Shown piece after piece: positions 1 to 50,363 of a stretch of 50,363 bases of DNA. The position numbers and the translations under genes are program-made. The DNA comes from a virus (taxonomy: Duplodnaviria > Caudoviricetes). The notes beneath the pieces were generated by a model. That model was not told the DNA's origin. It did not search any database and worked only from the letters and a program-made list of their open reading frames with translations. Position 1 is the stretch's first letter, and every line of letters begins with the position of its first letter. The stretch is from positions 1 to 50,363 of IMG/VR virus record IMGVR_UViG_3300025322_000030; one strand, written 5' to 3'.

Positions 1-14
1 TCTTAGGCACATTT

Positions 15-140
15 GAATAGAACTATTACAAACCTGTTTGGCCGTAGCAGATTATTCCTCGGTCCTATATTCCAATCCTATCCAAATGTGCCTAAGAGTG
101 CATGTGAAGCTACATATAGAGAAGCTTATGCTCAGTTAGC
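15..140. repeat. 126-bp direct terminal repeat, left copy (assembly circularity overlap)
   Basis: 15-140 is identical to 50238-50363, giving a circle of about 50,223 bp; the PolA reading frame continues across the join. Confidence 0.95.
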
Positions 141-528
141 ACAAAGCTCGTGTGCGGATAAGATGGATGAGCAAGGGATTAATTATATCTATTACAACCA
201 GCATCTATTCAGACCAGTCGAACTACTAACTCAAATACATGATAGAATAGTATTTCAGATTCCTTTATCTATTTCATTTGAGGAACATGCCAAGATGTTA
301 CTCCTGATTAAGAATTCACTTGAGACTTCAATGTACTGGCATGAGACTGAGATTAAGACACCAGCTGATTTGTCAATAGGCTTCAATATGTACAACAAAG
401 ATAACGTGGAGATAAAGAGCAAAGATATTCCAACAAGTGTAACAAAACTAACTGAGAAATTACAGGAGGTGTATATTGGACTTCGGAGAGTATCAAAAAT
501 TAGCCAGGAAAACTGCGTTCTATCCTGA
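16..528 (+). CDS. C-terminal part of the UDG-fused family A DNA polymerase (continues 48205-50363)
   Basis: In frame with the ORF running off the right end; TNLFGRSR, AQSSCAD and motif C QIHDRIVF. Confidence 0.9.
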   Translation, partial: NRTITNLFGRSRLFLGPIFQSYPNVPKSACEATYREAYAQLAQSSCADKMDEQGINYIYYNQHLFRPVELLTQIHDRIVFQIPLSISFEEHAKMLLLIKNSLETSMYWHETEIKTPADLSIGFNMYNKDNVEIKSKDIPTSVTKLTEKLQEVYIGLRRVSKISQENCVLS

Positions 529-808
529 GCGTTATGCAGTTGTATACCCAGCTCTAGGCCTATGTGGAGAGGCAGGAGAAGTAGCAGAGAAAATAAAGAA
601 ACATATAAGAGATGGAATCGACATTGATAATACTCTAAACAAACTAAAGGAGGTACTTTCTAGGGAACTTGGAGATGTGTTATGGTATATATCAAACTTA
701 GCATCAGACTTAGATATCAGCTTAAATTACATAGCTAAGTCCAACATAGACAAATTGAAAGACAGAAAAGTAAGAGATAAACTCAAAGGCTCAGGCGACT
801 ATAGATGA
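476..808 (+). CDS. mazG: MazG-like nucleotide pyrophosphohydrolase
   Basis: LGLCGEAGEVAEKIKK...ELGDVLWY all-alpha NTP-PPase motifs; GGAGGTG RBS before a TTG start. Confidence 0.88.
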   Translation: MDFGEYQKLARKTAFYPERYAVVYPALGLCGEAGEVAEKIKKHIRDGIDIDNTLNKLKEVLSRELGDVLWYISNLASDLDISLNYIAKSNIDKLKDRKVRDKLKGSGDYR

Positions 809-811
809 GAC

Positions 812-2014
812 ATGACACAAAAAGAGAGAAAATTACCAGACTGGTTAGATGGATTCATGGCACTGACAGAGAACTCAGAACCGCCAGTTTTATATAGGAA
901 GTGGGTAGGAATATCTGCAATAGCCTCTGCATTACAAAGGAAAGTTAGAGTTGATCTTGGTATATCACTGACTATGTACCCAAACTTTTATGTGGTCTTA
1001 GTTGGACCACCATCTACAGGTAAGGGTACTGCAATGAAGTATGGAAGTGATATACTGGATCAGATACCTTCCATCAAAATGGCTGCTCAAGCAACTTCAC
1101 TTCAAGCATTAATTCGTAGGATGAAGACTGTCAACTTAACCGACATAGAATTAGATACAGGTCGTCAGATATTTCACTCATCAATGACTATACTAAGCAA
1201 TGAGTTTACGGTATTCTTAGGCTATCACAACAGAGAGCTAATATCATCTCTTTGTGACTGGTTTGACTGTGGAGAAAGATGGGCTTATGATACCATTAAG
1301 AGGGACAGAGAAGAGATAATTGGTGTGTGGGTCAATCTATTAGCTGGCACCACAGCTGACTCACTACGTGAAGCACTACCATCGACTGAAACTGTGAGGG
1401 GGGGACTCACATCTAGAATAATCTTTATAAACGAATATAAGAAGAACAAATTAGTTATATTCCCAACTGTAACACAGGATGAAATAGAACTACAGCAGCA
1501 TCTTATTAGAGATCTTGAGCAAATAGGTCTGATGAGCGGAGTGTTTAAGTATACAGAAGGCGCCATGGACTTCTACACAGACTGGTGTATAGAAGCTGAA
1601 AACAATCCTCCGTTTAGTGATAATAAGTTCGATGGTTACTGTGGTAGGAGACGAAAACACCTAACAGCGCTTGCCATGGTGTGTAGTGCTAGTAGAAGTA
1701 ATAATATGGTACTGACCAGGGATAATTTCGAGAGGGCAGCTCATTTGCTTGGTGAGGCCGAGGTAAGAATGGGAACTGTGTTTAGAGGGATTGGCAAATC
1801 TGACATAGCATCACTTATAAATGATGCAATAGTGTTTCTGCAGAACTCAGCAGTACCTGACATTCCACTGTTTCAATTTGCTAGAAGATTTGAAGGAGAT
1901 GTTGACAAGATAGTTATGGACAGGATATTAACTACACTTGAAAGCATGAAGTACATCCAAGTTATCAGAAGACCTGGGACTGAAAGTGTTATTCATGTAC
2001 TTGGTAAGAAATAA
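812..2014 (+). CDS. DUF3987/YfjI-like P-loop NTPase, probable replicative helicase
   Basis: Walker A GPPSTGKG, Walker B-like ILSNEF, GGLTSRIIF; follows polA-mazG. Confidence 0.7.
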   Translation: MTQKERKLPDWLDGFMALTENSEPPVLYRKWVGISAIASALQRKVRVDLGISLTMYPNFYVVLVGPPSTGKGTAMKYGSDILDQIPSIKMAAQATSLQALIRRMKTVNLTDIELDTGRQIFHSSMTILSNEFTVFLGYHNRELISSLCDWFDCGERWAYDTIKRDREEIIGVWVNLLAGTTADSLREALPSTETVRGGLTSRIIFINEYKKNKLVIFPTVTQDEIELQQHLIRDLEQIGLMSGVFKYTEGAMDFYTDWCIEAENNPPFSDNKFDGYCGRRRKHLTALAMVCSASRSNNMVLTRDNFERAAHLLGEAEVRMGTVFRGIGKSDIASLINDAIVFLQNSAVPDIPLFQFARRFEGDVDKIVMDRILTTLESMKYIQVIRRPGTESVIHVLGKK

Positions 2015-2038
2015 GTTCAATCCAAAATTTATCGAACT
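2014..2038. promoter_or_regulatory. 25-bp palindrome copy 1, at the convergence of the two genome arms
   Basis: AGTTCAATCC-AAAAT-TTATCGAACT. Confidence 0.85.
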
Positions 2039-5000
2039 TGTTCCTGCTCAGCTCTAAGCCGCTCAACTTCCCTGAAAAATTCAGGCCCTGCATAACCTCT
2101 TGCTCCAAGCACTACCGAAAGCTGTCTAGATAAGCTTTCCTTCTGCGCTTCAGTCTTGGCACGATCAAGCCTATCCAAATAATCCCTAGCTTTAGCCTCT
2201 GCAGGTTGGCTCCACATTCTGACCCAGGTAGCTCTGTTAGGTAAGTCCTTAATCTTGCTTATGAACTCAGCCCTACCAATCAATCTTTCCTGCTCAGCAA
2301 GTGTTGGAACCTTCTTCTTGTCATTAAGATGCTCCATAAGCTTGTCATTTGCACCCTTGACTCCGTACCAATAGTGAGCCTTTGAATAATAATCTATACT
2401 TCCTGAGTTTACAAAGTCGTTAAATTTAGTATCTTCAAGTATCTCACCTTGCTTCTCCATTATATCAGTGCCTGATTTGACTACTCTGATAAATCTTTTA
2501 ATTCCTGGCACCTTGGACAATATAAGTGCTAGGTGCTCCTCTTGCATTTCCTTCGGTATGTCACCAAAGGCTTCATCATAGCCAGCTCCAACTGCGTAAG
2601 TCCAGATATTGTCACCTAGAAGTGACCTCTTAACAGCCTCTAGTCTATCAGGTGATAGCTTAGTGACCTGACCTACATCTATTGCCATCTCAGACGTCCT
2701 ACCCTTAGTAAATTCCTCAGCACTCTTTGGCCAGCTAAATGTTTCTGGAGTTATATGTTTCCTTGTCCAGAAATCTATGTTAAGCATATACTCAAAGGCA
2801 GCTCTTTGCGCTGGAGGCAGTGACATAATATCGGGAGCTGCTTTAGTCAGCGATCCAAGTATTGCCTGGTAGTCTGGAGGTCTATCTATAACTCCAGTCT
2901 CATACATAAACTTCTGCGTCAGTCCCCTGAACAAGTTCTTGAAGAAAGCAGCTCCAGAATCAAGGGGGATGGTAAGAGCTAGCCCATTCTCCTGGCCAGC
3001 ACTATCTATGAATCTGAAGCTGTCAGGAAAAGGTATGACCAGGTTATTATCCTCCAAGTACTCAGGTATGTCATCACTAGTTTCTGGCGAATAAAGTTTG
3101 CTGGCAGCTACAACTAAAACAGTTGGTATTCCAACAGTCTGAACAACTCTAGCAATAGCCTGCTGAGGATTTTCGATCATAGATCTGCCAAACGATCTAA
3201 TGGCCTGGACTCCTGCACTAAGATAGATCAATCCAAGCTTGTCCAACATCTTTGTGAACCATCCACCTTGCTGGAAGTCAAGATAGTCCCTAGCAACAAA
3301 CACAGCCTCATCCATAACATCGTTGTTCTTTCTAGCTTCCTTAACACTAATACCAGCCTCAGCTGCTCTTTGTCTAACGACTCTCTCAGCAATTGCCATC
3401 CTAGTCCACATCTCAAGTGATTCAGATGCATACATAAAGAAGTTCTCAAGTGGAGCAAATCTTCCTGGGAGCTTATATCCAGTAACACTTGTTCTAGCTT
3501 GCGTAGAAAGGAATGGCATAAGCAGTCCACGTTCTGCAGCTCTCATATATTTCTCACGTTCTCCTGACTTATAATTTCTAAGAAATGTATCATAGAATGT
3601 ACTCTTAAAGTCTCTCCCTAGCTGCATGAAAAACACTGGAGGATGTGAACTATATATCTGCCCAAATTCTCCCTTCTTATATCTGCCAGCAGTTTGATGT
3701 GCGTGCATTATGTCTCTAGGCAAGTTAACAAACAGTGACCAGAGTGGAGCTGCACCAGTTAACATGGCCTTTGTTATTGGAGCTAAGGTTATATAATTAG
3801 CCCACCTAATAGCCCTTGGAGATATATCCTTACCAGCTGCTTCCAAGCCTCTTGCGAACTGAGAATCAAGATATAGAGTCTTTCTCTGTCCTCCAACTCT
3901 ATAGTTAAACTTTGTCCATAGCCTAGCATCAACAATCGGATCTTGGTCAGGATGAGCATCTTTCTTAGTAAGCTTAACTATAGAATTCTTAGGATTCCTA
4001 TAAGCCATGTCAGCTAGTTCAACAAAAGTCCTATTTCTAAAAGCCTGACCATATACTCTGTTGAATATCTCCAGGGCAACAAGTCTCTGATCGGTCTCAA
4101 GAATATCTGTCAGCCTACCTTTCTGAAGTGACTCTATTCCGGAGCTATTGACTGATCTAGCTCTACCACCTATAGTTACAGTCTCCTTCTCATCATATAG
4201 CAGTTCAATAGGAACTCCTTCACCTTTCTCCAATCTCTGCCCAATTCCTCTAAACTTAGCATAGTCATGCTTCCTAAGTCCATCAGCCATTTCACTACTG
4301 ATAATACCTTCCTGTTCCCTAACATCAACAAGTTTCTTCATCCATTCAAAGTATGCATCCCTTCTACGGATCATCCCAAGATCTTCACCTGGCTTTAAGT
4401 CCTCAAGTACACCAAACAAAGCTTCGTAAGTAGCTGAATTAGCTGGTGATTGACCTTCTGGAAACTTAACTCCAGCCTTATAGCTAGCTATGTCAGTAAC
4501 TCTTTTACCTCTAGTCAGTTTATTAAGAACACTAACTCCATTATTACTAAGTCCTCCAAACACTTCCTTATCAAACTGCATAAACATCTTCTGTCCATAA
4601 GCATGTCCACCAGATTCATTAATCATTTTCCATAGAACTCTGGTAGACTGTTCATCTAACTCACCAGCCTTTATGCCTTCAACTAGTGCTTTTCTAGCTC
4701 TGTGCTTGGTGTCCCAGATGCCCTCAGCAATTAGTTTCTTGCGCTCACCTAATGTCAGTTTCTTAGCTTCCTTAGACGCAGCCTCATCACGCTCAAATGC
4801 TTCCTTATAATCAAGGGCTTTCTCAACAACAGCTCTTTGCTCAGTGGTTAGTTTACCGAGGTCCGACCTTGTAACTTTCTGTGTTTTGCTTCTAGATAAT
4901 ATCTTCCTAACGACTTCAGCAGTTTTATCAAATGGAAAGCCAGCATATAACTTAGTGCCACTTTCATCATATACACTTCTTACCTTCAAAGGCTTATTCG

Positions 5001-8000
5001 ATACAATATCTCCCTCCTTAATCTCACCAGTGTATTCCACTTCTAATACGTAAGGCTTTGCAGATCTATTCGCATCATATATGACCTTAGCCTTTAGAGC
5101 AACACCAGAGGGATTTTTGTCAAGCGCTCCTAATGCAATAAGAGCATTATCATAGGCCTCTCCAGCAAATTTAGCATACTCTACAGCATCACCAAAATCT
5201 CTAGCCACAAATATTAGCTCATCCTTAAACGGTCTGCCTTCACCAGCCAATGACAATTTGAAATACTCATGATCGTATATTCTATCTTTAGCCCTATCTC
5301 TGGTAATACCAGTTAGATTAAGTTTATCTAATACATCTACAATTATCTGCTCAAGAGACCTTGGTTTTAGATATCCACCAACTATATTCTCTGGTTTAAC
5401 GTACTTAGAACTAGTTCCATGAAACACAGTGCGTAACTTATTTTTCCTTGTATCAGGAGGAAGTTCACTCATAGACTTAGCACCAGATTCAAAGTGGACT
5501 ATCACATGCTCACTTTTGAATTCCTCAGATGTTAGTGGTGGTATCTCTCTCCTCTCAGCCTCAGTTAATCTAACTCTAGCACCTACATCTCTAGCTTCTA
5601 TTTCACCTGCTAACATAGAGTAAGCATAGTAATTTAAACTTCCAGCATCTTTAATTATACCTCTAAGTACAGATTCTTCTTTATTAGTTAATATTTTATT
5701 TATTAGATCTAATTTACTTTCTATAGAGGATCTAACACGTCCTGCTTCTTCACTTATCCTAGCTATATCACCAAGATAAACTGTTACGGTACTTGATGCA
5801 AAAAAGTCATCAACTCCCAACAACTCATGAATCTCCTTTGCAACTAAATAATTATCATTCATTAGCTTACGAACTGTCTTTTGATCCTGAGAGGCAGCAG
5901 CAATAGAATTGAATAGTTCTCTGTCCTTCCTGATCAAGTCATCAAGCCTACTTGACTTACCAGGATCTGATCTAACCTCAGATAATAGTCTAATAATCTC
6001 GTTTAGCTTTCCAAATCTATACTTTTCAGTATCTATGATTTTGCCAGTCTCAGCCACCAATTTGTCTGCCAAGTCTACAATAATATCACCTTTGGCACTA
6101 TCTATAGCTTTACTGACAGTACCACCAGTAGCAAATCCTGACTTGAACTGTATATAATGCTGTAGCTCATGAACGACTGTGTTTAGCTTATCTTCAGCAT
6201 ATGGAGTTACAGTGAGTGTGTTAGTAACGTCATCATACCTGCCTTGTATCTGTTTAAGTAGGTCTGCTAGTATAGGAGGTCTCTCAATTCTGAATTTTAT
6301 ATCAGCAGCCTCAGGATGTGCCCTGAACAGATCTGGATAATCTATAAGATCACCTACTCTTATCTCATTTATAATACCTTTACTGGGAACAGTTTCAACT
6401 ATACTCTCAAGTGAAGTGTTGAACTTAAGCTTACTATCATCAATCTCAAATCTCCATTTACTATCATGAGGATTGAAGAAGAATCCAGTTCTTCTCCATA
6501 TACGATCAGCAGTAGTCTTTGACTCTGGAATGATCTTCCTTATACTTTCAAACAACTCTCTAACAATAGCAGGAGCCTTGGTTGGGTCTATAAACAGATT
6601 CAAGTTGCCCATTATATCTCGTGTGGCAGATTGATCAAATTTGGGCCGATCTGCTTTGCGAGCCCAGTCCGCAGCTTCTGATACAGATTCCTTCCATTGG
6701 TAGAATGATTCTGGATAACCCTCACCAACAAAGTGATATTTAAACTCATCAGCTCTAGCAGCTAACTCACTGAGGAAATCCCTAGTACCAATAATATCTA
6801 TCTTCTCACCATCTAACCACCTATTTACATCATTAACTAATTTCCAATAAGTAACTCCAGGGTCAGGAATCGGCCTGTCAGGTAACTGATTTAGCAAGTC
6901 ATCGACGCTGGTAGCTACAGACTTACTCTTTTCATACACAAGTTTCCTAGCAGCTGTCACATCTGACGTTTGCCGAAGTGGAGAGTTATCATCTGTTAAC
7001 TCAGGAAGTCTTGGAGCCTTAGTTTGTACATCAACTTCAGTAAGTGGCTCTTGTTCGGGTACCTTCTCCTCAAGCCCATAGAACTTATCTATCTCAGCTT
7101 CGGTCAATTCCTCAGCTTTTTTGCCGTAGAATTTTTCTATATCTGATTCAGCAGGTTCAACAACTTTTGGTTCGACCTTTGGTAGCTCAACCTTCGGAGC
7201 CTCACCCTCCAAAAATTTAGCTATATCTTGACTAGGTATGTCCTCAAAGTTTTTGCCAAAATATTTTTCAATCTCATTTATCTGCTTACTAGTAACAAGT
7301 ATTTCAGGCTCTACTGATACAGTTGGTTTTATCTCTGGTGCAGCAGGAAGTGCTTCTGGTTTTGCAGGCTCAGCCGTTGGTTCTGGTTCCACAACTTTAA
7401 CAGGTTCCTCAATCACTCCTCTTTTTCTAACAGCCTCTTTAGCAAGCTCAGTCATTCTCTTCTGAGCTTCTGTAGGTTCCTCAATTCCCTTAAAGGGCCC
7501 CTTAGCTAATGTCTCAGGCTTTTCAGGTTCAGTCTTTGGAGGAAGCTTAGCTTCTTCCTTAGCTTCAATGATCTTTCTAGTTTCAGCAATAAGCTCTTTC
7601 TTGGTAGGTCTCTTAGGCCTTGGCTGAGTCTGCTTAACATCCTTAAGTTCTTTACTCTTAACTTCTGTTTCCTGCTTAGATGCAATTGCATTCTCAGCAT
7701 CTTCAACAGCTTCCTTAGCTTTTAACTCATTTTCAATTCTCTGAGCTTTCAGTACTTCAATTTGAGCCTGTTTGATAGCTTCATCAGGTATTGTATTTAT
7801 CAGATCTTCTTTTTGCTTAATCTCAGCTCTTTTTAGAGTGACATCCTCTATGTCTTTAGTAAGCTTTCTAACCCTTCTGGCTGGCAAACCTCTCCATAAG
7901 AATAAGGCATCAAGACCTAAATCAAATATCACCTCTCCAACATCTCTATTAGTAAACTGATCAGGTCCAAGCTCAACAGCTCGTTGAGCGTTGAGACCTA

Positions 8001-8928
8001 TCATACCAGTGATAAGTCTAGCCCCAAGCTCAACTCCATTACCAGGAAATAGTCCTTTAGCCAAGCCAAATATAGTACCAGTTATTGCTCCACTTACTAT
8101 CCCTTCACCTATTCTACTAGCAGCTCCTGCAAATGTAGTTTCCTTGGCAGCTTCTCCAAGTGAAGCTAGACCAACTGCCGGACCGAGAACTATGGAATCA
8201 CGAAGAGCTGATTTAAGGATTCTAGCAGATAGTTTGTCACCTCTATAAACCCTAAAGAACTTCTCAATTTCTGCAGCTCTACGTTTAGGTAATTGCTTCA
8301 GCAGCGAAGCTCCAGACCTACTTACAATAGATACTGGTCCACCAGGAGTCAAGAAGCCAGCCAGATGACCAAGCCCATAACCTACATAGCCAGTAACGCT
8401 AGTTGGTGGAGGAGGCTTCTCACCAGTTATTGTCTCGACTGTAGCAGGTACCAACCCGGACAGATATGTGGAGAGAAATCCACTAGCTGCTTGCTCTACT
8501 AATTCAGGTGATCGCCTAAATTCATGAAGTGGTTTATTAGCTTCCCTTGCCATCCTTTCAACTACTGCCTGAGCCTTAGCATCTTCAGACAGCTGACCTA
8601 CGACATCGCCTAATCCAAGAACTCTAAGTGCACGCTCTATGTAGTTATATTCTGGTCTAGCGGCTGATATATGGCGCTCACCAGGGACCTTTGGAAGTCC
8701 TCTTGAGACCTCGGTAGATACTGGAGCAGCTGGCTCGTCATAGAACGGGACTCCAGTTAGGAAACCTAACGGAGCACCAAATTCAGGAGCTCTCTTAGGT
8801 TCAGGTAATGCAGGTTCTATAGTAGGAGTTGGCTCTAACAGACTCAATCCTGATATAGGACCTCTCAAATCCTGCTTAGATTTCTGCTGTTCATCTAGGA
8901 GATCAAGCCCTGATTTATCTAACGGCAT
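2029..8928 (-). CDS. Large polyvalent / internal virion (ejection) protein with LPD23-like region, zincin metallopeptidase, ART-like domain and LPD38-like C-terminus
   Basis: ~2300 aa; IWRRTGFF..DSKWRFEIDD, VHELQH (HExxH), YSMLAGEIEARDV, VFHGTS..IFVA..AVEYA; last gene of the late arm; start moved to ATG 8928 after AAGGAG. Confidence 0.75.
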   Translation of the reverse strand: MPLDKSGLDLLDEQQKSKQDLRGPISGLSLLEPTPTIEPALPEPKRAPEFGAPLGFLTGVPFYDEPAAPVSTEVSRGLPKVPGERHISAARPEYNYIERALRVLGLGDVVGQLSEDAKAQAVVERMAREANKPLHEFRRSPELVEQAASGFLSTYLSGLVPATVETITGEKPPPPTSVTGYVGYGLGHLAGFLTPGGPVSIVSRSGASLLKQLPKRRAAEIEKFFRVYRGDKLSARILKSALRDSIVLGPAVGLASLGEAAKETTFAGAASRIGEGIVSGAITGTIFGLAKGLFPGNGVELGARLITGMIGLNAQRAVELGPDQFTNRDVGEVIFDLGLDALFLWRGLPARRVRKLTKDIEDVTLKRAEIKQKEDLINTIPDEAIKQAQIEVLKAQRIENELKAKEAVEDAENAIASKQETEVKSKELKDVKQTQPRPKRPTKKELIAETRKIIEAKEEAKLPPKTEPEKPETLAKGPFKGIEEPTEAQKRMTELAKEAVRKRGVIEEPVKVVEPEPTAEPAKPEALPAAPEIKPTVSVEPEILVTSKQINEIEKYFGKNFEDIPSQDIAKFLEGEAPKVELPKVEPKVVEPAESDIEKFYGKKAEELTEAEIDKFYGLEEKVPEQEPLTEVDVQTKAPRLPELTDDNSPLRQTSDVTAARKLVYEKSKSVATSVDDLLNQLPDRPIPDPGVTYWKLVNDVNRWLDGEKIDIIGTRDFLSELAARADEFKYHFVGEGYPESFYQWKESVSEAADWARKADRPKFDQSATRDIMGNLNLFIDPTKAPAIVRELFESIRKIIPESKTTADRIWRRTGFFFNPHDSKWRFEIDDSKLKFNTSLESIVETVPSKGIINEIRVGDLIDYPDLFRAHPEAADIKFRIERPPILADLLKQIQGRYDDVTNTLTVTPYAEDKLNTVVHELQHYIQFKSGFATGGTVSKAIDSAKGDIIVDLADKLVAETGKIIDTEKYRFGKLNEIIRLLSEVRSDPGKSSRLDDLIRKDRELFNSIAAASQDQKTVRKLMNDNYLVAKEIHELLGVDDFFASSTVTVYLGDIARISEEAGRVRSSIESKLDLINKILTNKEESVLRGIIKDAGSLNYYAYSMLAGEIEARDVGARVRLTEAERREIPPLTSEEFKSEHVIVHFESGAKSMSELPPDTRKNKLRTVFHGTSSKYVKPENIVGGYLKPRSLEQIIVDVLDKLNLTGITRDRAKDRIYDHEYFKLSLAGEGRPFKDELIFVARDFGDAVEYAKFAGEAYDNALIALGALDKNPSGVALKAKVIYDANRSAKPYVLEVEYTGEIKEGDIVSNKPLKVRSVYDESGTKLYAGFPFDKTAEVVRKILSRSKTQKVTRSDLGKLTTEQRAVVEKALDYKEAFERDEAASKEAKKLTLGERKKLIAEGIWDTKHRARKALVEGIKAGELDEQSTRVLWKMINESGGHAYGQKMFMQFDKEVFGGLSNNGVSVLNKLTRGKRVTDIASYKAGVKFPEGQSPANSATYEALFGVLEDLKPGEDLGMIRRRDAYFEWMKKLVDVREQEGIISSEMADGLRKHDYAKFRGIGQRLEKGEGVPIELLYDEKETVTIGGRARSVNSSGIESLQKGRLTDILETDQRLVALEIFNRVYGQAFRNRTFVELADMAYRNPKNSIVKLTKKDAHPDQDPIVDARLWTKFNYRVGGQRKTLYLDSQFARGLEAAGKDISPRAIRWANYITLAPITKAMLTGAAPLWSLFVNLPRDIMHAHQTAGRYKKGEFGQIYSSHPPVFFMQLGRDFKSTFYDTFLRNYKSGEREKYMRAAERGLLMPFLSTQARTSVTGYKLPGRFAPLENFFMYASESLEMWTRMAIAERVVRQRAAEAGISVKEARKNNDVMDEAVFVARDYLDFQQGGWFTKMLDKLGLIYLSAGVQAIRSFGRSMIENPQQAIARVVQTVGIPTVLVVAASKLYSPETSDDIPEYLEDNNLVIPFPDSFRFIDSAGQENGLALTIPLDSGAAFFKNLFRGLTQKFMYETGVIDRPPDYQAILGSLTKAAPDIMSLPPAQRAAFEYMLNIDFWTRKHITPETFSWPKSAEEFTKGRTSEMAIDVGQVTKLSPDRLEAVKRSLLGDNIWTYAVGAGYDEAFGDIPKEMQEEHLALILSKVPGIKRFIRVVKSGTDIMEKQGEILEDTKFNDFVNSGSIDYYSKAHYWYGVKGANDKLMEHLNDKKKVPTLAEQERLIGRAEFISKIKDLPNRATWVRMWSQPAEAKARDYLDRLDRAKTEAQKESLSRQLSVVLGARGYAGPEFFREVERLRAEQEQVR
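6628..6652. promoter_or_regulatory. 25-bp palindrome copy 2 (intragenic, at a domain boundary)
   Basis: AGATTGATCA-AATTT-GGGCCGATCT. Confidence 0.7.
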
Positions 8929-10159
8929 GTCTGATAGTCTCCTTGTCACCAGAAGGCCATTCAACTGACCAAACCATAGTCCTTCCATCCTTGTCGAACT
9001 TAACTCCCTCAGGATTGTCTGTGCTAGGTACTATCTTGCCGCCCCCAGCAGCTATTTTCGATTCTATATAGCCAACTATAGCCTTCGATTTTGCTAGTTT
9101 ATCATTGGATAGGAATAGAGATGGTCCTATACTCTCTATATATCTATTTACATCATCAACCCATCTTGGATTTTTGAAGTAGAATTGGCCCTCAAGATCA
9201 GCAAAGGCCTTTTTCTCTTCAATTTTCTCAGCTGTAGTAATTTTAATGGCCTTAGATTTATGCTGCTCAGTTAACCATTTATCAAATGACTTTCCAGTAC
9301 CCTCCCTTCCTCCAGCGAGATTATAGTTTTCCCAGTCAGTCGTAGTCAGTGGATTCGAGAATTCCTGGAACGATCCCTTAAATTCACCACCTTCTTTAGA
9401 CTTAGCAAACTGGAAGTTTTTAATAGCCTCAGTGCGCTCATCTTCAGTTTTAGTGGTAAGTAGTTTAACAACTTCTTCCCTGGTAAGACCAATGTCTGTC
9501 CCAGGAAGAGTCATTATAGGCTTACCCTCTTCAACTCTAGCCTTAGACTCAATAGCCCTCTGTAACGACTCATCAGTGAGAGCTCTTCTGTAAGGAAGTT
9601 CAGCTTCAAACTCCTCAGACTTCATAATTAAGTTAGCAACGTCAATAAGCCTACGTTGCCCAAGATCAGTAATACCAGCTCTTAGCTGCAGCGCCGATGA
9701 AATCATTTCAGGAGTTAAGCCAGCCAAATCCGACGCTGAGAGATCTAGCTGGCTAGAACCGAAAGGGTTGAATGCCCCAAGAATTTCAGCAAGACCTGAA
9801 AGTCTGCTTGTTGATCCAGCTGGCTGAGCAGCTGGAGCCGCAGCTCCAACCTCTTGCATAGATTGAAACCCAGGCTGGAAGTCAGGTCCTAGATCTGGAG
9901 CTGTCCCAGTCTCCTTAGGCACCTGGATTTTCAATCCTTTATCATCCATAGTGATCTTGCTACCAGCAGTAGCCTTGTTACCCTTTAGCAGTTCTACAAA
10001 GTTCTGGGCAGCAATGAGATTCTTGGTGGCAGAACTTAGCTCACCAGTCTTCCCTCCAGTCGCTATATCACGACCTCCAGCTGCTAGGAACTGTAAGAAT
10101 AACTTGTTCTTAAACAAGTTACTCAGACCAGCTCCGAGCCCTCCTTCTCCGTTTGCCAT
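8915..10159 (-). CDS. Putative internal virion/ejection protein
   Basis: Gly/Ala-rich N-terminus, helical; directly before the giant protein as in podoviruses; GGAGG RBS before ATG 10159. Confidence 0.55.
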   Translation of the reverse strand: MANGEGGLGAGLSNLFKNKLFLQFLAAGGRDIATGGKTGELSSATKNLIAAQNFVELLKGNKATAGSKITMDDKGLKIQVPKETGTAPDLGPDFQPGFQSMQEVGAAAPAAQPAGSTSRLSGLAEILGAFNPFGSSQLDLSASDLAGLTPEMISSALQLRAGITDLGQRRLIDVANLIMKSEEFEAELPYRRALTDESLQRAIESKARVEEGKPIMTLPGTDIGLTREEVVKLLTTKTEDERTEAIKNFQFAKSKEGGEFKGSFQEFSNPLTTTDWENYNLAGGREGTGKSFDKWLTEQHKSKAIKITTAEKIEEKKAFADLEGQFYFKNPRWVDDVNRYIESIGPSLFLSNDKLAKSKAIVGYIESKIAAGGGKIVPSTDNPEGVKFDKDGRTMVWSVEWPSGDKETIRHAVR

Positions 10160-10174
10160 CTTAACCTCCAAATG

Positions 10175-10199
10175 AGATTGATCAATTTTGAATTAAACT
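10175..10199. promoter_or_regulatory. 25-bp palindrome copy 3 (intergenic)
   Basis: AGATTGATCA-ATTTT-GAATTAAACT. Confidence 0.8.
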
Positions 10200-11061
10200 A
10201 CCCAAACAAACCAGCAGCAAGTCCAAGAACACCTCCTATTCCAGCCCCCCACGGACCACCTACCATGGCTCCAGCAGAAGCACCCTGCATTGCACCTCCT
10301 ATGGCACGTGCAGCAGTCGATGCACCAGCAACAGTTGTCTTTGAGTCAACTGCACCCTGCAGCACACCAAGTGCTGCAGTGTTGAAGTGTAGTATTGTAA
10401 AAGGCCACAGTACATTCTTGACATGAATATCTATGTTATGACTATCTATATCAACCTTTGCTGTGATATAGAATTTCAGTATCTGTGCATACATCTCGAT
10501 CATATTCCTATTCCAATCAAGGTGAGTTCTCCAACGCTCAGTTACAAGTGGAAGTAACTTGCCTCGTATATCAGCACTGAACCTTGACAGAGCCTTCGTC
10601 CTAGCTACTTCCATCATTCCTCTAGCTACAACAAATGAGCTGCTCATAACTGAATTTATGTCTCTTAAACCAGTCTCAAGTCTGGGAGCTGCATTCTCTA
10701 TAATATCATCTTCGAGTATACCAGCTTCTGCTGAGACCAACTCCCTTACAACAGTTCCATCCACAGTATCACTAAATATCTGATCAAATAATACCTCAAC
10801 ATCAAGACCAGCCATAAACTTCCCATACATATCATAAAGTGATGGGAACGAGTCTAGAGCATATCCTATTCCAAAGAATGCATTTTCAATCTCTATATCC
10901 GTATAGTCCATGTATGGTCTGAAGTCACTGTTCTGAGCTGCAGGATCCCATAGAAGGAAATCTCTATGATCAGAATATGCTGTCAAAACCTCAGTATGCT
11001 CAGCTTCTATATATGGAGCATAGCGAATGGTGTTAGTCGTTCTCTCAGCTGCTCCTCCCAT
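10198..11061 (-). CDS. Putative ejection (pilot) protein with a C-terminal glycine zipper
   Basis: C-terminal GGAMQGASAGAMVGGPWGAGIGGVLGLAAGLFG; podovirus synteny. Confidence 0.6.
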   Translation of the reverse strand: MGGAAERTTNTIRYAPYIEAEHTEVLTAYSDHRDFLLWDPAAQNSDFRPYMDYTDIEIENAFFGIGYALDSFPSLYDMYGKFMAGLDVEVLFDQIFSDTVDGTVVRELVSAEAGILEDDIIENAAPRLETGLRDINSVMSSSFVVARGMMEVARTKALSRFSADIRGKLLPLVTERWRTHLDWNRNMIEMYAQILKFYITAKVDIDSHNIDIHVKNVLWPFTILHFNTAALGVLQGAVDSKTTVAGASTAARAIGGAMQGASAGAMVGGPWGAGIGGVLGLAAGLFG

Positions 11062-11062
11062 A

Positions 11063-11497
11063 CTACACCTCCAATACGAAGTACCTATGATCCTCGTTAA
11101 ATCCGTGAGTAGTGGCTAACTCATGCACCCTTCTGCTACCAGACTTAAATGCTATTTTCTTACATCCACTGATCTTTGCAAAGTTTGTAACCAGTGGTAG
11201 TTCAGATCTCCACTGCTCAGCACTAACAGGTCTGAATGAATAAAGGCATCTCACAAATAGTATCTTGTCATCTGTAACATCATCTACTGCTATATGGGTT
11301 ATTGCAAGAGCTATTAATTGCCTGTCATCATCTATTCTTATAAAGCACTGAGCCTTGTCACTTAGAAGATCAACTAATAATTTGTTGAGATATTTTTGCT
11401 GGTCCTCAACTTCAACTGCATCAACTCTTGTAGATGCAAATTTAATAGAAGACCACAGAGCTGGAATTTGATTTACTGGTAACTTTATTGTTAACAT
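11063..11497 (-). CDS. GNAT-fold virion assembly protein (T7 gp13/P22 gp14-like position)
   Basis: 144 aa, GNAT-like pattern (FAKISGCKKIAF...THGF); between nozzle and ejection genes. Confidence 0.5.
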   Translation of the reverse strand: MLTIKLPVNQIPALWSSIKFASTRVDAVEVEDQQKYLNKLLVDLLSDKAQCFIRIDDDRQLIALAITHIAVDDVTDDKILFVRCLYSFRPVSAEQWRSELPLVTNFAKISGCKKIAFKSGSRRVHELATTHGFNEDHRYFVLEV

Positions 11498-11498
11498 A

Positions 11499-11523
11499 AG
11501 TTTGACCCATTTTGGTTCGATCT
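11499..11523. promoter_or_regulatory. 25-bp palindrome copy 4 (fills the intergenic gap)
   Basis: AGTTTGACCC-ATTTT-GGTTCGATCT. Confidence 0.85.
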
Positions 11524-12583
11524 ACTCAACAGACTCGAGGTAACTAAATCCATGGATTACTCCAGTTACGTTTATGTAGTCGAGTTCTAAGTACTCGTAA
11601 ATGTAAGATCTGATGTTGAACTTAAACTCAACTCCGTAGCAAGTAATATATGCTATTCCATTAGGATTAACAAGTGCCCATTTTGACTGGTTAAATCCAG
11701 CATCGTTGTATATTCTGGATTCGATCATAGCTTCAAGCTTGCCAGTTAGATCAGTTCCAATTTCTATCCACTTGATAGTCTTCGGTTTGCGAGTGCCAAG
11801 ATCATATATGTCAGTAGTTATGTCAAACTTTGGAATTTCTATTTCAGCAGGAGAAACAACATACAGGTCACCAGTCTGAGAATTTATATCTGTTACGTTA
11901 GCAGGCCCAAGACCAAGACTTCTATCCTTAGTACTATACACATAACCTTTTGTACCATCGCAGATATATAGTAACCCAAACTCTGGATCGAGTGATAGTT
12001 TAGGACATGATAGCTGAGATATGTACTCAGAGTAATCCAGCATCTGGAGTCCTTCGCCAGTTAGTCTAAGCAACCTGGATTTCTGATCTATAAAGTAATG
12101 CTCGTCATCAGTACCAGCTACCGCTGGTTTGCATATTACTCCTATACGATAAATAGTGCGCATTCCGTAGTGCACTCCAGATGGATTCAAAATTGATACA
12201 CCATTCTGGCCATATACAGCTACTGTATTACCAAGCTTTAATATCTGATATACAAAACCTTTCCAATCAAGTGGGCGCTCACCAGCCTCGATACTCTCGT
12301 CTATGGTAAAATCCAACCTACCAATCTTAGACCATTTAACCCAGTTGGCTCTACTTGGAGCCTCAACTACAGCTGCTATGTGAATCAGTGATACAATTAT
12401 ATCTATTCTTGCATTACCTATAAATACATCCTGAGCATAGTTTCCATGAACTGATACAGCTATATTTATAGGATCTGCAAAGTGAACGATGTTAAGTGTT
12501 TCACCGTGTACACTTACAACTATATCTATCGGAGATGCGTATATCCGAAGTATAGGCCAATTAACTATTACATCAGTAGTCAT
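11522..12583 (-). CDS. Tail nozzle/stabilisation protein, C-terminal portion (beta-propeller)
   Basis: NWVKWSKIG, VAVYGQNGV, YFID, DLGTRKPKTIK-type C-terminal domain; position before the GNAT-like gene. Confidence 0.55.
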   Translation of the reverse strand: MTTDVIVNWPILRIYASPIDIVVSVHGETLNIVHFADPINIAVSVHGNYAQDVFIGNARIDIIVSLIHIAAVVEAPSRANWVKWSKIGRLDFTIDESIEAGERPLDWKGFVYQILKLGNTVAVYGQNGVSILNPSGVHYGMRTIYRIGVICKPAVAGTDDEHYFIDQKSRLLRLTGEGLQMLDYSEYISQLSCPKLSLDPEFGLLYICDGTKGYVYSTKDRSLGLGPANVTDINSQTGDLYVVSPAEIEIPKFDITTDIYDLGTRKPKTIKWIEIGTDLTGKLEAMIESRIYNDAGFNQSKWALVNPNGIAYITCYGVEFKFNIRSYIYEYLELDYINVTGVIHGFSYLESVE

Positions 12584-13017
12584 TAGTTTGGATGCCTCAT
12601 TCTGATTTCTACAGCAGCTATTGTAAAGGTACCACCATCGACTTGTGTGTATTCAGTTCCAAAGTCTATGTAGCCAACTATTGCATCACTCGCATGAGTG
12701 TCATCGAAGATAATAGCTCCAGGAGTCGGACCTATTGACCCTCCAGCAGCCACCCAGGATACATTATCCCAGGTAATCTCCGTTCTATCATCAACATCAT
12801 CTTCAGTTACAACTACATTGGCTAAGACTTTGTTGTTCTGTGTATAACCAGCTCCAGTTGGTAGCTCATTAGCAGATACATCTGCATAGACTTCGTGTGT
12901 ATCTACATCAAACGAAAATCCAGTATCCATCAAGATTATCTTGAAGGAATCATTTGCAAAGTCTATTGCTCCAGTTGCAAGCAGATAGAAAATGTGATTA
13001 GCAGCTCTAGTTGCCAT
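12583..13017 (-). CDS. Virion structural protein
   Basis: GAIDFANDSFKIILM...ANELPTGAGYT...GYIDFG, a pattern familiar from phage structural genes; start at MATR after GAGGAG. Confidence 0.6.
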   Translation of the reverse strand: MATRAANHIFYLLATGAIDFANDSFKIILMDTGFSFDVDTHEVYADVSANELPTGAGYTQNNKVLANVVVTEDDVDDRTEITWDNVSWVAAGGSIGPTPGAIIFDDTHASDAIVGYIDFGTEYTQVDGGTFTIAAVEIRMRHPN

Positions 13018-13018
13018 C

Positions 13019-15013
13019 TTAAGCTCCTCTCGACCATTCAAAGATTAGAAAGCTACATGCGTGATAAGGTATGTCCTGACCAAATACAACATCCTTAAAG
13101 TGTATCGTGTATCTATTACCACCAAATACAAGTCCAGATATATCACCAGATCTCTGACGTTCTCTATTAACAGTAGAAAAATTGAGGCCAACTATATCAG
13201 CACCAAGAGCAACCTCTAACCCTACCCAGTCAACCAAGTAACCAGTAGATACTGCGTTATTAGGTTGATTAACTCGCAGTCTAATATCTATGCCAGCCAA
13301 ATCTGCTGGTGTCCACAGTCTGTCGATTCCAAGTCCGTAGGATACACCAGTTAGATTTACAAAAGAGGCTGGAGGGGGATCTGGATTTATAGTTACTTCA
13401 CTCTCAGGTATGTCAACAGTATGCAGTGGACCACCAACATATTGCAAGGAATTACTTGCATCCTGATTTACAATTCCTATTATAGTTCTAGCAAGTACAT
13501 CAGCTATAATTGCATCAGGTGGAATCATAGAAAAGTCGTATCCAGAAGCACTGATTATCGCGGTAGCTAGTGGAACATCAAGTGTGACATGAGCATACGA
13601 TGGTGATGAGATACTAGCACCAGGAGTCAATATCCCATCCTTGTTCTGCCAAGGACCAGTTATGATAGTTGCAACAGTTGGATTGGCTACTACAACTCCA
13701 CTACCCTGAACATTCATTAGGTTTAGACTAGCTCCACCACCTCGTTCTTTAGCTGTAGATTCAAAATAAATCTTTGGTCTAGGAACAAACCTTTCAACTT
13801 GCATGTTGATACTAGAGTACGTATCAATTACCCCGAATCCAAAAGCACCTGCCTCAACGGTCCCAGTCTTAAAATGTACCTCACAGTCATCAAGTGGATC
13901 TACAGTGAGATACATCTCAGATCTATATAGATAGGCAAACCTAAATCCGTCACCTCCACCAGTTAGATATATCCTAGTTTCATACTCAGATAGGTCATCG
14001 AAGTTAACAGCATCTGGCAGAAAATCAGCAGCCTTACGAGTAGGAACAGGATCAGTAAATGTTAGCTCAGTTCCAGCCACCATTAGATCAGTAGTCTTAT
14101 TAAACAATGCTGCTTTCATCTGTTTGCCAGAGGCATATGCCTCATTAGTCACACCTCCAATAGCCTCAAACGTTAAGTGATCTAAAGTTACCCATTTACT
14201 AGAGTCGAAGTAGAATAAGTTAAACCATTCATCACCTATTCCAAATGGAAACTCATAGCCATAAGCTGAGTCATTTGACAGGAGAGCCCAGGCCCAATAG
14301 TTGTTTAAGTCCACATCTCCATACCCACCTCCACTTGACTGATCACCAGACACAAGTGGAATCTGCACTCGAATCCTCGTAGGATCAGGTATATATAGAA
14401 TCACAACAGCTCGTCTAAAAGCAAGTGCAGTTGCATCAGGTGTTCCATGAGTATATACATAGTATTTCTTCTTCGTACTGTTTAGGATAAATCCACCAGA
14501 CAGTGTATCATACACCAAACCAGGAGTTGTTTCCAGAGTAATTAGAGTATCACTGTCCTCATCTTTTAGCGATACAAAGTAAGGACTTGGAGATAGAATT
14601 TGTTCAACTACTGGAATCTCAAATCTAGCCTCAGTAACTCCTGGATAATCCAAGGGATCAATCTCTATTTCAGTTACTGTATAAAGCTGATTGTTAGTGT
14701 CTGTGAATAACAGAGTACCAACCATCTCCAGTGGTATTACTATACCAAGTCCAGCTCCAGGAAGAGTGACTCCCCTATGCCAGTGTCCACACTGATGATG
14801 AATTTTAGAGTCTCCAACAGGATATCTGCGTGTTCTAGGCGGAGTATAAATTTGAGGTTCTTCAAGCTCTCTTCCTGTGTAGTCATCTGGTCCTCCGTGA
14901 ACAAATGGTCTAGGGATAGGCCTCCAGCGAGGATTATTGAGATATCCCCACTTGTTACGCTGAGGTATGAAGGGCCATGGGCCCCTATTTCTATCGTCTC
15001 TCCAGTCAGCCAT
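13019..15013 (-). CDS. Putative tail fibre/spike-associated protein, 664 aa
   Basis: Beta-rich, aromatic and Gly-rich; lies in the tail module. Confidence 0.45.
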   Translation of the reverse strand: MADWRDDRNRGPWPFIPQRNKWGYLNNPRWRPIPRPFVHGGPDDYTGRELEEPQIYTPPRTRRYPVGDSKIHHQCGHWHRGVTLPGAGLGIVIPLEMVGTLLFTDTNNQLYTVTEIEIDPLDYPGVTEARFEIPVVEQILSPSPYFVSLKDEDSDTLITLETTPGLVYDTLSGGFILNSTKKKYYVYTHGTPDATALAFRRAVVILYIPDPTRIRVQIPLVSGDQSSGGGYGDVDLNNYWAWALLSNDSAYGYEFPFGIGDEWFNLFYFDSSKWVTLDHLTFEAIGGVTNEAYASGKQMKAALFNKTTDLMVAGTELTFTDPVPTRKAADFLPDAVNFDDLSEYETRIYLTGGGDGFRFAYLYRSEMYLTVDPLDDCEVHFKTGTVEAGAFGFGVIDTYSSINMQVERFVPRPKIYFESTAKERGGGASLNLMNVQGSGVVVANPTVATIITGPWQNKDGILTPGASISSPSYAHVTLDVPLATAIISASGYDFSMIPPDAIIADVLARTIIGIVNQDASNSLQYVGGPLHTVDIPESEVTINPDPPPASFVNLTGVSYGLGIDRLWTPADLAGIDIRLRVNQPNNAVSTGYLVDWVGLEVALGADIVGLNFSTVNRERQRSGDISGLVFGGNRYTIHFKDVVFGQDIPYHACSFLIFEWSRGA

Positions 15014-15510
15014 TAGGATTGATCTACTCCTGGAGCACCTATGAATATCTGACCGTTGAAGTTACAGATAGCACCTGCTATTGGCTGAGCAGTTGTTACC
15101 TGCCATACTTTATCTTCGGCTCTTCTTATAACAGCAACTGCTCCATTGCTCATGTAGATGAAGTCGTAGAGGTCAATAGCAGACCATATAATACCTACAG
15201 CTAAGCCAGCTAATACAGAAACAAGTGATCCAGCAACTAATTCATAAATCTCAGTTTCACCACAGACTACTATCGTATTAGTAAACACAAACATCTGTGG
15301 ATATGGGAAAGGGTCAGTTATTAGAGCTGTATCAATTCTGCTAAGATTAAGATTGCTGAGCACCTGTAATATGCTATCAAGACCAACAGCACCTTCACAT
15401 TTTGTTAGATACTTCACATTCCTTGGATTTCTTCTAGATGTACGAAGACCTCTTGACAAATCTGTAGGAGGTATAGTGAATGAAAACTCACCACTTGGCA
15501 AGGTAGGCAT
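15013..15510 (-). CDS. Probable N-terminal portion of the tail nozzle/stabilisation protein
   Basis: Propeller-like strands (VVCGETEIYEL, FIYMSNG, ICNFNGQIFIG); follows the adaptor region. Confidence 0.45.
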   Translation of the reverse strand: MPTLPSGEFSFTIPPTDLSRGLRTSRRNPRNVKYLTKCEGAVGLDSILQVLSNLNLSRIDTALITDPFPYPQMFVFTNTIVVCGETEIYELVAGSLVSVLAGLAVGIIWSAIDLYDFIYMSNGAVAVIRRAEDKVWQVTTAQPIAGAICNFNGQIFIGAPGVDQS

Positions 15511-15869
15511 TACAACTCTCCATGACTATTATCTTTGACATTAAGTGACGAGAGATCCCTGTTAGGTCTATCAGTAAGCTTGAAATCAAGACCTTTGGCA
15601 GTACTTAGCCTTTCCCTTATTAAAGGTACTGACTTACTTAGTATATCTTCGTACTTCATACCAGGATTTGTGCCTTCAACCTTCTCTACAATTGAAGCTA
15701 CCAGTTCCTTGTTCTTGGCAAAGTCTGGATACTTTTCGTAGAAGCTTCTGTTAAGCTTTAGTAGTTTAGTCTGATTAACTATTAAATTACCAACTACCTC
15801 TGGAAGTAGCAACAGAGCTTTCTCCACAGCCTCATTGATAATGCTTTGACGTTCTTCTTCGGTAATCAT
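15510..15869 (-). CDS. Hypothetical protein, paralogous to the C-terminal half of the scaffold protein
   Basis: LP..V...FY....D....K..VA...E...P...Y...P..R.RL shared with 18739-19551; ATG at 15869. Confidence 0.65.
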   Translation of the reverse strand: MITEEERQSIINEAVEKALLLLPEVVGNLIVNQTKLLKLNRSFYEKYPDFAKNKELVASIVEKVEGTNPGMKYEDILSKSVPLIRERLSTAKGLDFKLTDRPNRDLSSLNVKDNSHGEL

Positions 15870-15894
15870 AGTTCGAACCAAAATAAATCGAACT
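15870..15894. promoter_or_regulatory. 25-bp palindrome copy 5 (abuts a start codon)
   Basis: AGTTCGAACC-AAAAT-AAATCGAACT. Confidence 0.85.
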
Positions 15895-15895
15895 T

Positions 15896-16111
15896 TTACA
15901 TTAAGCCAAACTTCTTCATCCTCTCCTCAAGAAACAAGCCGTCATGAGCTGAGTAATGTCTGCGCTTCTTACCAGTAGGCTTAAACCCATGCTCGACGGC
16001 GTTAAGTAGTCGTCCCTGGGCCTTGGCCTTTGCCTTTGTCGTACTCTTTGCCTTTACTCCTCCTGGAGTTGACACCCTGTATCCATTTACTTTCTTTATT
16101 CTGACTGGCAT
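15896..16111 (-). CDS. Small basic hypothetical protein
   Basis: 71 aa, Lys-rich; GGAG RBS. Confidence 0.65.
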   Translation of the reverse strand: MPVRIKKVNGYRVSTPGGVKAKSTTKAKAKAQGRLLNAVEHGFKPTGKKRRHYSAHDGLFLEERMKKFGLM

Positions 16112-16169
16112 TTTCAGTTCTCCCAGACCGAGAGTGACATTTACGTCACTTTCTCCTAATGATTCTCAT

Positions 16170-16898
16170 TTAACCTTCCATGTCATCAACTTCAGCTATC
16201 AGCTCTTCAACCAAGTCATAGCTGAGACGAGTTAGTTCACCATCTATTCCACGATCAAGAACATCAAGCATTGGTTTGTTACTGCTTGCTATGTAAGTTT
16301 GACGAACAGCTGCTTGAATCAATAGCATTGGATGGACAACTGACCAATAGTTCTCATCATCATCTGCTTCAAGCTGCCTTGAGTAGAATAGGCCAATTAC
16401 TTCAACAAGTGATATTTCCTCCACAGGTTTTGACAATATCACTGCATTGTAGTTATGTGCTGTAGGCTCTATAGTACCTACATAATCAACGAAGGTTGCT
16501 AAAGTAACTTCAGTGATAGTTTCTGGAATATACCTAGTTATCGTCGGACTATAGTACAAAGGCACTCCATTAACCCACTGAGCTGGAGGCTGAAGGTAGA
16601 AAGCTGAGATTAGATCTTGAAGGCGTTTCTTCTCAAGTTGCCATTTGGCAGTAGTTGTAGCTATCCACACTTCCTTGATAGCCCTAGCAAATGGAAATCT
16701 GACGTGCCAAGTTCCAGCATCAATAACTCTTGGATAAGTGGCCCAGGTCTTCTGTGTTTCGAGAGTTTTGTCGAGCCACTTGCTACCTTCATTAATGTAG
16801 AAGTCAGATCCGTTGTCACTTAGATCTTCATTTACAAGATCGTAGCGACCTGAAATCTCTCTAAACTTTTCCCTAATTTCTCTAAGGTTCATAGCCAA
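16170..16898 (-). CDS. Head-to-tail adaptor (tail tubular A-like)
   Basis: Follows the MCP; N-terminal helix with FYINEG and C-terminal helices typical of adaptors. Confidence 0.55.
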   Translation of the reverse strand: MAMNLREIREKFREISGRYDLVNEDLSDNGSDFYINEGSKWLDKTLETQKTWATYPRVIDAGTWHVRFPFARAIKEVWIATTTAKWQLEKKRLQDLISAFYLQPPAQWVNGVPLYYSPTITRYIPETITEVTLATFVDYVGTIEPTAHNYNAVILSKPVEEISLVEVIGLFYSRQLEADDDENYWSVVHPMLLIQAAVRQTYIASSNKPMLDVLDRGIDGELTRLSYDLVEELIAEVDDMEG

Positions 16899-16908
16899 CC
16901 TCAGCCAT

Positions 16909-16972
16909 TGGAGGTAGACCTAAGCCTACCTCCATAGCAGTCATCACGCCCTTAGCTATGGCTAGGGCGTGA
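16909..16972 (-). other. Two tandem RNA hairpins at the 3' end of the major capsid gene
   Basis: TCACGCCC(T)TAGC/GCTAGGGCGTGA (16944-16972) overlaps the stop codon; TGGAGGTAG/CTACCTCCA (16909-16934); no U-tract. Confidence 0.7.
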
Positions 16973-18263
16973 GTCCGTTGTCCAGACCAACACCGTTGAG
17001 GACAGCGCACTTCTGAGGAAGCCCAAACTCAAGTCCACACTCGGTAAGGTACTCCTCATTAGTTCCGTCCAGTCTACGGTTGCCATAGCCTTCTGGGTGA
17101 GTTTTGGCAGTAGACTCTCCGTAAAAGGCAGTATCGTCAATGTAGCGATACGACAGCTCTTTTGGCTCGAGGATAACACCCATATTACGAGTGGTAGCAT
17201 CGTGGCTGAAAAGAGGATGGGTTTTCATATAGATCGAACCAAATGGCGTAAGCCACTCACGAATCTGAAGACCATAGGTCTTCTGCCCAGGCATGATATT
17301 GATCTGCCCACTTGACATAGCAAGTGCATCAATACCAAGTAAAAAGCCGCTACCACAAAGGCAGAGTTTCTCCTCAGCACCAAAACGGAAGATTCGTTCG
17401 AGTGTGGCTTTGAGCCAGATCTCACCACTAGTTGTCCACGCATCTCCTGCGAAGTCAGCATCTAGTGTGTAGTCAACTGCATTGGCAGGCATGAACTGCC
17501 GAATGAAGTTAATTACACCCATAGTGGTACGCTCAGGCTTTCCATTGTCTCCAATGTTCTCAGTTCGAATACCCCAGAGAAATGCAAGTTCCATTTCCCA
17601 AGAGTGCATCTCGAGGGCTTCAGACTTCGCTTTCTGATACTGATCACCAGTACGAAGCTGAGTCTTGCGAGCAGTTCGAGTGATTGACAGTGGAGTGCGG
17701 AAGATCTGAGTGTAGTTGTAGACCTTCGTAGGATTCAGTGCGATAGCATCTGGCATCTCACCACCCTCAGGGTTGATGTTACCGATGATTTTGAAGTTAT
17801 CGCAATCACTGAGGTCGTTGTCAGGTGAGTTGTCATCTGCTTCGAGCAGCCTGACAGCCAACACAGAGTTGGTCGTTCCTCTTGTCACACCAGTGACTTT
17901 TCCAACTACATCTACACGATAGTCAGAAGCATCACGGAGGAGGATCTGGTGTCCTTCACGAATCCTATTTGCAAGGACTGTAGTGACCTGGACATAGAGA
18001 ACATCACCGATAGCTCCACCAGAAACATATGCAACTGAGAGATCAGGCAAGGTAAAGACACCTGCAACTGCTCCAGCAACTGCACTCTGTTCCTGTGTCC
18101 ACCAGTGAAATTGAGGATCATCGACTTTTTCAGATCCTAACATCGACAGGATAGCAGTTAGAGGAGCCATCCCATTCGGATACAGATACAAGATCTGCTG
18201 CCTCCAATTGAGTGGCCTCTGATCAGCTACCCAATCTCCATTTCCACGCATTCCTAGAAACAT
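16962..18263 (-). CDS. Major capsid protein (DUF5309/SU10-like HK97 fold)
   Basis: YNYTQIFRTPLSIT, EMELAFLWG, TPFGSI, EYLTECGLE; follows scaffold and decoration genes. Confidence 0.85.
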   Translation of the reverse strand: MFLGMRGNGDWVADQRPLNWRQQILYLYPNGMAPLTAILSMLGSEKVDDPQFHWWTQEQSAVAGAVAGVFTLPDLSVAYVSGGAIGDVLYVQVTTVLANRIREGHQILLRDASDYRVDVVGKVTGVTRGTTNSVLAVRLLEADDNSPDNDLSDCDNFKIIGNINPEGGEMPDAIALNPTKVYNYTQIFRTPLSITRTARKTQLRTGDQYQKAKSEALEMHSWEMELAFLWGIRTENIGDNGKPERTTMGVINFIRQFMPANAVDYTLDADFAGDAWTTSGEIWLKATLERIFRFGAEEKLCLCGSGFLLGIDALAMSSGQINIMPGQKTYGLQIREWLTPFGSIYMKTHPLFSHDATTRNMGVILEPKELSYRYIDDTAFYGESTAKTHPEGYGNRRLDGTNEEYLTECGLEFGLPQKCAVLNGVGLDNGLTP

Positions 18264-18296
18264 AAGTTACCTCATGTGAAAGTTGTTTAAGTAGTA

Positions 18297-18734
18297 CTAC
18301 GCAGACGTAGTAGGCGCTAGAGTAGTAGGCGCAGCGGTCGTAGGTGCCGCAGTCGTAGGCGCCAAAGTACCAGGAGCTGGAGTGGTAGCTATACCAGGCC
18401 AGTCACCGCCACCTAAAGCATGCCACGCTAGACCATCGCTGTAAAGAAGTGCACGATCACACTTACCATCAAAGACAATGTCAGCTACCCAGCATTCTGA
18501 GTCTCCTTTGTCAGTGATGGTGATAGTGTTTACAGCACTTGCTTCACGAGCAATGATTGAGTAGAATCGTCCTTTTGCTTCAGCCACTGATGGCAGTGTT
18601 AGTGTCAACGCAGCGGCATGAGCATTAGGGCGAACTACATAGTCCCTTGTGGACATCTGATAGTCAGCACCAGGATCGACATATTTGTCGACTACCTCCC
18701 TATAATGCTGTTCGTTGTTCTGTTCAAGTCCCAT
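18297..18734 (-). CDS. Putative capsid decoration protein with a Thr/Pro-rich C-terminal tail
   Basis: LTLTLPSVAEAKGRFYSI small beta domain followed by a TTPAPGTLAPTTAAPTTAAPTTLAPTTSA tail; between scaffold and MCP. Confidence 0.55.
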   Translation of the reverse strand: MGLEQNNEQHYREVVDKYVDPGADYQMSTRDYVVRPNAHAAALTLTLPSVAEAKGRFYSIIAREASAVNTITITDKGDSECWVADIVFDGKCDRALLYSDGLAWHALGGGDWPGIATTPAPGTLAPTTAAPTTAAPTTLAPTTSA

Positions 18735-18738
18735 AAGG

Positions 18739-19551
18739 TTATCTCCCCAAAGTTTTATTCATTTCTTCAAGTTCCGCTTGAAGAGGATCGGCTTCTTGTT
18801 TGTCGTCTGCTTTTCCAGCTCTACCACCTTTTACAGGTAGTTTAGGTGCAGCAGATTTCTTATCTTCTTTTACAGGTTCTTTCTTATCAGACTCCTTCTT
18901 CTCAGGAAGTTCCAAGCGCTTTCGGACTTCTGGTCCAACACCTTTTATTACCTCATCGTAGGTTTTGTTAGGATCTATAGCAGTTAGTTCCTCGAATACA
19001 GTTGCTACAACCTTCTTGAATGGTTTTAGATCTTCGTTTTCAGTGTAGAATTTCTCACTTGTTTCTCTAAGTGAGTTTATTAACTCCATTTGGGATCTGA
19101 CAGCATTAGGAAGATCCTTATCAAGATTGCCTCGTATGGCAATCATTCCACTCTGATATACCTTGTTTAGGAGCTTGTTGAATTCCTTAGGGTCACGAAC
19201 TATTTCATCAGGATCTAAATCACCAACAAAGTCCAGTTCTTCAACTTTTGGCTCTTCCTTTTTAGGTTCCTCAACCTTAATCTTGGCAGGCTCAGGTTTC
19301 TTAGCTTCAGATTCCGCTAACTTAGTGCGAAGATCAGCTATGGTCTTATCCTTCTCATCGAGCTCAGGTTCAGGCTCTTCTTTCTTGTCGGCTTCTGGCT
19401 TAGGCTCTTCCTTTTTATCTTCAGGTTTTGGCTCCTCCTTGATAGGTTCAGGTTCAGATTCAGTCTTGACATCAGGGACAACTTCTGGCTCCTCAACAAT
19501 ACCCTCATCTATAGACTTAATCATCAGATCTATTTCATCCTTTACAGCCAT
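18739..19551 (-). CDS. Scaffold protein
   Basis: Acidic, Pro/Glu/Lys-rich, coiled-coil; between portal and MCP; GGAGG RBS. Confidence 0.75.
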   Translation of the reverse strand: MAVKDEIDLMIKSIDEGIVEEPEVVPDVKTESEPEPIKEEPKPEDKKEEPKPEADKKEEPEPELDEKDKTIADLRTKLAESEAKKPEPAKIKVEEPKKEEPKVEELDFVGDLDPDEIVRDPKEFNKLLNKVYQSGMIAIRGNLDKDLPNAVRSQMELINSLRETSEKFYTENEDLKPFKKVVATVFEELTAIDPNKTYDEVIKGVGPEVRKRLELPEKKESDKKEPVKEDKKSAAPKLPVKGGRAGKADDKQEADPLQAELEEMNKTLGR

Positions 19552-19652
19552 AGTTCCTCCATTATACGTTTAGAAACATAATAAGTTTGTGTTTAACAGT
19601 TACGTAAATTACAGTCCATCTTCTGCATAGATGACAGCCACATAGTCCGTGA

Positions 19653-19946
19653 CTAACTTCCTTTTTCTCCTCGCTCACTTTTCTTGTCCTCCAGTATTTG
19701 TAGGAAGATATCAGGTAGCCCTAGTAAGTAATCAACTGCTTTTTGCCTTCCGTTTAAGTCTCCCATATGTAGCAGGACAGATGCACTTGATGGATTTTCC
19801 TTAGCTGCATCATCTACAATCGACTGCATCTCGAGATTAAAGCCGTACTTCCAGGCCTTGAGTTCCCTGACTATGTCTTTCCACAGAACAGAGGATTTGA
19901 GTTCTTCTATTTGATCTTTAGTAGCATTTACCTGAATAGTTTCCAT
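19653..19946 (-). CDS. Small hypothetical protein downstream of the portal
   Basis: 97-aa helical ORF coupled to the portal stop codon. Confidence 0.65.
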   Translation of the reverse strand: METIQVNATKDQIEELKSSVLWKDIVRELKAWKYGFNLEMQSIVDDAAKENPSSASVLLHMGDLNGRQKAVDYLLGLPDIFLQILEDKKSERGEKGS

Positions 19947-21898
19947 TACTCAGCTCCAACTGGTACAATGTTGCCAGCCTCAGCCTGACGTAGAGCAGTT
20001 TCATCAGGCACAACTTGTCCCTCAATTCTACCAACATCCCTCCTAAAATCCTCAACATTCTTCGCACCAAGTTGCTGTGCTATGTACATAAAGATACGAG
20101 TTATATCAAATTGACTTACAAGTTCTGGGGTCGTACCTATGACCTTAAATAGATCAATCCATGCCTGAGAGAAGTTGCCTCCAGGTATGGAACCGTCCCT
20201 TACGATTAAATCGTAGTTAACCGTTAAGTCAAATGGAGTCACCTTGATACTAGATTTTTGGCCAAGTGTCTTTCTCAGCTGCTCAGCGTAACGTCCGACT
20301 ATTCGAACATAGGTCTCATTACTCATATATTGCTGAGTATGGATAGCAAACATGGTGCCTATGTCCTGCATAAACTGCATACCGATTATCATCGCTATAC
20401 GCTGAAGTCTGGATATTGCGCTACCACGAGTGCCTTGGAATTCACTACTTGTTAGACGCTCAGGACCAGTCATACGAAGTGCGCCTTGCATAGACTGATC
20501 TGCACCACTTATTCTGTCCATCCACTGAGTTATGTATGCACTGTCTGCGATATTGAGACGAGTAATGTCCTGGACAACGAGCTGCTGTACAACTTTATCA
20601 ACTCCACGGCCCCAGGCCGGACGGCGTAGACGGATGAGCTTTCCAGGCTTAGGATCTTTAAGGTCCTCAATATTGACAAGAAACGGATCAACAACCAGCA
20701 TATCATTGATAGCCTTACGCACATTAGCAACGTGCGAGTTGAAGAGGAAATCAAGAGTATGTTGTAGTCCATAAAGAATCTCCATTCGACCTATTGGGGT
20801 AATTGAGTAGCCATCGAATTCAGGTGAAGCTAAAGCTACTGGGAACATTCCATGGCTGTGATCAGCTCTTTCACATGCTATAACCACATCATCAGATGCT
20901 AGTTCTAAGTACCACTTCTCAGGATATTCACCTCCAGGTAGCTCCCATTCCTTTGGTATGAGTTTAACATACATCCTTATGCGGTCAATAGGATTTGTGG
21001 TGTTAGTCATTGATCTGTGTAGATCTGTAGACCCACCATGCCTGGTTAGTCTGTCACTCTGATCAAGTGCCAGTGTAGAGCGCTTGTCACCCTTTTTCCT
21101 AAGGTACCTAACATTAAATAGTCCTGAACCTGGCTGAGTTTCCTCATCAAGTAGATTCATGTAGTTACCACGATCTATCCAGCCAACAAATTCAGCTTTC
21201 TGAATCTCACTGCTAGAAACAGATGGATCTGGCAGCCACATATAAGGATCTATGTTGCTTAAGTCGTTTCCTTCAAATAACACAGAAGGAATAGACTGGA
21301 TGTTCCTCTCAGTTTGTACTCCTAACTCTGATACAGTTTCTGTCTCTGATCTAACAAATTTCTTCCCATGTATCTGTCTCCAGCCAGGAACTGCTGCACC
21401 GAAGCCGTAGCATAGTGAGTCACGGAGAACCGTGTGAACGTTTAGAGGGACCTTACTCTTTATGCAATGAAGTCTGATGACTAACTCCATTAACATAGCA
21501 CCTACAGTGTCGCTGTCTTCCACACCTTCATACTGGAACATAGGGTCTTGGAAGAATGCTAGAGTTAGATATGTTAGTAATGCTTCCAGCATTGAATATG
21601 AGTATGGAAATACTATTGACACAGGCTTATTTGGGTCTTTCTTCTTTATCTTATCTTCGATTTCCTTGAGTGGGATGTAGGTGGTTAGAGTTCTATCAAT
21701 TTCCCTCCAATGGCCGTAACGCTTAGATATTTCGTGCCTGGCTTCAGTAGCACGCTGCCATATTCTATCACGAAGTTTATTGTGAAGCTTACTTCCTGGC
21801 TTTAGATCTAAGCCGTAAGGATATTCGTAGTTGTAAGTCTCCCTACTGTAAATATCAGATTTCCAAGAAGATGGTTCGCCTCTAACTATATATGGCAT
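19946..21898 (-). CDS. Portal protein
   Basis: 650 aa; P22/T7-like portal patterns (DSLCYGFG, DPYMWLPDP, HGMFPV, ISGADQSMQG..TSSE); upstream of scaffold and MCP. Confidence 0.85.
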   Translation of the reverse strand: MPYIVRGEPSSWKSDIYSRETYNYEYPYGLDLKPGSKLHNKLRDRIWQRATEARHEISKRYGHWREIDRTLTTYIPLKEIEDKIKKKDPNKPVSIVFPYSYSMLEALLTYLTLAFFQDPMFQYEGVEDSDTVGAMLMELVIRLHCIKSKVPLNVHTVLRDSLCYGFGAAVPGWRQIHGKKFVRSETETVSELGVQTERNIQSIPSVLFEGNDLSNIDPYMWLPDPSVSSSEIQKAEFVGWIDRGNYMNLLDEETQPGSGLFNVRYLRKKGDKRSTLALDQSDRLTRHGGSTDLHRSMTNTTNPIDRIRMYVKLIPKEWELPGGEYPEKWYLELASDDVVIACERADHSHGMFPVALASPEFDGYSITPIGRMEILYGLQHTLDFLFNSHVANVRKAINDMLVVDPFLVNIEDLKDPKPGKLIRLRRPAWGRGVDKVVQQLVVQDITRLNIADSAYITQWMDRISGADQSMQGALRMTGPERLTSSEFQGTRGSAISRLQRIAMIIGMQFMQDIGTMFAIHTQQYMSNETYVRIVGRYAEQLRKTLGQKSSIKVTPFDLTVNYDLIVRDGSIPGGNFSQAWIDLFKVIGTTPELVSQFDITRIFMYIAQQLGAKNVEDFRRDVGRIEGQVVPDETALRQAEAGNIVPVGAE

Positions 21899-21903
21899 TT
21901 CAT

Positions 21904-21928
21904 AGTCCGATCAAAAATGGTTCAATCT
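21904..21928. promoter_or_regulatory. 25-bp palindrome copy 6 (intergenic)
   Basis: AGTCCGATCA-AAAAT-GGTTCAATCT. Confidence 0.85.
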
Positions 21929-22275
21929 CACCATGGCTCAGTTGTTGGACCAGGAGTTGTTGGAGGAGTGCTAGTTTCAGGTAATGGTTCGTAGACGTTG
22001 ATGTCAGCCCAGAGGCCGTGTAGTTCTACATCAGTATCCTCAACATGAGCTTGGACAACCCAAAGTCCTGGCATGTTTAAATCAGTTACAAGCAAATCAT
22101 AGATCATACGAGTTGAGTCTGCAGGATCTATAGATGCAGTCCAGTAACCAGTTGTTCTGTTAGGACGCTTGAACTTTATTATGAGAGTAGCATACACACT
22201 CAAATCAATTCCAGTGTTTACAACTAATCTCGGAGTATCACCTACAAAGGTTTTATCTGCAGAGGCCAAGGTCAA
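21928..22275 (-). CDS. BppU-N-like Ig-fold virion protein with a short PTT tail
   Basis: FVGDT...KFKRP..TG.W...DLNMPGLWVVQAHV, ending PETSTPPTTPGPTTEPW; true start may be TTG at 22269 after AAGGAG. Confidence 0.55.
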   Translation of the reverse strand: MTLASADKTFVGDTPRLVVNTGIDLSVYATLIIKFKRPNRTTGYWTASIDPADSTRMIYDLLVTDLNMPGLWVVQAHVEDTDVELHGLWADINVYEPLPETSTPPTTPGPTTEPW

Positions 22276-24265
22276 TCTCCTTTGTTATAGGTGAGAAAAG
22301 TAATAGTTCGATAGGTATAGCTGAGATCAATTCAAGTTCACATATCTCAAGTGGAGGAGCAGTTGTTGGACCTGAAGTTGTAGGCAATAAGGTAGTTGGG
22401 GGTAGAGTAGTCGGAACAGGTGTTGTAGGAGCTGGCGTAGTCAGTGGAAGCGTAGTTGGTGATGGAGTAGTAGGTATAACAGTAGTTGGTGGAAGTGTCG
22501 TTGGAGGAAGAGTAGTGGGAGCTGGAGTCGTTGGTGCTAAAGTTGTAGGAGGAAGGGTAGTTGGAGGAGCCGTAGTCACACAACCATACAAGCCCTGACG
22601 AACTCTATCTATTTCATTTTCAGTTAGAACCTTATCAAATATTAAGACTTCATCAATCTCACCATCCCAGAAGAATACAGGATTGGTATTAGAGTGAATA
22701 CATGCTATCAGAAATGGAGCAGCAGTTAACGCTATGTTATTTACAGTGGTTCCACTATTCTCCTGTGCTGTTTCAGTTATGTCATCCCAAATCTTTGCAT
22801 ACCATGCCTTTGTAGCATCATCGTAAGAGAATGCAAGGTGGTACCATCTATCCAAGACAGGAGTGAATGTAAATAGGACTATCGTCTCCCAACTACCACC
22901 GCCGCTATAACCATGAACATAGGCAAGCCTAACAACTCCACCTACATTCTGCCATAATAGTCCCCAAGATACAGTCCCGTTACCTGCGTCAGCTTTACAA
23001 ATTAAATATCTGTTTTCTCCTACAGATAAGTTAGATTCACTTCTGAAAGCCATTAAGACAGTGTGGATCTTATTAGTTGTGCCAGACTTAAACGGGAAAT
23101 TACTTGACAGACCAACATTGTTCCTGCGATAGTGCTGAGATGAACCAAGTTCAAAATCAGCTGCGCAAGCACCTTCCCAAAAATCAGTTGTGTTTTCGGT
23201 AGGTGGACTAGCCGATGCAGTTAGATCATTAGCATCCTTTGAGTCTACAGTTAAAGCTCCACTTTCGAATCTATACAGTGCTACAGCGTTAGGATCGTCT
23301 GATACGTCGTTGTAGCATGGAGGTTCAGTAGTTGGACCAACCGTAGTGGGAGGTAGAGTAGTCGGTGCCAACGTAGTCGGAGGTAAGGTAGTCGGTGCAG
23401 ATGTTGTAGGAGCTAATGTGGTCGGAGCAAGAGTCGTAGGAGCCGGCGTTGTGGGAGCTAGCGTAGTAGGTGGCAATGTAGTCGGAGCTGGAGTAGTTGG
23501 AGCTAAGGTGGTAGGAGCAGGAGTAGTAGGAGCTAAAGTTGTTGGTGCAAGAGTTGTTGGTGGTAGCGTAGTTGGAGCTAACGTTGTGGGAGGTAAAGTA
23601 GTTGGTGGTAAAGTTGTCGGAGGCAGCGTAGTAGGCGGTGCGACAAATGCCTTGTATGAAGCAACTGCCATCGTCCACTCATCGTCCGCTCCAGCCCAAC
23701 TCATAGTCTGTGGTTGGGCAGTAGTTTGGATGATGTAGCTCGCACCAGCAACACGAACACCTAGATCATGGTCATGGATCAAAGTCTGAGCAGGCGTTAA
23801 AAGATCATTTGCCTCGCTCATCTGAACAGAATTGACTAGCTCTCCATCTTCTGTAGGAGTTACAGCAAGACTCGGATCAGTAGAACCAGTACCTCCATTA
23901 GTCTGATCTGCTCCAGGAGTTTGATTAGCACCATCGTACCAGGAAGCAAAGATGGATACTGCAGATGTGCCATTTAGGCTGTTGAATGTAATAGATAATT
24001 GATTAGATCCGTTAGGTGGATTCTTTAAGCTTAGCTTTGCTACTGTGTGGAATGGAGCTGCAGCAGTCCTGTTCTGCTGCTTATCTATTGTCATCGCCTG
24101 ACCACCATAAGTGGCAGATGAGACAGTAAATGAAGCGTTAGCTGTTTCCGCAACATCTACCAACAGCAGACCATTGGTTCTAGTGCCAATGTCAAAGGTA
24201 AATGTACGAGGATTGACATCCCCAGTGTTGTTCTGCTCAGCTTTTCCAACAAAGGTAATAGGCAT
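22253..24265 (-). CDS. Mucin-like virion surface protein: beta domain, PTT repeats, LamG/ConA-like lectin domain, PTT repeats
   Basis: LamG signatures WYHLAFSYD and WDGEIDEVLIFDKVLTENEI; two PTTxx repeat blocks. Confidence 0.75.
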   Translation of the reverse strand: MPITFVGKAEQNNTGDVNPRTFTFDIGTRTNGLLLVDVAETANASFTVSSATYGGQAMTIDKQQNRTAAAPFHTVAKLSLKNPPNGSNQLSITFNSLNGTSAVSIFASWYDGANQTPGADQTNGGTGSTDPSLAVTPTEDGELVNSVQMSEANDLLTPAQTLIHDHDLGVRVAGASYIIQTTAQPQTMSWAGADDEWTMAVASYKAFVAPPTTLPPTTLPPTTLPPTTLAPTTLPPTTLAPTTLAPTTPAPTTLAPTTPAPTTLPPTTLAPTTPAPTTLAPTTLAPTTSAPTTLPPTTLAPTTLPPTTVGPTTEPPCYNDVSDDPNAVALYRFESGALTVDSKDANDLTASASPPTENTTDFWEGACAADFELGSSQHYRRNNVGLSSNFPFKSGTTNKIHTVLMAFRSESNLSVGENRYLICKADAGNGTVSWGLLWQNVGGVVRLAYVHGYSGGGSWETIVLFTFTPVLDRWYHLAFSYDDATKAWYAKIWDDITETAQENSGTTVNNIALTAAPFLIACIHSNTNPVFFWDGEIDEVLIFDKVLTENEIDRVRQGLYGCVTTAPPTTLPPTTLAPTTPAPTTLPPTTLPPTTVIPTTPSPTTLPLTTPAPTTPVPTTLPPTTLLPTTSGPTTAPPLEICELELISAIPIELLLFSPITKEIDLGLCR
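22350..22575 (-). repeat. About 14 PTT(L/P)(A/P) pentapeptide repeats (15-nt period)
   Basis: Visible in the translation; synonymous codons differ between units. Confidence 0.9.
23325..23640 (-). repeat. About 21 PTT(L/P)(A/P) pentapeptide repeats (15-nt period)
   Basis: Visible in the translation; synonymous codons differ between units. Confidence 0.9.
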
Positions 24266-25243
24266 CTAAGGATTCCACCCAGCTAACTTCGCAATCATAA
24301 CCCAGAAGGCCTTTGCTACACTGACTGTTCCATGAGCTGTAACTAAGTGTCCACCGTTGGCCTCAGGAGTCTTGTTTGGACATACTGCAGATATGTTAAG
24401 ACCATCATCAGGGTAATTTTCCTGCTGGGCCCCAAAACTGAAGGCTACCCCATCTCTGTTATCATAGCAGGAAGATCCATCAGGATTGTGCTGCCCAACA
24501 CCTGCAAAATCAAACAGTGGTCTGTTATGTAAAGCTGCCCAGAAACGTACTGAGTTGTTGAATTGCTCTGCTTCAGCAGTTCCAATGCTACGGGCGAGGC
24601 TACTAGTCCAATAGATGAACTTAGCACCCCTGGGAGTGAGGTGATCATCTATCTCCCGCTCCAGATCCCAAGCATCATCAAATTGTCCGGGACGTACAGT
24701 GAAGAACTGACTTATTGTGCTTCCAACCTCAACATTTAGGTATGAGAACTGAAAACTAAGTATATCATAGTTATCTACAATTACAGTAACAGGAGATCCA
24801 GTTTTAGTCTGAGCTGGGATACCTCCATTGTGTAGGCCTTCAATGAAGTCCTGAACCATGGTTTCCCAAGTATCAGCGAAAATGAAGTAACTCCAGTTTG
24901 AACGATTATAAATTGTAGGTGATGGAGTAAACTTTATGTAAGGATCAAGTGTTGACCAATCTGCGTCAGAGTGTTGAATATACTGCCATACTCCGCCTAT
25001 CTGAACCATCTCACGACGACAGACATTTTGTGCCTTTCCATAACTTTGTGCAGTGAAGCAGTTAATAGCATTGTCTAGATTGACACCAACAGATCTGTTC
25101 ATGAAAAGGACACGTTTGGCCCTGGCAGCTGTTAAGTACTGATCAGGAATTAAGTCAAATTGAGAAACAGCTTCCTTACCAGCAGTCTGTGCATACAGAG
25201 GTGAGAGTGCAAAGATCATGTAAGCAACGAGAGCTACAATCAT
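24266..25243 (-). CDS. Secreted SGNH-hydrolase-like protein
   Basis: Signal peptide ending LYA-Q; RVLFMNRSVG, PLFDFA, NGGHL...G...AKAFW. Confidence 0.5.
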   Translation of the reverse strand: MIVALVAYMIFALSPLYAQTAGKEAVSQFDLIPDQYLTAARAKRVLFMNRSVGVNLDNAINCFTAQSYGKAQNVCRREMVQIGGVWQYIQHSDADWSTLDPYIKFTPSPTIYNRSNWSYFIFADTWETMVQDFIEGLHNGGIPAQTKTGSPVTVIVDNYDILSFQFSYLNVEVGSTISQFFTVRPGQFDDAWDLEREIDDHLTPRGAKFIYWTSSLARSIGTAEAEQFNNSVRFWAALHNRPLFDFAGVGQHNPDGSSCYDNRDGVAFSFGAQQENYPDDGLNISAVCPNKTPEANGGHLVTAHGTVSVAKAFWVMIAKLAGWNP

Positions 25244-25245
25244 TA

Positions 25246-25845
25246 CTACCTCGTAGAAAATGAACCAGTTGACTGATCACAGCCGTCTCCGTTGCAGCTT
25301 TCTGCAATGAAGAACCAGTTCTGGTTAGGCTGCAGACCTGATGCTGTTAGGAAGTGATTGATGACATAGGATGCATCACTAACAGTTTTAGGTAAGAAGC
25401 CTATGCGATTATACTGAACTGCTGAATTTGATGACCTGTCAGTCTTCCATGTAAAGTGGATAGTCTTTTTATCTGTAAGATCCTTTGAGGCTATTACAGG
25501 TGATGTGAAGGTAGGAGGTACTGGTTTCCAATCAGCATATGCTTCGTTGGATGGGTCACTCCTGATGACAGTTCCATCATCCTCCATGACATGTGCTGTG
25601 AGTACGTAGTACCAACGTCCTATTCCAGGTTTGTCTATAGTTGTTTGAATAGAGTTCCCACCAAGTATTGTCTGCTTAGGAATGCTTGGGAAGGTTCCAC
25701 TAGTTGTTGATTCCCATAGCTCGAATCCAGTTAGTCCAGCTGCTTCAGGGTGAGGTTCCCAAGTAGCAGTCTTTGTTTGAGCTATAGCATAGACTGAGGC
25801 TAACACAAAGACAATAGTTTGAACGATTTTGGATCGAACTTTCAT
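25246..25845 (-). CDS. Secreted protein with two FN3/Ig-like domains
   Basis: Signal peptide ending AIA-Q; ATWEP..GF..WYYVLTA..SDPSNE; FTWKTD..SAVQY..H.L..GLQPN..W.F. Confidence 0.65.
   Translation of the reverse strand: MKVRSKIVQTIVFVLASVYAIAQTKTATWEPHPEAAGLTGFELWESTTSGTFPSIPKQTILGGNSIQTTIDKPGIGRWYYVLTAHVMEDDGTVIRSDPSNEAYADWKPVPPTFTSPVIASKDLTDKKTIHFTWKTDRSSNSAVQYNRIGFLPKTVSDASYVINHFLTASGLQPNQNWFFIAESCNGDGCDQSTGSFSTR
25816..25840. promoter_or_regulatory. 25-bp palindrome copy 7 (just inside a gene start)
   Basis: AGTTTGAACG-ATTTT-GGATCGAACT. Confidence 0.85.
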
Positions 25846-26123
25846 TTCTTGCCTCCACGCTGATCTTTGTTTATTATCAAGTTTAACTGTTGAACAGTTG
25901 CTGCTAAGCTTATTGATGCACTAGTCAAACTTTCTTGATTACTTATAAGTCTCTCAATGACTTTCTCATGTTGCTTCTGGCCAACTTCTAACGTAGTTAT
26001 TCTACTCTCATTAGAAAGTATAAAACCAATTGCAGCACCGACAATAGGAAGTACAACAACCCAAAGTTTGTTGACTTGTATATATCCACTCCTAACACTG
26101 TCCTCAACTTTTACTCCCATCAT
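25842..26123 (-). CDS. Single-TM, coiled-coil membrane protein (holin/XhlA-like candidate)
   Basis: LWVVVLPIVGAAIGFIL followed by a heptad pattern; GGAGG RBS. Confidence 0.45.
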   Translation of the reverse strand: MMGVKVEDSVRSGYIQVNKLWVVVLPIVGAAIGFILSNESRITTLEVGQKQHEKVIERLISNQESLTSASISLAATVQQLNLIINKDQRGGKK

Positions 26124-27661
26124 ACGTACCTCCAATCATCAACTGGCTTTTCATAAGTCAGTTCTTTATATTCAGCCTCGATATCTCCTGGATCCTCTTT
26201 CGGTGAGAAGTAACGTTCTCCAAGTTCTAGCATTTCCACGAGATAAGCTAGGCAGTCCATAAGATCCCAGAGAGCTGATCGAGGGAACATGAGAAGTTGT
26301 TGTTCAAGCTTCTTTATTGTGAAGCAAGATGCATTGTGGTAGATGTAGCCGCCACGATAGTATGGAACAAGCTCACGTATACGAAGCTCCTTCTTCATCC
26401 CACCACGAGCTTTGAGCCAAATAAGTTCGAAAAATGTACCTCGGCGAAACATCTCATTTTTGATAGGCTGTTTGATAAACTCATTGAGTGAAGTTTCTTC
26501 AATTCCAAGTACCTTTGCACCCAGCCTTTGGCCCATGCCGAACATAGCGTCGTAGATTTCATCTGGGTACATTTTGTCAGAAATAGCATCTCTGACGTAG
26601 ACCTTGGCACTTGCAAGGTCAATTCCTATACCAATTATAGCAGATTCGGCAGAATGAATCTTGACAGTCTTGGCTGGATCGAGAATTACTACAGTCTCTA
26701 TGTTTTTATCCTGCTGAACCTCGACGTCTAGTAACTTTAGGTCATTTTCTGTTCCAGGACGTTCCGGGGGGAGGTTGTAATACTTAAAATATTGATGTTG
26801 GAAGGTAGAATCTTTGGTAGAGATAGGCAGATTGCGTAATTCTCGGAAGAAAACATCAGTTTGGCCGGCATCTACATGCTGTTGCCACTCTTTTTGTATA
26901 GCTTCGTCAGACATGAAGTGAGGAGCAGTGGATTTGAAGTCGTCATCGCAAGCTTCGAGACGTGCAGATGACCATTCTGGGGAATCTAGTAACTTTTGAA
27001 GTACAGAATCCTCGTGTTTTAAGGTGTCTATGTAGACTATTTTCCAATTTCCTGCTTCTTCACCTATTCTAGGCACAGCTTTCATTACGTCAGCGTAGAG
27101 CCATGAGTACCAGCCCTTGCGAATTTCCTCATTTTCAACCTTTTCAGGGTCCTCAAGATCATCTATGACAATTAGCCCAGGTCGACTATTCTTGAATAAG
27201 ACACCTCGAACCTGCTGGCCAGCCCCCCGAGGCCATACTAAGGTATCATATGCTACCCAAGCTTTCTTGCTAAATACTTCGTCGAACTCAGCACCAGTCA
27301 CATCTCGTTGTTTGAAGTCGCCGAAGAAAGCTCTGATTTCCTTGTTAGTGACCATCTCACGGCGAAGGTTTTCAGTTTGAAGACTGGCCGCATCGTGACT
27401 ATGGTTGATGTAGACTATGAATGGAGTAAGCCTGAACAAAATGTAGCGTGCAATTAGTGCTTCAGCAACAACTGACGTTTTGCCCCAGCCACGAGGAGCA
27501 GCTATTGCAACCTTCTGTGCTGGGCCGTCTATGAGTTCAAATATCTTCCCATGTACATTCTCGGCAAATGGCATGTAGAAGCGCTCAGGGAAGAAAGTCT
27601 TAGCAACCATCCTTGTTGAGATGCCACACCTTACCAGGATTTCAGAAAGTTGATTATCCAA
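26120..27661 (-). CDS. terL: Terminase large subunit
   Basis: Walker A APRGWGKT, Walker B LIVIDDLE, nuclease VILDPA and DLMDC. Confidence 0.92.
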   Translation of the reverse strand: MDNQLSEILVRCGISTRMVAKTFFPERFYMPFAENVHGKIFELIDGPAQKVAIAAPRGWGKTSVVAEALIARYILFRLTPFIVYINHSHDAASLQTENLRREMVTNKEIRAFFGDFKQRDVTGAEFDEVFSKKAWVAYDTLVWPRGAGQQVRGVLFKNSRPGLIVIDDLEDPEKVENEEIRKGWYSWLYADVMKAVPRIGEEAGNWKIVYIDTLKHEDSVLQKLLDSPEWSSARLEACDDDFKSTAPHFMSDEAIQKEWQQHVDAGQTDVFFRELRNLPISTKDSTFQHQYFKYYNLPPERPGTENDLKLLDVEVQQDKNIETVVILDPAKTVKIHSAESAIIGIGIDLASAKVYVRDAISDKMYPDEIYDAMFGMGQRLGAKVLGIEETSLNEFIKQPIKNEMFRRGTFFELIWLKARGGMKKELRIRELVPYYRGGYIYHNASCFTIKKLEQQLLMFPRSALWDLMDCLAYLVEMLELGERYFSPKEDPGDIEAEYKELTYEKPVDDWRYV

Positions 27662-28397
27662 CTTTAGTTCTACCTCTATTGATAAGGTCTACAGCTTCCT
27701 TATTTTTCGATAGGAAGTATTTCATGGCTACTCTAGGCTCTACTTTCCCAGTTCTTCTGTATGAGCTGTGCCAGTTGTGTCCTACGACTAATTTACTACC
27801 TCCCAAGCCATGCATGATAGATACTTTGTTGGTTAGAGCTAACTTCCATCCATGCATTATAGCTCTAACACACATATCTGCATCTTCATATCCGTAGCCA
27901 GAGTAGTTTTCGTCTAGCAATCCTATCTCATCAAGCATTTTTCTTTTAAGATATACGCAGGTAAATGATATTCTATCATTGCTCTTAGCACTGCAGTATC
28001 TTATGCCGGATGGGAACTTGACCCACAAATGCGAATTAGACAGCTTGGCAAACTTATTATTCGTACCTCCATCAACAACTGGAGCTGCTATACCTATTGA
28101 TATGTCACTGTAGGCAGCTTCCCTGAGAGTCTCGAATGTTAGTCTATGAATCAACCTGGTATCGTCATTTAATAGTATTACATCATTAGGAGCTACATGA
28201 TTTATTCCTACGTTTACAGACCTACTGAATATAAACTTATCATAATCAGTCCTCACATAATCATATCCGTAGCCTCTGTCATGACTGTCGGAAATTATTA
28301 GTATGTGAAAACTGCATCCAAACTCCTTTAGTGACTCTAAAAGTGGCTGGATTATATCTTCAAATCTGTTAGGTATGATAATGCTACAGTTGTTCAT
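27654..28397 (-). CDS. GT2-family glycosyltransferase
   Basis: SIIIP, FSRSVNVG, VILLNDD, GLLDE.Y.GYGYEDAD.C.R. Confidence 0.85.
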   Translation of the reverse strand: MNNCSIIIPNRFEDIIQPLLESLKEFGCSFHILIISDSHDRGYGYDYVRTDYDKFIFSRSVNVGINHVAPNDVILLNDDTRLIHRLTFETLREAAYSDISIGIAAPVVDGGTNNKFAKLSNSHLWVKFPSGIRYCSAKSNDRISFTCVYLKRKMLDEIGLLDENYSGYGYEDADMCVRAIMHGWKLALTNKVSIMHGLGGSKLVVGHNWHSSYRRTGKVEPRVAMKYFLSKNKEAVDLINRGRTKVG

Positions 28398-28920
28398 ACG
28401 GCTCAATGTAAAACAAGTCAGCAACTTGATTGGTTCTCTTAATAGCTTTTACAAAAACACCAGGGCATTGAGGATCACTGTGCAACTTAAGTATTTCCAT
28501 GTCAGAGAGTATGTCAGACATGTTATCTACACTGAATCTCCAGTAATCAGCTGGATGGTCATGTTTCTTGAATCCACGAGATCTGCATGTGAGAAATAAG
28601 GTACCATCCATACGAAGTACGTACTTAATTCCGTATATTGCTGACCTCCAGTTCTTAGCATGTTCTAGCATTTCCGTACATATAATTACATCGAATAGTC
28701 CTGGTGAGTAGTTTGCAGGTAAGTTTTCAGCTTCTATAACTTTGTCAACTCCCTTACCAGGTCTTATGTCTATGCCTACGTATGAGAGTGGCTTGAGTGA
28801 CATTATTATAGTCCTAGGAGATCCATTTACGTCTAGACTACCTACTTCTAGTACAACTTTGTCCTTGATTTCCTCAGGACTTATATTAGACCGCAGAAAG
28901 TCCATTACGCTCTTGTGCAT
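28384..28920 (-). CDS. Class I SAM-dependent methyltransferase (glycan-type)
   Basis: VLEVGS, YVGIDI..GKGVD, FDVIICTEMLEH, HDHPADYWRF; sits between two glycosyltransferases. Confidence 0.85.
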   Translation of the reverse strand: MHKSVMDFLRSNISPEEIKDKVVLEVGSLDVNGSPRTIIMSLKPLSYVGIDIRPGKGVDKVIEAENLPANYSPGLFDVIICTEMLEHAKNWRSAIYGIKYVLRMDGTLFLTCRSRGFKKHDHPADYWRFSVDNMSDILSDMEILKLHSDPQCPGVFVKAIKRTNQVADLFYIEPYEQL

Positions 28921-29947
28921 AAGTTTGATCAATTTTGGAATGATCTTGATCCCAAGGCTTGGAGGTAAGTAGTTGCTCAAAGCTCATGATCTTACGACTG
29001 TCAAGCCAGTTCTTTTCATTAGTGCCAATTTCAATAGCTTTGGACCACCACTTGTCGATGTTTATGTACTTACCAAAGCGTTCGGTTAGAGCCTTCCTAT
29101 TACGTTGCATCATTGGCTCGCCACCAAGCACGTAGCAACTAACCAGGAACCCAAAAGTGTGGGGGAAGTTGCCACTTGATGTGTAGCGTCTGTACTTCTC
29201 ATGATCGTTTAGGTCTTTGGCTAGGAAGGCCTCATTACTGTTTCCGTTGTTACCTATACGAGGAAATGGACCTATGTGAATGCAAGAGTTGGTAGGAACT
29301 GCCCAGTTTTTGAAGCCGAGGAGCCAAGGCTTAATTCCTATATGCATGTCACCTCCACCCCAGCTGACTCTGTGCTCAGATAGGGCACCGTAGCCGTTTA
29401 GGCCCTTGTCTTTATCTAAGAACCAGCTCCTTCGACAGATCCATGGCATGCCTTTCCAAGTAATCATCCTTTCGTGATCATAAGCAGTGCCCCAAGGACC
29501 TAGTTCATGTCTGGAGATATTTCTATCGTGCCTAGCCCTCGACTCATGCTGATGAGCCCAGGAGATAGGAGCGTGGGCAAAACCTAGAGTTGGGTCGTTA
29601 TATCTACGATCCATGAAACTAACTAAGTCCTTAATGGAGTCCCTACCAACTATCATGTGTGAATCAAGACATATGATGTACTCACCAACAGCCTTCTCAG
29701 CAGCCAACTCACGAGCTGTGAATAGACATGGGAAGTCCTGATAGAACAACTTGAGGGTCCCATCTCTGCAGTAACCAGTTGGAAGAGCACCTCTTAAGTG
29801 GTCCCTAATTTTCTTATCAGAGTTGTCTACGACTATTACTTCACCAGCACCTTTGCCAAGTGGACGTAGCTCTTCTATACATGATCTAACCGTTACAGCT
29901 AGCATTGCTAAGTCGTTGCGATTAGCTATGATGACAGATACTATCAT
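28886..29947 (-). CDS. GT2-family glycosyltransferase
   Basis: VSVIIANRN, EVIVVDN, ARELAAEKAVGEYIICLDSH. Confidence 0.85.
   Translation of the reverse strand: MIVSVIIANRNDLAMLAVTVRSCIEELRPLGKGAGEVIVVDNSDKKIRDHLRGALPTGYCRDGTLKLFYQDFPCLFTARELAAEKAVGEYIICLDSHMIVGRDSIKDLVSFMDRRYNDPTLGFAHAPISWAHQHESRARHDRNISRHELGPWGTAYDHERMITWKGMPWICRRSWFLDKDKGLNGYGALSEHRVSWGGGDMHIGIKPWLLGFKNWAVPTNSCIHIGPFPRIGNNGNSNEAFLAKDLNDHEKYRRYTSSGNFPHTFGFLVSCYVLGGEPMMQRNRKALTERFGKYINIDKWWSKAIEIGTNEKNWLDSRKIMSFEQLLTSKPWDQDHSKIDQTYAQERNGLSAV
28922..28946. promoter_or_regulatory. 25-bp palindrome copy 8 (abuts the methyltransferase start)
   Basis: AGTTTGATCA-ATTTT-GGAATGATCT. Confidence 0.8.
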
Positions 29948-30216
29948 TTAGCTACCTTAGCTCCTGCATATACAGCTACAAAGGTTCCAGTAATTGAAAT
30001 AATAATTTCTTTCCAGTGTGTCCTGAACTTTTCCTGTAGCTGAAACCACTCCTTAACAAGGTCTGATTTCTTATCAGGAGGGAGGTTAGACCTAAGAATT
30101 TCCTTAACAACTGGATCCTCAAGTATAATCTTTCCACCTTGAGGGCCTGTAACTTTAACCTGACGGCCTCCACAACTGACGCTAATCGCTAAGATTACTA
30201 TCAGTGCTAGTTTCAA
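29944..30216 (-). CDS. Lipoprotein with a C-terminal TM segment (unimolecular-spanin-like)
   Basis: MKLALIVILAISVS-C lipobox-like signal; C-terminal IIISITGTFVAVYAGA; overlaps the endolysin 3' end. Confidence 0.5.
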   Translation of the reverse strand: MKLALIVILAISVSCGGRQVKVTGPQGGKIILEDPVVKEILRSNLPPDKKSDLVKEWFQLQEKFRTHWKEIIISITGTFVAVYAGAKVAK

Positions 30217-30574
30217 ACTGTTTCATCCAATCTTTTACTTTTGCTAAGTAGACTGACCTGTCCTTTGGATCACAGAAGTGAATAGTAGCTTTTTCAATAC
30301 TCTTCCATCGTTTAAGAAGTAACTTTAGAAAGGCTACTCCACAAGCTACATCAACAAGATCGTCGTCAATAGCTTGCATTGATAATAGCAAGTCTTTCAT
30401 AGCAATAGATGACATCTGAAAGACTCCTAGGCAATTTGTAGGTGACTTTTGTCTTAGGCCAAGTGAACTCTCAACCATTGCAATTGAGTTGGCCCAGGCA
30501 GGATCTATGCCAAAGATTTTAGCAAAGATTTCAATCTTCGCCTTTGTCTCCGATTGTTTTCTGTTCAGCTTCAA
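30182..30574 (-). CDS. SLT-family lytic transglycosylase (endolysin)
   Basis: GIDP...IAMVESS (catalytic Glu) and GVFQM motif. Confidence 0.8.
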   Translation of the reverse strand: MKLNRKQSETKAKIEIFAKIFGIDPAWANSIAMVESSLGLRQKSPTNCLGVFQMSSIAMKDLLLSMQAIDDDLVDVACGVAFLKLLLKRWKSIEKATIHFCDPKDRSVYLAKVKDWMKQFETSTDSNLSD

Positions 30575-31109
30575 CTTCTATCACCATACCAGCCTCTTTG
30601 GCTGCTAGAATACCCCTTCTCTTGAACTCAGTCAGTTCTTCAGCTGTTAGACTTAAGGAAGTAGCCTGTGAATAGATCTTGGTAGGCACACGTAGGCCAG
30701 AGAGCTCAAGTAGGACTGTGTCAGCTACCTTCATCTTGTCCCTCAAGCCTATTTCCCCAGACTCGTCATCAAAAATCTCATGATATGTAGCTAATGCTTT
30801 ATCAGTGAGGACTCTGACTTTCTCAACAACTTTCTTAGTCTCCTCATCACGTTCCTGTCTTATCTCAGATAACTTGTATTCCCCAAGATGACTATTTAAC
30901 GTGTTAGAGACAGTCTGAGGATGGATGTTAAGGATCTCAGCAATCTCTGTCTGCTTAAATCCCTTAGCAGCTAAATTAACAATCTCATGATGGCGCTGCC
31001 AGAGCTGCTTAATGTTGTGAGCCTTCCTCTCAGTAGCTGGAACCCTACGTCTGTCCTCTTCTCTATATTCAAACCCATAAAGTCCGTTTCTCTCACTCAC
31101 TTCCATCAC
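30531..31109 (-). CDS. terS: Terminase small subunit (HTH)
   Basis: GFKQTEIAEILNIHPQTVS HTH plus helical oligomerisation region; first gene of the late arm. Confidence 0.6.
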   Translation of the reverse strand: MMEVSERNGLYGFEYREEDRRRVPATERKAHNIKQLWQRHHEIVNLAAKGFKQTEIAEILNIHPQTVSNTLNSHLGEYKLSEIRQERDEETKKVVEKVRVLTDKALATYHEIFDDESGEIGLRDKMKVADTVLLELSGLRVPTKIYSQATSLSLTAEELTEFKRRGILAAKEAGMVIEVEAEQKTIGDKGED

Positions 31110-31126
31110 ATTATACCTCTAAATAT

Positions 31127-31155
31127 ACCATACCACACTTCCATAATAAATGCAA
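31127..31155 (-). promoter_or_regulatory. Sigma70-like leftward (late-arm) promoter
   Basis: TTGCAT-17 bp-TATGGT with extended -10 TG, just upstream of terS. Confidence 0.6.
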
Positions 31156-31178
31156 GGTAACTTTATGTACAATTTGAA

Positions 31179-31203
31179 AGTACGATCAATTTTGGTTCGA
31201 TCT
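31179..31203. promoter_or_regulatory. 25-bp palindrome copy 9 (upstream of the late promoter)
   Basis: AGTACGATCA-ATTTT-GGTTCGATCT. Confidence 0.85.
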
Positions 31204-31401
31204 ATTACTAAACCTTTAGTTGCATCTCCTCAACTACTCTCTCACAAACCACTCAATTGTCCGTACCAAGATCAATCCATTTCAATTCGTTGACCACAAT
31301 CCTACGAGCATTGTACATTTTAGTTTGATTGGAAGAAGTGTGGGAGAGCTAACCCCGCGCCGTACGTCATACGTCTCCCCCATGCCCTCGAAACAAATCC
31401 C

Positions 31402-31430
31402 TTGACAAACAACGTGGGAGGGGTTATGAT
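31402..31430 (+). promoter_or_regulatory. Sigma70 promoter, first rightward promoter
   Basis: TTGACA-17 bp-TATGAT. Confidence 0.85.
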
Positions 31431-31438
31431 GGTGACAA

Positions 31439-31473
31439 TCGCGGGTGAAACCGCGAGACGATCATTGACAATT
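31439..31473 (+). promoter_or_regulatory. boxB-like hairpin followed by a boxA-like antitermination element
   Basis: TCGCGG-GTGAAA-CCGCGA hairpin, then GATCATTGACAATT (11/14 to E. coli rrn boxA region GCTCTTTAACAATT). Confidence 0.55.
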
Positions 31474-31480
31474 AGGGTTC

Positions 31481-31944
31481 GACCATTCAAATCTCGAGCG
31501 GATTTGTGGCATGAAAGGATTTGTCATGACCATAAACCTTAACGAGAAATTGACGGGAATCGTCCGAACAATATCCGCATCCGTTAGGTTGGATACGGAT
31601 ATGCCGAAAACCCAGGCAAAATCAATATTTCTCGATATTGATTTCTCCGAATGCACACTTGGAGATATTTTGGACTTCGCGTGTGCGGACCGGAGAATTG
31701 CATGGGCGAACGGTGGAAATGGCCGGAAGGCATACCCATCGTTGAAAATCGGCCAACATGTAAAGGTGTTGGCCAAATCGGCAGGTGCGAAAACCGTTGA
31801 CATTTTTGCATATGTCAACGAGCAGGCACGTGCGGCCGGTATCACGCCAAAAGAGTGGCTTGATGCCGAGGCCAAAAGGCGCGGTTTGGAACCGCTGGGG
31901 AAATAACAACTTTCCGCCACGAACCGCTCGAGTTTTGGATGGTT
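31481..31944 (+). other. Long-range RNA stem (31481-31510 pairs with 31916-31944) enclosing a CDS
   Basis: 25 Watson-Crick and 3 G-U pairs, 1 U-U mismatch and 1 bulged A; extendable to 31469/31954. Confidence 0.8.
31526..31906 (+). CDS. Early hypothetical protein, 126 aa
   Basis: AAAGGA RBS; GC- and CpG-richer than the bulk genome; downstream of a consensus promoter. Confidence 0.75.
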   Translation: MTINLNEKLTGIVRTISASVRLDTDMPKTQAKSIFLDIDFSECTLGDILDFACADRRIAWANGGNGRKAYPSLKIGQHVKVLAKSAGAKTVDIFAYVNEQARAAGITPKEWLDAEAKRRGLEPLGK

Positions 31945-31962
31945 AAGCCAATTGGAGGTGTT

Positions 31963-32157
31963 ATGAGATCAATTGGGAAGGTAATATGCACAAAGGAGTA
32001 TCCAAAACTCCTACGTGGTAGAGGTAATAGGATAGTCCTACACCTATCAGATATCCGAGACTGGGATAGGGGTATATGGAATATCGGCTTGTATGAGGTA
32101 TTCAAAGGGCCAGATAGGCCAGGAACTACGCCACCCACCGCACCACCCACTGCATAA
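31963..32157 (+). CDS. Small hypothetical protein
   Basis: GGAGGTG RBS before ATG 31963; ends PGTTPPTAPPTA. Confidence 0.5.
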   Translation: MRSIGKVICTKEYPKLLRGRGNRIVLHLSDIRDWDRGIWNIGLYEVFKGPDRPGTTPPTAPPTA

Positions 32158-32167
32158 CAACTGCTGA

Positions 32168-32205
32168 AGGGTAGATAGTTCACAGCTGTCTACCCTCCTT
32201 CCTTT
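32168..32205 (+). terminator. Hairpin, probable terminator
   Basis: AGGGTAGATAGT-TCACA-GCTGTCTACCCT followed by a pyrimidine tract. Confidence 0.55.
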
Positions 32206-32221
32206 AGTTATGTAGTTCCAT

Positions 32222-32246
32222 AGTTCGATTTATTTTGGATTGAACT
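32222..32246. promoter_or_regulatory. 25-bp palindrome copy 10
   Basis: AGTTCGATTT-ATTTT-GGATTGAACT. Confidence 0.85.
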
Positions 32247-32249
32247 TTT

Positions 32250-32520
32250 GCTTCTATTATATAGATAGTGTGAGTTGTTCGTAGTGTTGTGAGTTGTTAG
32301 TGAGTAGTTATATTGTGTGTCTATAATAATTGTACATTGACATATTAACGACACTCATGTTAATATCGTTAATAACGAAAATGTGTGAGTGCCATTATGT
32401 ATTATTATATATATATATCTATATATAGGAGAGTAGTGTGTGGTGTGTGTTGGGTGGTGGGATAAGGCACTAACACATTATGGTTAATGTTGGTTATTTG
32501 GTATGGATCAATCTGTCATT
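32250..32520. other. Non-coding AT-rich region, candidate replication origin
   Basis: (TA)n tract at ~32400-32427 inside an inverted repeat (32380-32393 / 32466-32479); GTGAGTTGTT-like repeats; no ORF. Confidence 0.45.
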
Positions 32521-32523
32521 AAT

Positions 32524-32548
32524 AGATCGAACCATTTTGGATTGAACT
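32524..32548. promoter_or_regulatory. 25-bp palindrome copy 11 (17 bp upstream of a -35)
   Basis: AGATCGAACC-ATTTT-GGATTGAACT. Confidence 0.85.
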
Positions 32549-32565
32549 GGTAATTTGTGAAGTGC

Positions 32566-32595
32566 TTGACAACTGGGTGTAAGTTGTGTTATGAT
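32566..32595 (+). promoter_or_regulatory. Sigma70 promoter
   Basis: TTGACA-18 bp-TATGAT with extended -10 TG. Confidence 0.8.
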
Positions 32596-32618
32596 GGACA
32601 ACATGAGCGAATTGAACA

Positions 32619-32900
32619 ATGGAGGGAACAATGAACTGCGATCACGAATTAAAACCCATCAGAATCGGACCTAAGGGAAAGTTTATTTCAAGTACTAGCA
32701 GCCCCGCTGGGCAAGGAGGAGAGACAATGGAAAAGAAGACTATGACACCAATCGTGGTGCTAAGAACCTTCTTCGGCCAGAAGGAAGGCCAGACACTGAA
32801 GGGATTTATGGAGGAGATAAAGGAGCTGAGTGAACAGGAGAAGCTCCACCTGGCCAAACTCGCAGCTGAGGAGCTTGGTGTTGAGTTGGAAGTGAAGTAG
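32619..32900 (+). CDS. Early hypothetical protein (may start at 32727)
   Basis: ORF after the promoter; GGAGG-type RBS. Confidence 0.6.
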   Translation: MEGTMNCDHELKPIRIGPKGKFISSTSSPAGQGGETMEKKTMTPIVVLRTFFGQKEGQTLKGFMEEIKELSEQEKLHLAKLAAEELGVELEVK

Positions 32901-32912
32901 AGGGAGGAGAAG

Positions 32913-33071
32913 ATGATTAGGTCAGAATATCACTGTCTGGGATGTACTACCAAAGTAACTTTGATCTGGAGCAATTACATAGTAGATGGAGTAGAAATAG
33001 CTGATGCTCCAGTTATCGTGTGTCAGTTGTGTGGTGACTACTTGTTACCAACAACTACACAGGAAAACTAA
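32913..33071 (+). CDS. 52-aa zinc-ribbon protein (YgiT/MqsA-N-like), not in the ORF track
   Basis: MIRSEYHCLGC...VEIADAPVIVCQLCGD; GGAGGAG RBS. Confidence 0.6.
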   Translation: MIRSEYHCLGCTTKVTLIWSNYIVDGVEIADAPVIVCQLCGDYLLPTTTQEN

Positions 33072-33072
33072 C

Positions 33073-33124
33073 GATTCCTACTTCGGCTCCATCATTGAGA
33101 AATGGTGGAGTCCTGGGAGGGATT
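33073..33124 (+). other. Long imperfect hairpin with a GAGA tetraloop (RNase III-site-like)
   Basis: GGCTCCATCATT-GAGA-AATGGTGGAGTC core plus outer pairing. Confidence 0.6.
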
Positions 33125-33148
33125 GAAACTAACAATTAAGGAGATAAA

Positions 33149-33334
33149 ATGACTAAGGGAGAATTAATCAAAGCATTACGGAGGAATAAACTCCCTAATA
33201 GCACAGAAGTGCTTATCAGTGTCAAGAAGTATAACGATGGTGAGGCTACATGGGATGAGATAGCTTACGTTGATGATGCTCCAAATTGCGGAGAACCAAT
33301 TTTGATATATCTAGGAAGAACAGTAATGCAATGA
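33149..33334 (+). CDS. Hypothetical protein
   Basis: AAGGAG RBS; 61 aa. Confidence 0.6.
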   Translation: MTKGELIKALRRNKLPNSTEVLISVKKYNDGEATWDEIAYVDDAPNCGEPILIYLGRTVMQ

Positions 33335-33771
33335 GTGACTACGACAAAGAGGGGAATCGAAAGATTCCCTATGTTGAAAACAGTACACGTGGTAAGAGCT
33401 TAATCCAGCCACTAAAGCACAAGGATGATGTTCTTGTGCAGGTATGGATTGATAGCAGACTCTTAGCCACTCTAACCAACTGGCTCGAGACCAGCGGTGA
33501 GTATCCACGTTTCTTGAGCGAAGTGGTTAGACGGCCACTCGAGATGCTGCTTGATTACCTAATTCAGGACAAAAGAGTGACAATGAGTGAGGATACAGCA
33601 GTAGCTCGAGAGATGCTTTCTAAGAGGTTCAAGGTGAAGCTCAACAAGGGAGATAGAGGACGCAAGAACGTCCTTCACAACACTTTGTTGAGCGAGAAGA
33701 GCAAACAGGAGCTAGATCTCGAAGAGGTTCTGGCTAAATATAAGGAGATTGAAAATGAAGATAAAGATTGA
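33331..33771 (+). CDS. Putative ribbon-helix-helix-like DNA-binding protein
   Basis: Strand VLVQVWID, helix SRLLATLTNWL, helix LSEVVRRPLEML; ATGA-coupled start. Confidence 0.45.
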   Translation: MSDYDKEGNRKIPYVENSTRGKSLIQPLKHKDDVLVQVWIDSRLLATLTNWLETSGEYPRFLSEVVRRPLEMLLDYLIQDKRVTMSEDTAVAREMLSKRFKVKLNKGDRGRKNVLHNTLLSEKSKQELDLEEVLAKYKEIENEDKD

Positions 33772-33777
33772 GTTGAT

Positions 33778-33802
33778 AGTTCGATCGAAAATGGTTCGAA
33801 CT
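33778..33802. promoter_or_regulatory. 25-bp palindrome copy 12 (17 bp upstream of a -35)
   Basis: AGTTCGATCG-AAAAT-GGTTCGAACT. Confidence 0.9.
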
Positions 33803-33819
33803 GATAATTCACAAAGTTC

Positions 33820-33849
33820 TTGACATCCAACGTACAGTTGTGATACAAT
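33820..33849 (+). promoter_or_regulatory. Sigma70 promoter
   Basis: TTGACA-18 bp-TACAAT with extended -10 TG; next ATG at 33856 is at about the predicted start site, so the mRNA may be leaderless. Confidence 0.8.
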
Positions 33850-33855
33850 GAGTCC

Positions 33856-34062
33856 ATGATGAAAAAAAGAGAGTGTTTAAACCCAAGGTGCAAGGATGGA
33901 GTTTACGCCAGAGGCTTGTGTAACTCCTGTTATCAAGTTGCAATTAGAATAGTCTCAGCTGGTTTAACCAACTGGGAATCACTCGAGAAAAAAGGAAAGT
34001 CTCTACCTTTAGGAGTTTCCAGGAAGGTTAGTGAAAAGAGAGGATGGTTCACTGAAGAATAA
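33856..34062 (+). CDS. Small zinc-finger protein
   Basis: CLNPRC...ARGLCNSCY. Confidence 0.6.
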   Translation: MMKKRECLNPRCKDGVYARGLCNSCYQVAIRIVSAGLTNWESLEKKGKSLPLGVSRKVSEKRGWFTEE

Positions 34063-34098
34063 GTCCATGATAAAAAGCCGAATCAAATCGGAGGAACT

Positions 34099-35387
34099 AT
34101 GAAAACAAGTAAAAAGAAGCTGACAGAGTTGAAAGCCTATCTAACTGAACAATATGAGACCGGAGATTCAGGGTGGTTGGAGGGCTGGATATGTGGTTAC
34201 TCAGATCTAGATCACACAAAGGATAAAGGTCTCAGGGATACACTGTTCAATCATCTTTCTGAACTGAGAAAGGGAAAAACTAAATGAATGAGATAGAATA
34301 TCTCCGAGACCAGCGCAAGCTGGTATGGAAACGAGTTAGAAGCTCTCACATGCTGTACGTAAGAGCCAAGCGTCTCTACGAATGCCTGAAGAAACGCTGG
34401 GAAGAAGATGAAAAAGCATATGAGGATATTGATCATCAGTTAGCCATCTTGGATGGCCGACTGCAGAAGCTTGAAGCTGCTAAGCATACTCCCAAGCTAA
34501 AAAGGCTATCAAACTCCCAGATCAAAGAGCTCCTGGTGATGTTAGGGGCTGAGGCTGATGAGTTAGATGAGATTATCGAGGACGAGCCTGAGGAGGGGAG
34601 TGATGACTGAGCGTGAGAAGAAGATAAGAGCAGCTAAGGATATATTAGTTGGAGCAAGACTTTACTTGTTAGGTCGCTCATTCATCGGGTGGTTAGAAGC
34701 AATGACGATTCTGGAAGATAGAATTGAGAGACTGGACACTGAATTAGACTGCATAAGCCTGGAGGAAAGATGAACAAAACTCAGCGTATTAGGAAGCAGT
34801 TAAATTCAATCAACAGGGCTCTCAGAAGCTCGAGGATCGATCATGACTACACAAAGCTCCAGGAACGAAAGGAGATGTTAACTGAGAGGCTAGAAGGGAT
34901 AAAAAATCACTTCCATTCAAGGAGGGAAAATGACAGTTAAGAAATGGGAAGGTACTTGGCCAGCATCCTGCGACGGATGCGAAGAGCGCCTGGTGGATAT
35001 GAAGTACTTTTGCGACGCAAAAGATAATAAAGGTCGCTGGGGCCTGTTCTGCCCAAATTGTCACTTCATTCTCTGCGCTGGCAGACTTGGACCTGGATAT
35101 GGGCAGAAGTATGACTCAAAATCACTTGAAAAGATTGGAGGTTAGCCATGACCAATAAGGAGGGTAGTGTGACAAAGACTAAGACCGAGTGGGAGATCGC
35201 CGACGATCTTGGAATTCAGCTGACTAAGCTACTCAGATTGAGTGGTGATGCAGTAATGGCACGAACTTTGCCAACAGCTCTTGGTTACATAGAGCAAATG
35301 ACTGACAAGGTGATGTTAGCAAAATCAACCCTAAACAGCCTCAAATCAGCAATGATTAAGAGGATGAGAGAGGAGGGAGGTGAATAG
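34099..35387 (+). CDS. Cluster of six small early hypothetical ORFs (34099-34287, 34284-34610, ~34600-34773, 34770-34940, 34930-35145, 35148-35387)
   Basis: Closely coupled ORFs with GGAGG RBSs; 34930-35145 has CxxC..CxxC. Confidence 0.6.
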
Positions 35388-35412
35388 CCAAAACAATGCA
35401 CCAAATTTTACA

Positions 35413-35442
35413 TTGACACATTTCCTCAAGTTATGGTAATTT
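35413..35442 (+). promoter_or_regulatory. Sigma70 promoter
   Basis: TTGACA-18 bp-TAATTT with extended -10 TG. Confidence 0.6.
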
Positions 35443-35491
35443 TAATCATGACCTGTTGGAAAATCAAAAACTTAAATGGGAGAAAGTAACA

Positions 35492-35884
35492 ATGGCTAAA
35501 AAGTATACGATAGATGCAAAAGTACCCGCTAATAAAGAGAATGGGACTCCTGAGCTATCAGGAGCGATAGCTGTAGAATTCCCGGATCTCGATGGCGGAG
35601 ATGCTGCTCTCGAGGAGGCCAAGAAGCTCTACGGAGCTGCGGCACTCTTGAGTAATGCCTTCGCAAATTGGAAAATCACTCTCCAGAGCAACATCCGCAA
35701 TGCTCTGAAGAGAGGGGAAAACAGTCCTCAGATTCAGGCCAGATTAGGATCGGCTAAGATGGGAGTGGCCACTAAGGGCGCTCGAGTCGACCCTCTACAG
35801 GCCTACTTGGCTGCGTTCCAGTCTGCCTCTCCAGCTGAGCAAAAGAAGATGCTGGCCGAACTGCAGGCCAGAGCTTCAAAGTAA
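35492..35884 (+). CDS. Hypothetical 130-aa protein in its own transcription unit
   Basis: GGAG RBS; has its own promoter and terminator. Confidence 0.75.
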   Translation: MAKKYTIDAKVPANKENGTPELSGAIAVEFPDLDGGDAALEEAKKLYGAAALLSNAFANWKITLQSNIRNALKRGENSPQIQARLGSAKMGVATKGARVDPLQAYLAAFQSASPAEQKKMLAELQARASK

Positions 35885-35899
35885 CCCTTCTTTCAATCC

Positions 35900-35934
35900 A
35901 GTGCCCTCTGGCTTCGGCTGGAGGGCACTTTTTT
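35900..35934 (+). terminator. Intrinsic terminator
   Basis: AGTGCCCTCTGGC-TTCG-GCTGGAGGGCACT followed by a T-tract. Confidence 0.9.
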
Positions 35935-35973
35935 GTGACTTTTGCAAATGTGCGGAGAGGTACAATGGAATGC

Positions 35974-35998
35974 AGTTTAATCAAAAATTGATCGAACT
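35974..35998. promoter_or_regulatory. 25-bp palindrome copy 13
   Basis: AGTTTAATCA-AAAAT-TGATCGAACT. Confidence 0.85.
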
Positions 35999-36007
35999 GG
36001 AGGATCT

Positions 36008-36486
36008 ATGATACAGGATATAAAGGTTGGATTAGACGAGTTAAAGAAGGATGAACTATCAGCTAGGGAGACTGATGATCTGTACTTTATCTTTACAGCG
36101 TATCAGGCAGATAAGAGATTTAGAACTTATCTCAGAGCGATATTCAACATCTATGCCTTTGCTGCTGTGAAAGGTAAGTCAGCTGAGTTAGTGGAACTCA
36201 CCAGAGAGCTAGTATCAAAGATCTAAACAAGAAAAAAGGAGAAAAAGCAATGAGACACTATCAAACCATTTTCTTCATGGATAAAAAAGCAAAATTTGTA
36301 GCTGAAGTGACAGTAGGCAAGGACCTAAGCAGTCCCTGGCCGGTACATCTGAGAATTGCATCAGAACAAGTAAAAGATTCTGATATAAGTATGCACATAG
36401 GGAGTATTGAACAACTGAGGGAACTCATCCAGTCAATGTCCCAGGCACTCATCAAGGCACTGGAGGTCAAAGATGAATCAGCCTAA
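36008..36486 (+). CDS. Two small hypothetical ORFs (36008-36226, 36250-36486)
   Basis: GGAGG and AAGGAG RBSs. Confidence 0.6.
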
Positions 36487-36529
36487 GTGGCAGCGCTGGA
36501 AAGGGATAATGAAGTGGAGGCCTAAATGA
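36473..36529 (+). pseudogene. 18-codon stub resembling the DNA ligase N-terminus
   Basis: MNQPKWQRWKGIMK versus ligase MSEWTRWKNVMK; own GGAGG RBS; stop overlaps the HNH ATG. Confidence 0.6.
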
Positions 36530-37050
36530 CTAGCTTCCAAGGACAAAAACGACTAGATAGAGAATTAGTCTTTTGGACAAAGGTAGATAAGAGAGGATCT
36601 TATGAATGCTGGCCATATCTTAGCGGTATAGATGAAGATGGATACGGTAGATTTTGGACAGGTATAACAAATGTAGGTGCTCACTGCTATGTATGGTCAC
36701 TTACAAGAAAGTGTGAAGTTCCTCCGGACAAAATGATACTTCACATGTGCGATAATAGATCTTGCTGTAATCCAGGTCATCTTTATGCTGGTACTCAAAT
36801 GGATAATATGAGGGATAGGTACATAAGAGGCCCAAAAGTACCAGCCCATATTCTAGCTAACCCAGACCTACATAACGGAGAGATTTGGCTCATCAGGAGA
36901 CTCAAAATAGTTCTTCGTAAAGGAGTGAAGAAGACAACATATAGATTCTCTCAGGTACTTGTTTCTAGGATGTTCAAAGTTCACCAGACAACCATCCACC
37001 ACATCTGGCACTCAGATAGATGGTTATCAAAGGAGGGGACCTATGTCTGA
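36526..37050 (+). mobile_element. Free-standing HNH homing endonuclease
   Basis: FWTKVDK..ECW...GYG.F...AH...ILHMCDNRSCCNPGHL..GTQMDNMRD. Confidence 0.88.
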
Positions 37051-37903
37051 ATGGACTAGATGGAAAAATGTGATGAAGGCATACCCATTTGAGGAAAAGC
37101 GCCTCGCTAAGTGGCAGCCTCCTTACATCGTGCAGCCCAAGTATGACGGAGTGAGGTGTAGAGCTGTCCCACTTGAAAGCGGAGAGTACATGCTGCTTTC
37201 AAGTGAAGAGAACATAATCTTTAGTGTTCCTCACATCAGTAGAGAAATTCCACACCTTATGAGATACAGAGCTCCAGAGACAAGACCAGAGCTTGATGGT
37301 GAGCTATATTGTCACGGGATGAAGTTTGAGGAAATAGTCTCAGTTACCTCCAGAACAGTCACCCTACATCAAGATCATAAAAGGATTCAATTCCACTGCT
37401 TCGACGTAATAGTTGAGGAACCACAGCTGAGACGAACACTAATGATTGAGGACCTTAGAGGACTATCTCAGTGGTTAGTAGTCTCTCCATTCTATCTATG
37501 TGATAGTCTAGAGGATGTAATGAGAGCTTTCGATTCCATAGTCGGTAACGGCTACGAGGGGATCATAGTTCGCCATAACTTAGGTCCGTACGAGCGAAAG
37601 CGCTCAACTTGGGTTATGAAGTTCAAGCCGAAGCAAGAGGATAGTTACGAAATAGTAGGGTTTCAGGAAGAGATTGATAAAGATGGATTTCCAAAGGATA
37701 CACTCGGAGCTCTCGTATGTGCCTCAGGAGACGGAGACATCTTCAATGTAGGCACTGGATTCACTGATGAGAGGAGACGTGAACTTTGGCATGGACGAGA
37801 CATGCTCAAAGGGCAGGCGGCTCGAGTCAAGTACCAGCATATAACGAGTGGGCGTAACGTCCCTCGTTTTCCTGTATTTGTTGAAGTTGAGGTGAAACCG
37901 TAG
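37043..37903 (+). CDS. ATP-dependent DNA ligase
   Basis: QPKYDGVR (KxDG), LDGELY, YEGIIVR, KFKP, OB-fold VGTGF and PRFP; AGGAGG RBS before ATG 37043. Confidence 0.93.
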   Translation: MSEWTRWKNVMKAYPFEEKRLAKWQPPYIVQPKYDGVRCRAVPLESGEYMLLSSEENIIFSVPHISREIPHLMRYRAPETRPELDGELYCHGMKFEEIVSVTSRTVTLHQDHKRIQFHCFDVIVEEPQLRRTLMIEDLRGLSQWLVVSPFYLCDSLEDVMRAFDSIVGNGYEGIIVRHNLGPYERKRSTWVMKFKPKQEDSYEIVGFQEEIDKDGFPKDTLGALVCASGDGDIFNVGTGFTDERRRELWHGRDMLKGQAARVKYQHITSGRNVPRFPVFVEVEVKP

Positions 37904-37926
37904 TTTAATCCAAAATAAATCAAACT
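37902..37926. promoter_or_regulatory. 25-bp palindrome copy 14 (overlaps the ligase stop)
   Basis: AGTTTAATCC-AAAAT-AAATCAAACT. Confidence 0.8.
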
Positions 37927-37937
37927 GGAGAATTAAA

Positions 37938-38429
37938 ATGACTTATGAGAAGATTCCACAAGAGTTAGTAGACAAACTTCCAACCTCTGTAGCGTATACA
38001 AGGGAGTCGCTACAGGCAACTGTTAATGCAGTGTGTGCGGTTGGTAGATTTCTGCTCGTCGAATATAACAGCATGGACTTAGACCCGCCAGCCGAGCATC
38101 CAGGCATAGTGAGCAACAAGGCCTCTGTGTGGCCTTATGGAAACCTTCCAGAGCTAGATGGAGATGAAGCACTAAGGTACCTAAATGGCAGTCCTACAAG
38201 TCCAAGAGGCCCATATCTGTCATACATCAAGAGGAACGCTTTAGTGTATAACAGAATTATCCAGGAGCGATCTGACGGAAAGGACGCTCCATTACTAAAC
38301 GCAGAGCGAATAGCCTACATGGGCAAGGAGTTTCAGGAACAAGTTTGGAATGCCTGTAACTCGCTCTGGAGAAGAATACAGCTTGATACTGGGGCTGAGG
38401 TTACACGTCCACTAGATCCGCCATACTAA
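37938..38429 (+). CDS. Hypothetical protein
   Basis: 163 aa; GGAG RBS. Confidence 0.7.
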   Translation: MTYEKIPQELVDKLPTSVAYTRESLQATVNAVCAVGRFLLVEYNSMDLDPPAEHPGIVSNKASVWPYGNLPELDGDEALRYLNGSPTSPRGPYLSYIKRNALVYNRIIQERSDGKDAPLLNAERIAYMGKEFQEQVWNACNSLWRRIQLDTGAEVTRPLDPPY

Positions 38430-39821
38430 ACTGTAACTTTTAGAGCCCCGGTATTGTGGCCCACACCACGCTAATCCGACAGCGTGGCGCGTTGAAGAGG
38501 CGGTCATGGGCCTTCGATTGCACGGATGACCGCCGGGCTCCGGGCGCGTGCCTGGGCCGGGGCTCTGCCGAGAGGATATTACATCGTGAGCTACGAACCA
38601 AAATCCGTGGCCTACTATGAAGGGGCTTTGAAGGCATTCAAGGAAGAGTGCGATTCGCTTCGCAGTCTCGTGCGCCAGTTTGAGGATCATGTTAGATACT
38701 TCGACGGTCGAGCCGCGCAGTTTAAAGCGCTGCTGGAAGACTTACGCCGGATGCGGCAACCTAAGAGCACAGACTGAACCATGAGCTACGATGAGATCTT
38801 CCTTGAAGCCTTCTGTGCAACTTGCCCGCCATGCCGAGCGGGGAAGCACCTCCGTTGCTATGGGTCTCCATGCGAATGCGGGTGCCTGAGGTCGGAGGCA
38901 CCGCTTCTGAGGGGGAATGATGAAGGCATCTGTGATCCAAAAGATCTATAACACAATGCTGTCTGCGCAGATCGACATAATCAGGTTCGCCATGTACTCC
39001 AATTGTGCTGTCTGCCGACGCTGTCTTGAAGGCTGGCATCTTCAGTGCTCCGGGTCTCCGTGTGAGTGCGGATGCCCGAGGTCGCGGAACCCGCTTTTGG
39101 AGGATGAGGATGAAACCGAAACCACCGAGTGAACGGCCTCAGAACGTGTATACCATGTCCATAGCAGACATCGTGGCGACCTGTGTTGCATGGCGAACGG
39201 GCATGGATGGATTTATCGCCTCTTTGCGGAAACTAGATGCTGAGATTGAAAAGTTACGTGCAGAAGAGTCCTCAATGAAGCCAAAGCCACCGACTAACCC
39301 AGATACCAAGTTCGGGTTGATTTACTTGGCGGCGGCGATCTTCGCAGCTTCCGAGTATCAAGAGAAGTGGGATTCCTGCATCGTTAGTGCAGAGGAGCTC
39401 TACACCGAGGCCGAGCGGCGCTACGGGGGTGAGGATGACAAAAACGGAGAGATGTAGACTGTGCAGGGAATTGCACGATGTCAACGAGTACCCTGGACTG
39501 TTGGGAATCTGCCACGACTGCTACAAGATTGTTATGGAGTGGATCAACGAGAAGGGGTGGACGATCTTGGAGGCGGATGAGACTAGTCGCCTCCGCGAGG
39601 AGAATGAGAGGTTGCTAAGCCTCTTGAGCACCCTTGAATGGAACGAGCCACTAATCGGTGAGTCTGGCAAGATTGAAGCCAGAGGTTGCTCGTTCTGTTT
39701 CTCTCGCAAAGAAACAGGCCACAGCGCCGATTGTTTGTATAAGGAATTTACGAGGTGGGCGCAGCAGGCGCAGGGGAGGGTGAGGCCCAATGGATCATCC
39801 TACGACCTGCCAGTGCTTTAA
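38430..39821 (+). other. GC/CpG-rich accessory island of small ORFs (~38586-38777, 38781-38951, 38917-39132, 39110-39457, 39435-39821)
   Basis: Visible compositional shift; tandem Cys-rich paralogues; repeated MKPKPP starts. Confidence 0.6.
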
Positions 39822-39834
39822 AGGAGTAACAAAA

Positions 39835-40017
39835 ATGATCTCAATAATTAGACTGCCAGATCTCTACAGCGGAGACATTATTCCACTACGTAGTGCGTAC
39901 CTATGTGTGTCGTGTGATAGTATAGGACAGTCAGCTATGACCTGTCCATACTGTGGTGACAGGTCACTTTTATGTCTGTCTAGAATTCTAAACAGAAAGG
40001 AGAAAGCCAGTGATTGA
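39835..40017 (+). CDS. Small zinc-ribbon protein
   Basis: CVSCD...CPYCG; AAGGAG RBS. Confidence 0.6.
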   Translation: MISIIRLPDLYSGDIIPLRSAYLCVSCDSIGQSAMTCPYCGDRSLLCLSRILNRKEKASD

Positions 40018-40306
40018 GAGGACATTCTTTATAGCTGGAGTGAAGTTTCACGATCTTGGGAAGGTCATAAAGGATCTTTTTGAGGGAGTAGGACTCACTC
40101 TTGTAGCAGAGCCAAAAAACAAGTTCGATCCAAATGCGATCAGAATCGAGCATGAGGGTACGATGCTAGGCTATGTGCCTAAAAAGTTTAGCGCTGAAAT
40201 AAGTGCTGCGTTGGAAGTTGATTCCATAGAATGTAAGATAACTAAGCTCAGTCCTAGTGCAAAGCCCTGGGAACAGTGTGAGGTATCTGTGAGGAGTCAG
40301 GAATGA
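40010..40306 (+). CDS. HIRAN domain protein
   Basis: FFIAGVKFH...LVAEPKNKFDPNAIRI...LGYVP. Confidence 0.85.
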   Translation: MIERTFFIAGVKFHDLGKVIKDLFEGVGLTLVAEPKNKFDPNAIRIEHEGTMLGYVPKKFSAEISAALEVDSIECKITKLSPSAKPWEQCEVSVRSQE

Positions 40307-40913
40307 AGCAAGCTTATTGTGCAAACTGTGGTATGCAGCTTCAGATAACTAGAAAAGCACTACCAAAGTATGGCAGGATTGTAGATCTGGTGAGGTATCA
40401 TGAATGTCTACATGTTCCACTTGAACTAGATCTAAAACCGGACCCGGTACCAGTCTTCGTCGAAACTCCTAATAAGAATAAGTTTGAACAAAATTTGATC
40501 GAACTTTCAGGGCCAGATGAAACAATAGATCTGCGTGACAGGCGCAGCAAAGAACATGTTATAGATTCAACTGCACCTGCCAGTCTACTTGATCAACTCA
40601 AAGCCAGGAAGGGAACTGGATAATGTCAAAAGTATTTATAGTAAATAAGTCTAACCATAACTTTAGTGAGGCGAAAAAGCATGGAGAGTTAGTATTCCTA
40701 AGTGAGGGAAACCTAAATAAGTTTGCTACTAATACCATGTTCCGGCAGTTTACGGAAGGAATGAGGGACTCGGACCAGCATGACTATGTGGTCCCATGCA
40801 GTCTGAATGTAGCAAACTGCATCGCATGTGCTATATTCGCAAGGAAGCATGGAAAGCTCAATTTACTTCTGTTCAAGGATGGCAAGTACATCGAACGCAA
40901 CCATGTACTGTAA
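40303..40913 (+). CDS. Two hypothetical ORFs (40303-40623, 40623-40913)
   Basis: Translationally coupled ORFs. Confidence 0.65.
40481..40505. promoter_or_regulatory. 25-bp palindrome copy 15 (intragenic)
   Basis: AGTTTGAACA-AAATT-TGATCGAACT. Confidence 0.85.
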
Positions 40914-40926
40914 ATTCAAAACTTGC

Positions 40927-40955
40927 TTGACAACGAATGTTAGACATGGTACAAT
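40927..40955 (+). promoter_or_regulatory. Sigma70 promoter of the recombination/replication operon
   Basis: TTGACA-17 bp-TACAAT with extended -10 TG. Confidence 0.8.
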
Positions 40956-40974
40956 TGATTTCACTGGAAGAAAA

Positions 40975-41378
40975 ATGATAAGGAACAAGCCAAAACTAGT
41001 ATTAACTCAGATCGTATCTGGGGAGCGCGCATTAACTGGACTAGACAAAGACGGAAAGGTATGGACATACTTGGGAGGTGACTATGGATGGGTTGGACTA
41101 AATATGAATCAACTGACAATGGAACAGGGTCGTAAGGCAATGGACCTCAAGCATCAACGAACTCAACAAAAATAAGGAGAAAAAGCATGATTACTGAACG
41201 AACACTTCGTCGATGGAGAAGAGAATCCCTTCAGCACCTCAATCAAAAAACAGCTCCGATCTCAGCCGCACCAGGAGCTCATAATGTGTTCTCATTGCAA
41301 ATGGATGAGTTGCATAAGAGACTGTTAGTGCTAACTCAGGAACTGATGGATCAGTATTTGGTGAGGAGGGATTCATGA
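40975..41378 (+). CDS. Two small hypothetical ORFs (40975-41175, 41187-41378)
   Basis: RBS-supported ORFs after the promoter. Confidence 0.55.
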
Positions 41379-42376
41379 CCTTCCCAATTCCTGAGAATCC
41401 AAACTGGTGGATACTCGACTCGTCAAAGCTAGATGATTATCTAGCCTGTCCACGTAAGTTCTTCTTCACTCATATCCTTGGATGGAGGATGGATATTCCT
41501 GCTCATGATCTTTGGTTCGGCTCAGCTTGGCATAAGGCAAGAGAATGGCAGTTGCTTCACGGCTATGAGGATGTGCAAAGTGCTTACTTTGCATTCCTCA
41601 GTGAGTACCGCAAACACTTCGACCAAGAAACAGATTCAATCTATACCCCAAAGGACCCAGCTGGAGTATTAAATGCACTACTAAAGTTCCGGGATGAGAG
41701 ATTCAACGATCTTATTGAGAATAGGGTTGTCGAAATAGACGGAATCAAAATGGTTGAGATCTCTGGGACTGTACCAGTAGATGAGAAAAGAGTCCTTTAT
41801 TACAAGATGGACTCTATAATGGAGAGGATGTCCGACGAGATGATCTTCTCCTGGGACCACAAAAGTACTTCTGGTAGGTATATAAACTCCAGGCAGTGGA
41901 CTGAACAGTTTCATCTAAGTGTTCAGAATGGAACCTATACTCACTGTCTGTTTTGTATGTTTCCAGTTGACAAAGTCCTCGGAGTGGAGTTTTGTGGTAC
42001 AGGTTTTGAGTATCTTCAGCGTGGCTCAGCCAATCGCTCAGCAGGTTATCACGCAACTCTTCAGCGAGTACCTGCATTCAAAACTCCTGACCAGATGAAT
42101 GTCTGGCTTTGGAACGTCCTAGACATAATCAACAACATAGAACGTGACGTTGATAGGTTGTCACACTGCAAGGAGAGTGATCCTGTAATGATGGCCTTTC
42201 AGCAGAATCCTAAGTCATGCACAGACTACAAAGGCTGTCCATTTCATGACTTCTGTTTATCGTGGAGTAATCCGTTACAGCGTTGTTACGAACCTCCTAT
42301 TGGTTTCAGAGTCGAGTTCTGGAATCCTTCAGAGATGGACACAACTGTTAAGAAGAACTTGGAGTGGCCTAAATGA
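41375..42376 (+). CDS. PD-(D/E)xK Cas4/RecB-like exonuclease
   Basis: SKLDDYLACPRK, FGSAWH, KMD..WDHKS and C-terminal C....CPFHDFC cluster. Confidence 0.85.
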   Translation: MTFPIPENPNWWILDSSKLDDYLACPRKFFFTHILGWRMDIPAHDLWFGSAWHKAREWQLLHGYEDVQSAYFAFLSEYRKHFDQETDSIYTPKDPAGVLNALLKFRDERFNDLIENRVVEIDGIKMVEISGTVPVDEKRVLYYKMDSIMERMSDEMIFSWDHKSTSGRYINSRQWTEQFHLSVQNGTYTHCLFCMFPVDKVLGVEFCGTGFEYLQRGSANRSAGYHATLQRVPAFKTPDQMNVWLWNVLDIINNIERDVDRLSHCKESDPVMMAFQQNPKSCTDYKGCPFHDFCLSWSNPLQRCYEPPIGFRVEFWNPSEMDTTVKKNLEWPK

Positions 42377-42609
42377 CGAAATCAATCAAGCAAAAGTGGG
42401 CGCAGGAAAGATGCTTCCTTAACTATGGTTCACTTCTTGGAATTGAAGCAAGATTGAGGCAAATAGCTAAGGCGCGCAGTACTACAAGCAAAGAATCTGT
42501 AATATTAATGCATATAGCAGACAGACTAAATGTTGTTACTCTCATGTGGCTCAGTGAAAGTAGCAAGAAAGCCTCTAAGTCCATATTTACTCTTGAAAGG
42601 ACATGGTGA
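42373..42609 (+). CDS. Hypothetical protein
   Basis: ATGA-coupled 78-aa ORF. Confidence 0.5.
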   Translation: MTKSIKQKWAQERCFLNYGSLLGIEARLRQIAKARSTTSKESVILMHIADRLNVVTLMWLSESSKKASKSIFTLERTW

Positions 42610-42610
42610 G

Positions 42611-43441
42611 ATGCCCTACGACTTCAAATCAGAGCTAGCTCGAGTCAGGAAGTACTACGAAGGTGATCCACTTCAGAAAAGATTCAGTGCTCTTGTTTGT
42701 GGTGGTATAGGATCAGGTAAGTCATATCTGCTAAGAACGGCTCGCAGACCCGTTCATGTAGACTCATTTGATCCAGGAGGAACAAAATGTAATCTGCCAC
42801 TCATTAAAAGTGGGGATATGGTAGCTGATACCAGATGGGAGACTGAGGATCCTTACTTTCCTGATAAGTTTGCAGCGTGGATGAAAGTTACAAACATAAG
42901 ATTGGAGATGGGATATTTTAATCACTTTGGAACCTATTGCCTAGATAGTGCAACAACTTGGGGAGAGGCAGTGATGAACTATCGCCTGGCTGGTGAAGGC
43001 AGAGCTGGTGAAGCCCCAAAGTGGGCACATGACTATGTGCCACAGAAGACTTACATGGTTAACTACATTAGAAAGCTAATGAGATTACCATGTGACTTCA
43101 TACTGACTGGGCATTTACGTGAGATTGAGGAAATTATCAGCGTAGATACAAAGACTGGAGTAACGAGAAAGAGTATCGAATATAGATTTTATACAGTCGG
43201 TCAAGCTGTCCTGACCATCCCGCTCTTATTCGACGAGATTTATGTACTCCTCGGAAAGGAGGGTAAAGATGGAGTAGAACGTAAAATGCTCATTGATGCA
43301 CAAGGTAAATACATAGCTAGGTCAAGACTTAGGGCTAATGGAAAACTTGATTCAGTAGAAGCACCTAACATCAAAGCCCTACTCAAAAAGATTGGCCTGT
43401 CGTGGGAAGATAAACCTAAACTTGAAATGGAGGTGAAATGA
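42611..43441 (+). CDS. Sak4-like (AAA_24) ATPase/recombinase
   Basis: GGIGSGKS, CLDSAT, ILTGH, FDEIY; between nuclease and SSB. Confidence 0.8.
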   Translation: MPYDFKSELARVRKYYEGDPLQKRFSALVCGGIGSGKSYLLRTARRPVHVDSFDPGGTKCNLPLIKSGDMVADTRWETEDPYFPDKFAAWMKVTNIRLEMGYFNHFGTYCLDSATTWGEAVMNYRLAGEGRAGEAPKWAHDYVPQKTYMVNYIRKLMRLPCDFILTGHLREIEEIISVDTKTGVTRKSIEYRFYTVGQAVLTIPLLFDEIYVLLGKEGKDGVERKMLIDAQGKYIARSRLRANGKLDSVEAPNIKALLKKIGLSWEDKPKLEMEVK

Positions 43442-43731
43442 ATAAAGAAGAAGTAAAAGAGTTGATATCAACAAAGGATATACTACAAGCTACCTCAGAA
43501 GAGTTGAAAGAGATACATATGAGGTTGGCTAAGTTGGAGAGTAAACTAAACAGATACGACAGAATATTCGAGTCAGCTTTTAGAGAAGAGGCAGAATCCA
43601 GGTTGCATCTTGGATCACTGCATGGACATGAACAAGCAGATAAAGCATACAGAGCTAGTAGTCTAGAGATGTTAAGAATGAAATTAGAAAGGAAGGTGAT
43701 GCCTGGAACACTAATACCTGTTGACAAATAG
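43438..43731 (+). CDS. Hypothetical coiled-coil protein
   Basis: GGAGGTG RBS; 97 aa. Confidence 0.6.
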   Translation: MNKEEVKELISTKDILQATSEELKEIHMRLAKLESKLNRYDRIFESAFREEAESRLHLGSLHGHEQADKAYRASSLEMLRMKLERKVMPGTLIPVDK

Positions 43732-43754
43732 TCCGAACCAAAATAAATCAATCT
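43730..43754. promoter_or_regulatory. 25-bp palindrome copy 16
   Basis: AGTCCGAACC-AAAAT-AAATCAATCT. Confidence 0.8.
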
Positions 43755-43773
43755 TTCCAAAAAGGAGAGACAA

Positions 43774-44247
43774 ATGTCTCTAACTGATTACAGTGATCTT
43801 GAAAAAGAAATAGCAAGTGCGCCAGAGCCAAAGGTTCTCCCTCGAGGAGCTGAGGTTAAGGCAAGGATCATCAATGTCAGAGATGGCATTAGTGATAAGA
43901 ACGATGCTCAGTGGTATCAGCCAGTATTTGATGTACCTGCTGATCCACTTGTAGTGGAGTTCAATGACTTCTTCTGGGACCTGGCAGATCGTGACAAGCT
44001 AGATCCTAAGCAAGCAGCAAGGGCAATGACGAAGTTTAAGAACTTCGCTGCAGCCTTTGGACTTGACTACTCAAAACCATTCGACTGGACCCAGGACCTA
44101 CTTGGACTGCAGGGCTGGGTCATTCTCGGTGTTCGTAAGAGTGACGAGTATGGAGACCAGAACACAGTCTCCAAATACGTAGCAGGTCACGGCAGACCTA
44201 ATGTGGCCAGAAAGGAGGATATAGAAGAAGACGACATCCCGTTCTAA
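43774..44247 (+). CDS. Single-stranded DNA-binding protein (DUF669-like)
   Basis: OB-like pattern and acidic tail EEDDIPF; next to the Sak4-like gene. Confidence 0.75.
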   Translation: MSLTDYSDLEKEIASAPEPKVLPRGAEVKARIINVRDGISDKNDAQWYQPVFDVPADPLVVEFNDFFWDLADRDKLDPKQAARAMTKFKNFAAAFGLDYSKPFDWTQDLLGLQGWVILGVRKSDEYGDQNTVSKYVAGHGRPNVARKEDIEEDDIPF

Positions 44248-44319
44248 GCCCTTGAGTGCCGGTGTCCTCTTGATACCATCGGTAGGTGAGGCGAAGGCTA
44301 TCGAGCCGGCAATTAAACA

Positions 44320-44344
44320 AGTTCGTTCCAAAATTGATCGAACT
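44320..44344. promoter_or_regulatory. 25-bp palindrome copy 17
   Basis: AGTTCGTTCC-AAAAT-TGATCGAACT. Confidence 0.85.
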
Positions 44345-44357
44345 AAAGAGGAAAGAT

Positions 44358-44754
44358 ATGGATTACTCAGTCATAATACTTTCAGTTGCTATAATATTAT
44401 TAGCTATAAGTGTATGTGCTTTAGATAGAAAAATACGAGCTCTAAATGACATATGCATGAGTCATTTATGTCAATCAGCGGATAAGCCTGATGACAAAGG
44501 AAAAGACAATGGACTACAAGATTATCAGTGTAAATAGAAGAACTTATCCAAAGCAACTTGGAAGTACTGATGAGTGGGATTACTCACCTCCAACAATTGT
44601 AACTGTGTTAGTCCTTGGTAACGTAGGTGACTACGCAGCATACATAGGTATAGGATCTCCAGAATGGATTGCGAGGTTTGGAGCTAAACTCATGTTTGAA
44701 GAAGCTAAAATTCACTTTCCAACTATAGAAAGAGAAAAGTACAGAGGTTACTGA
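44358..44754 (+). CDS. Small membrane protein (44358-44537) and hypothetical protein (44509-44754)
   Basis: Hydrophobic VIILSVAIILLAISVCAL; RBSs present. Confidence 0.55.
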
Positions 44755-45887
44755 TGAACATTCTAGTTCTAGGCTACGACGGTTACATAGGCTGGCCACT
44801 TACACTTGAGCTACTCAAAGATGGACACATTGTTAGTGGAATAGATAATGGATCTAGAAGGTTTAGAGTAACTGAGTGTGGAAGTCAGTCACTGACACCT
44901 ATACTTACAAGAGCTAGCAGATGGACCTACCTGAGAGATAATTTCGATAAGGTTCATCTTCTGATAGATAACAACATCTCACACATGAGTGAGCAGTTAA
45001 AATATATCTTTGAAAACTATAGCATAGACGTTATATTCCATCTAGCCGAGCAGCCATCTGCACCCTGGTCAATGGCTAATTTCCATCGGGCCAATAAGAC
45101 CCAGATAGAGAACGTATCCGGTACACTTGCTCTACTTTGGGCCATGAAAGAAGCATGTCCAAAAGCTCACCTAATCAAAATAGGTACAATGGGCGAGTAT
45201 GGTACACCTAATTGTGACATCCCTGAAGGTAGAATAGAAGAAGGTCCAATGGCTGGACTTCTATTTCCTCGTACTGCAGGCTCGTTCTACCACCTCTCCA
45301 AGGTCCACGATACTCACAACATTGAGTTTGCTTGTCGTAACTGGGGACTTCGTTCGACTGACATAATGCAAGGAGTTGTATTTGGATTGAATGAAACTGA
45401 CAATGATGCAGAGTTGACCAGGTTTGATTATGATGAGTACTTTGGAACTGTCATAAACAGATTCTGTGTCCAGGCTATCATAGGCCATCCACTCACAGTA
45501 TATGGCTATGGAGGCCAAACAAGAGGGTTCATACCACTGAGAGACTCAATCAAGTGTCTGAAAATAGCGATGGATAATCCTCCTGTGAAGGGTGAGTATA
45601 GAACATTTAATCAGTTCGAGAGTATTCATACTATTAACGAGCTAGCTTATATGGTTAGGGATGCACTTCACACTCTCAACATGCCATACAGGATAGATCA
45701 CATACCTAATCCACGTAAGGAATCAGAAGATCATTACTATAATCCAAGGCATTTGGGTCTGGCTAAGTTTGGCTACAGCCCATCTATATCCATACACAGG
45801 GATATATACGAACTAATCAAAAAAATTCTACCATACAAGGACAGAGTAATCAAAGAAGTAATCATGCCAAAGACTACATGGAAATAG
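44754..45887 (+). CDS. sqdB: UDP-sulfoquinovose synthase (SqdB/SQD1/Agl3 family SDR)
   Basis: GYDGYIG, SLTPI, HLAEQPSAPWSM, GTMGEYGTPN, SFYHLSKVHD, TDIMQGVV, RFDYD..FGTVINRF, PLTVYG.GGQTRGF, GEYR.FNQF. Confidence 0.88.
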   Translation: MNILVLGYDGYIGWPLTLELLKDGHIVSGIDNGSRRFRVTECGSQSLTPILTRASRWTYLRDNFDKVHLLIDNNISHMSEQLKYIFENYSIDVIFHLAEQPSAPWSMANFHRANKTQIENVSGTLALLWAMKEACPKAHLIKIGTMGEYGTPNCDIPEGRIEEGPMAGLLFPRTAGSFYHLSKVHDTHNIEFACRNWGLRSTDIMQGVVFGLNETDNDAELTRFDYDEYFGTVINRFCVQAIIGHPLTVYGYGGQTRGFIPLRDSIKCLKIAMDNPPVKGEYRTFNQFESIHTINELAYMVRDALHTLNMPYRIDHIPNPRKESEDHYYNPRHLGLAKFGYSPSISIHRDIYELIKKILPYKDRVIKEVIMPKTTWK

Positions 45888-46758
45888 CTATGTATAAAAT
45901 AAGATTTAAGTATTTCTGCTCATCCTGTGGCATAACCTGGTATAGTATGGAAGATGCACCTCATGCCAGAATATGTATAGAGTGTCAGACTGATAAGCAC
46001 ACAGAGTATAGAGAAATAACAGAACACGACGACATACCGGCTAGTATAAATCCACTTACAAATGGAAGTGAATAATGTCATCTATAGATTACAAACCTAG
46101 ATTAGTAATTGAGATTACTGAAGAGCAGAAGAAAAGAGCTGACAGGCTAATAGGCCAGTATGGTCTAAGAAAAGCTGTATTTGGGCCAGTCTTGGACGAC
46201 GTACTTGATTTGATAGAGGAGTACGGTGGTGTGGCTATAGGTATTATGATTAGTGGTAAGGTCAAACCAAGGGATATCATTCCAATCTTACGTAGGGCTG
46301 AGGAGGTAGGCAATGGCGAATCTAGATGATCTTGGAATTGTGTCAATCTCTGACATGCAGACAGATGAGGCACTGGAGCTTCTTCGTCAGATAAGATTAT
46401 CTAGAAGAATTCCAACTGGTAAGACTAAAACCAAATCACAGACAAAGAAGCAATCCAAATCAGCACTAAACATCAGCTCAGAACAAGCAGCTGAGATACT
46501 AAAACTCATAACTGGAGAAGACAAATGACTACATTTAGTATACACTTGAACGAGAGAGAATTAGTAAGCTTGATAAAGTTCTTGATGTGTCTATCTGATG
46601 AAACAGTAGGCACATTTACATACTTCACTAAAGGAAAGGCACTCAGGGTTCACTTCAGAGGAGACAATAAAAAGGTGCAAAAGCAGATATGTGAATGGCT
46701 AAGTATTCCTGAGAGAAAACAGAACTTTATGGGAGCTAAGGATGATAAAAGTCGGTGA
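45878..46758 (+). CDS. Four small ORFs (45878-46075 CxxC zinc ribbon; 46075-46329 RHH-like; 46313-46528; 46525-46758)
   Basis: Coupled ORFs; YKPRLVIEITEEQKKR resembles an RHH strand-helix. Confidence 0.55.
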
Positions 46759-48061
46759 AGTGGCTATGATCCCAACGTCGTCAATAGTTGTTGATGATGA
46801 CAGAGCTAGAAAGATAATGGGAGACCTGGATGGGCTAGAAACTAACATGAAAGAATCAGGACTAATCTCTCCATTAGCTGTAAAATATAACAGTGATGGG
46901 AGTTACAAACTCCTGGCTGGCGAACGTAGATATATTGTACTCAAGCGTAATAATGTAGAAAGCATACCAGTTAGAATATATACTGAGGATCTAACTGATC
47001 TCGAGATGAAGATTATAGAGAAGTCTGAAAACTTCTTTCGCAAGGACATGGAATACTGGGAGTTTGACAAGCTAACTCTCGAGATCCATCAAATGCAGCA
47101 GGAGCTGCATGGAGCTAAGACTCCAGGACCTACAAGCGTAGGTTGGGGGACTAGAGATACTGCAGAGATGTTATCCAGTAGTCAGCCCGCTGTAGTTGAA
47201 TCTGTGAAACGAGCTCAGGCTAGAGAAGCATTCCCAGATCTGTTTGACAATTGTAAGACTGCAAGTGATGCCAGTAAGATACTGAAGAAGATAGATGAAG
47301 CTGCTGTTAGGCAGGTTATAGCACAAAGGCTGGAAGCTCAGTCATCTGAAGGCACCATCCATGACTTAGCTAAGAGATTTATAGTGAAAGACTTCTTCAA
47401 AGGTATTAGGGAAGTCCCTGATGGAATAATTCACTTAGTGGAAATAGATCCACCATATGCTATAAACTTGGCTCATCAAAGAAAGAAGGACGGTGAGTCA
47501 CAGTATCAGCTAGAAGACTACAATGATATAGATCAAGACTCATATCCATCATTTTTGGATCGAACTTTGAAGGAATGTTATAGGGTGATGACTGAGCACT
47601 CATGGCTAATTATCTGGTTCGCGCCAGAACCCTGGTTCGATGAAGTATATAAGGCACTAAACAGCGCAGGATTTAGCACGACTAGAATGGTAGGCGTATG
47701 GACGAAAGGTGTGCCTGGGCAGAGTATGAATCCCTCAATCAGACTAGCCAACAGCTACGAAATGTTCTTCTACGCATGGAAAGGTCAGCCTGCACTAAAC
47801 AAAGCTGGCAGAAGCAACGAGTTTCATTTCTCACCAGTTCCATCTAATCAAAAGACCCATCCAACAGAGAGACCAATAGAGCTAATGAAGGAGGTATATG
47901 ATACTTTTGCGTTCCAAGGATCTCGAGTGCTAATTCCTTTTCTTGGATCTGGAAATGGAATACTCGCATCCCAGCAGCTTGGAATGTCAGCTTTTGGATT
48001 TGAGCTTAGTAAGTCGTATAAGGATTCATTCTTAGTCAAAGTACACTTAATGAGAGGATAA
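46742..48061 (+). CDS. ParB-like CTPase domain, HTH and beta-class amino-DNA methyltransferase fusion
   Basis: LLAGERRY, SENFFRKD, TRDTAEMLSSSQPAV (HTH), IDPPY, HPTERP, PFLGSG. Confidence 0.85.
   Translation: MIKVGEVAMIPTSSIVVDDDRARKIMGDLDGLETNMKESGLISPLAVKYNSDGSYKLLAGERRYIVLKRNNVESIPVRIYTEDLTDLEMKIIEKSENFFRKDMEYWEFDKLTLEIHQMQQELHGAKTPGPTSVGWGTRDTAEMLSSSQPAVVESVKRAQAREAFPDLFDNCKTASDASKILKKIDEAAVRQVIAQRLEAQSSEGTIHDLAKRFIVKDFFKGIREVPDGIIHLVEIDPPYAINLAHQRKKDGESQYQLEDYNDIDQDSYPSFLDRTLKECYRVMTEHSWLIIWFAPEPWFDEVYKALNSAGFSTTRMVGVWTKGVPGQSMNPSIRLANSYEMFFYAWKGQPALNKAGRSNEFHFSPVPSNQKTHPTERPIELMKEVYDTFAFQGSRVLIPFLGSGNGILASQQLGMSAFGFELSKSYKDSFLVKVHLMRG
47542..47566. promoter_or_regulatory. 25-bp palindrome copy 18 (degenerate, intragenic)
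   Basis: ATATCCATCA-TTTTT-GGATCGAACT. Confidence 0.55.
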
Positions 48062-48063
48062 TT

Positions 48064-48198
48064 ATGGAAAACTATTCCGCTGTATATGCACTTGGAGGAG
48101 TAGTAGTTGGATGGCTACTCTATTGGCTAACAGTATTTGTAACATCGGAGATAGGATATAGGATCAGAGAGAGACGATATAGAAATGGTAAATTCTAG
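48064..48198 (+). CDS. 44-aa single-TM protein, not in the ORF track
   Basis: MENYSAVYALGGVVVGWLLYWLTVFVTSEIGYRIRERRYRNGKF; GAGG RBS. Confidence 0.55.
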   Translation: MENYSAVYALGGVVVGWLLYWLTVFVTSEIGYRIRERRYRNGKF

Positions 48199-48204
48199 CT
48201 CAAT

Positions 48205-50363
48205 ATGAAACGCACCTTCGTTCCACCATCAGGCAACAAATCTGCAAAGCTAGCTTTGTGTGGCGAGCAGCCTGGCAAAGATGAGATCATGGCTCGTCCA
48301 CCTCAGCCTTTTGTCGGACCTGCAGGTAAGGGCCTGAATGAGTGTCTGGCTGTAACCAAGACACTTCGTAGAGATTTATATCTAACAAATGTAATAAAGG
48401 ACTTGGATCACCCACTTTCATATTACATAGATATAAATCAACGAGGTAGGCATACGATTAGTCAGGAGGGCTATCAGTACATCCAGGAGTTAGCTGAAGA
48501 ACTCAAACAGATCAGGCCTAATTGTGTGGTAGCTCTTGGCAACGTAGCGCTGTTGGCACTGACAAATCGAATAGGAATTACCAAGTGGAGAGGATCAGTT
48601 CTTGAATCAACTGTTGTACCAGGACTTAAGGTTGTTCCTACATTTCATCCAGCTACATTCATACCACCGAAGTTTAACTTTCTCAATAAACCACTGATAT
48701 GTGAGGATTTAGAAAGGGCCAAACATGAAAGTGAGTTTCCTGAAATCAGACGTTTAGCTAGAAACATAATAGTTCGACCCAATTTTGATCAGACTGTTGA
48801 TATACTAAACTATTGCTATGAAGTTGGATTAAGGGGTCAAACTATTGGATTTGACTTAGAGCTTATAGGCGGAGAAGTAGACTGCTTCTCTGTTGGGTGG
48901 TCATCTATAGATTCGATAAGTGTTCCATTAAGAGGACCTCAAGGAGATTACTTTAACCCAGAGGAAGAGTTAGAGATAATGCTACTGTTGGCTAAGATAG
49001 TCCAGGAGCCAAGAATATCCAAAGCTGGAGCCAATGTAATCTTTGATACACAAGTGCTATTTCACAAGTACGGTATCCGACCAAGAGGTAAGATTCACTG
49101 CACACAAATAGCCCAGAAAATATCCTATCCAGATTTCTCAGTCGGACTAGACTTTGTTACTGCAATGTACACAGACATTCCATACTACAAACAAGATGGT
49201 AAGCAGTGGATGAAAATGCAAGCTGGTACCTGGGAGCAGTGGTGGAACTACAATGGAATGGACTCTATAGTACCAGCCGATGTAATTCCAGAGCAGCTCC
49301 AGGCACTTGCTAAACAGCAGAATGAGGAAACCTATGAGAGAAAACTAAGGCTCATGGAACCTCTCATTTATATGTCTGAGAGAGGAATTAGAGTTGATGT
49401 TCAAGGAATGATGGAATATAGGGAGAAACAGCAAACTGAACTTGATAGACTCTCTGAGGAACTAAACAGAGAAGTTGGATATGAAATTAATTTCAACTCA
49501 CCAAAGCAGTTAATGAATTACTTTTATAATGAAACAGGGATTAAGCCATACAAGAAGAGGAATACCAAGAATGAATATGTAGACACAACAGACGTGGACG
49601 CGCTTAAGCGTATCTCAAGAAGAGGTGGACCTGGAAGTCAGGCAGCCAAGCTACTGCTTGATATAAGGTCACTCAGTAAACGAATATCAACTTACTTAAA
49701 CATAGGAAAGGTGGATATAGATGGACGATACAAAAGTTCATACAAGCCGGTCGGAGCTGATACTGGACGACTCTCATCTGGAGAAACTATCTTCGGTACT
49801 GGAGGAAATCAGCAAAATTGGCCTCATGACCTACTCAGATTCTTTCTCTTTGACGAGGGATATATCGGATACTCGCTTGACCTTAGCCAAATCGAAAACA
49901 GAATTGTTGCCCACGTCGGAGGAGTAATAACGCAGATAGAGGCATTCGAGCAAGGTATAGATCTACATAAACTGACTGCTGGTGTGATACTTGATAAGTC
50001 GTATGATCAAATATCTGATGAGGATAGTTCCTCAGACATAGGCGACGGTAGACATAGTGAACGCTTCTGGGGAAAGAAAGGTAATCATGCTATAAACTAC
50101 GATGTTCAATACAAGACATTTGCACTGAAGAATGAACTTCAAGAAGGCGAGGCTAAGTATATACTTGAGAAGATTCACAGGGGATATCCGCAAATTAGGG
50201 ATGGCTACCACGTAACTATTCAGAATATGCTGAAGAAGAATAGAACTATTACAAACCTGTTTGGCCGTAGCAGATTATTCCTCGGTCCTATATTCCAATC
50301 CTATCCAAATGTGCCTAAGAGTGCATGTGAAGCTACATATAGAGAAGCTTATGCTCAGTTAGC
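48205..50363 (+). CDS. polA: Family A DNA polymerase with N-terminal family-4-like UDG domain and 3'-5' exonuclease (848 aa after circularisation); absent from the ORF track
   Basis: Translated by hand: GEQPG, FVGPAG, YLTNVIK, TFHPA; ExoI GFDLE, ExoII NVIFD, ExoIII YNGMD; TGRLSS, motif A DLSQIENR, motif B RFWGKKGNHAINY. Confidence 0.93.
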   Translation, partial: MKRTFVPPSGNKSAKLALCGEQPGKDEIMARPPQPFVGPAGKGLNECLAVTKTLRRDLYLTNVIKDLDHPLSYYIDINQRGRHTISQEGYQYIQELAEELKQIRPNCVVALGNVALLALTNRIGITKWRGSVLESTVVPGLKVVPTFHPATFIPPKFNFLNKPLICEDLERAKHESEFPEIRRLARNIIVRPNFDQTVDILNYCYEVGLRGQTIGFDLELIGGEVDCFSVGWSSIDSISVPLRGPQGDYFNPEEELEIMLLLAKIVQEPRISKAGANVIFDTQVLFHKYGIRPRGKIHCTQIAQKISYPDFSVGLDFVTAMYTDIPYYKQDGKQWMKMQAGTWEQWWNYNGMDSIVPADVIPEQLQALAKQQNEETYERKLRLMEPLIYMSERGIRVDVQGMMEYREKQQTELDRLSEELNREVGYEINFNSPKQLMNYFYNETGIKPYKKRNTKNEYVDTTDVDALKRISRRGGPGSQAAKLLLDIRSLSKRISTYLNIGKVDIDGRYKSSYKPVGADTGRLSSGETIFGTGGNQQNWPHDLLRFFLFDEGYIGYSLDLSQIENRIVAHVGGVITQIEAFEQGIDLHKLTAGVILDKSYDQISDEDSSSDIGDGRHSERFWGKKGNHAINYDVQYKTFALKNELQEGEAKYILEKIHRGYPQIRDGYHVTIQNMLKKNRTITNLFGRSRLFLGPIFQSYPNVPKSACEATYREAYAQL
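48771..48795. promoter_or_regulatory. 25-bp palindrome copy 19 (in the UDG-exonuclease linker of polA)
   Basis: AGTTCGACCC-AATTT-TGATCAGACT. Confidence 0.75.
50238..50363. repeat. 126-bp direct terminal repeat, right copy
   Basis: Identical to 15-140. Confidence 0.95.

Follow-up and report, generated by a model that had tools for sequence, protein, structure and literature searches.

Dispersed 25-bp symmetric sites in a metagenomic phage genome co-vary with the helix-turn-helix of a ParB-methyltransferase fusion, their candidate reader

On the IncP plasmid RK2, 12 OB sites fall into three classes by distance from promoters, Noc of Bacillus has about 70 dispersed 14-bp NBS sites, and the stoperators of Cluster A mycobacteriophages are asymmetric, orientation-dependent sites of 13-14 bp that a temperate-phage immunity repressor recognises. 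The nucleotide-gated clamp of the RK2 protein KorB slides from the OB sites, as described in the excerpted text of PMC11790492. Fusions of a ParB-CTPase fold with an N6/N4 methyltransferase are frequent in phages, where an anti-defence role has been suggested, and ATP binding is reported for some ParB-SAM-methyltransferase fusions (PMC12704722, excerpt). A phage ParB-like protein can also activate a DNA-modifying enzyme, as for the ParB-dependent thymidine dioxygenases (PMC13229309, excerpt). In Cluster O mycobacteriophages, the 17-bp dyad repeat TGTTCGGNNNCCGAACA is present in more than 30 dispersed copies in a phage of approximately 70 kb, and the authors suggested a dimeric binding protein and doubted a transcriptional role (PMC4351075, excerpt).

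The window analyzed here (IMGVR_UViG_3300025322_000030, 50,363 nucleotides) is a complete, circularly permuted metagenomic phage genome of approximately 50 kb, over which approximately 20 copies of a 25-bp two-fold symmetric word of the family AGTTCGATCCAAAATnGATCGAACT are dispersed, far above shuffled controls. A preliminary description had listed 19 copies, and a 25-mer of the family is present at all 19 starts. These copies score 21.8-35.5 bits with a leave-one-out position weight matrix (PWM), and a PWM scan of the whole window adds a weaker copy that was absent from the earlier list (40122-40146, 20.4 bits) and no other site above 13 bits. In 100 dinucleotide-preserving shuffles, the best score has a mean of 10.1 and a maximum of 19.8, and matches above 15 bits average 0.06 per shuffle. 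The degenerate IUPAC pattern has 7 exact occurrences in the window and, at up to two mismatches, gives 17 matches at 16 sites (40481 matches on both strands), with 0 matches for the pattern read backwards. Elsewhere, 596 Gb of genomes from 185,579 species contain 26 single matches and never two on one contig; the site word thus appears to be private to the phage.

The proposed 10+5+10 geometry with an all-A/T spacer holds, and A1, G2, and T25 are invariant. The term "palindrome" was, however, overstated: the two-fold symmetry stands, whereas among the 19 copies just 4 have at least 8 of 10 Watson-Crick arm pairs. Conservation includes the outer arms (AGWTY...RWCT) and does not extend into the flanks outside the 25 bp.

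The copies are mostly intergenic or stop-overlapping, as had been described, with 14 of 20 in gene gaps or over a stop codon and six within ORFs. At the convergence of the two arms of the genome, the copy at 2014-2038 (+) occupies the gap between the primase (812-2014, +) and giant (2029-8988, -) genes and overlaps both stop codons, and 8 of 9 complete relatives have an orthologous copy. Among the minus-strand copies between genes, 10175-10199 reaches into the stop of 10198-11061, with GGAGG after it (orthologous in 4 of 9 relatives), 11499-11523 takes up the entire interval from the stop of 11522-12583 to the ATG of 11063-11497, 25816-25840 is immediately downstream of 25842-26135 (orthologous in 5 of 9), and 31179-31203 is upstream of the small-terminase-like HTH gene 30531-31109 (6 of 8 assessable relatives). 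The early control region contains 32222-32246 (-), 90 nt upstream of a promoter-like site at 32337. The copies at 32524-32548 (-) and 33778-33802 (+) both end 17 nt upstream of a -35 box, in TTGACA-18-TATGAT (32566-32595) and TTGACA-18-TACAAT (33820-33849), respectively. On the plus strand, 15870-15894 lies between 15896-16111 and the ATG at 15869, 21904-21928 lies between the stop of 21928-22275 and the portal start at 21898 (4 of 9), and 35974-35998 follows a strong intrinsic terminator (35900-35929) by 45 nt and precedes the gene at 36008 by 9 nt (6 of 8 assessable relatives). The copy at 37902-37926 (+) overlaps the ligase stop (36959-37903) and is followed by GGAGA and ATG; 43730-43754 (+) follows the Sak4-like ATPase block, 19 nt before the gene at 43774 (4 of 9); and 44320-44344 (+) is followed by AAAGAGGAAA and ATG (5 of 9).

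Within ORFs, the copy at 6628-6652 (-) is in frame in the gene for a 2319-aa giant polyvalent protein. The window and the relatives G001-G004 all have an in-frame copy in their 6-7 kb giant genes, with one or two copies in each of these relatives, and none is present in the giant gene of the Desulfofustis phage. The copy at 28922-28946 (-) lies at the 3' end of the glycosyltransferase gene 28886-29947, with an ATG directly after it, and the weaker copy at 40122-40146 (+), which scores 24.3 bits in a second scan, is inside the HIRAN gene 40010-40306. The copy at 40481-40505 (+) is in frame in the zinc-ribbon gene 40303-40623, where it encodes K-F-E-Q-N-L-I-E-L; 6 of 9 relatives have a copy in the same place, and the encoded peptide shifts with the motif of the lineage. 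A degenerate copy at 47542-47566 (-) covers codons 267-275 of the ParB-methyltransferase gene, outside the HTH, and has an orthologue in 0 of 9 relatives. The copy at 48771-48795 (-) lies in polA between the UDG and exonuclease domains and is likewise without an orthologous copy; four relatives instead carry one in the gap between the ParB-methyltransferase gene and polA.

The relatives are uncultivated phages of approximately 45-52 kb, and conservation of the motif extends to them: 10 of 10 complete genomes contain 9-24 copies of their own version, with the same geometry, at approximately one copy per 2-3 kb and in part at gene junctions that are orthologous. A cluster of 3-15 copies is recovered from 70 of 71 related loci no shorter than 9 kb, compared with 0-3 in shuffled controls, and a more distant relative has only the 15-bp core, in 10 copies. 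Because copies are orthologous across genomes (8/9, 6/9, 6/8, and 6/8 for 2014, 40481, 31179, and 35974), the array has been changed in place, and the sites have changed in concert across lineages. The spacing is also more even than chance: the largest gap between copies is 4.3-7.8 kb in 10 genomes, versus a random expectation of 8-14 kb (P 0.0001-0.14 per genome), and the coefficient of variation of the gaps is 0.50-0.67, although intergenic placement alone could produce part of this evenness.

The ORF at 46742-48061 (+) encodes a candidate reader, for which profile, fold, and dimer predictions were obtained. Its N-terminal half comprises a ParB NTP-binding domain (residues 6-107) and an HTH DNA-binding domain (about 108-205), and its C-terminal half is an N6/N4 DNA methyltransferase with a DPPY motif (230-429). 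The helix-turn-helix (47150-47230, +) has helices at residues 137-143 and 148-163, the stretch being 'DTAEMLSSSQPAVVESVKRAQ'. Profile matches include Noc, Spo0J, ParB, and KorB, and Box I, GERR, and ENxxR do not vary across 25 sequences. The model of residues 1-215 (pLDDT 82) matches Noc (7nfu), ParB (7bm8), and KorB (8qa9) over 194-227 alignment columns and therefore over both the NTP domain and the HTH domain; Noc is the best match by both sequence and fold. The N-terminal half is thus predicted to have a ParB-like fold with conserved NTP-binding motifs. A homodimer is predicted with an ipSAE of 0.69, versus 0.00 for the best of 3 controls, with at least 87% of contacts common to the runs and a partner pLDDT of at least 72; among proteins of solved structure, the mark used is attained by 20 of 30 that were pairs and by 1 of 23 that were single chains. 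The predicted interface consists of residues 295-362 and 388 in the methyltransferase domain, and since beta-class methyltransferases such as CcrM are known dimers, this result may stem from resemblance to solved structures. Because the protein is without the ParB C-terminal dimerisation domain and has Ser in Box I where ParB has Gln, its use of CTP and the closing of a clamp are uncertain. Searches with PHROGs, Pfam, and NCBIfam reveal no ParA in this phage and, as previously noted, no repressor or integrase.

Co-variation with the sites was assessed for 1094 twelve-residue windows from 15 conserved protein families as the partial correlation with inner-arm distance, adjusted for polA distance. 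The top four windows all lie in the ParB-methyltransferase HTH (partial r 0.47-0.51, z 3.3-3.6, for non-independent genome pairs from relatives that were all gathered with the ParB-methyltransferase as the query). The fifth lies in the methyltransferase domain of the same protein, and the best window among the other 14 families, in a Pam3_gp32-like protein, reaches 0.42. Distance over the whole ParB-methyltransferase gives no excess correlation (partial r 0.11). At the level of residues, Gln at the start of the recognition helix accompanies A at half-site position 7 in 6 of 6 cases, with neither present in 43 of 43, and this rule involves five changes on a quick polA tree, with 4 of 4 independent pairs in agreement. 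Thr-Asp/Asn accompanies A at position 6 in six genomes with one discordant (2 of 2 independent pairs), and Pro accompanies C at position 9 in 4 of 4, but six genomes have C without Pro (2 of 2 independent pairs); these pair counts (4, 2, and 2) are each too few for 0.05. Two relatives from different polA clades, L073 and L085, both have '(S/T)QGAVSQ' and a CATTAA arm. The rules leak, as L112 (Asn) and L119 and L071 (Thr) retain the GTTTAA arm, and L131 and L134 have a common arm despite differing helices. Overall, the sites co-vary with the ParB-methyltransferase HTH beyond the polA phylogeny, which bears out the listing of the 46742 protein among the candidate binders. The suggested likeness to Fis/NtrC sites is not retained, a ParB-type HTH being the likely reader instead.

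On the basis of this sequence evidence, the 25-bp elements are probably the cognate parS-like docking sites of the phage's own ParB-methyltransferase, and the earlier reading of the array as a "silencing, organising or protective" system can be narrowed to a putative ParB-type system with the methyltransferase as its effector. In a homodimer joined via the methyltransferase domains, each of the two HTH recognition helices would sit on one inner arm (about positions 6-11 or 15-20), helix and site being matched to each other separately in each phage lineage. As in ParB, Noc, and KorB, the nucleotide-binding N-domains may subsequently shut, converting the dimer to a clamp able to slide away from the site. 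With approximately 20 sites at most 4-8 kb apart, the enzyme could then reach the whole genome, and only site-bearing DNA, so that the phage's own DNA would be marked by methylation. Copies just upstream of early promoters may additionally serve as KorB-like operators. Physical binding, clamp formation, sliding, the methylation target, and the benefit to the phage are all inferred. The half-sites are longer than expected for a single HTH, known parS, NBS, and OB sites measure 14-16 bp compared with 25 bp here, and the HTH does not account for the conservation of the outer arms. If the proposal is correct, the sites are the first candidate targets for a type of phage enzyme that is widespread but has had no explanation.

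Operators of a different dimeric regulator, from phage or host, that blocks or tunes transcription at gene junctions in a stoperator- or KorB-like manner are a rather unlikely alternative, under which the HTH correlation would be a by-product of shared ancestry or recombination. The unexplained outer arms would fit such a regulator, as would placement: 127 of 178 copies are intergenic or at ORF edges, among 41 strong sigma-70-like sites from 10 genomes, 14 are preceded by a copy whose end lies 0-80 nt before the -35 (uniform placement would give 1.2), and 32524 and 33778 have an identical offset to the -35. However, only approximately 18 of the 178 copies are near a strong promoter-like site, and windows of the other 14 families all fall below the HTH correlation. 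Phage candidates include the zinc-ribbon protein 40303-40623, whose gene retains its in-frame copy in most relatives, the HTH protein 30531-31109, and the RHH-like 46075 protein. The last had been proposed as a binder, but its putative DNA-reading strand, PRFSFEIT, is near-invariant across genomes whose arms differ, and a fold search with its model found nothing. A host factor fits poorly because the sites differ between close relatives and no arrays are present in the genomes of the 185,579 species. That the copies are promoters of an unrecognised phage RNA polymerase or sigma-like factor is scarcely credible. T7-like phages have about 17 conserved promoters, and a 25-bp word recurring approximately 20 times ahead of ribosome-binding sites resembles such a set, but the word is symmetric, some copies are in frame within genes and one separates converging genes, the searches of this phage gave no RNA polymerase, and strong sigma-70-type promoters are already present. 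The reported co-orientation of the AAAAT spacer with transcription is weakly evident in this phage (16 of 20, including 3 of the 16 where strong rightward promoters point in the opposite direction) and disappears over six genomes (51 co-oriented, 50 anti-oriented).

An RNA or single-stranded DNA hairpin, acting as a terminator, an RNase-processing or mRNA-stabilising stem, an N4-kind hairpin promoter, or a stop-to-start bridging device, would account for inverted repeats that fit precisely between one stop codon and the ribosome-binding site or ATG that comes next, and for the copy where the two arms converge. Transition mismatches also favor G-T pairing on the ATTTT strand (13 cases versus 2), and both arms shift together between lineages. 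Within one genome, however, the two arms vary independently: 3333 Watson-Crick arm pairs are observed versus an expectation of 3356.7 from shuffling the right-arm columns (54 genomes, 443 sites; z = -1.66), and in this phage 69.0% of arm cells pair, G-U included, versus 72.0% in shuffles, 492 of 500 of which equal or exceed the observed pairing. Only 4 of 10 Watson-Crick pairs form in copy 43730 and 5 of 10 in copy 21904, no T-run follows the copies, a true terminator already precedes 35974, several copies are in frame within genes, and no RNA polymerase gene was found. A hairpin is therefore highly improbable, and the dyad symmetry without base-pair covariation, in line with the earlier preference for a dimeric DNA-binding site, suggests a site for a two-fold symmetric protein on double-stranded DNA. 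It is very unlikely that the copies are selfish or recombinational, that is, a spreading REP/MITE-like repeat homogenised by gene conversion or linkers for module exchange, with no trans-acting reader. Copies flank two segments whose genes have no tblastn counterpart in G001-G004 or the Desulfofustis phage (21904 and 25816 around 21928-25845; 37902 and 40122 around 37938-40017), and 11522-15881, between 11499 and 15870, holds unmatched genes but is only partly window-specific; Cluster O phages show insertions and deletions between their 17-bp repeats (PMC4351075, excerpt). Against this, copy positions are orthologous across lineages with differing motifs, in-frame copies are retained in conserved genes where the protein sequence gives way to the motif, the motif type tracks the recognition helix of one protein, and no transposase or RAYT was found with PHROGs and Pfam.

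In comparison with described systems, the earlier likeness to stoperators is not supported beyond the dispersal of numerous sites. Cluster A stoperators also comprise some 20-30 dispersed sites in short intergenic gaps, with one phage reader and lineage-specific versions, whereas the present motif is symmetric, follows no orientation rule, and occurs in a phage in which no repressor or integrase was found. The Cluster O repeat is similar in its inverted arms, A/T-rich center, intergenic and in-gene copies, and lack of a clear orientation rule, and GTTCG/CGAAC is common to the arms of both; it differs in its 7+3+7 geometry and invariant arms, and the excerpted account assigns it neither function nor reader (PMC4351075). 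The same reader is not indicated for it because the Corndog methylase, gp7, belongs to the C5 cytosine class and a scan of six Corndog proteins shows no ParB domain. The surveyed phage fusions share the architecture of the 46742-48061 protein (PF02195 plus PF01555; PMC12704722), and the excerpted texts of PMC12704722 and PMC13229309 name neither DNA sites nor a dispersed site array for ParB-methyltransferase fusions. Noc (7nfu, 7ol9) is a ParB paralogue whose palindromic sites are likewise scattered over the genome and not clustered at a centromere, but it tethers DNA to the membrane, has no enzyme domain, and is chromosomal, not viral. KorB, whose structure 8qa9 is among the top matches of the phage protein, is likewise a ParB-family HTH protein with a short palindrome that recurs many times over a mobile genome of approximately 50-60 kb, some sites lying directly upstream of -35 boxes and others far from promoters (PMC11790492, excerpt). 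KorB differs in having a C-terminal dimerisation domain, the partners ParA (IncC) and KorA, and no enzyme, whereas the phage protein, for which no ParA was found, ends in a DNA methyltransferase and belongs to a lytic-type phage whose 25-bp site has a 5-bp A/T spacer.

All 19 copies of the 25-bp motif counted in the preliminary description are present in the window, and a twentieth, weaker copy is found at 40122. The PWM scores of the 19 copies, obtained by leave-one-out, range from 21.8 to 35.5 bits and exceed anything seen in 100 dinucleotide shuffles, where the best score has a mean of 10.1 and never rises above 19.8. The pattern itself matches 17 times, and the reversed-pattern control gives 0 matches. 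In the window and five relatives the motif spans exactly 25 bp, and the 30 bp on each side carry no information. The copies had been described as palindromes; the two-fold symmetry is confirmed, but a strict palindrome is not, as at least 8 of 10 Watson-Crick pairs form in only 4 of the 19 copies and some copies have just 4 or 5.

The copies are tightly placed: their leading AG is often the end of a stop codon, with an SD box or ATG coming 0-20 nt after the copy. The in-gene copies 47542 and 48771 lie within the ParB-methyltransferase gene (46742-48061, + strand) and polA, respectively, and seem to replace the copy found in the gap between these two genes in the relatives' genomes G001-G004. 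In the zinc-ribbon gene at 40303-40623, the copy encodes K-F-E-Q-N-L-I-E-L here and K-F-V-x-K-L-N-E-L in most lineages, so that the protein follows the DNA word of its lineage. This protein, which is present in 39 of 54 genomes, has an N-terminal CxxC...HxC zinc ribbon and a C-terminal LRDRR...STAPxSLL, with the copy in a variable linker. The reported co-orientation of the AAAAT spacer with transcription is seen for 16 of the 20 copies in the window but disappears over six genomes (51 versus 50), and at 3 of those 16 copies the opposite direction is suggested by four strong rightward promoter-like sites. Of the five best sigma-70-like matches (10-11 of 12), four fall on the + strand of a 2.5-kb control region, at 31402, 32337, 32566 and 33820, and the fifth is at 40927-40955; the 31.2-32.6 kb region may be transcribed rightwards, in which case its small minus-strand ORFs may not be genes.

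The window is a complete IMG/VR virus record of 50,363 bases, rated 100% complete, and is circularly permuted, since polA leaves the right end (48205-50363) and resumes at 13-528. Scans of the 77 ORFs against PHROGs, Pfam and NCBIfam reveal a leftward late arm, from about 31109 down to 2029, that encodes an HTH (small-terminase-like) protein, the large terminase, an SU10-type portal and major capsid protein, and tail genes. The giant 2319-aa polyvalent protein of this arm (2029-8988) has LPD23 as its sole domain match (residues 826-857), and its relatives are about 30% identical over part of the length, which indicates fast divergence. The rightward early/replication arm runs from about 31.4 kb to the end and then over 13-2014, with genes for a ligase, HIRAN, a PD-(D/E)XK exonuclease, a Sak4-like ATPase, the ParB-methyltransferase fusion, polA, MazG and a primase. 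In agreement with the statement that no repressor or integrase is recognisable, these scans detect no RNA polymerase, repressor, integrase, ParA or transposase in the window. A cluster of glycosyltransferase, SAM-methyltransferase and glycosyltransferase genes at 27654-29947, between the terminase and lysis-like genes, is found in this genome only, and an NAD-dependent epimerase/dehydratase (44754-45887) is present in 25 of 54 genomes; both may be morons for sugar modification of the surface or of DNA.

Among named phages the nearest is Desulfofustis phage LS06-2018-MD01, a metagenome assembly whose TerL is 47% identical to that of the window and whose gene order is the same; the accessible text of the paper on this phage does not mention repeats of the kind seen here. 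Megablast of 24 kb of the window against phage records gives zero matches. The 11 sequencing runs listed for this sequence are DNA contig runs, with no RNA run among them. The relatives form a large group of uncultivated phages of 45-52 kb, represented by 28 TerL loci (65-85% identical) and by 80 ParB-methyltransferase loci kept of 82. Imperfect 10+5+10 dyads were clustered de novo and the clusters refined by PWM, which yields a lineage-specific version of the motif in all 10 complete genomes (9-24 copies) and in 70 of the 71 loci that are centred on ParB and measure at least 9 kb (3-15 copies). The same pipeline returns 0-3 copies on shuffled loci, so only sets of at least 5 were kept. Examples of lineage versions are AGTCCGTTTAAAAATTAAACGAACT, AGATCAATTGAAATTCAATGGAACT, AGTTTGTCCAAATTTTGGACGATCT and AGTTAATTAAATAATTTAATTATCT, and the Desulfofustis phage carries GCTATGTCCCAAATTGGGACATAGT; a distant member, with a ParB-methyltransferase 50% identical, retains only the 15-bp core, GGTTAAAWWTTTAACC, in 10 copies. 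The window's own version is nearly missing from other DNA, with 6 exact pattern matches in IMG/VR. In 596 Gb of prokaryote genomes it gives 26 single matches, never two per contig, which by our own estimate is about chance level; the sites are private to the phage. In the closest relative (G006, the record of loci L056 and L136), the match to the major capsid protein at 13126-15283 is broken into two pieces separated by about 850 nt, the longer of which contains one TAA, and an inserted element or intron may be present. Aphanizomenon phage Yong-DA (ON073792.1, locus L153), annotated with Rep, ParA, ParB, recombinase and polysaccharide-synthesis genes and with no virion genes, was dropped as a second test case because its ParA, ParB, Rep and polysaccharide genes resemble those of a plasmid.

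Each copy of the window was mapped onto the complete relatives via the nearest conserved gene edge. Counterparts of 2014, the copy where the two arms converge, occur in 8 of the 9 complete genomes and those of 40481 in 6 of 9, followed by 35974 and 31179 (6 of 8 each), 25816 and 44320 (5 of 9 each), and 10175, 21904 and 43730 (4 of 9 each). Copy 11499 has a counterpart in 2 of 9 only, 33778 in none of 4 assessable genomes, and 15870, 37902, 40122, 47542 and 48771 in none. The sites have changed in place: part of their positions are kept among relatives, each with its own version of the motif.

Between lineages, both arms of the motif change together, which fits an RNA stem or a two-fold symmetric reader alike. 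Variation within genomes favors a protein reader. After removal of 11 loci (duplicate contigs or misregistered) and of sets with fewer than 5 copies, the 443 sites of 54 genomes contain 3333 Watson-Crick arm pairs, where shuffling the right-arm columns from copy to copy predicts 3356.7 (z = -1.66), so compensatory variation within genomes is absent. In the 20 copies of the window, 69.0% of the cells pair, compared with 72.0 +/- 1.6 in the shuffles, 492 of 500 of which are at least as high. A hairpin in RNA would gain some support from the transition mismatches, which favor G-T pairing on the ATTTT strand by 13 to 2 in our count, although this bias could also arise from A being in excess on the coding strand. 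No T-run follows the copies, as an intrinsic terminator would require; a true terminator, made of a 13-bp stem that has 8 G-C pairs and of a T6 run, stands at 35900-35929 as the sole convincing one in the part of the window from 30 to 50 kb, after the gene at 35456-35884 and 45 nt before copy 35974. With neither compensatory changes nor a T-run, the copies do not qualify as terminators or structured RNA hairpins, and the proposal of a dimeric protein site is supported.

Known classes of dispersed elements fit no better. The suggested likeness to mycobacteriophage stoperators, and with it an immunity-repressor system, is not upheld, as the site is symmetric, its orientation is balanced over the six genomes, and repressor and integrase are absent from the scans. 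REP/RAYT or MITE-like repeats are disfavored by the absence of a transposase match and by the orthology of copies across lineages. As for ParABS partition systems, no ParA family match is found among the 77 ORFs, and at its C-terminus the ParB protein has a PF01555 domain in place of the ParB dimerisation domain, so the array of the window is not a partition system.

Residues 6-107 of the ParB-methyltransferase form a ParB N-domain, with a PF02195 score of 38.8 bits (cut-off 26.3) and matches of the TIGR00180 and Noc models to the same residues. Box I, the GERR P-motif and Box III (ENxxR) are present, with Ser in place of the ParB Gln in Box I, and residues G40, L41, P44, G60, R62, R63, E93, E96, N97 and R100 are invariant in 25 sequences; this motif conservation is what the sequences show of a possible NTP-dependent clamp that would close and slide. 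An HTH domain follows directly, with modeled helices 137-143 and 148-163, and the model of residues 1-215 (pLDDT 82) has the fold of Noc, ParB and KorB, DNA-binding domains included (Foldseek, 194-227 columns). Residues 230-429 are a beta-class N6/N4 methyltransferase (PF01555, 61.7 bits) with a (D/S)PPY motif and invariant D236, P237, P238 and Y239, and the PDB matches of this part are N4C methyltransferases and CcrM. A dimer via the methyltransferase domain is predicted with an ipSAE of 0.69, compared with 0.00 for the best of 3 controls; at least 87% of the contacts are common to the runs, and the partner pLDDT is at least 72. Among proteins of solved structure, 20 of 30 pairs and 1 of 23 single chains attain this mark. 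Related beta-class methyltransferases are known dimers, and the predicted dimer may reflect likeness to these enzymes only. The homologue family is large, with 1190 cluster representatives at E <=1e-20, and many of the best 120 are on contigs of 46-53 kb. Two homologues, P0017 and P0071, are 67-72% identical and labelled as Bathyarchaeota and Thorarchaeota MAGs; these are probably misbinned phage contigs.

To relate proteins to sites, 15 protein families conserved around the ParB-methyltransferase gene were aligned, and divergence in 12-residue windows was compared with the profile distance of the inner arms (half-site positions 6-12), with the polA distance removed. Among 1094 windows, the top four are consecutive windows of the stretch TAEMLSSSQPAVVESVKRAQ in the ParB-methyltransferase (r 0.47-0.51, z 3.3-3.6, six near-identical genomes removed), which corresponds to the turn and recognition helix of the HTH. 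The fifth lies in the methyltransferase domain of the same protein, and the best window of any other protein has an r of 0.42. Only the windowed scan is informative: partial Mantel tests on whole proteins single out no family and reach at most 0.33, for a Pam3_gp32-like protein. The outer-arm scan has its top windows in Sak4, the 43774 protein, the exonuclease and the primase, and is confounded with the deepest splits.

Specific residues of the helix accompany specific bases. Ser-Lys occurs with a GTTTAA arm, Thr-Asp/Asn-Ala-Ser with AATTAAA (8 of 8 genomes, in at least two polA clades), (Ser/Thr)-Gln with A at position 7, and Ser-Pro with GT(C/T)CAAA. On the polA tree, Gln and A7 agree in 6/6 and 43/43 genomes, with five changes apiece, and all 4 independent pairs concur; Thr-Asp/Asn and A6 agree in 2 of 2 pairs with one discordant genome, and Pro and C9 in 2 of 2 pairs, with six genomes having C without Pro. 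Each of these tests is too small to reach 0.05 alone (4, 2 and 2 independent pairs on a quick polA tree). Loci L073 and L085 belong to different well-supported polA clades, and both have (S/T)QGAVSQ and a CATTAA arm; no protein of L085 is nearer to L073 than to its own clade, which speaks against gene transfer as the source of the convergence. There are exceptions, in that L112 (Asn) and L119 and L071 (Thr) keep GTTTAA, and L131 and L134 differ in the helix and share the arm. No motif copy overlaps HTH-coding DNA in any genome examined, so the correlation is not a coding artefact. The co-variation points to a site sequence that would be set by the recognition helix.

Of the binders suggested earlier, the ParB-HTH-methyltransferase at 46742 is the predicted reader, given its co-variation in the recognition helix, and the chance that it does read the sites is put at somewhat better than even. 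The RHH-like candidate at 46075-46329 does not gain such support. This 84-aa protein is kept in 53 of 54 genomes and has a strand-helix-helix order like RHH (PRFSFEIT, then two helices), but its PDB profile and Foldseek searches are both empty, and its model has a pLDDT of 76 with an unstructured N-terminus. The resemblance to Fis/NtrC sites is likewise not supported, the likely reader having a ParB-type HTH as judged from sequence and model. The central proposal, a dimeric protein site within a genome-wide system, is supported and can be sharpened to a putative ParB-type reader fused to a methyltransferase.

The copies are more evenly spaced than chance would have it. In ten genomes the largest gaps are 4.3-7.8 kb, compared with 8-14 kb for random points (P 0.0001-0.14), and the coefficient of variation of the gaps is 0.50-0.67. 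A null of gene junctions gives P near 0, which is partly trivial because without in-gene copies the gaps can never be shorter than the giant gene. In the window and in G001-G004, giant genes of 6-7 kb contain at least one in-frame copy each, and the 4.7-kb giant gene of the Desulfofustis phage contains none. This even spacing suggests that each site serves a limited stretch of DNA. Additionally, at 14 of the 41 strong sigma-70-like sites in the ten genomes a copy ends 0-80 nt upstream of the -35, where 1.2 are expected under uniform placement, although both features are confined to the non-coding DNA, which makes up 3-8%; in 4 of the 41 a copy lies just downstream of the promoter-like site, and two window copies share the same 17-nt offset to the -35.

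Even spacing, private sites and promoter-adjacent copies fit a protein that loads and spreads as ParB does, and would be in keeping with a predicted ParB-type spreading of the methyltransferase over phage DNA, with a possible side role at early promoters as for KorB. A nucleotide-gated clamp carrying the methyltransferase would load only at the roughly 20 private sites and slide a few kilobases each way, so that the phage genome would be methylated in cis and the host DNA, lacking sites, would be spared. By analogy with ParB clamps, such cis-restricted sliding methylation is possible but less likely than not. Equally tentative is the wider scheme of an enzyme that addresses itself to its own genome through parS-like sites, in which a matched helix and site, or address code, would have evolved separately in each lineage and the spacing would be held under the range of the clamp.

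If this is true, phage ParB-methyltransferase enzymes gain their first candidate target sites from the window and its relatives, more than 80 in number, and the natural series of matched helices and sites makes specificity testable by swapping a few residues. It would also hint at the delivery of enzymes by ParB-type loading and sliding, beyond the partition complex or repressor, and would offer a lead for the dispersed dyad repeats of other phages that still lack an explanation, such as those described for Cluster O in 2015.

The literature search, made in the accessible full texts, found no paper that ties a phage ParB-methyltransferase to a dispersed site array. Fusions of the ParB fold to N6/N4 methyltransferases were described in 2025 as frequent in phages and among the commonest ParB architectures there, with function and DNA target unknown as far as the accessible text of that paper goes (PMC12704722). 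The closest published phage array is the 17-bp dyad repeat of Cluster O mycobacteriophages, which the available part of its paper leaves unexplained and at which module exchange is proposed (PMC4351075). The same reader is not indicated there, as the methylase gene gp7 of the Cluster O phage Corndog encodes a C5 enzyme and no ParB domain is found in the six proteins scanned. In the window, motif copies flank gene blocks at 21928-25845 and 37938-40017 that have no tblastn match in G001-G004 or the Desulfofustis phage, and the flanked block 11522-15881, only partly window-specific, also holds such genes; as in Cluster O, the repeats may serve as crossover points for module exchange. One ParB-like protein of a phage is reported as the activator of a thymidine dioxygenase (PMC13229309). 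KorB and Noc have dispersed ParB sites, as do IncC plasmids (PMC10954446), and KorB, a spreading clamp with a role at promoters, provides the comparison for the side role that the copies of the window may have (PMC11790492).

What the first reader, a model, noticed from the sequence alone, without database searches (positions are those of the whole stretch)
31402..31954. rRNA-operon mimicry: promoter, boxB/boxA-like leader and a processing-type stem around a protein-coding gene
Seen: a consensus promoter, a GC hairpin (31439-31456) and a boxA-like GATCATTGACAATT. The arm GACCATTCAAATCTCGAGCGGATTTGTGGC (31481-31510) then pairs with GCCACGAACCGCTCGAGTTTTGGATGGTT (31916-31944), closing a ~405-nt loop that holds just the RBS, the 126-aa CDS and 9 nt of trailer. 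Three of the four non-Watson-Crick positions are G-U on the transcribed strand (the fourth is U-U), which favours RNA-level pairing over DNA terminal repeats. Known: bacterial rrn leaders use boxB/boxA with Nus factors, and 16S/23S rRNAs are excised from long-range stems by RNase III. Inference: the phage uses host rRNA antitermination and processing to excise, stabilise or possibly circularise the mRNA of a very early protein.
Basis: partly seen in the sequence, partly recalled or inferred. Interest (0 to 1): 0.8.

Follow-up and report, generated by a model that had tools for sequence, protein, structure and literature searches.

The report
Phage gene wrapped in rRNA-style cassette
A soil and sediment phage family places its first early gene inside a close copy of the bacterial 16S rRNA leader and processing-helix layout, so the host probably transcribes and cuts this mRNA as it would a pre-rRNA.

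Summary
A consensus promoter (31402-31430), a 5' hairpin (31439-31456), GATCATTGACAATT (31460-31473) and a ~30-bp long-range helix (31481-31510 with 31916-31944) enclose only the SD, a 126-aa CDS and 9 nt of trailer.

In the window alone the repeat is unremarkable. Comparison decides it. Six further loci carrying the homologous gene keep the same layout with different arm sequences. On 7 loci, 96.4% of cells pair, 16 of 30 pairs changed on both sides, and 0 of 500 shuffles reach this.

All transition-type mismatches are G-U on the coding strand (18 G-U, 0 A-C in six independent lineages). The helix is therefore selected as RNA. It is not an inverton or a transposon end.

The 14-mer is a real rrn boxA. 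It lies 197-233 nt upstream of 16S genes in three Planctomycetota, and 23 of 28 16S leaders in a Pirellulales-level sample carry G[ACU]UC[AU]UUGACAA. In those hosts the leader-trailer helix starts in or right after boxA, as in the phage.

Nus-factor recruitment and RNase III cleavage are inferred, not shown. Circularisation has no support. The host phylum is not settled and the protein's function is unknown. This is a new variant of known kinds, and interest is high.

The parts
31402..31430 (+). Sigma-70-type promoter TTGACA-17-TATGAT at the head of the rightward early arm.
   Evidence: 11 of 12 matches. Equivalent TTGACA-16/17-TAnnAT or GATAAT promoters were found by script in L002, L003, L006 and L193. 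In L004/L005 the promoter was read from the sequence printed. No transcription start was mapped.
31439..31456 (+). Small 5' hairpin (UCGCGG-GUGAAA-CCGCGA) just after the predicted transcript start. It sits where the rrn 'boxB'/leader hairpin sits.
   Evidence: Hairpins with other sequences occupy the same place in L002, L006 and L193 and L004/L005 (I4). L003 has none.
31460..31473 (+). boxA-like motif GAUCAUUGACAAUU.
   Evidence: It is the only exact copy in the window. It is identical to the motif 197-233 nt upstream of 16S in L018, L083 and L097. It fits the 16S-leader consensus of 23 of 28 Pirellulales-level loci. It resembles the published consensus sequences AUGAUCUUUGAAA (B. subtilis) and UGCUCUUUAACA (E. 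coli) in PMC13753749.
31481..31510 (+). 5' (leader) strand of the long-range helix. Its outer half (CCAUUCAAAUCUC) aligns with the CAUUGACAAYUC boxA copy that forms the arm in relatives.
31514..31519 (+). Shine-Dalgarno AAAGGA, inside the conserved block AUGAAAGG(G/A).
31526..31906 (+). CDS of 126 aa. It belongs to a small family with no known domain and a conserved core FACADRRIAWANGGSGRK.
   Evidence: for the family. No Pfam or PHROG match. The model is weak, pLDDT 69.8. No fold match, 0 of 76 at E<=0.001.
31916..31944 (+). 3' (trailer) strand of the long-range helix.
31945..31960 (+). Weak outer extension of the helix (AAGCC, AAUUG pairing back to 31464-31480). It overlaps the SD (GGAGG, 31954-31958) of the next gene.
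   Evidence: This is prediction only; its conservation was not tested.
31963..32157 (+). Second small gene of the unit (64 aa from the internal ATG behind GGAGG). It is not conserved among relatives.
   Evidence: No family match.
32168..32196 (+). 13-bp terminator-like hairpin with a poor U tail, at the end of the two-gene unit. The next strong promoter follows at 32566-32595.

Best explanation
The first rightward early gene of this tailed phage sits inside a copy of the layout of its host's 16S rRNA transcription unit.

Proposed sequence of events:
1. Host RNA polymerase starts at a consensus promoter.
2. The nascent RNA forms a small 5' hairpin and then exposes a boxA identical to a host-type rrn boxA.
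3. boxA recruits NusB-S10 and the other Nus factors. This makes a fast, termination-resistant polymerase that keeps the leader tethered to itself.
4. The tethered leader strand is delivered to its complement about 430 nt later. A ~30-40-bp leader-trailer helix forms, enclosing only SD, ORF and stop.
5. RNase III cuts this helix. That releases a monocistronic mRNA whose 5' and 3' ends stay paired and are protected from exonucleases and 5'-end-dependent decay. It also uncouples the mRNA from the leader and from downstream RNA.

Shown here: the anatomy, its conservation, covariation of the helix, selection on the RNA strand, and the match of motif and layout to real 16S leaders.

Inferred: Nus binding, antitermination, RNase III cleavage and the stabilising effect.
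For: 1. Anatomy at the stated coordinates.

2. Conserved layout. All 5 loci found through the protein (L002-L006) have 26-33-nt inverted repeats 390-400 nt apart around the homologous gene, with different sequences. A sixth (L193) was found by a DNA pattern and has new inner arms.

3. Independent prediction. RNAalifold on a plain MAFFT alignment predicts the same 30-bp helix.

4. Pair counts.
- On 6 loci: 95.8% of cells paired, 15 of 30 pairs changed on both sides, 0 of 500 shuffles reach it.
- On 7 loci: 96.4% paired, 16 of 30 pairs changed on both sides, 0 of 500 shuffles reach it, and slid controls give 26-48% paired.

5. Strand test. Non-Watson-Crick positions are 14 G-U, 0 A-C, 3 U-U and 1 bulge in five lineages (L005 dropped as near-identical to L004). 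L193 adds 4 G-U and 0 A-C. G-U occurs at 8 distinct alignment columns. The + strand duplex is 8-19 kcal/mol more stable than the - strand duplex in all 6 loci. Local base skews (G>C, A>T) predict no such bias.

6. boxA.
- The exact 14-mer lies 197-233 nt upstream, in sense, of 16S in 3 of 120 genome loci returned. All three are Planctomycetota.
- In Stieleria, 3 of 7 exact 12-mers are the leaders of its three 16S genes, and the reversed control gives 0.
- Both Stieleria 23S genes carry GATTTTTGACAATTTGG 342 nt upstream.
- 23 of 28 16S leaders in an order-level sample carry G[ACT]TC[AT]TTGACAA at -125 to -243.

7. Same architecture in hosts. In 20 of 20 evaluated host loci the best leader-trailer duplex begins within boxA (leader positions 1-11). 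16 of 20 beat all 30 shuffled trailers. The Stieleria and L097 leaders and trailers were also read directly.

8. The host candidate encodes RNase III and NusB.

9. Literature.
- Leader-trailer helices are RNase III substrates, and boxA is necessary and sufficient for rrnTAC formation (PMC10250234, abstract and introduction read).
- rrnTAC fixes the leader and can 'deliver' it to its complement (PMC8632103, passages).
Against: - No RNA data exist. No RNA run holds the region, so no transcript end, cleavage or Nus dependence has been seen.
- In 5 of 7 loci boxA itself is base-paired in the helix. This would compete with NusB/S10 once the trailer is made, although several host leaders do the same.
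- The unit is short. It has two small genes, a terminator-like hairpin at 32168 and then a new strong promoter at 32566. The need for antitermination is therefore not obvious.
- boxA close to an SD can repress translation instead, as at suhB (PMC5725501, passages).
- The exact 14-mer is not general in Planctomycetota. 5 of 151 sampled genomes have it, against 1 with the control pattern, and the 4 new sites are not next to rRNA.
- An Acidobacteriaceae 16S leader carries GATCTTTGACAAC, so the host is not fixed.
- Only six independent lineages are known, all metagenomic.
- The structure used for counting was taken from one member (L004). The tool warns that this favours it over slid controls.
Confidence: 0.6

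Rival explanations
1. The helix and boxA are real RNA elements, but they regulate rather than boost expression. A Nus complex at boxA and/or the helix abutting the SD represses translation of the enclosed gene, as at suhB. Alternatively the 5'-3' pairing simply closes the mRNA and stabilises it without any RNase III cut.
For: boxA within about 50 nt of a start represses suhB translation and promotes Rho termination (PMC5725501, passages). Here boxA ends about 40-50 nt before the ATG, and arm 1 ends 15-28 nt before it. In relatives a small conserved hairpin (UCCC-GAUGAAA-GGGG) holds part of the SD. The unit is short, so antitermination seems unneeded.
Against: The layout copies the 16S unit as a whole: hairpin, boxA, and a helix that starts in boxA. 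In that unit the known outcomes are antitermination and RNase III cleavage (PMC10250234). A perfect duplex of 26-33 bp is longer than what RNase III needs. That last point is recalled knowledge and comes from no call.
Confidence: 0.2
2. The conserved TTGACAA motifs act on DNA as -35 promoter elements, or as binding sites for a phage regulator. Their likeness to boxA is coincidental.
For: TTGACA is the -35 consensus. A second copy (GTTGACAATT or GTTCATTGACAAGG) lies just after arm 2, in front of the next gene, in L003, L004/L005 and L193.
Against: The promoter scan finds no promoter at 31464 or after arm 2 in the window. No -10 at the right spacing is visible in the relatives' printed sequences (read by eye). 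The motif pairs with the trailer through G-U pairs, an RNA property. The same motif in bacteria lies downstream of the rrn promoters, in the transcribed 16S and 23S leaders.
Confidence: 0.07
3. The arms are DNA-level inverted repeats. They would be the ends of an invertible segment switched by a recombinase, or terminal repeats of a small mobile element.
For: Inverted repeats of ~30 bp flank a ~400-bp segment. The divergent neighbour gene (30531-31109, minus strand) has a helix-turn-helix with weak hits that include the HTH of DNA invertases.
Against: 18 G-U against 0 A-C mismatches on one strand, and the + strand is more stable in all 6 loci. The element occurs once in the genome. No target-site duplication is visible at the flanks (by eye). 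Four DNA runs, laid as contigs, show no joint or strand change; this is weak evidence, because contigs drop rare forms. No recombinase catalytic domain was found next to it.
Confidence: 0.03

Closest known systems
Bacterial 16S rRNA transcription unit: leader hairpin, boxA, leader-trailer helix cut by RNase III, rrnTAC. The split 16S units of Pirellulales are the closest form.
   Same: - Same order of elements: promoter, hairpin, boxA, 5' strand, cargo, 3' strand.
- boxA sequence identical or nearly so.
- The helix starts in or just after boxA.
- The helix is long enough for RNase III.
- A hairpin follows the trailer.
(PMC10250234)
   Different: The cargo is a 126-codon translated ORF with its own SD, not an rRNA. 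The loop is ~400 nt rather than ~1,500 nt. The element lies in a phage genome. Processing and Nus binding are untested here.
Lambdoid nut sites (boxA + boxB + N protein) and other phage antitermination signals.
   Same: A phage early transcript carries a host-type boxA next to a small hairpin directly behind an early promoter (PMC10250234 introduction; PMC8632103).
   Different: The order is hairpin then boxA, as in rrn and not as in lambda. No N-like protein was identified. No nut site is known to be one strand of a long-range helix around a gene. That last statement rests on my searches and on recall.
RNase III processing of phage T7 early mRNAs.
   Same: Early host-polymerase transcripts are cut into gene-sized mRNAs whose ends stay in duplex stubs. 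This is recalled knowledge and comes from no call.
   Different: T7 sites are local hairpins between genes. Here one long-range helix joins the 5' and 3' flanks of a single gene and is fused to a boxA.
boxA in front of non-rRNA genes (suhB and others).
   Same: A Nus-factor site is placed in the 5' UTR of a protein gene (PMC5725501).
   Different: Those are cellular genes. They have no leader-trailer helix, and the reported outcome is repression.

Membership tests
rrn-type boxA (NusB-NusE site) | Sequence matches the boxA found in rrn leaders of a plausible host. | tested here: met
   The 14 of 14 identity to 16S leaders of L018, L083 and L097. It fits G[ACT]TC[AT]TTGACAA in 23 of 28 sampled 16S leaders. 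It is close to the published B. subtilis and E. coli consensus sequences.
rrn-type boxA (NusB-NusE site) | Lies in the transcribed leader shortly after a promoter. | tested here: met
   It lies 30 nt after the -10 of the predicted promoter. The transcription start was not mapped.
rrn-type boxA (NusB-NusE site) | Binds NusB-S10 and confers read-through of terminators or Rho. | not testable with these tools
   No RNA-protein tool and no expression data were available. NusB is present in the candidate host Stieleria.
rRNA leader-trailer (RNase III processing) helix | Long-range complementarity of about 20 bp or more between the two flanks of the cargo. | tested here: met
   26-33 bp in all 7 loci.
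rRNA leader-trailer (RNase III processing) helix | Pairing maintained by compensatory change, as RNA. | tested here: met
   16 of 30 pairs changed on both sides, and 0 of 500 shuffles reach this. 18 G-U against 0 A-C.
rRNA leader-trailer (RNase III processing) helix | The cargo is an rRNA. | tested here: not met
   The cargo is a conserved protein-coding ORF. No Rfam family matches the region. The element works like this family but is not a member.
rRNA leader-trailer (RNase III processing) helix | Cleaved by RNase III. | not testable with these tools
   No RNA reads were available. RNase III is present in the candidate host Stieleria.
Lambdoid nut site | boxA lies 5' of boxB, and boxB is bound by a phage N protein. 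| tested here: not met
   The hairpin precedes boxA. L003 has no hairpin. No N-like family was found among the neighbouring ORFs scanned.
Invertible DNA segment | Arms conserved as DNA without strand bias, both orientations present, and a recombinase nearby. | tested here: not met
   Strand bias of 18:0. No strand-changing joints in 4 DNA runs (contigs only, so weak). The neighbour has only an HTH.
MITE / small transposon | Multiple copies and target-site duplication. | tested here: not met
   Single copy in the genome. The flanks GGGTTC and AAGCC are not a duplication.

The most novel reading that the evidence does not exclude
Phages of soil and sediment bacteria carry a portable 'pre-rRNA disguise'. 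This is a cassette of host rrn leader hairpin, boxA and leader-trailer helix into which different early genes can be placed. The host's ribosome-biogenesis transcription and processing machinery (rrnTAC, RNase III) then expresses a phage mRNA at rRNA-like rates and releases it as an end-protected monocistron. The same cassette may also compete with host rrn operons for Nus factors at the onset of infection.

L267 hints at modularity. It has the same outer arm sequence (TTGACAACTCAAT / ATTGAGTTGTTAA), the same GTTTAAC before arm 2, a 33-bp helix, and a 104-aa cargo with no significant similarity to the family.
Probability: 0.25. Interest if true: 0.9.

Novelty: new variant of a known kind. Interest (0 to 1): 0.8.

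Why it matters
boxA/Nus antitermination and RNase III leader-trailer processing are textbook features of rRNA operons. Phages are known to borrow each one separately, in lambda nut sites and in T7 RNase III sites.

Here both are fused, in the rRNA arrangement, around a translated gene. The arrangement is kept by selection on the RNA in at least six phage lineages.

If the inferred steps hold, three things follow:
- It would be a natural case of an mRNA routed through the pre-rRNA pathway.
- It would be a compact, testable system for asking whether the rrn antitermination complex really delivers a leader strand to a distant trailer strand.
- It would be a ready-made design for high-output, end-protected expression cassettes.

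It also offers a host clue, through boxA matching, for uncultured phages. Candidate hosts here are Planctomycetota or Acidobacteriota, phyla with very few known phages. That last remark is recalled, not tested.

Tried and rejected
**Protein function**
- No Pfam or PHROG match.
- The AlphaFold model is only moderate: pLDDT 69.8, pTM 0.45, and the conserved core falls below 50.
- Foldseek against PDB gave 0 of 76 hits at E<=0.001.
- The ESM Atlas gave no usable hit.

**RNA families:** only two sub-threshold chance hits, both outside the element.

**Close relatives as DNA:** none in the phage collection.

**Prophage copies of the gene:** none in the genome collection; 63 pattern hits and 0 confirmed.

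**Expression:** no RNA holder is listed for the region.

**DNA runs:** four runs laid as Logan contigs show the window sequence unchanged, with no joints. They may be the source of the record, so they are not independent.

**Host by terminase similarity:** uninformative.
- 6 of 201 Planctomycetota-phylum genomes matched at 26-32% identity.
- 8 of 201 Acidobacteriota-phylum genomes matched at 27-31% identity.

**Exact 14-mer across 151 Planctomycetota genomes**
- 5 genomes have it, against 1 for the control pattern. The 4 new sites are not next to rRNA.
- The exact variant is therefore narrow in distribution.
- Only 5 of the 120 loci were scanned with Rfam. All 120 were screened only with primer-like 16S motifs. 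'3 of 120' is thus a lower bound.

**Cassettes with other loop sizes**
- 74 pattern hits in all.
- L267 was kept as a lead.
- L258 (-19.2 kcal/mol) was rejected because the whole span is one open reading frame in GC-rich coding DNA.
- In the first pattern scan, 29 of 31 hits had no inner complementarity. They serve as a negative control.

**Other long inverted repeats in the window (I1, I2, I12):** rejected as further gene-enclosing stems. They are copies of a palindromic GTTCGATC-type motif.

**Circularisation of the mRNA:** nothing bears on it.

**Supplements not seen:** the boxA tables of PMC5725501 (Supplementary Table 2, Data 1) and Fig. S1 of PMC13753749 could refine the boxA comparison.

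Full report
**Setting.** The window is a complete 50,363-b virus record. It is a tailed phage. The terminase, portal, major head and tail genes are on the minus strand up to about 31.1 kb. Small early genes, then ligase, exonuclease and methyltransferase genes, are on the plus strand from 31.4 kb. GC skew changes sign at about 31.3 kb. The finding lies at the head of the rightward arm.

**Observation.** All elements are present as described.
- Promoter TTGACA-17-TATGAT at 31402-31430, 11 of 12 matches.
- Hairpin at 31439-31456.
- GATCATTGACAATT at 31460-31473, the only exact copy in the window.
- Arms 31481-31510 and 31916-31944, with 25 Watson-Crick pairs, 3 G-U, 1 U-U and 1 bulge.

The loop is 405 nt. 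It holds the SD (31514-31519), a CDS from ATG 31526 to 31906 (126 aa) and 9 nt of trailer. Homologues start at the same methionine, so the upstream in-frame ATG at 31511 is not the start.

The MFE and centroid folds close the long helix, with z = -9.0 against 100 shuffles. By ungapped repeat length, however, this pair is only the 11th of 41 inverted repeats in the window. The single sequence is therefore suggestive, not decisive.

**Relatives.** The protein has no Pfam or PHROG family. It has five homologues at 48-59% identity in the large protein collection. Pattern scans with the alignment gave one viral and four metagenomic loci and none in genomes.

All five loci carry 26-33-nt inverted repeats 390-400 nt apart around the homologous gene, and the repeat sequences differ between loci. 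The spacing is conserved: arm 1 ends 15-28 nt before the ATG, and arm 2 begins 6-11 nt after the stop.

A DNA pattern built from the conserved outer arm motifs found 31 IMG/VR loci. Only two of them have complementary inner arms (-33.0 and -32.8 kcal/mol, against -12.7 or weaker for the other 29). One is the known L002 contig. The other is a new member, L193, on a 50,282-b contig, with a divergent homologue of the protein and new arm sequences.

**Covariation.** RNAalifold on an unguided MAFFT alignment predicts the same 30-bp helix.

| Measure | 6 loci | 7 loci |
|---|---|---|
| Cells paired | 95.8% | 96.4% |
| Pairs changed on both sides | 15 of 30 | 16 of 30 |
| Shuffles reaching this | 0 of 500 | 0 of 500 |
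| Slid controls, cells paired | 26-47% | 26-48% |

L004 and L005 are nearly identical, so there are six independent lineages. In L193 the outer 9-10 pairs were required by the search pattern. The counted structure was taken from L004.

**RNA or DNA?** Non-Watson-Crick positions in the arms are 14 G-U, 0 A-C, 3 U-U and 1 bulge in five lineages (L005 dropped). L193 adds 4 G-U and 0 A-C.

Some G-U pairs are shared by descent, and they occupy 8 distinct columns. Even so, 8 of 8 or 18 of 18 on one strand is not expected for DNA repeats, where G-T and A-C mismatches are equivalent. The local skews (G>C, A>T) would not create the bias either.

The plus-strand duplex is 8-19 kcal/mol more stable than the minus-strand duplex in all six loci. 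The element is single-copy in the genome. The flanks show no duplication. Four DNA runs show no strand-changing joints (contigs only). Inverton and transposon readings are therefore rejected.

**The leader.** Sigma-70-type promoters precede all loci (L004/L005 read). A small hairpin with a variable sequence follows the predicted start in five of six lineages and is missing in L003.

Next comes a conserved motif, GAUC(A/U)UUGACAAYU. In the window it lies just before the helix, and a degenerate second copy forms the outer half of arm 1. In L003-L006 and L193 the motif itself is the outer half of arm 1 and pairs with GAGUUGUYARUG through G-U pairs.

**Is it boxA?** Published consensus sequences are UGCUCUUUAACA (E. 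coli) and AUGAUCUUUGAAA (B. subtilis), the latter directly behind a small 5' hairpin (PMC13753749, passages).

- In three loci the motif lies 197-233 nt upstream, in sense, of a 16S gene. These are Rubripirellula sp., Stieleria magnilauensis and a Planctomycetaceae MAG.
- This is a lower bound. Only 5 loci were scanned with Rfam; the rest were screened with primer motifs only.

In the Stieleria genome:
- There are 7 exact 12-mers, against 0 for the reversed control.
- Three of them are the leaders of its three 16S genes.
- Both 23S genes have GATTTTTGACAATTTGG 342 nt upstream, behind their own promoter and hairpins.

In an order-level sample, 81 genomes gave 48 with 16S and 30 loci were fetched. 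Of the 28 16S genes with at least 250 nt of upstream sequence, 23 carry G[ACT]TC[AT]TTGACAA at -125 to -243.

L002 (GATCTTTGACAAC) and L193 (GTTCTTTGACAATT) match variants seen there.

The motif is not confined to that phylum.
- An Acidobacteriaceae 16S leader has GATCTTTGACAACTAG.
- Bacillus has GTTCTTTGAAAACT.
- Paraburkholderia has GATCTTTAAAAATT.
- The exact 14-mer is rare across 151 sampled Planctomycetota genomes and the 4 new sites there are not rRNA-linked.

The motif is therefore a genuine rrn boxA type. The host is probably a planctomycete of the Pirellulales for this window, but this is not proven. Terminase similarity does not discriminate.

**Same architecture in the hosts.** In Stieleria the leader reads boxA-UUUGGUGGUGAAA-CUGUUGAGUU-UUUGCGAGAUC. 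The trailer carries the three complements in reverse order, followed by a terminator. In L097 the trailer also pairs with the UCAUUGAC of boxA (both read from the sequences printed).

Over 20 evaluated loci, the best duplex between the 60 nt starting at boxA and the 16S trailer begins within boxA in all 20. It beats all 30 shuffled trailers in 16 of 20. Typical pairing is CAAUUUGGUAG with CUACCAAAUUG, and the whole UUGACAA is paired in several loci.

These 16S genes stand alone with their own promoter and terminator. The phage unit therefore parallels them element for element, with an ORF in place of 16S.

**Mechanism.** Established knowledge:
- Leader-trailer helices are cut by RNase III.
- boxA is necessary and sufficient to form the rrn antitermination complex, which elongates faster and resists Rho and intrinsic terminators (PMC10250234, abstract and introduction).
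- The complex fixes the leader at the RNA exit and can deliver it to its distant complement (PMC8632103, passages).

Stieleria encodes RNase III and NusB.

I infer that the phage RNA recruits this machinery, that the helix forms around the translated ORF with the help of tethering, and that RNase III releases a monocistronic mRNA with paired, protected ends.

What weakens this:
- There are no RNA data.
- boxA is paired in most loci.
- The unit is short and is followed by a new promoter.
- boxA near an SD can be repressive (PMC5725501).

I put the RNA helix itself at about 0.95, the boxA identity at about 0.75 and the full mechanism at about 0.6.

**Novelty.** Three full-text searches found no paper describing a phage ORF inside a leader-trailer helix with boxA:
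-, terms bacteriophage, boxA, RNase III, processing stem and mRNA, with four of the five required;
-, terms leader-trailer helix and phage;
-, terms phage, boxA, rRNA, mimic and early gene, with four of the five required.

The library lacks most subscription journals. The element combines two known phage strategies, nut-type boxA and RNase III processing, in the rRNA arrangement. I therefore class it as a new variant of a known kind.

L267 is a further lead. It has the same outer arm sequences, a 33-bp helix and a 104-aa cargo with no significant similarity (hhalign probability 0.9%). It lacks a clear promoter and shows little strand asymmetry. It hints that the cassette is modular.

Noticed in passing
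window 31348-31386: A conserved block, GCTAACCCCGCGC ... TCCCCCATGCC, lies 20-55 nt upstream of the -35. It recurs upstream of the promoter in L004, L005, L006 and L193 but not in L002 or L003. Its function is unknown. It could be a regulator site or part of the leftward promoter region.
   Followed up: partly
window 31181-31207, 32221-32247, 32524-32548, 33779-33806, 40121-40142, 40485-40506 and others: A palindromic GTTCGATC / GATCGAAC-type motif occurs 18 times, against about 4 in shuffles. Copies sit directly before the early promoters P2 (32566) and P3 (33820) and at several gene boundaries on the structural arm. It is probably an operator or other phage-specific regulatory site. A similar AGTTCGAT palindrome lies upstream in L005 (I5).
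   Followed up: partly
L267:9887-10306 (minus strand): A 98.8-kb viral contig carries a 33-bp helix with the same outer arm sequences and the same GTTTAAC before arm 2. It encloses a 104-aa ORF with no significant similarity to the family, although a short motif (DNRK..NGRSGRS) recalls its conserved core.
   Followed up: partly
L003, L004, L005 and L193, just 3' of arm 2: A second boxA-like copy (GUUGACAAUU or GUUCAUUGACAAGG) sits between the trailer strand and the SD of the next gene. This recalls the spacer boxA of linked rrn operons. It is absent in the window, L002 and L006.
   Followed up: no
window 31511-31528 and the same place in relatives: The block AUGAAAGG(G/A) is conserved at the nucleotide level. 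In L003 and L006 it opens a 6-codon mini-ORF ending in AUGA on the main start. In the window and L004 it is in frame with the CDS. In relatives it forms the loop and 3' side of a small hairpin UCCC-GAUGAAA-GGGG that contains the SD.
   Followed up: no
window 32200-32520: A roughly 300-nt AT-rich spacer (GC 0.30-0.35) with TATA repeats and GT-rich runs lies between the first early unit and promoter P2. It holds no ORF of note.
   Followed up: no
L129/L130 (Stieleria genome G001, about 2.696-2.702 Mb): Two of the three 16S genes lie in tandem about 2.9 kb apart, each with its own promoter, boxA and terminator. A long GGTTAGC-type tandem repeat lies between them.
   Followed up: no
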